Assembly: GCA_002633005.1 (NCBI GenBank)
Contig: NMRA01000201.1
Span: 503,989 to 567,988, forward strand
Direction of reading: 5' to 3'
Length of the DNA stretch: 64,000 nucleotides
Source of the DNA: Phoronis australis
Lineage: Eukaryota; Animalia; Phoronida
Below, one piece after another: positions 1 to 64,000 of this stretch. The first letter of the stretch is position 1. Every line of letters begins with the position of its first letter. The translations under genes and the position numbers were made by a program. The notes under the pieces were generated by a model, which was given only the letters and a program-made list of their open reading frames with translations, did no database searches and was not told the DNA's origin.

Positions 1-1660
1 GGCTGGTCAAATTCTCAGCAGGCAGCGCTTTACGCAAACAAACTGGCATGACTGATAGAGGAAGTGTAAATGTGGTCTGTTGTACAGACACATCGGTGCT
101 TAAAATTTATGTTCAGGAAATGTGAATCCAGTAAATTGTGGTTGCTCCTTCCCGGAGTGCATCTTTCTACTGTCGATTACTTTTGTTTTCAATACTGTCC
201 TGTATTCATACAATATGAATAACATACCGATTAAATCGGCCAGATATGTGTTTATTGTAAATGTATGTACTACATGCACGCGGATATTAAACATTACTGC
301 AGAAACGAAATAGTTGCTGCTACGCCACTTGCATGACAAGGCTAAAAATCGTTCATAGCCCGCCATTTTCTCACATTGTTGTAAAGCTAACCAATGACTG
401 CCGAGGTTACATCAACCAATGCTAAAGCGCGTGCCACTACGTTATACCTGCATGCTGGCTAGGCTCGAGAATCAACTGACGCATGCGCTTCTCGCGCGCT
501 GTTTTATGTCCTAGGTAAGAGATTTTTTGTTAGAGTAGCGAAAAATTATGGTTCTCTCAAACTTATTTAGTGACATTCATTCTAACTCGTATATTAAAAA
601 ACAGTAAAAGTATGTTTTTGAAAGAAACATTATCAGAAATTAAAAAAAAATGTTTTATATTTATGTGCCATTATTATTTTTACGTTACCAATGTTTGAAG
701 TCAAAATTTAATCTTAGGGAAATACATGCATAGCAAAATATCCCCTTAGTCGACTTTAAATTAAACCTTTTTTAAACGAAAACTTCACAATTTCACATCA
801 AAAATGCTGTTAGGAGTTTTCGAATACTTATAGTTTTGTTTCGATGCCAAATTAACTCGGGGAAACCTAACTGCGTGTAACGGTGGGACATCTGTTGTCT
901 CGTTTCGTTAACTCTACGTAACGTTTCAGTTAAAATCTGAAGTTTTCCGATTAATTATTCGGTGAAGCTTGTTTTGTTCAATATAATCCTTGTCAGCTAT
1001 TTGAGCATCCACTCGTAATGCTACTAAATTGGCAGTGCCTAATTAAAGATGCTATGCCTCATTAAAACCGTGAATATTCAAATTTGTAGCAAGTGCCACC
1101 TAGTGAAGTCCTCAGGAGAAATTGTGTAGAAGTACACTCAGGAAAAGAAACAATTTGTAAATAAATTGCGGTTTTAAAGAAACCACCACGACTGATGAAA
1201 AATGCAAGTAATTTCGGATAATGAAATGAACAAATAATAAAAACTGTGCCTTGTTTCATTAGGGTAACCACAATGCGGTGGGGGTTTCCCAGGGATTTCC
1301 GTGTCGTACACTGTACCAAGAAATGTGGACGAGAAATGGGTGCAAATATAACGCCAGTTCAATGTCTGTCTGGGATGTCCTAGATGAAATGAATTCTCGA
1401 AAGGTATTCCTATGTATGTGAGCAGATTTTCGGTAACATTATCGGAAAATCAAAAGCGTAGAAGTAGAACGAATATTTGTTGGCCCTCCATGTATTTCTT
1501 AAAGATCAGGGGATTTTATGACAAAAGCATCATTGAAATTGTAATCAACTGTGCAGATATCGGTTGCGGCAAAGTAACTGTGTGCTCAAATGAAGGACGC
1601 AGTCTGGTTGTTTTCTCATGTTGCTAGGGCATTTCTCTCTAATTAATGCTATCCATTTCC

Positions 1661-2433
1661 CTATGTTAGAGTTGTTTTTTAATGTTTAAAGAGGCACGGA
1701 ACACGGAAACTGGTAAAAATACATTTCATTAAAATTATAGTGGTGAACTTCTTGGGAATGCTGACCTGAGAGTTATTCACTTTGAATATGCAAGAATTTC
1801 TAGAAAAAACGTCAGATTCAATACTTTTAAAATAAATTTTTCAATTTCTCCACCTCTTATAAAATATATGTGCGCATGCGCTAAAAAGTCAGAATGGCTT
1901 CTGCTTGAAATCGTCGTTGCTTTGTTTCTATTAAACGTCAAAGGTCACAATTTCCCTGCAAGGGAAATGTGCTCTGTCTACGTATTACCGTGCCAAATAA
2001 TGACGTGGACAAAATCGACGAAATTACAAGCAGTTTACAAGTCGATTTTAAACTTGAATGTAAAGGAAAAATGCTTTGACATACTACCAAACTGTAGAAA
2101 TGCTGGGTGAAGAGTTTGATCTACGTTTTATTGGCAGAGAAGCACTTATAATGAATGTTGCGATTTAGTCTGTTTTCCACGTTCTACCCGACTTTAAAGT
2201 AACTCAGTTATGATCACCTATATGAACTGGCTCCCGTTTCATGAAAACCGACGTAAGTTTGAAGACAAAATAACTAACCGAAACTCTGGCTAAGTTAAGA
2301 TCGAAGTCAAGCAACCGCTTCATGAACATGAAATTGGATGCTGTTCATCGATCTTACTGAGACAGAAATCAAGTCGATTTTCGACAAACTACGCTTTTGC
2401 CACCTATTGTGAATTCACAAAACTTAATCAGGT
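1661..2433 (+). repeat. Near-identical direct duplicate of 3281-4076
   Basis: Base-for-base match at offset about 1620 with few substitutions and small indels; the copies flank an N gap. Confidence 0.95.
1690..2193. mobile_element. TTAA-flanked MITE, Kolobok-like ends (second copy 3310-3813; partial diverged copy about 58410-58665)
   Basis: TTAA|AGAGGCACGGAACACGGAAA ... TTTTCCACGTTCTACCCGACT|TTAA; terminal inverted repeat is imperfect. Confidence 0.5.
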
Positions 2434-2540
2434 CAGTGGCGGATCTACGAGGGGGGTTCAGGGGGTTTAAACCCCCCCCTCGGGCCAGGACCCAAAAATT
2501 AAAAAAAAAAAACAAAAAAACAAAAGCGTCTCCAGCAAAA
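2434..2540 (+). mobile_element. Left end of a CAGTGGCGGATC-type MITE running into the gap
   Basis: Same terminus as the element at 8542; absent at the equivalent site (after 4076) in the duplicate copy. Confidence 0.75.
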
Positions 2541-3280
2541 NNNNNNNNNNNNNNNNNNNNNNNNNNNNNNNNNNNNNNNNNNNNNNNNNNNNNNNNNNNN
2601 NNNNNNNNNNNNNNNNNNNNNNNNNNNNNNNNNNNNNNNNNNNNNNNNNNNNNNNNNNNNNNNNNNNNNNNNNNNNNNNNNNNNNNNNNNNNNNNNNNNN
2701 NNNNNNNNNNNNNNNNNNNNNNNNNNNNNNNNNNNNNNNNNNNNNNNNNNNNNNNNNNNNNNNNNNNNNNNNNNNNNNNNNNNNNNNNNNNNNNNNNNNN
2801 NNNNNNNNNNNNNNNNNNNNNNNNNNNNNNNNNNNNNNNNNNNNNNNNNNNNNNNNNNNNNNNNNNNNNNNNNNNNNNNNNNNNNNNNNNNNNNNNNNNN
2901 NNNNNNNNNNNNNNNNNNNNNNNNNNNNNNNNNNNNNNNNNNNNNNNNNNNNNNNNNNNNNNNNNNNNNNNNNNNNNNNNNNNNNNNNNNNNNNNNNNNN
3001 NNNNNNNNNNNNNNNNNNNNNNNNNNNNNNNNNNNNNNNNNNNNNNNNNNNNNNNNNNNNNNNNNNNNNNNNNNNNNNNNNNNNNNNNNNNNNNNNNNNN
3101 NNNNNNNNNNNNNNNNNNNNNNNNNNNNNNNNNNNNNNNNNNNNNNNNNNNNNNNNNNNNNNNNNNNNNNNNNNNNNNNNNNNNNNNNNNNNNNNNNNNN
3201 NNNNNNNNNNNNNNNNNNNNNNNNNNNNNNNNNNNNNNNNNNNNNNNNNNNNNNNNNNNNNNNNNNNNNNNNNNNNNNNN
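2541..3280. other. Assembly gap
   Basis: N run. Confidence 1.
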
Positions 3281-4076
3281 CTATGTTAGAGTTGTTTTTT
3301 AATGTTTAAAGAGGCACGGAACACGGAAACTGGTAAAAATACATTTCATTAAAATTATAGCGGTGAACTTCTTGGGAATGCTAACCTGAGAGTTATTCAC
3401 TTTGAATATGCAAGAATTTCTAGAAAAAACGTCAGATTCAATACTTTTAAAATAAAGTTTTCAATTTCTCCACCTCTTATAATATATATGTGCGCATGCG
3501 CTAAAAAGTCAGAATGGCTTCTGCTTGAAATCGTCGTTGCTTTGTTTCTATTAAACGTCAAAGGTCACAATTTCCCTGCAAGGGAAATGTGCTCTGTCTA
3601 CGTCTTACCGTGCCAAATAATGACGTGGACAAAATCGACGAAGTTACAAGCAGTTTGCAAGTCGATTTTAAACTTGAATGTAAAGGAAAAATGCTTTGAC
3701 ATACTACCAAACTGTAGGAATGCTGGGTGATGAGTTTGATCTACGTTTTATTGGCAGAGAAGCACTTATAATGAATGTTGCGATTTAGTCTGTTTTCCAC
3801 GTTCTACCCGACTTTAAAGTAACTCAGTTATGATCACCTATATGAACTGGCTCCCGTTTCATGAAAACCGACGTAAGTTTGAAGACGAAAAAACTAATTT
3901 AAAACCGAAATTCTGGCTAAGTTAAGATCGAAGTCAAGCATTCAGAAAAGACCGCTTCATGATCATGAAATTGGATGCTGTTCATCGATCTTACTGAGAC
4001 AGAAATCAAGTCGATTTTCGACAAACTACATGTACGCTTTTGCCACCTACTGTGAATTCACAAAACTTAATCAGGT
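3281..4076 (+). repeat. Near-identical direct duplicate of 1661-2433
   Basis: Begins exactly at the gap edge; continues past CAGGT without the element that interrupts copy 1. Confidence 0.95.
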
Positions 4077-7000
4077 GGTGTGTGAAAAACGATTTCAGCA
4101 ATAATCTTGGTTTGGAAATATATGGGGGTTTATTTAAATTTTGAATGCACTAAATTAGAATCTGTTTGCTTGAGAACACCCTGGTATGGCTGGAAAATAT
4201 TACTTCGCATGTGCCGGTATATGTCGCACCACATTGTCTCTACGCCACTTGCCGGTTCCTGAATCGAAAGCAGACGATCTCTAGGGACATTAGAGTGTGA
4301 AAAATATCACCGAGATTTGTTCCTCAAGCGTGGTAGTTGTCCTAAATTTTGGTCATTTAGACTAAAAGTCCAATCTTAGAAGGATATTAAACTCTGTTTT
4401 GATGATTTGAACCAATCCCCGTTCTGTCTTCTGCTAATGCGTCATTGGCGCCAATCTTGAACGACAAAAGCAGGAATCAACTAAAAACGTATACTTCCTT
4501 TGTCACAGATTCGGTATCATACTTAGTGGGTGGTCTTCCTCCACAGGAAGTCGGTAAAGTCATATGTCGCGTTTGCCCATTTAGCAGACTTCAGAAGGAG
4601 TTTTCAAAATTTTCAACAAACTTTTGAGAGTTGTTGGGGTTTAGAGAGCATCATTTTGTTTCAGTGAATTGGATGCGAATGTCGTTTTTGATAATATGTT
4701 TATAGGCCAAAACCGAGTTTGATATCCTTTCAAACCTAATCCATAGCAATCAACTTTCGGGCTTAGATTGGGTCGATTTCGGTTTTAATAATGGTCTTAA
4801 GAAATTTCATTAAGGGAAAATAAGTTTGCCCAGCTTAGTCTAATAAGTTGGTTTCATGAAACAGGTCCCTGGTTGTACTATTATATATAGTCATTCGATT
4901 ATTGTATTGGAAAGTGTTGTTTTCTACACTCGATGCAACCAAACAAAAACAGATAATTTCACCCACGTCGTTGTTCAAATTTATTAAGAGATGGTTGTCG
5001 GGGACACCGCAGTAATTTTTAGTGACGTAGAAACCATATGACAGTAAACAACATTCGCCACTAGAACGCACATAAGTGTAAAGCACATGCGCACTGTAAA
5101 ATTGTGCTAGTACAACTACAAATGTAAACCCACCAAACAAAAATAAAAAACTTAGTGAACCACAAAATGCAACCCCTTAATATACCAGATTAGCATTTTT
5201 GTTTTGCTCGAGATATTTTCGTGACACGCGCCATCCTATCACGCTGAGGTTGTGCAGGTATCTTTTCAAATGAAACGTAAATAATGAACCAGGTTACACG
5301 GTCGGCTTGATCGTGCAGAGTTTGTGATCACCGTGCGTTTTCAATCGTTTAAGCGTCTCTTGCGTTTATGAATGATTGCGTCGCCGTAAATGAAATCTTC
5401 GCGCTACCCAATTCGGAAAATTTAGTTTCACCTAGGAACAAACTCAGTTACATTGCATTCGTGTAAAACCAACAATGTAATTTTGTAACTTCAATAGCAG
5501 AATTCCTGCCACTCAACTTTCACTACCCTGTGAACAAAAGATAAGCTATTACGAATCAAGTTGGAATGGGATCTTTCTTCACACTCAGATTTGGCAAAAT
5601 TTCATCGTCTCTCAAGTCCAATTGTGGTGACGTTTAACCTTGTACTTTCTACTATACACCCAGTGAAGACTAACTCAGCTTTTCGGAGGCTCGGTGCACA
5701 CCCTGTTTGGTTTGTCCGAGGTCCTGCGCACTATATAGAAGTCCATGGTTGATACTAATCCTACTAAATAAAACAATGCCTTTGCCATAGTAAACGTGAA
5801 TTCAAATAGGAATCAAGATTTTGAGTTTTCATAATTTTATCTTTTTCCGGTAATGTCTACGATTATACGACTCCCCAGCTCTTATTTTGGTTGTCGCATC
5901 ATGAAAATATGTGTAAACCGTGGTAAAAATCCTTCTATAAACACAGAAAGGGATATCTGCTTGTTTTTGTTCGTAACAACGTAACACCTATTCATGAACA
6001 TTACTAGACAATTCAGATCGTATTCTTGCTGTTGCCAATTTTAGTACTGTTCTGACATGGAACTTGTCCAATAACAAATTGTTTAGATTGTATTTTCTAA
6101 CGAAAGTGTTTAAGTGTGTACTAGATTCGTGGTTTGCTTCTAGCCCTGGGGTTTCTGGTGCTGTGAACAATTGTTTTTGTTTTGTTGAGTTACGCTAGCA
6201 AATACATCTATATTATCTACACTTAATCTGCTTTTACCAATGCTAAAAATCAGATTACGGTTTGAAGTCTCAGTTGTAATACATGTACATGTAGCACTTG
6301 CTTTTCTCGTACAGTAAACTACCTGTCCTGTCAGGTGTTGACATTTTGATACCCGGCTCGCTTAAGAAGTAAATACCCTATACAGCCCTCAAATACAAGG
6401 ATGAAAGGCAATCAATCAAAGCTAAATCGAGAAATCGTGACTGAGTCTCGCCTGATGATCCGCCAAACAACTATGTTTGGTTGGTCAAGCGACAAACGTA
6501 AGTTACCAAAACAAACGTTGCTTTTGTGTCTCTCGCAACAACAGCACGCATGATATACGTTCCGGTCAGTAATCAAGATGTGTAGTTTTCGTGGGAAATA
6601 GCCCATTACTCAGATCAGCAACCTAAAGTTTAAAAATGAATCTGGGGAATTACGCCATACAACTGTTTCGATAAAAAAATCTTCGTGCAGGCAGAATAGA
6701 AACTGACCCGAAATCACATAAAAAATATTCTTAAAATGTTTAGATGATCCCAGAAAGCAGAAGCCGGGTAACGCGCAACTTTGTCTCTCGGGAGAGGCTG
6801 CGCTTCAGAAAATAGTCTCAGTTCTAAAATGCAAATTTAATAATGGTTTGGTGGCGATTATACACCCATAACGTGATTCGTCACGGGCCATTGTACAATT
6901 AGAACGTGAAACTATATTCAGTTGCGACTCGTCCTCATTATGCCAGAGAGAGTCGTGTGATTCGACGTAGACGGCCGCCTATCGCTACGTCCGTCGAATC

Positions 7001-8541
7001 ACTCGCAAAAGCATTATACCAGCTAACTAGTGTAATATAGGCTGTTTCAGCCTGTTCAGGGTTGAAAAGGGTTGCAGAGCATTATTTTATTGCAAAGACT
7101 TTAAACACGATTTGGTGATAACTATTAGAGTTCAACGACTTTTTAAGCTGGTCATGTCTGTAGTTAAATTTCGTGATGACATGTTTTCCGTTACATGTTG
7201 AGATATACCCGGATGTCATGCGTGATGATGAAGTTTTGTAGTAGCCCTCGTCTCACAGCTTGTTGTCGACTATAACTTGCCCACATTCTGTCATCTGACT
7301 GTATGAATAGTAATAGTTTTTTCGGAGTATTCACTATTTACCAATGATTTGCAAAGTGAACTAATCGGACATGAACAACTCAGCCACTGTGGCATCTTTC
7401 TTGAAAGAAAAGAGAGAGATAATATTTTCTAGCCTATCGAGAAGAACATTAATAAATGAAAAAAAAAAATTAAAAATGTTTTCTTTACAGTACATGTAAC
7501 TCCTTCGAACTACGGATAGATAAAATGCAATTGCATCTATTTTTGAAGGTCTACACAACATGTTTCGATGATACAAACTTTCACTTTTTCCAGACGCATA
7601 TTTGCTTTCCAAATCGAGGCCATCGCGTTCTTATTGGTGATTTGAAACTGATTACACATACAATAAATCTGTCGTTCTCTTGGACAGGCCATACTGCATT
7701 GGCTACTGAAACTTTTCCGTCGTGACATGAGTGTCAGTGACTTCAATCCAGTCAGTTTTGCCTACTATTTTCTACCTCATGTTACTTCTCGAGGTGCAAA
7801 GCTACATACGTCCAACTTTGTAACACAAAAAGGGTTAATTAGTGAATTCATGAAACTAGCGTTTCTTGACCCTATGTTTGTCAAAAGGTGACATCGTAAA
7901 TATCACGTAATCAATTGAGTTTGGCCCCGGTAGCGTTTCGTAGAACAAGGTTTTGGGTTGAGATTTCAAAAAAAAAACACGCAAAAACACGCGTATGCAG
8001 ATACTTGTTTGGCAATCTTAGAATGAGTCCTACGATCATTGCGATGATAAAGTGAAGTGAAATTAGTAAGTAAATTGTGGGTTTTGAGAACTGAAATTGA
8101 TTTCTTTCATAAACTCTAATGGGTCTAGTGTGGAGAAATGACGCCTTTGTGTTCCTTTCACGTCAGCAAATCATGTTTAACATACTAAGGAACAGAAAAG
8201 TAGGGCCTTACCGATTTTAAGTAAGGTCCTACTTACATTAATGATTCTGGCGACAGTGGAGGATTTAGTGCTCATTTAGTACCTCTGCACTAATAGCATT
8301 GCTTGCTATTCCTGAAACATGCACTAATGCAGTATATTCTAGTGGTAGTCGTAAATAAACAATTTTACAACTTCTTAAATTGCTCGAGTGCAAGGTGGTA
8401 CTTGAAGTCCTAACAAAGCTGAAGTACCTGGCGTTTGCAATTTTTTGAGGACACTTGCCCCCCCTCCTCCCTACCGCTTCTCATGCCCCTTAACTTAAGT
8501 CTGATTTTATGAATCAGCAAATGTGTCAGTAAGCACAATAC

Positions 8542-9521
8542 CAGTGGCGGATCTAGGACATCACAAGGGGGGCCCAACATGTCCGGCTGTAAGCATTTGC
8601 GCAAACCACAATTGTAGATGCGCATAGGAGGTAGGGAGGGGGTTTGCCCCCCGCCCAGGAAATTTTTCTGTTTTTTCCTCTAAAAATCAAGCATTTCCTT
8701 GATTCCTGAAGTATTATCCCAGAAAAAAGGCAAAAAAAAAAACACGGAGAACATGTCAAACAGGAAAAACAGCAAGCACTACAAACTCGAACTCACGACC
8801 TGGCGGATAGAGCGCGCGAGCTTTACCACTAGACCACCACTAAGTTAGTACTAAGAGAACTACTTGTTTATGGTCCATAGCGTTTGCGCGCGAAACCTAC
8901 TTCTTTTTGTAAGGCTTATTACACGTTTTATATTTTGTGCAATCGGTTCTTAGCAAATTTTTGTATTTAAAATAGTTTTCAAATGCCCAAAAGACCAAAT
9001 CCGTTTTTCGTGTTGGCAATAATGACGGGGTTGCTTTGGAAATTGTCTTAAGTTAAGGTTTGACAAAAAGAGAATTATGAGTTTCTGAATGATTCACTAA
9101 GGCTTCGATTAAAATTCACATCTTACCAGCAGCTTTAGTTTTTTCATCGTCACTCAGGTTCCATTTTCTTTAAAAAATGAAGTAAATCTTCTTCATTGCC
9201 CACTGGAACAAACGACGGAAACGGAGTCGTAGTGCGCAGCGCCACTGCCAGTCGCCTGGGATATCGCGGGAGAGCCATAGTTCCGTTACGAATGCGCCGT
9301 GTTCCGAATTTGACACTTGAAATTGGATCTGAGCCCCCCCCCCCCTCCCCCAAACACTAAAACTGCACACATTTAAATCTTGTTTCATCCGTATAATTCT
9401 AATTGCCGAGGTTAATTAATAAGCTCAACATTTCCCTACGCTCGGCTGTTTAGTTATTTTTTTGCGGCAGCCAAGGGGGGGGGGGGGCAGGCCCCCTGGC
9501 CCCCCCGTAAATCCGCCTATG
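8542..9521 (+). mobile_element. Non-autonomous DNA transposon, CA..TG ends, 5-bp TSD (hAT5-like)
   Basis: AATAC|CAGTGGCGGATCTA ... TAAATCCGCCTATG|AATAC; internal homology to 19309-19692 plus 22816-23282. Confidence 0.8.
8785..8838 (-). promoter_or_regulatory. tRNA-like Pol III A-box/B-box inside the MITE
   Basis: Minus strand TGGTCTAGTGG (8836-8826) then GAGTTCGAGT (8794-8785) at tRNA-like spacing; degraded homolog at about 19475-19529. Confidence 0.5.
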
Positions 9522-10271
9522 AATACACATAAGAACGACGATGTCTTATTGCCCAGTGCCACGATTCCTGTGACGTAGAAACGTCATTGTGCAAAATGGC
9601 TTCTTGTGTCTTACTTCGCTAAGAAACGTTCTGCATAATTATTTAGCGTTGTCATTCGAGGGTCAAGGCTGTTTGAGCAAGCTCACAGAACACAAATCGT
9701 CGCAGACCAAAACAGGAAAGTTCAGAAGTTCATGAATGAATGAAAGGTATGTCAACACGTGGTGTCATATTGTTTATAACCTGGAGTGATATATAATGAA
9801 TAGACGAAACGTCGAATCAATATGAACATTTGCATTTGTGCGGCGATTGTCCGTTTTTGATCCTATAATGGCCACAAACTGATGTAATATACCTCACAAG
9901 ATACGCAGAAATGACGTCACATCCAAAGTAGAAAGTTATCGGAAATGGATCTTAAGGTTACAAAGGAAGAAAGATGGTACAGGACTAATAGTTTCCTGTT
10001 AAAGGCTCCTGGGACGCGTGCTATGAAAAAACATGTAGGTCTAAGCTGAGACCGAAAGTTAGCCTGCTACGGAGTATTCCTGAGATGGGACTTCAGGTCT
10101 AAATGACCAACATCTAGGACTATTTTCACTGCTAACTGTTGAGGAACTGTTGATACTTTTGTTCAAAATTTAATGTCCCTAAACAATGGTGAATTGAAGA
10201 TAGCTTACTATCGATTCGAAAACAGGCAAAGTGGCTCAGACTCGTATAGACGATACAGTGCAACTTACCTT

Positions 10272-10460
10272 CACATTCGAAATGATATTTTTCAGCCATA
10301 CCAAAGGGTTCTCAAGTAAAGGACATCCCAACTGCATACTCAAAATCATGTAAATTAGTGCCAGTTTTAGAATTTCAATACCAAGAATATCCTTCGACCG
10401 TGATTCACTCACAGTGTACCATCTCGTTTTGTGAATTCACAACAGGTTGCAAAGGCGTAG
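10272..10460 (-). repeat. Inverted diverged homolog of 4033-4213
   Basis: Shared blocks TACGCYTTTGC.ACCT..TGTGAATTCACAAAAC and TTGAGAAC..GGTATGGCTG.AAAATAT..TTCG.ATGTG. Confidence 0.65.
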
Positions 10461-11458
10461 CTTGTACGCTCACCTATATTCAAAATCCGACTTAATTTCT
10501 GTTTAAAACCAAAAACAAAAAACAAGCGTAGTTTTCTTGACATGGTCTTTTTCTGAATTTTCGCCTCCGGTACGAAACTCTGTACACATTTGTGATCTTT
10601 GGTCTTTACTCTCAATTCATTTTTTCATGGTACAGGCCCCTGGATTAGAATTGAAGTAACGATAGATGCCCTGACAGTTATTCCAGTCAAACACGGTGTG
10701 CGGAACGAATGCCCTTTTCCTGTAGTCAGCTGTGTGCTCGATACGTTCCGACAACCTTCAAGGGGCTTATTCTTAGATGGCAGGCGGCGGTAGAAAGCAC
10801 TAACAGAAGAGTTGTGCACTAATTACCTGTAGAATATTCCAAGTCTTTCTGACTTCCACATTTCACCAAAGAGAAGCCATTTGAGGTTCCCAAATTTAGA
10901 ATTGACATTTGACATTCATCTAAAACACCGATCTTCTCTTATCGTGAATATTCTTAGCTGTGAAGGAGTTCACCCATTGCTTTGTGGGCAAGTTGAAAAG
11001 TTGACAAAGAACTCTAAAGTTTCTTCGAAGGAATGATACCAAACTCTGTTTGGTGATTTCTACTCATCGATCACTTGAGTGATAGAAGCAGGGTTCAGCT
11101 GAAGCACCCACTTACTGTGTGACATAGTATTGAGATGGTTCTTGGTGGAAGGACTTTCTCCGTATTTGTCGTGTAACAGACCCAAGACGTGGAACACGTT
11201 TGCTGATCAATAAACTTTGTAAGGGGTTTTCAGATTTGTTCCAAAATGCAGAGCAGTATGTTGTTTTAGAGATCCGGATAAAAATTGCTGTTGAATTCTG
11301 CTAATAGGACTTTAAAAGCCGGGTTTAGTGTCCTTTTAAGGCTGTGATACATTTCATTAAAAGATCAACACAAATGAATATGAAAGAATCTGTTGCGGTC
11401 ATCTGAAATTAAAAAATCCCGACATTCGGACTCCTTATGTTATCCTTGAGCTGCCCAT

Positions 11459-11480
11459 TGTGTGTGTGTGTGTGTGTGTG
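11459..11480. repeat. (TG)n microsatellite at gap edge
   Basis: Direct reading; TG resumes after the gap. Confidence 0.95.
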
Positions 11481-11783
11481 NNNNNNNNNNNNNNNNNNNN
11501 NNNNNNNNNNNNNNNNNNNNNNNNNNNNNNNNNNNNNNNNNNNNNNNNNNNNNNNNNNNNNNNNNNNNNNNNNNNNNNNNNNNNNNNNNNNNNNNNNNNN
11601 NNNNNNNNNNNNNNNNNNNNNNNNNNNNNNNNNNNNNNNNNNNNNNNNNNNNNNNNNNNNNNNNNNNNNNNNNNNNNNNNNNNNNNNNNNNNNNNNNNNN
11701 NNNNNNNNNNNNNNNNNNNNNNNNNNNNNNNNNNNNNNNNNNNNNNNNNNNNNNNNNNNNNNNNNNNNNNNNNNNNNNNNNNN
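11481..11783. other. Assembly gap
   Basis: N run. Confidence 1.
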
Positions 11784-13528
11784 TTTGTGTGTGTTGCTTG
11801 CTTCGCCACCTGTTCCCTAGTCCCAGTAAGAAATAGAGTTCTACCTTTATGGAATCAAGCACAAGTCACATTTCTTCTGAACTGGCCAAACTTTCTGTCA
11901 TTTTATCATCTGCGAACAGTTTGACTTCAGCGAAATACAACTAATGAGAGGCACGTTTTAGGAAAGAAAAGCAGACAAGGTCCCAGAACTGATCCTTGCG
12001 ATCATGATATTTCAACTGGGAAACTTGATTACAATCCTTGCAATCCCAACTTGGTTCCTGGCATTTAAGAATATGTTAAACCCACCATTTATCCCTAAAA
12101 CGGGGCTTAATATCCTTTTATGCTTATTTTACTAAGTTAAGTTTACGCTGATACGTATTTCCTGTGAATTTTACCTGTACTGCTCTAAACATGTCTATAT
12201 CCATAGCTATAGTTGGTGAGAAAAACAATTACAAATCTCTTTACATGTCAATGTTCGGGTAATCTATCATTCACTTCCCAAACCAAGCAGACGTTAAAGC
12301 TTTAATGGATGATAATAATGTGAGTGAGTATAAGCAACCAATAAACACATTTTATTTTAAACTGGGTCAGCATGACTGTAATTTATACATGGGGGTGTAC
12401 CACTGGTGGACGTTACTTTGGCACGTAAATTTCAAGACGGCGTAAGTTCACGCAGGACTTCGCGAGATATCGTCACATATTACAAGTGAATCACGTGATC
12501 ACACTAGCTTCCTTCGCGAGATTATTGTGTCTGCTAAGCTCAACCCGTTACACACATACTGCATTGGGGCTCTCAAAGGCGTTTCTTTAAAAATACATCA
12601 GGGCTAGTTTACAATCAAGTTTGTGACGCTGGTTTTTAAACACTAAAAACTTCATGAATTTGTTCAGGTAGTTTGAAATGTTGAGCTAAACTTATTTCCA
12701 GGCGGATATTATTTGTTCCAATCGGACCTATCGTTCCCGATATATGTACCATTTCGTTGGTGCAGGTTCACTGAGTAAAGCTCAACGTACACGGAGTAAA
12801 TAACGTGATACCTGAACGAAGACTGGACGCATCACTGGGAGGGTATAATTATTCTAAGAATGGCTTCGGCTTTAACACCAGAGTTCATCCTTAGGATTAG
12901 TATTCTAGTGGCCAACGTGAAAAGACAGCACAGTAATGTGTATTTTACATAACAATAACCTATTTTTACAACTGACAATTTTAAAGCGGAACAAACCCCA
13001 TTTTCCGTCACAGAAACATTATTTTTCTAGACCAAGTACCGCCGTAAAAATAACATTGACTAATTACCGACTAGCATAAGAAGTGCTTATAGGAGTTTAA
13101 AAAAATGATGACATTGCTTTATACCATGCCACTTGCAGAAAATGACTCGCCATGACAAGTCAATGTTCACACCCTGGTCTAAAAAATCACCTGATGTGCA
13201 AGCTAAAAACCATCACTAAATAAATCCAGACCTATTTCAACGGTTTCCGATATAAATCAAAAACTAACTTTTGTGAAGGAAGTCGGGTTTATAGCCGTTT
13301 TAACTTGATGCAAGTGTACCAAACATTGTGTATGCAGAGGTGTACATCAATATACTGTAGTCCAGTTTCTTCTCATACCATCATCTCGTTTCGGTTGACA
13401 GATTTTCCGTGAATTACCATGCATTGGTGGTTTTATAAGTGAGACAACACGATTTAGGGTCACAGTCCTTCGCCTCGCTTAACTGGTTGGGCATCTTCTT
13501 CACAGAGTTGACCAGAGTTGGACGCATA

Positions 13529-13614
13529 ATGCCAGTCTTATTCACAAGAATGTCTTCTCTTTTGCAGCTGCTGATTTTAAGTTCCTGGTTTGCTTTGACA
13601 TACTGTCTTACGGG
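13529..13614 (+). CDS. Coding exon 1: start codon and signal peptide
   Basis: MPVLFTRMSSLLQLLILSSWFALTYCLTG has a hydrophobic core; alternative in-frame ATG at 13550. Donor GG|GTAAGT, phase 2. An upstream acceptor (cttcttcacag, ending 13505) suggests a 5'UTR exon further left. Confidence 0.75.
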
Positions 13615-14468
13615 GTAAGTTTAAAAGGACATATCGATATTTCTCTTCGTAATTCATAGAGCTGCATTAATGTTAAATTGTGCTTTTTTCATTTATTGCG
13701 GTAACAAGTTGACATTGCAAATACTCCATGCAGCTGTAGGCAGGGTCCTAGGAAGAAAGGAGCTTATATTCTAATTAATTGGCAGCCGTCTGTGTGAAAT
13801 CAAGGCAATGGCCGTGTGCGTAGGACCGTGGGCAGTGGAGAAAAGAAATATACAGTGACACACGTACATTGTAGAGGAGAGTGAATTTAGGAAAACATCA
13901 GTCAACTGCCAGCGCTGGATTTACCCTTTGGAGCCCTGCTCAGGAGATTTTGCTAGGGGAGGCCCAATCGATTTTGTACCGTATTTCGTCTGATGCACTC
14001 TTAAATGGGACAAAGCCAAGGAGTTGGTCTAAACCGTTTTTACAGTAACTGGAACTTACAAAAACAGATTTTTCATATACGTGTCATTCGTGTTTTTGTT
14101 GTTGTCCCCGACTCCAGCCATTTACCGCTCACTGGATACCAAACAATGTGACTGTTATACTTCACTCGAGGATTGTCTCCGAATATTCGTCATGGCAAAT
14201 ACAACCACTTTTGGAACACAATATACGATCAATGTCCACAATCGTAGAACAAACGTGGATGGCGGGAAATGATTTTGACTGCGAACGTCCCTTCCAGAAT
14301 ACAAGTACGACATCATCCCTCTTTCAAGAACTCCCAAAAGATACCCCACCTACACCATCCATAACATCACTGAACTCCCCTACCAATAAGACAATCCCCA
14401 AAAGACCCGCTCCCTGTCTCTCACATTACAACACTGTTCTCTCACACAAAAACGCGCGCGGGCGCGTC

Positions 14469-14506
<38 letters not shown>

Positions 14507-17500
14507 AGCGCACACCAGCCGCACAGGTTCCGAACATGCTTCCTATTTCGGTCAGCACAAAAAGCGCACGCCTCAGAAAATAATCCCTCCCAACTCTCAG
14601 ACGACACACAATTCCCCCATAGCATCGTATGGCTCCTTTATGTATGCTGAACACATCGATATGTCAAGATTTATAAAACATCAATTAATACAAAATTACC
14701 GTATAATACCTTTTTTATAAAATGTGTCATTTGTTCTTACGTCTACGGTTCTTATAGCATTAAATCAAGCATACAATACAATTATTAGCAACTGACGTTG
14801 CATGCTGCGTCTATTTTCAGACCTTCAGGCGGCGTTTGCTCGTATTATGTTCAAGTTTCTTACAAACAGAGCTACAGTGAGAAATACTACACCAGTTGTG
14901 GATTTTTTGGATGGGATCGCTGTACAAGATACAGGTAAGTGCTTTTGCAGAAGCATTTGTTCATTGAACCAACGAGTCGCTCACATGTTATTCTTTACAT
15001 ATGAAAGCATTTCGCCCAGGCATTAAACAGGTTAAATCTGATGGTCAAATGGAACAAAAATACTTGCAGGGTGGCATTATGTTTTAATTAATATCTCGAT
15101 GTTCACTGGCGTAGTCATGCTTTTGCAACAAGCCGTTAAAGGAGAATGCCACCCGATCTAATTAGTCTGTTTTACCGTCTTAATCGGTCTATATCCACGT
15201 CGCCTCTTATACAGTCGACCTCACGTTGCCGAGAAGTGTCGCGTTAACCTGTGAGGAAGGTGTGAAACGACGCAGCGACATCAGTGGTTCGTCTGCAGAG
15301 TGAATGCCGCTATATTGCGGTGCATCGTTCCATTTGTCCGAACTATGAAGCTGCGAAAAAAGCGGGTACATGTATATCCTTTCGACTTCCTCGAGAGCCC
15401 GAAATGCTTAGGAAGTGGCTCGCGGTAGTGAAGAATGAAAATAGCAAGTATGAGGCCGTGAAACATCTCCGTTTCTGTGGCTGGCATTTCGTCGACAGTG
15501 ATTTCTCTGGATGAATTCCGTCTTACCAAAGAATTATACATTCGTTCCGTTGCCTGTGCAGGTTCACGGCGCCTCTCTTTATATTTCTTGATCAGTGTAT
15601 TGCGGTTAGAACTGATAGCCTGTGGAACCTAACGATCCGAGCCGTGAAGTCTTCGTCGGATGAGCTTGACTAAATCGGGACTGGCGCCGGGCGAGTTGCC
15701 ATGTAGACGTTTATTATCCTGCGTTCTGTTTCAAAATGAATTATTCTCATCCTAACCAATGCTTATAAGAAACTGAAACAAAGTCTGTCTCATTAGATAC
15801 AATTTGTAATGGCTTTGCAGTATTCGTAAGTGCAAATGTTGAGAAGTCAGCAATGAATAAACCACTTCGTTACCGGCTGTAGATGCCAGCAACAAAGGTA
15901 CATGTAACTGACCGGGCATCGAGGCCGTGTGAGCGCATGCTAATTCAGTGTTTACTGACAGAAAGCTGTTTTAAAGCAATTACTCGATTTTATATGCTAT
16001 GGTTACACGTTAGAGGAATATTTATTTAGAAATACAAATGCATTATTCAAATCAATGTTACTGTACATTGTCAAGCTTTGCCCTGACGGTCTCTGGAATG
16101 GGAACCCGACTTTGCGGCCTCCGACAAGTAATAGATTTTCAGTTTCGTGGCTAATTCACATAATAATGTGCACAATTGGCTCTCACTATTATAGTCTCTT
16201 CGTGACTGGAGGTTTAGTTTAGAACTCAAGCTGGTTTATATGTTCGTGCCAGTCAGGTCCCAGCGGCCGCGACGGGCCTGAACGGGTTCCGAGCCACTGG
16301 CCGGGATAACGAATCAGTCCGGCCGCGCCGGGTCTGATCGGGTTCCGAGCCACTGGCCGCGATAACAAGCGTTTTGTGTGTTTAGATCTAAAAAATCACA
16401 AGTATAAACAACACAGATCTGGGTTCTGCTGTCTGTATTTCACGGAAGAATACTTCGAATTTATCTCCGAACAGACCTCAAACTCCTGCTTCGGACCTTG
16501 GTAAATTGGCCTGCCGAACTTTGTAGGCTACGGTGTATCCAAATACCAATAAATATGTAACAGCGAAATAAGCGAAATAAAACAACATGTTTTTATAAGA
16601 ACTCGGTGTATTTTTAAGGGTTTTACATCGAAGTTATATTTTGATTTATTGGTGTTGAACGATCAATTCAAGCGGTAAGCTGACACCAGTAACCCGTGTT
16701 GTGAACTGCTGAACAGACTACGTGTGAAACCAATTACGTCCGTCTGCCGTCAGGTGTCAGGTAAGGCAACCGAACGTGCCGTTATCGAGTAGAACTACTT
16801 GATCTAAATTAATACAAAATAGGTTGTTTTTGGTGGCATTCTCCTTTAAAGCCCTGCACATACGGTCGGATTGCAGAGGAATACATTTACTTGTAATTGC
16901 TGAGTACGACAAATCATATGTTTCCGTCAAGAGATTTTCCAGGTCAAATTCGACCAATTTTAGCACTTTCACATTATACGATCTATTGAAACTTAAATAT
17001 GTGCGTGAAATATGAGTCATCACCACAGATGAGACCCAAAAAGTCTAGTTAGTTGTGTTTCGTACCCGACTTGTTTCAAGATCTCAGTGGCTAAAGGAGA
17101 AGCGCCCTCTCGCATCAGTTTCAACCACTGTCTTGTGACGTTTTTTATTTGAAAAGCTGCCCAAAGGCACGTAAATGTAAAGAAGAGTAATAGACCTTTC
17201 TCAAAATTAATGCATGACTCACATTCCAATCCCAGAAGGAGGCTAGTACTGACCAGTCTACAGGAAGCTGTCTGTTTACACTTAATCTCTACAAAAACAA
17301 TTGCACACTGCTGTGTCTCTTGCTGCACAAATAACCGAAAAGAAACAAAGTAGTGTCATTTCGTCAATATCTTACTGACTAAGAGTTAATAAGACAGTGA
17401 CTAGTGAAGATTTGAAGATACAATGTGCCAACTTTGCAAGTAAATTATGACACAATCTGATATCAACTCTAGTCAACTTTAATGTATCACCAGTGGCCGT

Positions 17501-20500
17501 GATGCTTGAATGGCTAGTAACTTTCAAGCACACCATTTCCTAGTAGCACTTTGAACTTCTCCAAAGTAAAGCTTTATTTTAAATAAATAATTTCTGGGAT
17601 TTAAAGAAAATGACAAACTTTGAATGTTCTACAAACACAGTCACAAAAACCGAGACTTAATTCACAGAGACTGCTTGAGTTGTCAGGCTGGACTGAAGAC
17701 AGTCATATAGATTTGTATATATTACAGAAAACTGCAGGTCACACACATACCCTCTCAAGTTTATGAATGAATCATTTCACAGTAAAACAAGCAGTCACGC
17801 AATGATGCAAACACTGGTGTAAACCCTGACTTTCATAATTTTTACAACTCAAAACCATTTTGAATATGAAAAGTTCAATTTCATGTTAACATGCCCCCAG
17901 AGTGGTCAACCTGTACCATGCTTATTCTCCTGCGATTTTTGAGATTCGATATTCAAGTTTTCTAAACAGCTTGGTGTCAGGTAAGTGCACCAAAAACTCA
18001 CATTGAAATTCCAACGGATCAACTGAACCGAATTTCCGAGAGAGAAGTTGATAAGTGCAGATATAGTTTTTAGCTAGACCTTTCATGATCGCGCATGCGT
18101 TTCCCACTCGTTAAGAAGTTTAGTCCCAAACTTTGGGGTTATTAGGTGCAATTTTCTGGTCTTCAGTTGCAGTTTTCTGTTGTCTCAGAATTTTTCAGTA
18201 GGTTAGTACTGACACGTTGTATAAGGGAGAGCGATCATATACACGTGGTTCAACCAATTGCCAATCAACTGATTCTGTCGATAACACAAGTATGACTGAA
18301 AATGCACTATAAGACCCTCAGAGGCGTCAACCGGTACATTTCTTTTAAATGCTTCTTCTGCGATATTTGAGATTGGTTCTTCAAATATCGTAAACAGCTT
18401 GGCCATGTAATTGCACCCACAACGTACACGAAATTTCGATCGGATGAACTGAACTGAATTTCCTGATCAAAGATTGCACGTCTCCCGTCACAAAGATAAC
18501 GTCACTTGATGTACGATCGCCAAATATTTTTTTCTGGCGCTAAGTTTGGTTTCTGATGAGGTTGCACCATAGTAATTACCGCAATTATTAATGTCAGGAG
18601 TAAACGAAGAGCCGGATGAAACGCTTGTGTGTACCAATAATACATATGCGTGTACTTAACATGTTCAAAGCTCATTTGGCCATTTCACCCTCTCTTTGTG
18701 TTTTGGAAAGAATTTTTCCGAGCACAAGAAAGGATAAGGGTAGGGTATGAAGGGGAATCATGGCAGTCAAGGCAAAACTACTCTATTATTACTTTTTCAG
18801 AGTCCTAGGAACGGCAGAACTATCGAATGTGGTTTAATATGGTTTCTCAGTGGTAAAAGTAATGAACCCGACGTCACAGCATTCAGCCATTCCCAATTTT
18901 GGTTGAAAGTTGCGAGACCCATTTCCTTTTACAGTTAACGGGTATGGGGATCACCTTTGACGTTATGTAGTTGCAGGGTAGAGTATTAGCCAAGATTTTT
19001 GCCCATCCGACATTCGCACCCCCGAACTGCCAAATGAAACCTGGGAAAATTTTAGGCATGGCCCCTTGGCCCCCTTAAATCTGCCACTGGATCGACATAC
19101 TTTCGTCCAAGGCAAGCGCATTAATGCCCACACACGGAATTCCGTGTGTCGTTCATCGTGTTTCAACAAGGCCAGTTTTCAATATAGGTGTCACTGTCAG
19201 ACGGTGTCGTAGTCACACGAAAAATGGCGATTTTTGCAACGATTGTCCAACGTAGTGAAATGTTGAGAATTGATCATAAGATGCATCAACAACACTAATA
19301 GGTAGTTCCAGTGGGGCACCTAGGATACCTTAAAGGAGTTAAACATTTGTCTTGTAAGCGTCACCCAGGAAAAAATTGCTTTTGCCTCTAAAAAACAAGC
19401 AATTTACTTGATTTCTGAAGTATTATCAAAGAAGAAAATGAACGTGTAAAATCTCAAATTTTGTAAACGCCTCGTATTTAAACTCACGGCCTGTCTGCAT
19501 GAGCGTGCGTGCTCTACGAGTGCGCCACCATGCGCCCTCTTACAATATTACACTAAGAGACGTACTTGTTTACATGTATGGTCCACAGCGTTTGCGCGCG
19601 AACCTAGTTCATTCGGTAATGCTTATTACACGCTTTATATTTTGTGCAACCAGTTCTTAGCAAAACTTGTTGTATTTAAAAAAGTCTTCAATGGGGCTAT
19701 TCGGAAAATCTACAATAACTAGAAGGCGCGCGTATACTAGCGGTGATAGATTAACAGCCTCGATTTCGCGAGCCCTTTAAATACATGGTGAAATGGCTTG
19801 CAGCCGTGCCAACTGAATCTGAGATTGCGTAAAAAGGGTGTTTCTATGAGAGGAAGTAAGCTCGACCTTATACAAAGGTAAGGTTTGTAATTATTTGAAT
19901 TATTATTCCATATTTATTGTACTGATGCCTGTTAACTGAGGTACTCGCCGGTGTCGACTTCGCGGCATCGCCACTCGGCTTAATCTTTCTTTGGTGTGAT
20001 ATGTGTTACGATACTTGACGTAGCTCTCGGTATCTTTTCGTACATCAAAGCATTATTATTGTTTGGAATGATTTCTAACAGGTTTATCAGTGACAGTTAC
20101 ATCAATCGATGCTGAATGTTTATGCTGTCAACTCGATATAGGTTAATGAGTTAAGATTACAATCCAAGCCCAATGGCAAAGGGTACATGACCAAAATCCA
20201 TTGCATTTGACTATTTGTTTACTCCCTACCACATGTCTTCTGGAAATTTATTACACGTTGAAATGGAAATCTATCACGTCTGTGTTCACGTAACCTTGGG
20301 GTTTTAGGTTTGAGGGCTTCTACCGTGCAGAGGAGATATGCATCGCTTCTGCACCGACCCTGAATTGACAAAAATTGGTTTCAAGCATTTGACTGCAGTT
20401 AACCAACAAGATCTTCCCATCCAGTGCAGATCTGTTGTCAAAACCTAATATTGGAGACAACCAACAAAGCCCTGGAAAAAGAAAGGTATGTAAGTCATTT

Positions 20501-23500
20501 TGTAAAAATACTTATTCAGGTTCTTAGCGGGGGATTGGCATGGGGGTTGGGGTTAAAATATAATAATAATAATATATAATTTAATTATATTTTCATATTT
20601 GTTCCAGGTTCAGTGACATTTTAAGGCCATTTCAAGCTGCAACATTGACAAGCTTTGTTACTCCTTTCTCTTCCCACAGCATTTCCACACACCAGCAGTG
20701 TTGCATGGCACATTAATGTACAAGTCAGTGGCCATGGAGAAATGTGAATCGCACTACTAAGTTACCATAAGACAATGTGCCAGTGGACTGTCTGTGTTTG
20801 AAGAGGAACTATATCTGACTGCTACACAAGGAAGCCTTGTTGGTGAGGATGCCCTTTCATAGGCAACAAGTCATGTGTGGACAATAGCGCATTTCCTTTC
20901 CTGGAAGAAACATGAGGGACTGAAGCTAAAGAAGACCTAGTGGCACTCTGGTCTAATTCAGGGTCTGATTTTGGGTTCAAAACGATTCAAGTGATATGCT
21001 GCTGTGTTTACTTTCAAGGGTCTGATTGTGGATGTTATTCAGGCTGAATGAGGTTACATGAAAGAAAGCCTCGTTTCGACACTTGACCTATTTTACAAGC
21101 GCTTCTATAGGCCATTGAAGCTAGATCCCAGGAAAATGAAAGCCAAAAGCTGACTGACATTAAATTTTCCTTTCAGAAGAAAGGCTTTATACTATTGGTA
21201 AAAACTTTTCAATTTGGTACACATTATGGGGAAATGACATTCAGTGACTGCATCGATTGTCTTATTGTCAGTAGAAAGCCCTCTGATGTTACACGTTGAT
21301 GATCGAATAAATTTTTAATCAACATGCAAGTTTGTCACTAATTATTAAAACCACAATATTTCTTCAGTTTTAAAGTCACATGCAGTGCACTAGTGCTTAT
21401 TCTTGATAAAGCTGAAGTGATTACCGAATACGCTTGCGAATTGTCATTTTCCCGTTGACCTATAGAAATGTGCAGCGATCAAAATGAAGTATCCCCTTTG
21501 TTTGCATTTGATTTGTTTGTGTGTGTAATTATTTTTAGAGCTTTCTTAAGAAGGTCTTTGAACAATTTTAAGGTGTATGAACAAAAGTTCCGCATGCAAG
21601 AAAAGTATGTTTTCAATTGTAGCTAGCTGGATAAGAATCTGCTATGCACAAGATTCAAGAATAAACAATTATCAGTGCATTTAAAAACAAATGGTATACT
21701 GAAAAAACACAGAAAGAAACAACATTGCGACGGAGTCCATAATCAGGCATGTCAAGTGCTGAATTCCTGAATTACGTTCAATTCTCTCAGGTTATTGCTG
21801 AAGGGTTGCTTTTCATTTTGTCCAATTAGGTAAAATAGACGGTCGAGCGGTTGGTTTTAGTTGTTTTCTCTCGTCTGTAACAGATAGTTGGAGAAATATT
21901 AGCAAATTGTAAAAGAAAAGACAAGACAAAATTACTTTTGTAAGGCAGAACATACTTGACGTTTCATCTTCACGTTTAAGTGTAGAAACTAATAACCTTT
22001 TTACCCAAGTCTTATTTAATGTCTGAATTAAAATATGTGAAACAGGCTAAAAATGATTTAACAATGTGTATTTTTCATGGCACTTACTGTAAAATGTGCT
22101 TCGGATCCCAACAAGTAAAATTCATTCTAGGTGCAATGTTACGACATTTACTGAATTAAAGCTTATTCATATTAATTAGATAACTGATCTGGTAGTTTCG
22201 GGGGCTGGGGTCCGCGATAAAATAAGGAGAATTTTATTGAAAAAGCATAGTTTTGAAGAGAAACTGCTGTGAAAAAGTCACCCTTGACTTCTGTGCATCA
22301 CGTACCATGCACCTCTTATTTTGGGAGCACTCCCACCCAGGACAATATGAATATGTGCTGCTAGCCTACCCGGCATCCAAGTCCCGGGTGAGTTTCCACT
22401 CAATAAATCCATTATTCAGTGGGGTTACTGGTGGGGATAACATTACCGAACGATGTTGATAGAAACTGATTGCTAAAAACTTGCCAACTAATGTTGTGTA
22501 GTCTCCGAATGGATCTGCAGAGTCATAGAGCACACACGGGGCTTCAACATTTTCACACTTTTTGTCAGGTAGTTGACCCTTTTGACCGCAATTGTCCACG
22601 AATATAGTAACCTCAGGTCTTTTGGGAATTTGTGGCCACTTGTCGAAGACTTGCACCAGGGAAATTAGCAGTAATAAGGCATAGCGCCACGACGTATTTT
22701 GATAACAATTCCATCTTTTACCAGTTATTTACATGCAGACAGCCACGCATGCGCAATTCGATCACCACTAGTACAGCAGCGACACTGCGAGGAGAATTCT
22801 CCGAATAGCCCCAATGCCCAAAAGACCAAATGCGTTTGCCGCGTTGGCATTAACCACTCGAGATTGCTTTGGAAATTGTGTTAATTTCAATGTTTGACAA
22901 AGAGAGAATTATGAGTTTCTGAGTGATTCACTGAGGCTCTGATCAAAATTTACATTTTACCAGCAGCCTTTGTTCATCGTTATTCAGATTCCGTTTTCTG
23001 GTTGAAAAAAGCAATTTTCTTCACTGCACAGTGGAGCAAACGACGGAAACGGAATCGTAGTGGGCAGCGCCACTGCCGGTCACCTGGGATATCACGCACA
23101 CATGCACAGGGAGCATTACCCAGCCTTAATTCCGTTACGATTGCGCCATAGCTGCACACATTGTTAATCTTGTTTCAGCCGTATGTTAATTACCGGTGTT
23201 AATTCATCAACTGAATATTTCCTCACGCTCCTACTGTTTTTTTTTTTGCTGCAGGCAAGGGGGCCACCTGCTCCCCCCTATGAGTTCTCCCGTTGCTCTG
23301 TGGGATTCTGTCTTTCCACATTAACTGATCGTAGCGTCCTCTAAGAACTTTACAGACCTAACCCACAGAAAACAAATAAAACAAAATCTGCGCCCATATG
23401 CAATTTTAGGCTGTCAACTAGCGAAAACCAGTTTCCTTCAAATTTAGTGGTCTCATGAGATTCTTGCATGACTCAATCTCTAAATTGGCCTGGTTTAAAC

Positions 23501-26500
23501 TGTGATTTACTTATTTGTGTCCAACGTTCCCAGTTTGCAGCCACATGTTTTTGTTATAATGTGTTCGTAATAGCACATCTACATGTACATATTGGAATTC
23601 TTACATGTATCTATCCTTATGCATATTATTTTCATCTATGACTGAAATCTCTACAACCCAGGTTTGCAGTCACCAAGTAGGATGTGCAGGCGATATGGTT
23701 CTTGGGATATCTTACCTGTGTTTATCGCTAAATGAGGTGACGAACACGAGGAATATAAAATAATTCTAACCGTTTCACGAACACTCTCGCTGTATTTAAA
23801 GTCTGACTCGAACTGTAGTAAGTGCAAAATAAGCTCCTATGATTTGTTAACAGTGTCGACTCTCTGACACACCGAAGTCGTAAGTTGACAAATATAGGCT
23901 TGTTACCCTACTACTGTCTACGTCAGCGCGACAATCCTCAGTAGATTGAAAGGGACTTCTTATAAAAATCCTTTTGGTATAAGAACATTTTCCGTAATCT
24001 CCGACGTCCCTTGACAGAACTGTCTCAAATTTGTTATGTGGAGAGATATAATCCACCATAATTGCTAGCTTTGAGAATGCCGTTACTTGCTCCGACATAC
24101 GGATCTCGAGCTATTCGAAATTTACTTGTCAGATTTTTGTTCTCGTACTAGCTTACATATATTTCGACATGAAATTTACAAACAATGTTCACTTTGTCAA
24201 TAGCTCGATGACCCTTTGTTTCTTTGGCGAAATCGAATGCAAGATAGCAATGTGACGACCATCCTTTTGCGGAGCTCTAGCTCCGCTAGTATCTTTTAAC
24301 AAAAGCTTCTGAATTTCGGTGTGTAAATAGATCTCCCGAAAGGCTACCTGCATTGCATCATTAGTGTCTCGCTACGAATTACCGTTCTCGAGTTATTCGA
24401 GCTTTTCTGATGTGACAGCTGCTCTTTTATTGACTGGTTTTTCAATGCATTGTTGATGGTTTATCATTTACAGCACATTGTTGTGATAGACGTTAATGTC
24501 AACGTTGGTGTTTTCGGTTTTGTTGACCTCAACGCTGAGAATTTCCATCGATTTCGCCAAGTATCGCTCTTCAGAGTTGACTCTGATTTGAAACTCGAGT
24601 CTCCCAGGTTATGTGTTTGTACCGAAGACTTGGTGAAACGCTTGGTTCGATCAACTGATCTACATGTATATAACATTCAAAGGTCTGGCGATAATTAATA
24701 GTAACAGGTCTGGCGATAATTATTAATACAGATTTGCATAACTAGGTCGAATTCGCCAGCTATGAAACCGTCACGCTCTTTGTAAATAAATTCCTTTCTT
24801 CAATGTCTAATGTAGTTTCAGTTCCAAAACTCTAGTCAGTTGGCAAATACACAGAACTGACAAGACGCGTCAAGGAGCTGTGTGCCTGTGCAAATCAGAA
24901 AAATTACGATATATTCTATGAAAGGTAATGCGACTTTTGATAAGGCGTACCACTGGGCACAACTGGCGCAAGGATTTTCATACGACTTCTACTGATTTCA
25001 TTAGGACTGTAATCTTTCCAATTAAACATCTAATCCTTTAATTTAATAAACATATCAAATTGTTGAGGTATGGTTTTTATCTCTTAATTCTGATTTTAGG
25101 ACAAAGTACAGAGTGGCGTACAAGTCGGAAGTGCGATATAAATGTTGTACCGGATATAAAGACAACGGCAACTCGTACTGTGCACGTAAGACATTTTGTT
25201 TATTCACTCCCCAGTTATGCCAGCAACACTTAGTGACGGTTTGTTAAATGTGTTTCAATTACCTTGGTCATTTTAGTTATCTCACACGTTTTGAATATTT
25301 ACCATGGTGAGTGTAAACTATAATTGTTTTGATTACACGCCTCTGTTCAGGTTAACAACGACATCATGGACAAGTCTACTATAATTAGCCAAATTTCTAC
25401 AATGGTATAGATTTAAAATCTGCAAAATTATTGAATTGTCATTAATCTGTCATTAATTGAGATAATTGACCATGTACTTTTAGTAAAAATGAAGGTACAG
25501 TGATAGCAAAACTACGGCATCAACAAAATTTTGTTCAATATAATCATCATTGTTTCATATCCAATATTACAGTTTCTTCGTGAAAAGCGTCAAAGTCCAT
25601 TCGTAACAACTTTTTGGAGAACTTGTGCAAAAAGTGAGGTACGTGAAAGTTTCACGTACATGTAAATCCGAGGAGCCATTTCTGAGATATGGTGTTCCAA
25701 AGTTTGCCAAATTTGATCATTTTTGGAGGGTCCTACTTATCTTTAAGGATGCACCTGAGTGTAATTTTGGTTATCCAACTGGAAACACTGAAGGCAGTTG
25801 TGTGCTTGGTGATAAGGCATCTAGATTGGTTGAAGGGTTTTTGGCTGGTATTAGATCGTCTGTGATCCCGTTGTTCCGTCCCGAAAAACCGCCAGTTTTG
25901 AATTACACCAGCTACTGCTTCGCGTTCTTTGCTAGACGATAATTTGACTTGTTTTTGCGAAGACTTGGCAGCTCATATTCCTTGACACCATGCTCGGCGC
26001 GCAAAATGACACGCCGTGACAAGCCAACTAGTGAGTAAAAACGAGAGCCTGTTCTGCCGAGGTCGTCAAATTACATCTAATTTGACTAAAGAACTTTTTG
26101 AGGCAAATTCCATGAAGGCAAGAGCGTTAAAATTCAAAAGATATTGTCATGAAAAGCAAAAACGAGTTTATTGCTACTCTAAAATACATGTCTGACGGGC
26201 TGGTGCCTCAATGGAACTCCCAAGTCTTGCACGAAATACTAATAGACGTAGGCTTAAATGACCGTGTGAGCAATATTTACATGTACGTTTCTTTGTCTCG
26301 TCGAGGAGAGATTCACTGCGGGTTGTTGTTTTGTTGTTTGTAGCGTTGTGCTTCAACTCCTTCAGTTGTCCAAACGGTGGTACTTGCGCCAAGCCTGATT
26401 ACTGCACGTGCAAAATTGGTTTCTATTCTCCTAGGTGCTATGGTAGGTATGCTTAGTTGTCAAAATATGGAGAACGTGCTGAGAGATGTTTAAAAAGTCC

Positions 26501-29500
26501 TTCAAATGGATAGTAAGCCATGCTTGTGTGCAGGACCTTATTATGTTATTGCGAGTATTCACAGATACATGTACGAATGAAATTTGTTTCAGTGATGGCG
26601 GAAAATCTGATTGGAACACTTGTAGGTACTCAAGGTGCATGCGCAGTAGAAATGGTCTCATGCTGGCCTCAGAAGTACTGCAGTGCTGTAAGCTGGGTAA
26701 CACTCAACAGTTTTTGCTGATTTGTGGCACCTGCAACAGTCTGTGACACAAGAAGTACAAAACAAATCCTGAATATATGAATAGTAGGCCTATTCCGGGC
26801 AGAAGACTTCAAAAACCTTGCACAAAATCTATTTGAACTGACTCCTAAGTCAATTTTCGCTCTTGCACGACTACCGGAAATGCAACCGAATACTTAAACA
26901 AGTAAGCAAAAATACACCAAATCAGCATGTTTCAATCCTAAGCCACCAATTGCAGCCGATTACTACGAACTGAGAGACAGTGCATTCAGACTGCCAAACT
27001 CTCCAGATTACAGAAACCAGATGGAAAGTGGGTATCGACTTACATGCTTACAAACCCAAATTGTCTAAAGAGTGTTTGATTATTCTTTTTTGAACCATTT
27101 ATTCCACAAACACATCTTTAAAAATCAAAACAATATTTTCTGAGTAAGTAAAATTATAAAGCACAAATAGACTACCATGGAATCCCAAGTTCTCGTAGTT
27201 CTACCGATCTTCCATGTTTTGGAATCTATTTTTCATCAATAAAGTTTGCATTCAAATACTTTATAAAAACTTCAGGATTTTATTTTTGTATTGTTAATAT
27301 AATATTTGGTAAAAAAACAATTCGAATACATTGCTTTTTTTAAAGAGGAATCCAAAATTATTATATTTTTATGTAAATGAAATTCGTAGCCGGTCTTTGC
27401 TGACAGCTGATTCCCAATGTCGTGCAAAAATAATGTGTAACACAAAAAAGGAACAAATAAGGGCCTACAAAGTTCGGCAAGCTAATAAGGTCCGTAGCAA
27501 GAGTTTGGGGTCTGTTCGGAGATAAATTCTAAGTATTTTTCCGTGAGATACAGACAGGAGAACCTAGATCTGTGTTGTTTAGACTTGTGATTTTTTGAGT
27601 TCTAAACACACAATCCTGGCCAGTAGCTCGGAGCCCGATCAGGCCCGTCCCGGCCGGACTGACTCATTATCCCGGCCAGTGGCTCGGAAGCCGAACAGAC
27701 ATCACGAACATAAACCATCCAAAGTTGGAAAGTAAACTTCCAGTCACGAAATAGTAGTGAGCTAAAGAAGTAAAATCCACGTGATTATGTTGGTTAATTA
27801 GCCACGAAACTGTAAATCTACTTACTCGTCGGGGGCCGCGAATTCAACCAGGTTCCGTTTTGGCCCCACAGAACCGTCACGGCTGAAGTTGTACATTGAC
27901 AATCATTATTTGAATAATGTAAATGTAAATAAAGATTCTCCTAACACCTGGCCGTAGTATAGAAATGGAGTTGTTTCACAACAGTTTCTGTCAGCAAACA
28001 CTAAATTAGCATGAGCCCACGCGGCCTCGGTGTCCCGTCAATTAGTTTTATTGCACCTAAAGCCGGTAACGCAGTGATTTATTCATTGCTGGCTTCTCAC
28101 TCACGAACACTCCAAAGGCATAACAAATTGCATCTAATGAGACAGGCTTTATTTCAGTTTTATGTAATTATTGGTAAGGGTGAGAATAACTCATTTTGAA
28201 ACAGAACGCTCAGTAATAAACGTCAACACGGCATTTCGCAATCCCGCGACTTAGACGAGAGCTCATCCTGACGAAGACTTCGCAGGTGGATAGTTAAGTT
28301 TCACAGGCTATCTTTTCGAACAGGAATACAGTGATGAAGAAATACTAGAGAGGCGCCGTGAGCAAGCTCAGACAACGGAACGTATGGATTGTTATTTGGC
28401 ATTCGTCAGGCACTGTCCTGCGACGACTGCAGGCCACAGACACGGAGATGTTTCACGGCCTCATACATGTACATGTACTTGCTATTTACAGCGTACTTTT
28501 AATTCTTCACTACCGCGAGCCACTTCCTAAGCAGTTCGGACTCTCGAGGAAGTCGAAAAAAACGATATACCCGCTTTCCTCGCTGCTGCATAGTTGAGAC
28601 AAGCGGGAACGATGCACCGCAACATAGCGGCATTAACTCGGCAAATGAACCATTGACGTCGCTGCGTCGTGTCTCACCTTCCTCACAGGTTAACGCGACA
28701 CCTCTCGGCCAGGTAAGGCCGACCGTATGCAAGACGATGTGGATATAGACCGATTAAGACGGCAAAAAAGACTAATTAAATCGGGTGGCATTCTCCTTTA
28801 AGACGTACACAAACATATAATACTATGAAACTCAGTCCGGAAACCGCAATTAGCATTATATCCGGGCTTTAGGCAATGAACACTCAGCAATAAATAAGAA
28901 TTTTAAACTGTTATCACTACATGTACATACAACAACAAGAGAAAAGAGAAAAGTGAAATTTGACATTGACTTACAACACATCAATAGAACAACAGGCCAT
29001 GGTAAACAAATGATGCGACAGATTTAAGCAGAATAAGATTGGTTTCAACACTGACATTTTTAACCATATTGACTTTGTCTGTCAAAGTATGGGATTCATT
29101 AACTGTAGAGAACACATCAGAGTTACTTTCGATGACTTGAAAAAGTCCATGCCGTTGTTGAAAATTGATTGAATGTCACCTTAATTGTCGCAGTATAAAA
29201 AGTGCTTGACAATAATAACGATGTATTGTTGCCTGTAGCTTGTCCGGTGAATGACATTACCTACTGCGCCAAAATGACTTGTGATGCGGGACCCACGAAC
29301 AAGATATGCACGGAATGTCAACTGCATTCCCCGTCAGGTGGCGCCTACCTCTTGACGGGCAATCAATGTTTAAGTAAGTATGGCAAGATATCTAAAGCAT
29401 ATCGCATTCGCTAATACAAACAGTGCAAGTACTATTTTACCAAAAAATAATGTTTTATGAGTTGCAAAACGGTTGTTTGTCAGGTTAGGATTTCCTCGGG

Positions 29501-30533
29501 CAATAGCTGAGATTGGCTCTAAGAAGTTTCTGATAGTTGAACAGATTTCCAATTACAAAATTTCAGCGTGTGGTTTCAGCTAAAACAATTACTTTCAAGC
29601 TTAAACTGTTTATTCTACTTCCAGACTGTACATTCACAATGCTATACGTGCATCCTGTAAGTCGAAAACATAATAAGTCGAATGTGACAAAAACTATGTC
29701 AAGGAACACATTCACTCACGGGTATAAAATCAAAGCGATTACTAATCAAAGTGGTTACTGAACACGAAATTTTTGTACTATGTTTGCCAGAGTTTGCTTT
29801 TGACTGTCATTCTTGGATTATAAAGTGAATTACGATTTTATCCGTCGCAAAGTGCCATTTTTATTAGCAAGGACGTTCATGAGATGAGATCACTCATTCA
29901 TATTTTAGGTTCATACAATAAACAATGAACGTTACTATTAACTCGTAGTCCACCTAATTTCAATATAATATGCTACATTGTACGTGGAGGAATTAAATTT
30001 AAAGACTAAGGATTATCTTAAATTATCAAGGCTTTGTGGATACAAACAAAATGAGGTGCATTTTAATAGTGTGACGTAATATGCAAAACCACGAGAATAA
30101 AAAAATTGTTAAATTCCACAGAATTTCATTTATTTTTTTCAGATTTAGTAGAACAAAGCTTCAACCATAGATTGATTTCTACAAAACTAAACTGAATATT
30201 TTGCACGCATCTGGCAGTTTAATGGAAATCGTGTAACAACAAAATGTCATTTTCGTCAACTTTTAGTGTGAATATCAAGTGGCATTAAAGACGGTAATTG
30301 TTGGTAAACGTACTCTAATTTTCGCCAACGAACTTGTTCAGCATTTGCGGTGTTTTAGCCGAAATTGAAATGTACAGACGAAAAGTCATGGGAAGATTTT
30401 GTGATTCAAAATTTCATTGCATTTCGACGTAGATTGGGCAATGCTTTGTTTGTTTGTTTGTTTGAATGTATGCGTGTGTTTGTGTGTGTGAGTGTGTGTA
30501 CGTTGGTGTGTGTGTGTGCACGCGCGCGCGCGT

Positions 30534-30593
<60 letters not shown>

Positions 30594-33500
30594 GATGCAC
30601 GTGTGTGTTCGATGACTTTTTTATCCTTTGGTGCATGTCTTGCAAGTGAGAACTACATTTATTAGCCCGAGTTATATAAGCAGACATTCCAACACACCAA
30701 CCTTTCATGACGATGCTATTGTAGGTAAGGTCTTTTACGTCTTCAACATACAGACTTTCCCAAATTTAAATTGTTTTTTCAGTCTAGAACGTTGATCTAT
30801 TGTCGTCTTGTTTTCGCAGAAAAGTGTTCATGGCTATCCTACACAAGGTGCTGGCCGGGTACATGCAACGACAGAGGTTTGGCGTCTTCGTGCAGTTGCT
30901 CATCTGGGTTCAAGGTCGTGTCCGGAGGCATTTGTCAATGTAATTGCTTTGGATCTTTTATACGCCGAAAAATGTAACAATTTTGTAAAATGTAACAACT
31001 GTAGCATTTTACGTGATTGTTACATCTTACGTTGCTAAGCATCTCCTAAAATGTAACAAGTTGTTACTTTTTATGTAATCGTTGCATTTTTCGACAAATT
31101 CACATCCGAGAAATGTACGCTTGTTACATTTTACAATACCAACTTCATGTCACAAAGTTAATGACACAAATCACGAACAAGTGGTATGTGACACGGTTGG
31201 GGTGAGTGGTTCCCGAAAATTTGTATAGCTATCTATTTTGAGAGTGGTCTCTTACAAAAATTGACCCATTTAGAGAGTAATTTTGTGTAAAATTTCCCAT
31301 TTTTGCACAGCTCGGTTCTGGAAATTCAGAAAATGCACCCTTTTGAATAGTATTTTGTGGAAAATGGCACCATTTTGGAGAGCATGTTTTGCTGTGAAAA
31401 ACACCCTTTGTAGGATACCCTCACACGGCATGAATTTGGTAACCATTATCATTATTTTCAATATCATTATTGTTATTATAATTATTTAATTTACTTACTT
31501 AAAACAGACTGTGTGCAATATACACAATACACGCTTAGCAAAGTGCTATTGCCTTACATTTCATTTATTGTTCAATGTTTTCGCTTGCCTTAATCCCATA
31601 ATGTACAGCGAGTGGTGCTGCCTCATAAGGATTTTAAAGGGGTTCCTAGGCTTAACCTAACAATGTTGTGGGAAACGTCTTGGCAGCTGTGGATGCAGAG
31701 TATGTATACTTTTTTTGGAATCGAAGAGGTTGAGATTTAATATCATGTTTAGACGAACGCCGACTTCAAAATTTGATCATTTCTGAACTATAGGCAAGGA
31801 CGGTACTTTTGCGATATAACCGTATCTTTTTGTAGTTCGCCACGAAGACCTGAATGCAGATTGTAATCGTTTACTTACCACTTACATCTAAACGTGAGAA
31901 TACCCACCGTGTTATCCTTTTTGTTTAAAAGCAATTTCGTTTTCAAAAAACTGGTACTTGTTCCACGATGATATGTCAGTTCAAAATTGCGTTAAGTTAA
32001 CCTCTGGAGGCTACAATTTTTTCGAGATCCGACGAGTAGTTAAAGGATCTTTTCCATCTGTACTGGTTTTGCAATATTGCACAGCCTTTTAACTGGATGA
32101 CGTTTAATGAATGGATTTGTTAAAAGCACAACAGTCAAGGCAATTGAGGTAACAGCAAGTATATTTTTGAAGACTGTGATGGGTTTGAATTATGTAATTT
32201 AATACTTCGTCATAGGAAACCACACATGTAACGTTGAGACACTTTTTAGTTAACAGTTTGTTTTTTCAAACTTTATTTTCTGAAGAAATTACATATTCGT
32301 CAGTTCCTCACACTCTCCCCAAAAAGCTGGAGTCCGCCATTTGCTGAAGAGCAGACGAAACTATTGCGCTTTGCCGGTAACGACATTTGGTAGGTCTTTG
32401 ATTGATCTGGTCGCGTTGTTTTTTTGTTTTTCTTTCTTCTATTTTTGGCTTTTAAACTTGCCGAATTGACTCCCTTCATTGCAGAAAAAACAGGGAAAAG
32501 CCACCCCAGCTCACGACCCGACTCCTTGGCCCTGTTGTGGATTGTGGATCGAGGGGCTCGTGGGTCGTGGGTAGAGGGGGGGGTCGTGGGGCTTGAGTGG
32601 GCTCTGAACAATCCAATAATTAAAAGTCATATCTTCCGTTATTCAATAATTACAGAGACCTAACGTTTTCTTCCTTGTTCCAGTGGAATCCATTTTTCCA
32701 AATCTACTCACCTGTGAGACTAGAGCCGTGAGTTCCAGCAACGAATACGCCGATTCCAAGATACCAACAGGACAAGCGACCTCGTGCGCAAATCAGCAAG
32801 ATTACTACAGCAATTTCTCCCCTGTTCGCGTTAACTATAAGTATACATTCCAGTTCAAAGTTACCGGCTTGCCTTCCACGCCGAGTTGGATTGCTGACTA
32901 CCATTTTGGTACCACGGCAGCGTACACGCAAGTCATAACTTTCAAACACAATGGTAAGTTAGAAGCGCTTCTTCTTGGATTGGATTTCGATAAGCATTTC
33001 GTATCATTATCCTTCCGCTGATACTTATATTTCCTGAGTGGCTTGAAACACAGTAAGGAGCTTTAGTTATTTCTTACGAAATACAATAACTGATAAGTAC
33101 AGAGTTTTATTTTACCGTAAATGGACGTATTGTATGAAAAGAATCCAAAAGTTGGCACCCACGCCAGTCGATATAGTGGTCAACTCGCCCGGATCGCTTA
33201 CCGCAATCTTCAAAGACACTATAAAGTTGCAGGCAATTGCATCCCTGCGGACGCCACAGGGTGGTGATGTTATACATGTACTTTACATGTAGTTCTCTAG
33301 ATAATCAGACTCATAATAAACACACTGAGGAAGACAATAGTATTTTTTAAGTTTTCGTTTGAAAAAAACTTAAATAGTTTATTTGAATAGTTCGTGAAAA
33401 GCACAAGTGGTTTGGTTTTTGAATTTTGGAAATCGAACAATCTAAAAATTTTAAGAGTGTTGACACCCTCCTGCTTGTCTTTAATTCTGCTGGGTGTGCA

Positions 33501-36500
33501 ACACAATTGGGCCAGTTACCAAACCACCAGGAAGCAGTTGGAACTTGACGTACAATTCCTGGCATGGGCCTGTTGACTTACGTTTGAAGTCACGCGTATA
33601 TTTGTAATTAAGCGCACGCGTCTATACGTGAACCACTTGAGTCAAACTATGATGCTCTGGCGTACCCCATTATGATAAAATGACCACTGCTAGTTGGCTA
33701 GAGGAATGCAGTGAAGGTTTGTTTCCAATGACGTAAGGTCACTCACTAAGTCTGGCCACCTGTACTTGTGAATGTAAGTAGGTTTACGCATTGGCTTTCA
33801 TCCATATCAATAACTCGTTTGCTTTTCTGTTGGATTTTGCAGGCTTATGATAACGTCTGATGGGAATTTACCCCCAAAAGACCGTCCTGCAAGAGCGCCC
33901 ATTCAAAACCATAAATTTGCAAGGATATTAGAACGATTTTGGTAACTTTCAAGAAAATCTCGTCATGAATTCTCAACCGTGCGTTAATCCAATAAGTTGA
34001 GCTTTTTTGAACTGACGATGATGGTGCTGTGTTAGTGCAAAACCGTCATTGTTCACGAGAATATATTTTGTGTTGGTGGGTTGACAAAACATGATTTCAT
34101 CGTTAATGGAATATACTGTAATTGTGTATGACTTGCTGTTATCAGTGCCAAGTATCCAGAACGTACAGTACTTTGCGTCGTAAAGAATGCCCATACTTCA
34201 GTCAATGTCAGAAACATTCGTTTGAGGCGTTCTTTCGGACATTGATGAAATTAGAGCAGGGACTGGTTTACATGTATATTAAATTAGAAAACTAAATAAA
34301 TTGGAACACGAACAGATGAGCTGCCGTTGCTTGGATTCTCAGAGTATTTCATTGAAATCTGGTCTCGCCACTTTTAGAAAGTAACACGATTTCGGGTCGT
34401 GGGGCAGGTGATTGAATGTTATGCATTTGCTTATACATGACAATACATGTACGCTGTTATTGCATTCTGGCATATTGTGCACGTGCTTTGATGCGTCATA
34501 CAATTTCATTATAGAACCTTCAGGACAGTGCTTTCAGGATTCCAATTCCCGTTTACTTCCGTACACGGCATACTGGTCACATAAACAGAGCACTGTTGAG
34601 ACATGTGTTGAGGCTTGTCGCTCGAAAGGATACAAGTACGCTGGTCCTCAATATCACGAGCAGTGCTTTTGCGGGAACACGTTCGATATAGGGAAACTGA
34701 GACCGCAATCGGAATGCAACACCAAGTGCAGGGGAAGTGACGACATGTGTGGCGGAAGTTGGAGATTAAGCATCTATTTCACCAGTAAGTAATAGTCGGT
34801 ATCACGGTAATGTCTTCATGCATATACAATCATTGCAGTTGGACATAAATTAGCTGTTTGAGGCTTGATGACAAACCGTGTTACAAGCAAGTGGTATTTT
34901 CTAACTACTCTCAGTTACCCTGATATGTATGTCGCCAAGTGGAATGTACATGTAATTGCGCCAGGATAACCCTTTTGTTATCAATATACATGTATGATGT
35001 TACCCACGCCACGTTATAAGACGTATTGAGGAGCTGCATTTTTTGTTTTATCAAGAGTGTTTCATAACTAGTAGCACAACTCTTTAGCTCGTAAAATCGA
35101 TCCCGTTAATATCTTATATTCTGGTTGGACTTGATGCCCGTTACCAAATAAAAAATTAAGACCAAGAAAACGCTTCAATTTTGGGGATTGGTCAACCTAA
35201 AACTACAAGGTTAAATCGTCGAATATACATGTACATATTCCTCCTATTTGTCAGCTCATTCGGCAACGAATAAGGATCGGGTGAGTTTGGTCGTATTTTT
35301 AATCCAAAGTGTTTTGGTTTAGAATTTCAACTTTGATAACTGAATAGCGGCAAAATACCCCTTTAAGGTTACATGTACATAGTACGTACATGTAGGATTC
35401 TAGAAAAGTTTTCTAATTTCACTTAGTTTGGAATATCACATATCAAAAATATCCGATCGTATTCATATCAAACTTGTACACGTTTTGTGCATTCTAACAG
35501 TTCCACTTTTGCATGAAGGGCTATAAAATAAACCTATCGCAGTTTTTATGAAATGAACTTTTAAGTTGCTTGAAACGCAATCAAATGATAATTTTAGAAA
35601 ACGACTTTGAGCCGGGAGACCAAGAGGAGTACTATTTTCCATTTAACTTAGTGGTATATTGGCATGTATTTTTGTAAGCGGCCTTCCTCATTCAAATCAT
35701 CAACATGGTCATAAAAAAATATTACGTAAAACTTTTTAACCTTTATAAAGAATTGTATTGCCAGTATTTTAACTTCGTGGAAGCCTGTTAGGTACCAAAT
35801 TATATTATCTAAAATGTTTTATACTGTGGGTCTGTGGGCCATTAAAAGCAGATCAGACCAGTGAATTGAAAACCTAGGGTGTGATCACGAGAAGTGATTT
35901 TAGGCTTGCAAATACGTCACAGTTTGTTGTAATTCGAGGCTAAAACCACCCTTGGAGTACAAAAATGTGCTGGTGTGGTAAATACAACGTGTTAAGTCTT
36001 TTCCCAAGCAATAAAGAAAGCCATTTTTCTAAGTCCAGTACCCTGCAGCAACCACAGTAAGACCCAAGAGATGACTTTTGTAACATGTAGTGGTCTAAAT
36101 CAAAGTGTTAATACGGAAATAACTTTGGTAACTGCGTCAACAGTTCTTGACAAAAATATATAATTACGAATGCTTTACGTAGGCCTACAACTTTTTCCCT
36201 GAATTCGTTTCAGCGCCGTATAAAAGTCCGTATGGTTCGTTAAGCAGCTGCACTCACAGTTACAGTTCCACTTATGGCACTATACAAGGGTCAGCAGTTA
36301 CGTGCACGAGTCACCGAAACTTTGAAGGAATTGCCTTGCAGAACGGATACAAGTAAGCACCCTAAAATCGATACTTTAATCCATTCACAGCACTCGAGCT
36401 CCAAATCAGAGTTTTAATAAAAAATACAGCTTGGTTCTGCCGGATTGTCGCTTCCATGCAAGGTGTGTGTGTGTGTTGTTTTAGGGCACTGAGACCCCGA

Positions 36501-39500
36501 CCGGGGGATTTACTGAGACATTACGATCAAGAGGTTGAAAATTTTCTGTCGTGGCTTCGAGGGGCAGCTCAAATTTCTAAGGACCCCACATCCCATGGGG
36601 TTTTGATAATCTTTTATCCAGTACAATATATTAAACACTTTAATCTGGCACTGTGCAGCGCGATACTCAATACCCATCTTCAAATATAAAAACATTTTAA
36701 CAAATACTGTAGTCATGTATGTAGCTGCATGAACAGACGCAACTGAAAGACCTTTGTTAATTGTGGCAGTAGAAGTCAAGGTACTGTACAATTACATGTA
36801 CTATGACAACGTTCGTAAGTGGACAGACGGTGCATGCTCAATTAAGACAGTTGTGGTATTGTGAAAACTAATTGACATACGCGTGAGATTTCCTGCCTGG
36901 TGTACTGTGCGGCATATATGAAAAATAGATGAAGTGAATCGCACAAAGATGGCTGATGGTGCTATTAATCTCACACTTGAACGTCTACACGCGGAGGAAT
37001 AAAAAGTTTGTTCCGGTGTTGCTCCTTGCTATGTAATAGAGGACTTAGAGTCAAATGTTTGTTTATCACAAGTGAAGCAGGTTAAGAAGTGTTATCACCG
37101 AGAACGTAATAAAGTTCATTTACAATTTTGTTCACTTTGCGGTCTAACCGCCCTAAACATTGTCAAACGGAGAACCGTCTGCTTGTGATTCGGCGTGTCG
37201 GAAACACGAGTGAAAACAAAAATAATCTGCCTGCAGTGCTTAGTACGGAAATTATAATCAAAAATAAAACTTTGAATAATGGCGGCCTTCACTTGCATAT
37301 TTGAAAAACCGCTCAAGGTTGCGAACGGTCACCCCCTAAATCATGAATGTCTATGCTTAGGCCACATAAAACAGCAAAGGAAAAACTTTGTCCAGCCAAC
37401 CAAGATTACGTAAAAAACAGGATTTGGCTCCTGGACTAGAAAATGGCATTCCATTCTTACAATTCCATGATAAGCGGGAGATCCTCAGAGGCAAATTCCG
37501 CTTCAATGATGCCCATCGAAGTGTACAATACAATGCAATACAATCCATATAAGCAATAGGAAATATAATAAAATTATTGTATACTATTATACAAACAAAA
37601 TGGTGATACCTATCACCACTCCACAGAATACAACATGATGTCTATAGAACACATTGCCAATGTGCAAGTGATAACTACATTTACATCATCAGTGTACATC
37701 TGTATTTATGTCTGGGCGCGTGTGTATGTGTGCGTGTATGTCTGACGCTCTTTTGCATGGCGCTGACAGACGATGCAAAACTTAAACAGCAAAATAACGA
37801 TAGAACTACATTTTTCAGCGCAGGTTTCTAATTTGAATTCTTCAAGGAAGAATGTATTTTTAATGACTTTGTGGCACATCGTTGGTGCCCCAAAGCTTGG
37901 CTTACCAATCGGGCACTGTACTGAGAATCACATCTGTCTAGTTGTTGACAAATTAGACCAGTTGAATGAAATAGGCGAACATTCTGAAAAAAATTCACAC
38001 CATGACCCCGGCCTTCATGGTATACCTCTTAGCTTCAGAAATTAATCCGATTAATGTGATTTGATTGAGATTTAAAGTTTTCGCAAAACTGAGAAGGCGA
38101 ACCCGGGTTTTGTATTCTTGCTTAAATAATTTTTATTTAAGGAGTTCTGCGAACTCAGAACACCGGAACGCTTTCGGTCGTAGCCTATGTATAAGCAAAT
38201 GCTTGTTTTTCGCGCCAATGTATACAAATGAAATGTGCCCTTACCCTCATTTGAATTGTGTTTCAGATACTGCATGCTGTACGAGGCCAGAGGGGGCGGT
38301 TACTTTAGAACAAGAAATACCGTTAATAACGCAATCGGTGGACCATACTTCTACCCTCAAGTCAAAAGCTCAAATATGGTTTGCATGTTATATGACAGTG
38401 AGCCTCCCACCCACTGTTCTCAAACAAACAGCTGCCCTTCATCCGCTTCTTACCGAGTAGATCCCGTGGGTATTGCTACAAGGATCACCAAGGATTCAAC
38501 TGTTACGGTAACCTACGGAGGTTGGTCGGACCCTGTACATACGTCAGCCTTTCCGGAGTCTGCATCTGGGGTTGATCACTTGGAGCTAGGTCTTTACGGT
38601 ATGGTCGAAAAGTCTTCCACACTCATCGGAGTTGGATCTAAGATTGGCAGTACTAAGAAAGTATCCAATGGGGCAGCCTCGATACAGTTTGCTTTACCAG
38701 GTCAAGGCTTATATGCAGTGATATTGGATGCCAAAGACATAGCCAACAACGTCCGAAGGGCCAGGCGATTCGTCCTCTACGACCCGACGTCTAAAGTCGT
38801 AATAAGTACTTCACACCCTTTGAGAGTGACATCTGCCGCCGCTAATACCAACTATCTTTGGCAAACTAATCATGGTAAAGTAACAGTGCAATGGAGCCAA
38901 CATTTCTACAACGATTTTCATGTACATAATAACATGTTGCGTCAAATTCAAGCAGACGTTTTAGTTTCTGGATATTATGACCAAACAACAGGTGTCCTAC
39001 CGGTGTCTGGTACGCCCAATGTGGATGGAATAACTGAATTTAACTATGGTATTAATTCACTCCAAAGCAATGCTGTGCCGCCGTTGTCGTTGGTGACTCC
39101 GGCGCGGACAACGTCACTAACACTCAGTCCGACAATGCAAGATGGTCTGCAATACAAAATATGGATCCAGGCTACGGACATCATGGGAAACAAAAATATC
39201 GACAGCGCTACACTCAGTATTGATTCGACACCTCCTATCATATCGAAAGCCGGCGTTGTTAATAACGGCAAGAAAGAGCTGTTCGTTCACAGTGACTCGG
39301 ATTTGTCGAAGATGTCTTTTGAGTTTAATGCCATGGACAGCCACAGTGGTCTTCATGAAGTTAAGTGGAAGCTCGGAACGACAGCTTTGAGTTCGGACAT
39401 TAGCCAGGGGTCAATTGCAGTCAAAACGGTAAGGTTGTTCAGCCAACTGCGTTTGATCACCCTATTGCACAAAGTTAGCTATAAACGTGTCCCACAATAC

Positions 39501-42500
39501 ACAGGCTAAAAATTAAATTGATGATTTTTTCAGTTTACAATTATCGCGGATAAGACGTGTAGGCCATGTTTTACATTAAGGCAGATCTATCAACGAAAAA
39601 TGATATTCTGAGAGCAGATGTAGCGCGTATTTCAACCAGGCACTTTTGGGGCCTTAAAAAAGCTCTGCTGGCTGAGCGAACTATATCCCACACGACGCAT
39701 GATCGAGTAATTCATGCGTGGTCATTAGTTTCAGCCTACACCAAGTTGCTGGCCACAAAAGTGTTCTTGCGGATTTACTTGCGACACTCTCAATATCAGC
39801 GGGTCTGGCTATCAAACTACGTAAGCAAGTTGGCCCTACTCATCGTTTTCAAATAAAATGCTCAACAAAAATCGACACCTTGGATTCAGCCTCTTTGACG
39901 CTTCTTTGGACAATATGTTTCTCTGCCTCGTAAATGACATCAGATAATTGTCAACGATCCGATACCATAAAACTGGTGAGAACAAGTGTTGGGATAATAT
40001 GGATGTAAGAACCATTGCGTTCTGAAAACTCATTTCCGTTTTAACTGTCGATTTCAACCCTTGTCGCCTCCAATTTTATTCCTTCCCTCTCAAAGCCTGT
40101 GACAACAATTACATTTCTTTAAGTCAACTAATGAAGTACATTCTGTCATGTTTTCCCTGTACCAACCTGCTCCTCAAGCCAGTCATTTACCCTGTGAATC
40201 AAAATATACCAGAATTTTGTGTCTTCAGTAAATGCGACACGCATTATCATCGATAACGAACTTAACTAGTCGCACTGTATTTTACAGGTTGACAAGTCAA
40301 CGCCAAACCACTATTGTCCAATAGCAAGCCTAACGGGTTCTTACTGCGAGAATTTTCTCTATAGTGTAGACCTCAACCACTTGGTTGCTGCTAATAAGCA
40401 CACGGGAAACCACAATCGGGAATATTACTTTACGCTGACGGCAACAAACAAAGCCATGCTTTCAAACAATCCAGTGACCGTCAAAATATTGGTTGATATC
40501 TCTGCCCCTACAACTGGTGTGGTTTTTGATGGAGATTCCTCCCAGGACGTTCAATTTCAAAGCGATCGCGTCTTAAAGGGAAAATGGCATGGCTTTGTGG
40601 ATCATGAGAGTGGAGTAGAGTTTTACAAATATGCGTTTGCGGAAAAATGTCTTTCGAAAGAAGAACTAGCCAACAGTTCGACAACCACAACCGTGGCCAG
40701 TGGAAGTGGTATGGCAGATAAAGATGGCAAGTACTTTTTGAGTGTTGTGGCTTACAACGGAGCCAACGAACCTTCTGATGTAGCGTGCTCAAATGGAATT
40801 GTCGTGGACAGCACAGATCCAAAGATCACTGACCTTTATATTCACGGTCTGTACGTTCATGGCGGCATTGTATGCGACAACGGTGTATTCTGGTATGTAC
40901 TTAACAACTTCACGAGGGTGTCGCTAACAAACGAAGCTTCTTGTCAGACGAAATGCACTTCATCAAACGTTGTCGAGTTACTTATTATCCCGAAGCTTGT
41001 CGACAACAATGGTACAACAATTTCTTACAACAGTGAACAGAGCCGGGCTGCTTGTGAGAGCAGTCCCCTGTTTGATGTGTCCCTACCCAAATTCATAACC
41101 ACTGATCATTTTCGTCTTCGATGGAATTCAATTCAAAATACCCCAATTCTTGACTACCGGGTAGGAATAGGTGCTACAGAACCATCGCAAGAATCTACAC
41201 ACGGAGCTCAATTTTACAATTCGCTCAAATCCGGGATTGCCCAAGGTCAAAAATTGAACGTTTTGATAACAGCCACCACTAAAGCTAGAAAAAGTTCAAG
41301 CCTGCTATTTGGACCAATATTTGTGGATGAGACTCCTCCCAAGATGTCTGGACAGCTCAACGTAAATATGGGATTGACAGGGAGTGACCCGTTGCTCATA
41401 TCTTGGGGAAGCAGTACCTTCTTCGATGCAGAATATCAAAATGGAATAGCAGACTTTCAATACGCCATAGGTAAGCCTCGTCACCATAACTTAAAGGACT
41501 CGGGCTTTCCCAAAAATCTAAGTTTTTACTTTCGCCACTTGTCACAATCATAAGATTATAGACCGTGTGGCACTAATTGTATAGCGCGTAATGGTAGCGA
41601 TCAAATGTTTGTTTCTGGGATGAACCGCGGGTTTAAAACCGATTTAAATCAACATTTCCTCTTTACCTACGGTTTCAAGTGCAAACCATCACGAAATTTT
41701 CAGGATATAGGTGTAGGTGTACCAAGCGATCGATGGCCGACGATCTCCCGATTAATGCTGCTGTTGAAAACCCATTGGTTCCACTGCAACGAGAACTTTG
41801 TAGTTAGTCTGTTAAAAGTCTTTGAGCATTTTCAGTAGTACCATTGGTTCAATTAGGAAATAAATGCGCTTGATATCAACTGCCACCGATATCACGTGCA
41901 GCAATTCAATAGTCGTTAACTGTTGGGTGCTCACTTCTCGTTCTAGGTACCGAAAATGACATTCAATTGGTGTCTGCATTTACGACCTTTCGTCCAGAGA
42001 CTTCGTGTGCGCAATTACAGTATTGTATAACTATAGACAAAAAGCTCATAACGCAGCATGCAGCAGCACTGGGACACAACTACGTAGTTAGTCTAAAGGT
42101 CTTCAATAAAGCTGGGTTGTACAGCATTTTTAAAACAAAGGCATTTAATGTGGCCCCAATAATCATTCCTGGCAATGTGTTTGATGTTACGTCTGGAAAG
42201 AATGATCAAGATGTTGACTTTATGCCGTACAATGACTACTGCGTCGGCTGGACAGGATTTAAAACCCACTACGGTAGTATCCAATACTCCGTTGGATTGG
42301 GCACCTCCAAGCTCAAAACTGACGTAATAGCGTATAGGCAAGCGACGGCCGGAAGCCAGTATTTATGCCTAGGTACTCCTTCAGTACAGTCTGATTTTAC
42401 AATAGTTTACGCAACTGTCAAAGCAACATCTACCTTAGCCGGTTCCAGCTCAGCAATTGTGTCATCCGACGGCGCCCTTGTTATCAGTAAATCTGTCCAT

Positions 42501-45500
42501 TTGACGAATTTCGACGTTTACGACGGTTCAGGTTGCGAGTCGGCAAATGCTGCTGAAGTCTTAGCAAGTCGTTTGATAGAACCTTCTCAATCGCACAATG
42601 TTCAGTTCAACTATTCTGAATTCCTAAGTGTGAGATACACAGTAAAACTAACTAGCTCTCACGACCTTTCTATGGTGAAGATCACCCAATCAGGCGGGCA
42701 ACCTGTTAACACCCAGTACACGCCTACCGGCGGTTCCTACATGGCGCTATTTACATTTGAGTGGACTGGTAAATCTTATGCCTTCACGGTCACCAACACT
42801 GGCTCCCTGATTTATAATATAACATCTGTGTCTCTGTTGCCGTGTGCCATAGACGACGACTTCCAAGCCAGGACGACGTCGTTAGCTGGTCATTGGCAGA
42901 TGCCATCTGCTGTTCACCAGAAGGTTTCTCATTACGAATGCTCTGTAGCTGAAGACACGTGCACTTCATCCGGTTGCACGTTTGCTGACAACATAGTAGC
43001 GTGGACCCCCAAGGACAAGCAACAGCATTGTGAATTTAATGGGTTAAACCTCAAAACAGGCAACAGATACAGATTATTAGTTCGGCCATGTTTCCACGGG
43101 GTATGTCTGAAGGGATCGGCGTCAAACGGAGTTACAATAACACCGGATGCAGCAGTCGTGGGTAGCGTTACTGCAAATGTTGACCTTAAAGGAAGTTCAG
43201 GCGCATACGTAGCACAAACATCTGTCCAATGGCAAAAGTTTGTAGTTACCAGTGGAGCATTGAAAGAGCATGTTATACGCTACGAATGGACCTTGTCTTC
43301 AAGTCAGACGGCCAAAGAAGCACTTATGACATGGAGACCTGTATATGACAAAACACAGGTAAGAGAATACCTAGTTTCCACGGCTTTTTAATTGTCACGA
43401 AGATGCAATACGTGAACTTTTTAGTCAACACTGCTGCTGCACGTGTTATCCTCAAAATATCGTCACAATGAGCTGTATTCGACGTGAAAGTCAATTAAAT
43501 GAAAACAACAGTTGTTAGTTTTATTTCGAGTCAACCTAATCAAACTCATTTTTCGTCTTATAACCGCAATTTAAACATTGCTAATTTCTATCAAAGAGAT
43601 GAAGTAAACTGTAAACTGTAATTAAACGTAAGCTTTGTCGTAACAGAAGCAATAAAAGTGCCAGCAAAGTGTAGACTGCTTGGCGATACAAATCTCAGTT
43701 TCAAATTTAAAATATGTCACTTACTACTCTCAAGTTGATTTTCGTCAACTGCCTTGGCAAGGTTGTTTCTTTCCTGAGATTTGTATGCACTGAGTCAAAC
43801 AGGCTTCCCCTGGGAATTGGATTATCCGATAAGTGTACAGGGGTGCGGGTTTGTTAGTGAGACACGTCAACAAATGACGTGTGCTGCCAAACGTTCTGCT
43901 GAAATCTTCTATATTGGAATAGTTTTTTAGTTGCGTGATCAATGAAGTGTGTAATGTTTTGTGAATGCCACAAATTCTATCTGATCAACTCTATTTAAAT
44001 TTATGAATTTAGTAAGAAAATGTGGAACCTTCGGTAATCTTGCTCACACGAAGGCGTTGGGAAAAGGCAATTAGGAATCAGTTAGGGGGCTGGAATTCGT
44101 GTCACTGAACAAGGCATCAACTTAATTCTGTTCCGAACTGTTACAATAAAGGTGAAAAGTATAAGCGTTCGGTGTATTCTACGAAGTGTATTAGTCTCTA
44201 ATCATTACCCTGCACTGATCAACATTCAATGCCAATTCACCAAATTGTGGACTTGGCGAAAATCCCAAGTCGCCAAAGGAATTTTGAGGTCGGAAAAACA
44301 TTTCGGTGGTCGGCAACAATATCAATAAAAAAGTTGTGTTGCTTTCACCGTTATTTAGAATTACATATTACTCTTCCTTTTCTACCCGAAGTATGCAGCC
44401 ACTTGCTGGGTATTGCGGTACAACATTCCCTTACGTAAGATATTGCCGCGTCAGACTATCCAAGACTGACGTTTTCCCGTCATTCGACAGATGTCCCTAG
44501 GTCGACTCTACGATCACGTGAACAACGTAAACCTGAGTTCATAATTTATTCACAAATACTGTAATCCGAGTTGTATTTTTGTTTCCTAAGCCTATCTCAA
44601 CCCAATTGAATTCCTTTTACAACAGGTCGCTAAATACAATCTGAAGAGGCTTTGGAGACCTTCAGTCGCCAAATTGAGCACTGCCGTGACATTTTCCGAA
44701 AAAGCTATGTAGGAGCACTGTGATAATTTTGATACACTTGTTAATAAATAGCATGCAATCAAAATTGTCGCAGTTATTAAAAAGCTATTACCAATATTGT
44801 ATGTTCGATTCAGAAAGCATAGTAATAAGGTAACGAATTTGGACGGTTCACCCCTGTCTTTTTCAAATTTTATTTTAGATGCCAACAAACACCTCATTCT
44901 TTTATCTTTTTCTCAACTTCTAAATCATTCTCACTATCTCTGCAGGACACCGCAGTTATAACATGGAAGAAACATCGGTTACAGGCGATTTACCTACTAT
45001 TAAAGGGATATTCCTTGGCGAATGTGGAAACACTTTACGTAAACAAGATCATTATTGAAAAATACTCGTCCACACCTGTGGACAAGGCAGTACACGATCT
45101 GTCCAAAGCCGACGTTGAGCGGTTCAGCAAAACTGCTCATGCAACTAATATTCTAACCACAGAACTCACAAAATTGCACAACGCTGAAGTGGACTTTACT
45201 AGTTTAACAGACAAGGCATACGCTCTTTTCGCTGGACCATCATATGATAGCTACCAGTGGTTTTTGACAACAGAAGCTAATCCAAGTTTGGATTGTTCAA
45301 CAAACCCGCGATGCCTGTCTTCAGTAAACAACACTCAAAACAACGTAGAGTTCAAAATAACTCTTGCACATGGTATAAAGTATTTCACTTGTCTTCGGAC
45401 GGAGGCTCAAACAAAGCAGCTTGCAACCCACACAGAGAACTTGCCTGCTGTCATGCTATGTAGTAACGGATTCGTAGTCGACACAGATGCACCTGTTAAG

Positions 45501-48500
45501 GAAGAACTCACCGTGTTGTCCCTAAGCAGCTCCAATCTTGGTGTCCTGTTCAGCAGAATCACCGATAGCGTCGAATTCAAGTTTAAATTTAAAGACCTCG
45601 AAGACAATGTTCCGGGGATTTCGTCTGGTGTAAAGAACTATTGGTACTACATTGGTAAGTAGAACATTTTACTTTTGTAAACAGTTATTCACCAAAGTCC
45701 ATTAGATGTATGAGATATGAACACTATGCAGCGATGCGTGGAAAGAAGAATGACCTGCTATCTTTAAGGGCTCGGGTAGATGGAAGTGGTGCTTGGTACA
45801 GTTTTGAAAACGGGAAACTCACTAACAGCCGTGTAATCATTGATAGAACATCGTAGAGGAAGCCTAGGCAATCTTCTGGGCAAAATCTCAGGTCTTCCCG
45901 GCAATAAGTCCAAACAAACGTGTCTAGACTGGTGCACGTTCTGAGAACGAGGATGTAACGAAAGAGACAATGATTTGAACCTGCCAAAAACCTCCTTTCC
46001 CACAGTTCCTCGACATTTTGCATAGGGTGCATGCAAGTCCCAGGACGAGAACGCATTTTTTTGCCATAATCAAAGTAGACAAAGATAGCCTTGTGCACCT
46101 GTAGCTGTTTGGAACACGATCTCGTGTTTACCTTACATGTATTGAAACAGGTTGCGCTCACTGGCGCACGTCGCACATAATGCACAATATCGTAAAACAA
46201 CGTGCGGCTGTGGCCCATTGCCGTTACAGGAAGCCCGACCCGACCTCTACGTGTATAATGATGTTGATTGTCGGTAGATATTCGGCTAAATGCAGCGACT
46301 TGCCCATGAGGTTTCACAGAACAACGTTGTACCATGCACCACAACTGTTGCTAAGTAATTTATAGGCTGTCACTTACCAGCTTCAGGGTACAAGCGAGGT
46401 TACTGTGCTCCAGGATCTTACCCGTTCTCGTCAATCTCCCACCATTCTTTCTCAACGACATACATGTACATATTTCTTCTCTCCCTCCAATGACATCGAT
46501 TGCGCTGAGTGATTCAAAACAATTCATGAGCACACTGCAAACTGTGTCTGAATGTAGACAAGTTTTAGTTTAAAATCGGTTTCGGGAACCGTTGAGTATC
46601 CCATTGACTAAGATAACTGAACAAAACTAATTCGCATGCGTCATGGTGTCAAGAGGCACGCGTGAATGACAGTCAAAACGGATTATCTGCTGCAAATTTG
46701 TAAATTGCGCTATTGAACGACATCTTTCTTCAGCCCATGTCTGCGAATTATGGTATGGGACAGAATATGTCCATTTTATCTTCAGCTTTCAACATTTCGC
46801 GGATTCTAGTTGCTGCTTGACGGGGCCCGTTAAAACACCAGTTTTGAAACGGCCGTATTTTGGCTGTTGTTTTAACAAGTGATAATCATAACATATATTA
46901 TACAACACTAGCGTTAGAGAATTCCATTTTGCTTCTTTTGGGAGGACCATTATCTGTAGAAAAGCTTTTTCGTGAGGCATGGTACATAAATTAATATCCA
47001 TTTCACTCGTCAATAATATATTAGTTGATAGTTTACTTGTTACTGTTCTGACTCACCGTTTAAATTTTAGAGGTAATTTGCAGAATCAAGTGGTAATTTG
47101 CAGAGTGGAGTAATAAATTTATTGATTACGTTTTGCCTACCATATCTACAGGAACGTCAGCTGGCCAGAAAGACGTGGCCAACAAAACCAACGTAGGACG
47201 GCAAACTCATGTTATAGTAGAGAACATTTCCTTGGTCAGTGGGAAGGAATATTTTGTGACAGTTGATGGTGAGTTTTCCCATAAATTACAAATAACACCT
47301 GCTTTGAAATTAAAAACCTTTTGTACTCAACATTTAGACAAAAGCTTGTGTATTAACCTAGTTTATGCCACTTGCATCTACTTCTGCATGTTATGTTACC
47401 CTTGACTTACGTAGTACTTAATTCAAAAGCTAAATGTACGTATAAGCTACACGATCCTCTGAAAGCAACTTCTTTAGTTAACTGAATTACTCGTGGTGGG
47501 TAAAGCCGGTCGACTTCGCTTGAGATTTAGCTGGATGTCATTGTGTCTGAACAAGTTGCCAGGACAACACTGTCTAGACGTAAGTCACCGTTTTAGTAGA
47601 ATGGAACAAGTTTCACTAAACAAACACGACTGTAGGCTAATCGTTTCATTAAACTATCTCGGTCCAATCTTCGCCGATGTTAGATTGGGATCGAGCATAA
47701 CTCTTACGAGAGTCACTTCAAGTTACTTTAGACAATGTTTGCAGTAATAGCATGACCAACATTGAAGAAAATAATCACTCGTTGAATGGGATTGTTGGGG
47801 ATAGTATTGGCAGGCATGCTGTATCTTATACGCCCTTGGGGTAGTCGGCAAATTTTGTATTTGTGCCACGTCGACTATAGCCAAAATATAACTGGTAAAA
47901 TCCCTTGATTAAATTAGAACATCCGATGAATGTATACCGTAATCGAATGTATTTCGTTCTCAATAGCATCCATCAAAGGTGGAAATCTAAGGCCAAACAA
48001 AATACCCTAATTGATCCTTGTCTGTTTTTGTCTTTGAAAATTGAGGTATTGATGAGTGGTTTTAGATGTCCACTTTCAAAATGAAAAAAAAATATTTCGA
48101 TGCTTCTCCGGAGGATTTATGTCCCCCATTGTCACCAGTTACAAGGTTACATGGCAAGTAAATTTTATTCCTATCGTCACTCGATGCAAGATACGATGGT
48201 CGCAGATTATGCATGGTATTAGTTCGTTATTATAAACATTTCACTGCAAGGAAGGTTGTCTGTTTTTCAGCTGAAGATTACGCCGGACACGTGACCTCTG
48301 TTTCATCCAAGCCGTTTCAAGTGGATCCTACGTCACCAGTAGCAACAAATGCCAAACTACGTGTGGGCTCACCACATACTAATTATCAACAGCTGGCTGG
48401 TCATATGTTGCAATTTCATTGGTTTGGATTTGAAGACAGTGAAAGTGGAATAGCTAGATACGAATTCAGAATACACCCCTTTGAGTTCAAAGAGTATTCG

Positions 48501-51500
48501 TCAAATTACGCACTTGTAGACGAAGGAGTGGGATTTGTGGATGGACTCACGTACTATCCTGAAGTGAAGGTACGTAGTGGTCGTTTGCATCTCCTCGTGT
48601 GACTTTGAAATATTCTGTATTTTTGTGAATATGGTACTTTTAGGTTTTAATGTTCACATTTATCTGCTTAGGTTACAAATGGAGCTGGCTCGATGACTCT
48701 TCTGAAAGAAAAATTCGTGTTCGACTCCTCTCCCCCATCAGCTGGCGTTGTTCGAGAATGCACGAGTTTAATCGACTTGAAAGACATTGACTATCAAGTG
48801 AGCACGGCTAAAATATGTGCCTCGTGGTCTGGTTTCCATGATCCTCACACATCTATATCCGAATATCGAATTGGTGTAGAAGAGGAGGGTGTTCAGCCTA
48901 TTTTGTTTAGCGTCGGGTCCAAAACAGGTGAATGTTCTTACCTTTCTTCGTTGATTAGACGATAAACCCCTGAAAATAGTTTTCAATACGTCGTGTACAT
49001 TGGTGGAACTACGGCATGACTCACGGGGTTTACTCCCATCAAGGCTACGATCAAAAAACGCCACCCCTAGAAAATGGAGCCACCGGCGGGATTACCCCTC
49101 CCCCTTTTTTTAAATGGTTGTAGAGTGGTATAGCATCCGGAAACGTTTCGTTGAGGTCTCTCAAATTTTATCAAAGCAAAAATTTGTCATGAGAACAACA
49201 CCTTCATTGAAATCATTACATGAACCGTTCATGTTCCTAACATTCCATACTTCTGCACAACTTCTACGGGTGAGTTAGCAAGGGACACATGTGTGTACAT
49301 AAAAAATCTGCCTGTGAAAAACGAGAGGTTTCACATTTCAGTCTTCATCTTTGATGGAAGCTTCAAAGCTGGACGGAAATACGTTGTAACTGTTGAAGCG
49401 TGCAACTCAGTTGGTTTATGTACAACCGCCCAATCAGATGGCGTAATTATTGATCCCTCTCCGCCAATTGCTGGTGTTGTGACTATTGGACACAGGCAGT
49501 TTGAGCACAGTCGATATCAAGCTTCAAGGTAAATTGTATTCTTCTGTTTGCGTTTTGAAAGTTTTGGAATTGAGTAGGGCTTTTATCAAAACAAATGTGA
49601 ACACAAAATTAATCTACCATGTTTCTGTAGTGATGTACTGCTCGCTTCTACATCGTCGTCTTTTCTTTCACAGGAAGTACTTTAGCGCCAGCTGGATGGG
49701 ATTCCAAGATCCCCAGTCTGGTATCCACAGATTTGACTGGTGTATTGGCACATCTGTTGGACTATGTGATGTACAGTCCTTCCTCAATGTCCATAATGCC
49801 CACGAACAAGTTCGATTTGATATGAATCTCCCCCTCGACAAACTTATATTTGTCACAGTGCGTGCTTGGAATAAGGCGTCATTGAGCGTAACGAAGACAT
49901 CTGATCCAGTAATTGTAGACAATACGCCTCCGATTGTTGCTGTCAGTCCTGTTTTCAAAAAAGGAAATTTAATGTCTCTGTATGACAACACTCAGTTTGA
50001 AACAAATGCGTTACACTTGGAATGGAAGTTCTCCGATACGAACAGTCCTCTTACCCGCCACATCATCAGCGTGACATCCCACCATAATGGATTCTGCCCA
50101 GTTGAAAACCTAGAACTAGGTGACGAAAACTCACTAAGTATCAGTCTAAGCCAAGAGCACACCCTCGCTGATGGAGACAGATATTATGCTGCAGTTACCT
50201 CTTGCAACGACGCTGGCCTTTGCGTTTCATCAAAGTCATCCGCCAACGTTTTAATAGATTCCAGTGGTCCGCACTTGGGCCAGTTCTTGCAGTCCTATTG
50301 GTCCGAAGAAGGTGGCAAAATAAAACTTCGAATAATATGGTCAGGATTTGTTGATCCCCACTCTGGAATAAAAAGATACGAGGTCTACGTCGGCTCTAGT
50401 TACAGCTCGTTTGATTTAACGGGTGGAGTTGTCAAAGTAGATTACAATCCTCAAGCTGGAACAACCACACAAGAGACAGATTTAATATTAGACAAGAAGC
50501 CAGCCATTGGTTCCAGTATTTACATATCCATGGTGGCGGAAAACAACGTTGGCTTGAAGAGTAAAATCTTAAAGATTCTTGCAACACTTGTTTCCACTGT
50601 TTCTTCTAACCCACCGAAAGGAATGTTGGTCGTCAAGAAATACTCCTGCGATGTGCCATACTGCAACAACGACTGCGTGTGTGCACCAGTTGGACAAAAG
50701 TGTAGCAAATTTGACTCTTCAAGCTGCACCCTACTTCCAAATCCACCGTCATCTGTTACTGTCTCCATTGGATTTACAACTCCTGTGAAATCAGCTGTGA
50801 ATCAGCGATGTGTTGCTGCGTATTGGACGGCTGCAAAACCAGAATCCGTGATACGTTACCAGTACTCACTCGGTGTCTCGGGGGCTGAACCAGGATATGG
50901 TGTTTTCAACCTAGCGAGTGAAACAGTGTGGCATAACGTTGACTTATCGACAAAAGCAGTTTTTTGTCTGCCACAGGACAAATTCTTCCAGCCATATCCA
51001 CCACAGAAGTATGTATTTTACGTTAGGGCGTGGTACACCAGCACAACGCTAGCTCAATTCCAATCCAACGAGCTGACCATCGATACAAGTGCTCCAGTGC
51101 AAGGCTTAGGCCAATACGTTCTTGACTGTAACCTTGCCACGCAATGTACTGAAGATATCGAGTTTTCAACTGACACCCAGAAAATTGAAACCACTTGGAA
51201 AAACGTATTTACCGATGTTGGCAGTGGCATTAGCGAGTATGCTGTTATGGTAGGGGTATTCCCAGGAGGTAAGCTGCCGTTCTATTTCGTAGACAGTCTC
51301 AAAGTATGTTTAATCAGGGTCGTTTTTGAACAGGCTGACTTCTACTTTCATGTAAAGTAATTCTCGTTCGTTCATTAACGGAATGTTTTCACTTGATAAT
51401 GTACTAGGAGGAGGAAATTGGGAAAGATGGCAATTCATGACAGGGAGACGGGGTTAGACCCGTGGTGACGTAACCAGGTGGTTTCATACACTCATCCTTG

Positions 51501-54500
51501 TCACACTACGGCTTGATAGTTGTAATGGCGTACTTCATTTCATTGCTGAATACAACAGAAGCAAATGCAACTTGCGATCGTAAACATTCTTTAGTTTGTC
51601 ATTAGAACAATAAAGACGGAATGTCTCCAACGAACTGTAAGTTTTTCCAAAAACAAGGCGTTGTCTGTAATGGCGTAATTAGAGCCGGGACAACGGGGTT
51701 ATGTTATGATGGCGTGTAAAAAGTGATAAATTTTGGATGACGTAATATGTGAAAGTTCACTCATGAAAGACGTAGTTCCTGAAATAACTGTTCACCACTC
51801 GTTAGCAATTTTGTTATCAAAATTCATTGTGAATGCAAAATTTAGAACAGGTTGAAGTTGATAAGTTCTCCACGATACATAAGTTGATAACGTTGTCCGT
51901 TTTACACGATGTTGCGCTTGGTCGAGTGCCAAAGCTAATTTTCTATGTGGGCTTCGACGGAACGAATTTGCGAAACAAAATATTCTGCTCGTCACCAAAT
52001 TTTCCTTACAATCTCAAAAAGTACAGTCGCCGATAAGAACGTCTCTTACTGGGATGCCGCGTTTTACCTACACTATACTCTTATCACCTAATTACTTTCA
52101 GATGACTCAGTGAAATCAAAGTTTTCAACGACCTCGTTATCATATAGTGGAAGCGGTCTCACCCTTGCTAACGGAGTCACCTATTACACAACTGTAAAGG
52201 CCGTCAACAGCGTTGGTCTTACCACGACCGTTTCATCAGATGGAGTAACGGTAGACAACGTGCCACCTGTAGCAGGGATAGTTTACAACACTAAGAGCTT
52301 CCACAGCATTTCTGCTACCGCAAGCCCTTGTATTGGTGCTTCGTGGCATGGTTTTGACGATATCCACTCACATATCAGGGAATATATTGTGAGCGTTGTT
52401 GACAGTAAAACCGGTAGTGATGTCTTGGTCAACAAGCAATCTGTCGACATCAAGGATTCCGTAGAATTCTGCAACCTTAATTTAAAGCAAAACACTGCGT
52501 ACGTATTTGTCGTTCATGCTAAAGATGCAGCCGGCACTTCCTCCGCAAATGCATCTTCGGACCCTATTCTTGTTGACACGACTCAGCCTATGGGATTCCG
52601 CTGCACAAAATGGGTGCGCAGCTCCCTTACTCCTGAGTCCACGTCATTGTCGAATGAAGTGAAGAGCATTGTGTACAAGGCGGATATAGAAGCAAACAAA
52701 CTTTACAAACTTGTCTTTGAAAGCTCTAGTGATGTGCTTAAAGCCTCTCTTGATTTCCTCGGTGTACATCATAAGTTGAGTTTCATGAATCTTGCGGACG
52801 GTGGTTATTTGGCAACTTATAGTTATACCGCAAGTGCAACTGAGTCAAGTGAGTTGACAGTGAATTTAGCGGCCTCATCAGGAAATATCACCGTGTCCCT
52901 GGATGTGTGCGATGTCGAGACGACCACAGAAGCCAGTTCAGTCGTTGTCCTGAAACAGTTAGGACCCATAGAACTATTGATTTCATTCTACGTTAAAGAC
53001 CACGAGAGTGGAATACGACAGCATCTGGCAGGTATTGGAACAACCGTGGGTGGATTTCAAGTTGCAAAGCTGCATAGCCTAGGCCAGCAAGAACACATGA
53101 CATACGACATGAACTTACCCCATGGTACTCCAGTGTTTGCCACTGTGATATCTGAGAATAACGCAGGGTCCAGGAAGTATTTTGGCTCAAAGAAGCTCGT
53201 GGTTGATCACACACCACCGACGATTTCCGAACTGAAGTTGGTAGTAAACCTTGTCGGAGGATCTAGCTATAGACTGACGACAACGTGGAAAGCGACCGAC
53301 CCAGAAAGTGGAACTAACAGGTGCAATGTTCAGATAGGTAAGATATACGTTTTGTCTGTTGGTGTTGCTTTCTCGGTATCGTGGTATTAACGATTTTGGT
53401 GTCTTGTTATACATGGCACATTAGAATGTGTGAGATGAGAGCGAGCTCGCGCTTAGTGAGAACTCATTAAACTCACCTAAACGCATCTTAGTGTTTGTGT
53501 CATCTCCGTCTGCTATGTGCAGAAAACTAGTGTGCTGATATCCAATGCGTGTTTTAAAGTTCTCCTATAAGGCGAAAATGATGTAATGTTTTAAAGGGGC
53601 CAGCATGTTGGTTGAACAGTTGTTTTTTAACTTTTCAGGCGATGCGCCCCACACAAGCAGTGTCCAGTCTGCGGTCACTGTGATCCCATCTTCTCCTGGA
53701 GTGTATTCATCGACTGGGACAAAAACGCTTTCGCATGGCCAGAAACTTTACGCGACAGCATGGTGTTCCAATCATGCTGAGTTGTCGACAACTTCAGTCT
53801 CTCAACCCGCAACCGCTATCCACCAGGGACCTTCTGCCTCTAGTGCTAGCGTTCGCTTCTTGATTCCCCAAACTATTTACCAGAGAAAAACCGAAACCAT
53901 TGTCAATGCAAACTATCTTCATGTCGCGTGGAGGGGTTTTCGAGACATTTCGAGCAGCCTGACCTACAAAGTTCGTATTTTAAAGGGAAACGCAGAATTC
54001 CAATCGTGGGTAGATGTTGGTCCTCGAACTGATTTCCGTTTTTCCAATCTCTCACTCACAGAGAACGTGTGCTACAAAGCCAACGTGCAAGCCTATAATC
54101 TCGAAGATTTGTCGAGCACAGTCGTGACCAGTGAAGCTTGCGTTGACAGCACTGCTCCAGGATTGACCGGTAAGTAAATATTTCAGAACCAAAAAACAAG
54201 TGCGATGGTTTTAATATTCTCGTGGTGTTTTTTTTCTCAAAGCCTACTAAAATATGCTTAAAATGTTTCTTTGAAGGATGATTTAACAAATATCAAGTTC
54301 CGAAATCAATAGGTCTACAAAAATAGTTACATGTATACAACAACAACAACAACAACAGTTTAGTTGTTCGAAATTCAGCACCTTGTAATGACAGGTTTGG
54401 GCTTGAACTACCAACACACACGTAGAGATGTTGATCAACATTGGGTCATAAGTTAACTTGTGGATTGCAGAAACTTGACGATCCATCATGAAAATATCTC

Positions 54501-56037
54501 TGTTAAAATCTCCTGGCTACATTCATGTCATTGATGACAGATTGGTGATAGTATGAATCAACGATGTAGACATTTCACTCAACTCAATCATCTTTCGACA
54601 AAATGGGCAGTCTTAAAGATTGATGTCATATAGTTGGTTACTTAGCACGCTAGAACAATGTTGGCTAACTTCAATATATCTCATAAATGACGGATTCACA
54701 TTAAACTTTTAGATACAATGCTTTGTGCTCTGTTCTCCAAAACAGCGCCAGGAATTGTTTTTGAAATGGTTCACTTTTGCACGAAGGGCTATAAAACAAA
54801 GGTGTTCGTAGCCATCTTGTCTTTTGACTTGGTTGTACGAACTTGACTATTTGCATCGTTCAATGATAACGTGCATTATTTTAACTCAAACTCAATAAAT
54901 AGTACTATCAAATATAATTCCTCAAAGAAAAGGAATGATTTGTTGTACTCCAGTAAAACGAAAGATTTCAAAAATATTCGACCGCAGACGCGCCGCCTAC
55001 CGGTGATACAGAATCATGTGCGGAAAGTGCGTCTGTGGTGAAAGGCCTTCTTTTGTTAAACCTATTTTATCGTAATGCTTGAAGAGCCGAAGCATAACAG
55101 CGAGACCGTTGACGGAGTCTGAACGAATGCCAGTTTGCATCAATGAAGCACTTGAATAGTTTTGAAGCATACAAGTATTCGCATGCTCGTCTAATAAACG
55201 TTGATCGCTTGATTAATTAACAAAACATAGACATGGCGAAAAACTTAGGTAGACCATTCGATTTCCTAGAAGACAGTAGCATTTTACAAGACATGATTGA
55301 AAAAAATCAGTCGCTGAATCTTCAATCCATCTCGGAGGTTTTTACTCACCCAATTACGTCCACGGAAAAACAGACAAAACTCAACTTTTTTTAGCTAAAA
55401 GTTAAAAACAAATGACGGCAATTTGAAGCTTGTTTAAGACATGATGAAATTGCATTTAATTGTTCCATGTTCCCATAATATTTCATTTTGCCTGGTGCAG
55501 TCACAAACAATGAGAAATTGCGTAGGCGTTGGAATTGCCAATGTTCGATATACATACACGCAAAACTTCTCATCGTCTTAACATAAAGCTTTGCAGGTTC
55601 CCCTTGTGCATGTACTTGGGTCCTCGTGATGGCAATTAGTTATATTTTGTCACAGTTTAAAGTGAGTGCGACAGGCCACAATTCCTAGGTTTGTTTATGA
55701 ATTACGTCACACCTACGCACATATTTCTTGTATAAGTGTCAACTATTTGTATGTATTTTTAGGCCAACAACCCCAAATTAGTCGCACCGGAAGTGATTTG
55801 AAGATCAACTGGTATCCTACTTTTGTGCACGACGTCACTCTGTGGTACGTAGTATGCATAGGTTTCTCGGAAGGTGCCTGTGACGTACTTCAGCCGCTAG
55901 AAACGACGCAGTCTTACGTAACACTGAATACCAACGAAAGGGGACTGTCTCCTGGGAAAGAAATCTTCGGTGTCATTACAGCAGTGAAACCCTCAGGCAT
56001 TTTCAAACTCACTAAGTTTTCTACAACGCTGCAGTAG
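13529..56037 (+). CDS. Giant secreted multidomain protein (signal peptide-EMI-EGF/Cys-rich-WSC-many FN3/Ig-like repeats), 21 coding exons, about 3,426 aa
   Basis: Manual splice join: 13529-13614,14821-14934,25100-25185,26344-26442,29239-29373,30820-30939,32684-32953,34515-34784,36214-36352,38267-39428,40288-41470,41947-43358,44946-45654,47152-47268,48271-48569,48672-48927,49342-49528,49674-51268,52102-53337,53639-54169,55763-56037. Every junction is pyrimidine-tract AG / GT with matching phase. Total 10,281 nt is divisible by 3 and ends in TAG. No in-frame stop seen. Confidence 0.88.
14453..14502. repeat. (CG)n/(CA)n compound microsatellite
   Basis: Direct reading. Confidence 0.95.
14821..14934 (+). 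CDS. Coding exon 2: EMI domain, N-terminal half
   Basis: ttttcag|A...AG|gtaagt; PSGGVCSYYVQVSYKQSYSEKYYTSCGFFGWDRCTRYR fits the EMI Cys pattern. Confidence 0.88.
15140..16845 (+). mobile_element. Kolobok-like non-autonomous transposon with THAP relic
   Basis: TTAA|AGGAGAATGCCACC ... GGTGGCATTCTCCT|TTAA: perfect 14-bp TIR, TTAA TSD, RR terminus, THAP relic near the left end. Confidence 0.85.
15304..15514 (+). pseudogene. Frameshifted THAP zinc-finger fragment of a transposase
   Basis: MPLYC..CPNY..ISFRLPREPEMLRKWL..RFCGWHFVDSDF matches the THAP C2CH pattern (C..C, P, W, C..HF). Confidence 0.8.
19309..23282 (+). mobile_element. Second 5-bp-TSD (hAT5-like) element, split by a nested insertion
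   Basis: AGTTC|CAGTGG ... CCTATG|AGTTC; both halves align to 8542-9521. Confidence 0.8.
19693..22812. mobile_element. Nested 3.1-kb DNA transposon, PIF/Harbinger-like
   Basis: AAT|GGGGCTATTCGGA ... TCCGAATAGCCCC|AAT: 13-bp perfect TIR and 3-bp TSD; empty site visible at about 8978-8990; interior degenerate with splice-like signals. Confidence 0.8.
25100..25185 (+). CDS. Coding exon 3: EMI domain, C-terminal half
   Basis: ttttag|G...C|gtaag; TKYRVAYKSEVRYKCCTGYKDNGNSYCA contains the EMI CCxGY motif; phase 2 to 1. Confidence 0.88.
26344..26442 (+). CDS. Coding exon 4: EGF-like domain
   Basis: tttgtag|...G|gtaggt; LCFNSFSCPNGGTCAKPDYCTCKIGFYSPRCY, six-Cys EGF pattern; phase 1-1. Confidence 0.9.
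26620..26780 (+). mobile_element. Possible LINE ORF2 C-terminal zinc-knuckle relic
   Basis: LQCCKLGNTQQFLLICGTCNSL resembles the C..C..HFLL.C..L motif of non-LTR ORF2 ends; highly degenerate. Confidence 0.3.
27344..28797 (-). mobile_element. Second, inverted copy of the THAP-bearing Kolobok-like element
   Basis: GGTGGCATTCTCCT|TTAA at 28797; reverse-complement homology of 27463-28797 to 15140-16530; THAP relic about 28420-28633. Left boundary (TTAA 27340-27343) is less certain. Confidence 0.8.
29239..29373 (+). CDS. Coding exon 5: Cys-rich module
   Basis: cctgtag|...A|gtaagt; CPVNDITYCAKMTCDAGPTNKICTECQLHSPSGGAYLLTGNQCL; phase 1-1. Confidence 0.85.
30445..30608. repeat. (TTTG)n + (TG)n/(CG)n compound microsatellite
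   Basis: Direct reading; pure TG run about 30539-30590. Confidence 0.95.
30820..30939 (+). CDS. Coding exon 6: EGF-like Cys-rich module
   Basis: ttttcgcag|...T|gtaatt; KCSWLSYTRCWPGTCNDRGLASSCSCSSGFKVVSGGICQ; phase 1-1. Confidence 0.85.
32684..32953 (+). CDS. Coding exon 7
   Basis: ccttgttccag|...G|gtaagt; ESIFPNLLTC...VITFKHN; open 270-nt exon, phase 1-1. Confidence 0.85.
34515..34784 (+). CDS. Coding exon 8: WSC domain
   Basis: cattatag|...A|gtaagt; GQCFQD..R..TVETCVEACRSKGYKYAGPQYHEQCFCG..ECNTKCRG..MCGGSWRLSIY is a canonical WSC pattern; phase 1-1. Confidence 0.9.
36214..36352 (+). CDS. Coding exon 9
   Basis: gtttcag|...AA|gtaagc; PYKSPYGSLSSCTHSY...IALQNGY; phase 1 to 2 bridges exons 8 and 10 exactly. 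Confidence 0.8.
38267..39428 (+). CDS. Coding exon 10
   Basis: gtttcag|...ACG|gtaagg, inside the 424-aa ORF; first Ig/FN3-like repeats (DSTPP, DSHSG). Confidence 0.9.
40288..41470 (+). CDS. Coding exon 11 (FN3/Ig-like repeats)
   Basis: ttttacag|GTT...ATAG|gtaagc; contains WHGFVDHESGVEFY. Confidence 0.9.
41947..43358 (+). CDS. Coding exon 12 (FN3/Ig-like repeats)
   Basis: gttctag|GT...CAG|gtaaga; overlaps the 474-aa ORF. Confidence 0.9.
44946..45654 (+). CDS. Coding exon 13
   Basis: tctctgcag|GAC...ATTG|gtaagt; phase 0 to 1. Confidence 0.85.
45740..46150 (-). mobile_element. Possible RTE-type LINE 3' relic
   Basis: RRLPR / FLYDVL..R patches resemble the RTE 'RLPK..LYGEL..G.R' motif across frameshifts. 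Confidence 0.3.
47152..47268 (+). CDS. Coding exon 14
   Basis: atctacag|...G|gtgagt; TSAGQKDV...GKEYFVTVD continues the repeat. Confidence 0.87.
48271..48569 (+). CDS. Coding exon 15
   Basis: tttttcag|...AAG|gtacgt; contains WFGFEDSESGIARY. Confidence 0.88.
48672..48927 (+). CDS. Coding exon 16
   Basis: ctgcttag|...G|gtgaat; DSSPPSAGVV...WSGFHDPH. Confidence 0.88.
49342..49528 (+). CDS. Coding exon 17
   Basis: atttcag|...AG|gtaaat; YVVTVEACNSVGLCTTAQSDGVIIDPSPP. Confidence 0.87.
49674..51268 (+). CDS. Coding exon 18 (largest)
   Basis: ctttcacag|...G|gtaagc, inside the 624-aa ORF; several repeats plus a Cys cluster CDVPYCNNDCVCAPVGQKC. Confidence 0.9.
52102..53337 (+). CDS. Coding exon 19
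   Basis: actttcag|...ATAG|gtaaga; overlaps the 426-aa ORF. Confidence 0.9.
53639..54169 (+). CDS. Coding exon 20
   Basis: cttttcag|...G|gtaagt; WRGFRD repeat. Confidence 0.88.
55763..56037 (+). CDS. Coding exon 21 (terminal)
   Basis: atttttag|GC...CAG TAG; last FN3-like repeat, no hydrophobic anchor before the stop. Confidence 0.85.
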
Positions 56038-56119
56038 AATATCGCTAGTGTTGTCATGTGTATCAGCATAATCTCTTGGTAGTAGATGATGCAAATATAC
56101 ATTGTACGTCAATCACCCA

Positions 56120-56265
56120 ATCCTTCCTATCTCTTTCTTTATCTCTCTTCATCCCTACTCCCATGCTCTTCCAAGCCCCCTCCCCTCCCAACCTTCATTC
56201 CTACCACCCTCCTCTCTCCCCTTCTTCTTCTTTCTCTCTGGCTCCCTCTCCGTCTTTACCTCAAT
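56120..56265. repeat. Polypyrimidine low-complexity tract in the presumed 3'UTR
   Basis: Almost all C/T for about 145 nt, starting about 80 nt after the stop. Confidence 0.85.
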
Positions 56266-56360
56266 CCATATATCTAACCTGATATTAAATTTCTCTTTGT
56301 ACAAGTATGTACGCATCTTAATATATGGGTAAATACACGTGCTTCAAGCAGAAAGCAATA

Positions 56361-57467
56361 TGTGACCCACCACCACAAAATGAGTCTTAAGTCGGGATTT
56401 GTCATTTTTTAATTGTTATTTTTTTCTGAAAACGCAGTGTTTTCTGATCATTTTGAGGTATGAAACATGTCCTTATCTTCACAAATGACCGAGTTATTGC
56501 CAATTCTATTCGGGGAAAGCGAAAATTTAGAGCATTCAAAAGTCAAGGAAAATGGCCGACGAAAAGTGCCGACAGTGTCTTTAAAATTTCCATAACAACC
56601 TGCAGTTGAATGCTACATTTCAGACTTATTAGTATGCACAACAACATAAACAAATAAAAGTAATAAAAATTAGAAAAAATATAGACCTTATCATGTAATC
56701 TCAGCCAAAAANNNNNNNNNNNNNNNNNNNNNNNNNNNNNNNNNNNNNNNNNNNNNNNNNNNNNNNNNNNNNNNNNNNNNGCTGTCACGAAATTCCTCCT
56801 TGTCTCAATCAACAAATGTGCTCTGTTGAGTTCAGTTAATTCTCGCTGATCTTGATACGGCAGTCAGAGGCAAGAGTTAATCATTGAGATATCAGCTACA
56901 CAGCGACCAGCCATCTTACTGTCTTGAAAACATGCCGTGACCTAGCTCGCGACCTCACGGTTTCACGCCCACTTAACTAGTTCTAGCGAATGAGGTCAGC
57001 GATGCATTGGGTTAAAAGGTCGTTACTAGCTAAAAGACTGGTGAGTGACACTTCTGTTGAAAATACCCCGAATGCAAAAAGTGAAATAACGACTTATGAT
57101 TGGACGAAAAACTCAAAGAGATTACTACATGCATAATGAGCAGAGTTTGACCTTTCTGTTGATGTGTTTATGAGCGAAATTGGGTCATCGGAAGACTGAT
57201 CAATGAGGACACGAAAACCGGCAAATTTCGATGAAAATTTCACGAGATATGCAGTCGTGGAGAAGGTGATGTTTTTCAAAATGAAATAAATAAGGTTTAA
57301 AATGAAGTTTGATCGGTTTAAAGTATTGTTTTGTGGTGTAGAATGAATAAATAATCATAATCTGCAATAAAAAAATTTGACCTAATTTTAACCGATAGCG
57401 ACTGTTTGCAGTCTTGTCAGGAAATTGAGTTTCCGACTTAAGACTCATTTTGTCGTGGTGGGTCACA
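56361..57467. mobile_element. MITE with 35-bp TIRs
   Basis: TGTGACCCACCACCACAAAATGAGTCTTAAGTCGG and its inverse (1 mismatch). Flanks read as a TA TSD, or as ATAT if the ends are GTGAC..GTCAC. Confidence 0.88.
56712..56780. other. Assembly gap
   Basis: N run. Confidence 1.
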
Positions 57468-58409
57468 TATTCTTCCTTGAATTTCAATCACAACCGAACA
57501 GACAACTCCTGATACACAAAGTGCATGGTGCGCTGATACGGTAGGCCAATTGATAATTTAAGAGCGTTGGCTGTGTAATAGCTATAGTTTGTGTAATAAC
57601 ATTTCTCACATGACATGGTATGCGTTATAACACTACTGGTTAATAACATCGAGTACGTATTGTAAATGGGCAAATCACAAAGTAGTGCAAAACTGAATTT
57701 CACGCGCTTTGCATTTTATCGTCTGCAAAATACAAAACGCGCGTCAAACAAGCAACGCTGGAATTCCGTGAAGGTGACAAGATTATGACTGACAAATCGG
57801 ATGTCCCTATTGTACGTACTAATAGTCGGGAGAACATTCAAACTTCTTCAACGGACCCGCGTCTTCGGCAGCCAATTCCATATCCTCGTTCATTCAAACG
57901 GGAGACAAACTCCAGCTCAAGAAACCCGGTGAGACTGTCTAGCTGTGCTGTCTCAATGTCATTTCAGTGCTCACGCGCCGGGAAGCCTTGCTGACTGTTA
58001 TTTATAAACATTTTTAAGTTTTAGTATTACAAAATAAAAGACTATTAAATTCTAACTTGAATATTTGTTACGAAAGCTAAATTTAATTTAAAACTATTAA
58101 CAAAAACTAACTGAGTTTACTTTACATTGTGCAAACATGTTTTTACAAAATTTGCGTCATGCGGTTCAAAGTTATAGACACGTCGAGTTTTTCGGCCAAA
58201 AATATCGTTTTTACGGAAAATATTGTTTGCGAGATACCTCAAAAAGTATACGTGGGTGACAAAATGCAGGATTGAAATCATGAGACTGCCAGGCATTCAC
58301 TTGCACTTGCCGCAAAATGTCTCTTCTTATAGAACGGAAACTATGAATTCAATCTCACAATTCAACTATCCAACCATACCGACTAATCACTTCAGTGGCC
58401 GCCATGTTG

Positions 58410-61400
58410 CTTGAAATCGCCGTTGCTTTCTTTCTATTAAACGTCAAAGGTCACATTTTCCCAACTAGGGAAATGTGCCTTGTCTACGTCTTGCCGTAAC
58501 AAATAATAATGTGGACAAAATCGACGAATTTGAAAACAATGTAAAAGTCGTTTTTAAACTTGAAATTCGACCAAACTGTGGGTGAAAAGTTTGACCAATG
58601 TTTTACTGGCAGAGAAGCACTTATAATGAATGATGCGATTTAGTCTTTACAGGTTCTACGTGACCTTAGAGTAACGCAGTTGTAATTACCTACATGAACT
58701 GGCGCCCGTTTCATGAAAACAAACTTAAGATTTAAGACCAAACGTTTACAAGACAAAATGTTTTTCCCCCCTCCCCCTTATGATATTCTAGATCCGCCGC
58801 ATTAATCGCCCAGAGTCTATTTGTGGTCACCATGAGTCTGCAATCCTTCAAGCGTATCTGCGTTCATAAATGATTGCAGCGCAGTGAATTAATTATCGGG
58901 TTGTTCTATTCGGAAAATTTACTTTCACCTGGGAACACAACTCAGTCACTTGCCGGTACACTGTATTCGTGTAAAACCAACATAGGTGTAATTTTGTAAA
59001 CTCAAAGGCAGAATTCCTGCGACTCAACTTTCATCACCAGGTGAAAATAAGATAACATATTACACATGGAGATGAAATCTTTAGTCACACTCAGACTCGC
59101 CAAAATTTCGCCGTCTCTCAAGTGCAGTTTTAATCTAATATTTTCAACTCTGCACCCAGTGAAGACCGACTAACCCTTTTAAAGCTCGGTACAAACCCCT
59201 GGTTGATTTGCGCGAGCACATGCATACTTTATAGCAGTCTGTGGTTGGTTATACTCTACTGAATAAACCAAAGCCTTTGCCATAGGAAAATGGTATTCAA
59301 ATGGCAATCAAGATTTTGACTTTTTCATAATGAAATTCTTTTCCAGCAATGTCCACGTTTCTACAACTCCCCAGATCTTTTTCTGGTAGTCGTATCAGGT
59401 ACATGTAAATATGTGTAAACCGTGGTAATAATCCGTCTATAAACACAGAAAGGTGTAAATGCTTGATTTTATTCGTGACAGAGTAACACTTATTCATGAA
59501 CGTTGCTACACTATTTAGGTCGTATTCTTTATGTTGCAATTTTTAGTACTGTTCTGGGGTTATGAACAATTGTTTTTTTTTTTGTATTTGGATTACCCTA
59601 CCAGTCCTAATCTGGTTTTAGCGATGCTAGAAATCAGATTCCGGTTTGAATTCTCCGATCTAATAGCTTGCCTTCCTGGTACGGTAACTACTTGTACAAG
59701 CAGATGTTGATACTTCGATCCCCTGGTCAATTAATAAATAAATACCCTCTGCAGCACTCAAATGCACGAATGAAAAGCAATTGACCAAAGCTAAGTCGTG
59801 AAATCCAGACTGAACCTTGCCAAACAACTATGTTTTGTTAGACAAGCGACAAACGCAAGTGATCCAAAACGAACGTAGCTTTTGTGTCTCTCGCAACAAC
59901 AGTGCGTGTATGTTCCGGTTGGTAACCATGATATGCAGTTTTCGTGGGAAATTGTCCATTACTCAGTATTGCATCATGAGGTCTAGATATTAATCTGTTG
60001 AATTACGCCAAACAACTGTTGCGATAAAAGAAATCTTTTTGCAGACGGAATAGCAACTGATCCGACGGCACGCAAAAGATGTATTTCTAAGGTGTTTAGA
60101 TGATCCCAGAAAGCAGAAGCCGAGTAACGATAAACTTTTTGTATTTCGGGGGAGGCTGCGTTTCAGAAAAACGTCACAGTTCTAAAAAGCAAGGTTAATG
60201 CTGTTTTTGTGGCGATTACACCCATAGGGTGATTCTTCACGGGCCATTGTACAATTAGAACGTGAAACTATATTCAGTTGCGACTCGTCCTCATTATGCC
60301 ATAGAGAGTAGTGTGATTCGACGTAGACACCTGACTATCGCCACGGCCGTTGAATCTCTCGGAAAAGCGTTGAACCCGCTTATTGATGTAGTACATAGGC
60401 CGTTTCAGCCTGTTCAGGGTTGAGAAGGGTTGTGGGGCATTATTTTATTTCGAAGACTTTAAAAAATGATTCGACATTTTAAGGGGGCCATGTCTGAAAT
60501 ATATGTAACATTTTGCGAGTCTTCAAAACAAATTAACACACGCCTTCCCTATTTTGTCCATTAACTCCTGGACTACTCTGTCAGTACAAATTAAGAGACA
60601 GTAATAAGTTTTGACGAAGATGCCACCGAGATTTTACCATCAGGGTTCGATCACAGTCTACCACCTCCTGCCAGTTTGGTGAAGATTGCTTGGACTGTCA
60701 ATTGCATAATTCGTCCCGACAAATTAACTGCCGATCCCCTAATTATACGACCGAGACTTCCTTAAACGTACATAACCTGTGTTCTAATTTAAGACTTCCG
60801 AATTCAAACAGTCAAAAAGTACTCAACTTGGCGGCCACAGTCGCCAGATACGTAAAGGGGGTAATACAAAATCCCCTATGTCCCGAACCCCGTACATCCG
60901 ACACAGTTGAAATTTATTTTCGTTGCCACCATTCTTTCCTCTTCTGGTCGATGATGTCCTTTCCCTTCTGACCGTCGCTTCACGTAAACTCCTGTGAGGC
61001 TGGGATGGCATCCTTAATGCGCTGGTGGGACCGTGTGGCTACCAGATTCATAAAAAGATGCCAAAAACGTGAATACGAATAGGATGCGAAAATACATATA
61101 TATGTCGCACACCCGTACGAACAGGATGACATTCTCCTAACTAGAAATGGTCTCAAAGTACGCTGGTCAATAAAACTTTGTAGGGGATTTTCAAATTTGT
61201 ATTTCCGAAGCCGAGCTGAAGTTAAGACTTTAGTGGATAATGATAGAGTGAGTCAGCATAAATAACGAGCAAACACATTTTTTCTCCGATACGGTCGAGT
61301 GTAATACGGCCATGTAATAATGTTTTCCGTATTCACCTCCAGCACTACTTCATCACTGACCTCTGACAAGGAAAGTTCAAAACGTAGGTCAATGTCGATT

Positions 61401-62415
61401 CGACGTCGTTAGCCAGTTCGATCATCAAACTTTCTGAAAAAAGTTTAAAGTAAAATTGCAGCAGTGTAAATAACACTCAACAGTCAATCAGGTCCCAATC
61501 GTAACATCTGGAACAGGACTGTTAATTATATGACTGTACTGTCTCAGTTTTTAATTGCTAAATATCATATCGTCTGCAACTCAGGCGCCGATTCCTCGTT
61601 AACTACCGTGCCAAATATTTTTGTTTAACTATTTTCAGATGTTACAAGTTCAGTGCACACTTACCGTTGTTTTTACGTTTGTTATCTCTTTTCAAATAAT
61701 AAATCGTTACATTTAGAACGGTTTCTTTTACTAGAGAAATCATAAACTAACTCGCAAGTACATGTACATGAAGGATGTGATCTGCCACGTGAACAGTCTG
61801 AGCGAAGTATTTAAGAATATGCCGAAAAAATGAAAGAAACTTAGGAATTCGAAGCGTATGGGATAAATACTAAACGTACCTAGATTGGCGTAGATGAAGT
61901 AATATCCCACTCGACATTATTCCAAGTATTGATACGTGGAATAATGTCGAGTGGGATATTACTTCATGTATCCCTGTCTAGGCACGTTTTATGTATTTAT
62001 TTTAAACTGGGTCAGCCTGACTGAAATGTGTCCATGTAGCTGTACCATGAAGACGTGAGGCCACGCGAGATATCTTCATGTATTACAAGTGAAGCACTTG
62101 ATCACACCAGCTTCCTTCGCAAGATTATTGCGTCTGAGAAGATCAACTCACTACATGTACACAAATAGTGTATTGGGTCTCTCAGAGGAGTTTCTTTAAA
62201 ACACATCCGCGCTAACTTAAATCGAGTTCGTGACGCTGGTTTTATACGATGAAAACTCTCATGAAAAAATGTTCAAACTGCAACAATTCCTTTGGATGGT
62301 TTGAAATCTTGAACTAAGCTCATTCACAAGTGGGCATTCTCTGTTCCAATAGGAGCCACTAAGTTTCCGATAACTGAATCTTATCGTTGATGCATTGTCA
62401 TTGAGTAAAGCTCAG
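58410..62415 (+). repeat. Diverged collinear paralog of about 3520-12785
   Basis: Ordered matching blocks: 3520-3870/58410-58720, 5310-7140/58805-60480, 11200-11240/61162-61200, 12355-12785/62000-62415. Confidence 0.88.
61863..62000. repeat. Palindromic hairpin element
   Basis: Perfect 31-bp arms 61894-61924 and 61937-61967 around a 12-nt loop, extending imperfectly to 61863/62000. Confidence 0.9.
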
Positions 62416-62421
62416 TATTAG

Positions 62422-62998
62422 TGTGGGCGATAGAATAACGCGTCACCTTCGTTTAAAACGTTTTATTCTTGAAGAGACGGTTATCTGCAAACGATAAATA
62501 CAGTTTGTCAAACAACGGAACTAAACAATGTTCTCAAAACGTTACCCAATAGTCAATACGGCTAACACACGGGACTCGAACCCGCATAAGACAAAACCAT
62601 CACAAAGCAGCTGTTACAGTTCAACAATTAAGCACTAGTCGTACAATGTCCAAAAGACCTACATGAATAGACGAAACGTAAAGCCTTAACATAATTACAT
62701 GTACTTACTGGAGTTTTCCGCGTGGCCCAGCTAATAATCTCTCTACAGTGCATCACAACATGTTGAGACCAATATTCGAAATGAGCGCTGTAAATGACTG
62801 CTGAGGCTAAAATCCATCAAAACTGCACTGTGATTGGTTATGTTACAATGGTAGCATCTATTTAGCCAATAAACAATTACCTAGGAGCGGGGGTAGGCAG
62901 CAATTACAATGCACTCTGGAAACGCCCTAAGGTGTACATACAACGCCTCTAGTGGACATAAAGATCCTAAACACACGACTAATGCTCCTGCATTAACA
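62422..62998 (-). mobile_element. Probable 3' LTR of the BEL/Pao element
   Basis: Minus strand polypurine tract GGGGGGAA (63006-62999) followed by TGT. Candidate ACA end at 62422, next to where homology with 12.8 kb stops. Minus-strand AATAAA at about 62462-62467. Confidence 0.55.
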
Positions 62999-63086
62999 TT
63001 CCCCCCGGAAGCATGGCATATGCTTTACAATTACAAATACTAAATAATCAAATACAATCGATCACATAAATGTACGACTTAACAAA

Positions 63087-64000
63087 ATCATTGGTCCTCC
63101 ATGGGCAGCAGTACCACAGTCTTGTGAACTGGTCGCTTCAATGTCCCGTTCAGCGTCTTGACCTCGAGGCGGCGTACACGACCACGATCATCTGGATGTA
63201 CACAAGACACTCGGCCCATCAACTACTTATTACGAGGTAGGTTGTCGTCCTTGATGAGAACTACGTCACCAATACTTGCATTACGCTTCGGCGAAGTCCA
63301 CTTGGAGCGAGCTTGCAAGGATAGCAGGAATTCGTTTCTCCATCGTCTCCAGATGAGGTCCACTAAAAACTGAACACGACGCCATCTCTTTCGCATATAA
63401 ACATCCTGAAGCTGAGGAAACTGGCCCGGGGGAGGCAGGATAACTGATGACCTCAGGGTTAAGATATTGCTTGGCGACAATGGCTTCAAATCATCTGCGT
63501 CCGTCGTCATTGGAGTAAGAGGGCGTGAATTGACCATGGCTTCCACTTCGCAGAACAAAGTACGCAGCGATTCGTCATCCAGACAGCTACCTGCATCCTG
63601 TCGTATAACCTCTTCTTCCTTGTCCACTAAAGGGAGGCAGTTGTCCACCGTTCTGATCTGCCTTTCCCAGGCGCCTCCCATGTGGCTGGATGTGGGAGGG
63701 TTGAACTTCCGGTCAATGTCCATCTGGAGCAAAGTTCGCTGAACTGCCGCATAATCAATTTATGCAATGGTCTCTTTCACTTCCCTGTACGCACCTACAA
63801 AATTTGTCTCGTTATCAGGCTTGCTTGGATGATAAACACAGTCATGAGGAAGATACCAGCAGCGGCCTTCGGGTGTTTGAAGCTTTTCTGTGGGAACCCT
63901 TTTGGTGTAACCCTTCTCAACAATGACTTCTACGAATGCGACGTAGTCATCCCTATATCTTGAATTTCGCGGCATCTTCTTCTGCCAGTTTGCACGTGTC
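63087..64000 (-). pseudogene. BEL/Pao LTR retrotransposon pol remnant (RT start fused to integrase C-terminus/DUF5641-like)
   Basis: WYLPH..VYHPSKP; TNFVGA; FNPP..SHMGGAWERQIRTV; EVEAMVNSRPLT; WRRVQ..WRRWRNE; GDVVLIKD; internal stops. Confidence 0.92.

Follow-up and report, generated by a model that had tools for sequence, protein, structure and literature searches.

Excision scars of Tc1/mariner elements are known from C. elegans, where the usual Tc1 footprint is TACATA or TATGTA, at 73-78% in the portion of the report available (10.1101/2022.08.01.502254). The form taCATGta is named as a rare Tc1 footprint in the accessible text of PMC3520976, which cites Eide and Anderson (1988). For Sleeping Beauty the canonical footprints are TACAGTA and TACTGTA (+5), and TACATGTA is not among the eight footprints given in the part of that report available (10.1101/659086). 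The same octamer has been described in Phytophthora as motif-1 where, within the text available, it is read as a regulatory motif and the footprint idea is rejected (PMC3520976). The subject of PMC2997562, as far as its accessible part goes, is a 90-bp palindrome distinct from the TACATGTA scar.

The 64-kb window, by which is meant the whole stretch of DNA analysed here, carries TACATGTA in a form that can be compared with each of these systems, so far as the available parts of those accounts extend. It resembles C. elegans Tc1 and Tc3 in its TA target, in the CA..TG end bases retained between two TAs, and in an A-3/T+3 motif; it differs in that +4 forms dominate there, whereas here the +6 form dominates, and the scars make up a natural field with one about every 2 kb. 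Sleeping Beauty is alike in its TA duplication with retained end bases and its target motif ANNTANNT (PMC8934666), but its canonical scars are +5, words for which the window shows no enrichment. Phytophthora motif-1 is the same octamer and is likewise very abundant in non-coding DNA, but there it is read as a transcription-factor site, whereas here it arises when 6 nt are inserted at a TA in one copy of a repeat. Excision footprints as such are already known. A dense natural field of the +6 form is apparently undescribed, no account of a dense natural TACATGTA footprint field having been found in the literature, in a search that left aside subscription journals and repeat databases. Narrower look-ups for a recovered donor likewise gave nothing.

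The copies of TACATGTA in the window are best read as 6-nt insertions at TA, and are probably excision footprints of a transposon of the IS630-Tc1-mariner kind with ends CA..TG. Because cut-and-paste excisions are generally assumed to leave nothing behind that can be read later, their historical rate is hard to measure. With a uniform scar roughly every 2 kb in non-coding DNA, excision rate, target preference and repair route would become readable from ordinary alignments, and TACATGTA words recovered in motif searches may be a mutational product rather than a selected site.

Abundance and placement of the octamer

There are 33 copies of TACATGTA in the window, at 31 loci, with doubled copies at 6280 and 28464; the density is about one per 2 kb. 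Markov models of orders 1, 2, 3 and 4 give expected counts of 1.43, 1.64, 2.26 and 3.83, and the excess in non-coding DNA is about 20-fold; the original count of about 30 copies against roughly 2 expected is borne out. An order-5 model gives 14.3, although that model derives mostly from TACATGTA itself. Once (TG)n microsatellite words are set aside, TACATGTA ranks top among 8-mers for enrichment, and every other TA-NNNN-TA word is present in at most 8 copies in the window. The 24 one-mismatch variants total 51 against a background of 33-36, which leaves an excess of about 15-18 compared with about 31 for the exact word. From this ratio we infer that most scars are probably young, with a divergence of about 6%, a value near that by which contigs resembling a second haplotype differ here (65 differences over 1,215 nt). 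The word TTCATGAA is present in 12 copies against about 2.7 expected, at least half of which sit in repeat copies.

The loci are as follows, all without strand:

4027..4034, TACATGTA scar, the TA being empty at 2390 and also in the third copy (near 10461); clean 6-nt gap, 95% identity
6280..6293, doubled scar TACATGTACATGTA; empty TA at 59664; gap-free in one contig
7491..7498, TACATGTA without a partner copy, from the word count
15367..15374, scar in the THAP-domain frame of a decayed element, with the empty TA of the partner at 28568
15899..15906, scar whose partner near 28046 has the empty TA
19571..19578, scar whose partner at 8869 has the empty TA
23580..26573, six TACATGTA loci (23580, 23602, 24661, 25657, 26278, 26566) without partner copies
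28464..28477, doubled scar; empty TA at 15449; clean 12-nt gap
28918..28929, TACATGTA followed by CATA (stacked)
33273..36800, ten intronic loci in the 5' part of a giant WSC/fibronectin-III gene; densest cluster
46134..46468, two intronic loci (46134, 46461); 46134 is retained in a contig 5% diverged
54328..54335, intronic TACATGTA
59400..59407, +6 relative to 5902 (partner AA), from the pair alignment
61759..62703, three loci: 61759, 62152 (empty TA at 12549) and 62696

The locus at 7491 was also considered as an exon start, and was rejected as such in view of having neither homology nor Pfam support.

None of the 31 loci falls in the 15 hand-drawn host exons (9,631 nt, holding 540 of the 4,230 TA sites; P 0.014), a pattern for which purifying selection would be the likely cause. 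The earlier claim that exons are free of the word holds for host exons, with the qualification that the scar at 15367 lies inside the THAP-domain frame of a decayed element. The scars are also unevenly spread: ten loci lie within 3.6 kb (33273..36800; P 0.0008), and six neighbours, the two doubles included, lie no more than 50 nt apart (P 0.0002). TACATGTA is followed by CATA in 5 of 62 instances, against a background of 0.005; such stacks may represent a +4 footprint added to a +6 one, or merely a favoured flank. All five (23580, 28918, 35226, 35370 and 46461) have the same orientation and none the reverse, numbers too small to judge. No link between scars and CpG depletion was seen across the window, where CpG observed/expected per 2 kb ranges from 0.53 to 1.16, mostly 0.8-1.1, and is 0.95 in the densest bin.

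Paired repeat copies

Aligned repeat pairs span 10,436 nt, and 8 of the 31 loci fall within them. At all eight the word is present in one copy only, none being common to both, and removal of CATGTA brings TA opposite TA at seven (4027, 6280, 15367, 15899, 19571, 28464 and 62152); at 59400 it brings TA opposite AA. The original observation that repeat pairs show TA in one copy and TACATGTA in the other at the same site is thereby confirmed, though the listed pairs are of uneven quality. Three are clean (4027/2390, 19571/8869 and the doubled 28464/15449, at +12). After removal of CATGTA the pair 62152/12549 aligns without a gap, and 15899/28046 is gap-free at the site and has another gap, of 4 nt, about 10 nt upstream. 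A second small indel is needed in two pairs: 6280/59664 requires one additional 2-nt indel, and 15367/28568 has a separate 4-nt indel in the neighbouring T run, where unforced alignment gives only +2. The weakest pair is 59400/5902, which shows +6, yet has AA with CATG at the site in the partner.

As a control, 6 nt were removed at other TA sites. Removal raised the alignment score at 7 of 7 scars, whereas among the 606 other TA sites it did so at 34 (Fisher P 4e-9), the locus at 4027 being left out for lying too close to the end of its aligned block. The change is taken to be an insertion because deletion would require the loss of each paired word from one copy. The direction that had been anticipated is also that given by the third copy near 10461, which agrees along 40 nt with the empty version of the 4027 site; polarisation by such an outgroup copy applies to this one site. 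At 7 of the 8 empty sites there is no CATG within 25 nt, and the hexamer was therefore not locally copied there. It is CATGTA whatever the flank, as originally noted. A search for decayed scars found 6 one-mismatch words in repeat pairs, of which only that at 6203 lies inside an insertion, itself 19 nt long.

Sequencing data came from two samples, the first with four runs and the second with a single raw-read run. Eight loci between 34269 and 36793 are reproduced without differences in contigs of three libraries, all from the one sample, an agreement which excludes assembly error, the contigs not being independent support. Where contigs span the scars at 46134 and 4027, the scar is present: a contig 5% diverged (1,244 letters against 1,215, where only 3 of the 35 gap letters are deletions) retains 46134, and a variant contig that differs by 2 substitutions and 7 added letters retains 4027. 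Neither a CATGTA indel nor a loose TA-CA end was seen among the indel rows listed (12 of 91 and 12 of 41), in which repeat-derived rows dominate, and these rows contain neither an empty nor a filled allele. In unique stretches the raw reads of the second sample reached a depth of about 1-10.

Flanking bias, donor and competing explanations

When the loci are collapsed to TA, 37 of 62 half-sites have T at +3 or A at -3, against 0.319 at non-coding TAs (P 6e-6), and permutation taking the best of 24 cells gave 1/5000. Both A-3 and T+3 are found at 11 of 31 loci, against 0.105, and the bias persists when half-sites starting CA are left out (30 of 54 against 0.324). In the parts of the reports available, the target motif ANNTANNT of SB100X, a Sleeping Beauty transposase, conserves positions -3/+3 (PMC8934666), and the target motifs of Tc1 (CAYATATRTG), Tc3 (AWATATWT), Minos (ATATATAT) and Mos include them (PMC2577343). 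The A-3/T+3 preference seen here matches the published target bias of Tc1/mariner transposases. Being independent of the scar's own letters, the flank bias adds separate support to the excision-footprint reading. The +1 position differs: it favours C (23 of 62 half-sites, 13.5 expected), in contrast to the AT-rich -1/+1 of published Tc1/mariner motifs, which is absent here.

No element with inverted repeats of the form TA-CA..TG-TA was found in the 64 kb (387 TACA by 366 TGTA sites, with 2 weak matches, neither credible), and a Pfam scan of 115 frames in the window found no DDE transposase domain, as did a smaller scan of 11 frames. The original statement that no intact donor is recognisable in this window stands on both counts. 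When a metagenome was scanned with 20 nt taken from a high-copy repeat, the one locus recovered lacked TACATGTA and was unlike the window. The 1.1-kb element at 56357-57471 was considered as a donor; it has 39-nt inverted ends of 97% identity and is readable as TGTGAC..GTCACA between two TAs, and it was rejected because its ends are TG..CA. The word TATGCATA is not enriched (2 copies against 1.1 expected).

How such scars might be formed can be outlined from what is established for the family. In the available part of PMC2170065, Tc1/mariner transposases cleave 2-3 nt inside the 5' ends of the element and duplicate TA. A transposase would first choose a TA with A at -3 and T at +3, as the bias observed here suggests, and insertion would duplicate that TA. 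Excision, with a cut 2-3 nt inside the ends as established, would leave TA plus CA or CAT on each flank; the host would then join the ends with both overhangs retained, giving TA-CATG-TA. Either fill-in of two CA overhangs or AT annealing of two CAT overhangs could yield this product, the two routes being indistinguishable here. With a scar in place, the left of its two TAs has a T at +3 and the right one an A at -3, so that repeat visits would be expected. Each of these TAs then already has one half of the favoured target, which would make new landings there more likely and might explain the doubles, stacks and close pairs. It is tempting to suggest, although this fuller picture is doubtful and we hold it only tentatively, that a CA..TG family with both-overhang repair wrote a fixed palindrome about once per 2 kb, and that the scars improve their own TAs so that the process feeds itself. 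If that were so, the scars would be a countable, datable record of germline excisions; the family would be a sequence-specific mutator seeding Irx-like binding sites; and the TACATGTA 'motif' of other lineages, such as Phytophthora, could share this origin.

The original reading as cut-and-paste footprints is supported in part: the insertion direction, the fixed hexamer and the lack of a local template speak for it, but no donor was found in the window. Its 'Tc1-type' label is loose. TACATA and TATGTA occur 23 and 25 times against a background of 17-20 each, at most slightly raised, and the Sleeping Beauty words TACAGTA and TACTGTA show no clear enrichment in the window. Since the usual Tc1, Tc3 and Sleeping Beauty footprints are not clearly enriched, the donor or the repair pathway would have to differ from the textbook case, and the scars may be said to behave like Tc1/mariner footprints with another spectrum, from a putative donor family not represented in the window. 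The same facts could be accommodated by a TA-targeting DDE element outside Tc1/mariner proper, or by a domesticated transposase, with CA or CAT ends. The main scar here differs from the main Tc1, Tc3 and Sleeping Beauty scars in the published portions available, C is favoured at +1, and the window has no Tc1 transposase. The alternative is nevertheless unlikely, given that A-3/T+3 targeting of TA is the published Tc1/mariner pattern and that TACATGTA is itself reported, in the text available, as a rare Tc1 product.

That the word is instead a selected transcription-factor site, as proposed for Phytophthora and with TACATGTA reported to be the site preferred by the Irx homeodomain, is very unlikely. 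The accessible text of PMC3520976 does take the same word as a regulatory motif, TACATGTA occurs in the abstract of PMC11134190, the densest cluster lies close to the 5' end of a gene, and exact copies exceed background by more than one-mismatch copies do; young scars, however, would equally give a low one-mismatch excess. Selection would not be expected to yield what is found at the paired loci, namely complete 6-nt insertions confined to one copy of each old repeat pair, with 8 of 8 unshared and one in a dead THAP frame, and site selection is disfavoured for that reason. Conservation between homologous copies, which a transcription-factor site would be expected to show, is seen at 0 of 8. 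Some scars could secondarily be used as binding sites.

A little less likely again is an origin without any transposon, by local slippage, template switching or polymerase-made palindromic insertion at TA. The doubles do resemble tandem repeats, a TA-flanked 6-nt gain of different letters at 16027 looks like slippage, and the empty copy at 5902 has CATG at its site. Such processes would, however, leave the A-3/T+3 bias unexplained, and they sit poorly with one hexamer regardless of flank, with the lack of a template within 25 nt at seven of eight sites, and with the low counts (at most 8) of all other TA-NNNN-TA words. Artefact of assembly or sequencing, or recurrent deletion from an ancestral motif, has a negligible chance of being right: the copies at 1661-2433 and 3281-4076, which are 95% identical, do lie to the left and right of an N gap and could represent two haplotypes, but contigs from three libraries reproduce eight loci exactly, and deletion would have had to remove all 8 paired words from one copy and keep none in both, with the third copy at 10461 also empty.

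Setting of the window

The window has about 40% G+C and three N gaps, and consists mostly of decayed repeats outside one giant multi-exon gene on the forward strand (32684-56033, +), which encodes many fibronectin-III/Ig-like repeats together with a WSC domain. The closest relatives of this gene share only 23-29% identity and carry fibronectin-III families; two named ones are from a ribbon worm and a coral, which points to an invertebrate. CpG observed/expected is about 0.9-1.0 even in the gene body, and there is therefore little sign of CpG methylation.

Several other elements were seen. The copy at 1661-2433 is scar-free and is broken at position 2435 by an element that starts with CAGTGGCGG, while that at 3281-4076 is scarred and lacks the element; the two are possibly haplotypes laid in tandem, which would make the scar at 4027 heterozygous. 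At 4380-4730, within an older repeat, lies an element of high copy number, roughly 350 nt long and bounded by the inverted ends AAGGATAT.. and ..ATATCCTT, whose summed contig depth is about 13,700 compared with about 50 in unique DNA; we take it to be perhaps a TTAA-targeting Kolobok-like MITE. The segments 15136-16528 and 27463-28801 are inverted copies, 75% identical, of a decayed element, and bear 3 of the 8 paired scars; the THAP-domain frame of this element lies at 15266-15511 (E 7e-7, Pfam scan). A DUF5641 frame on the reverse strand (63226-63759, -; E 1e-14) presumably marks the integrase-side end of a BEL/Pao LTR retroelement. Two palindromic elements of about 130 nt lie at 61863-62000 and 30966-31093, and the one at 30966-31093 is a member of a repeat that appears in many reads.
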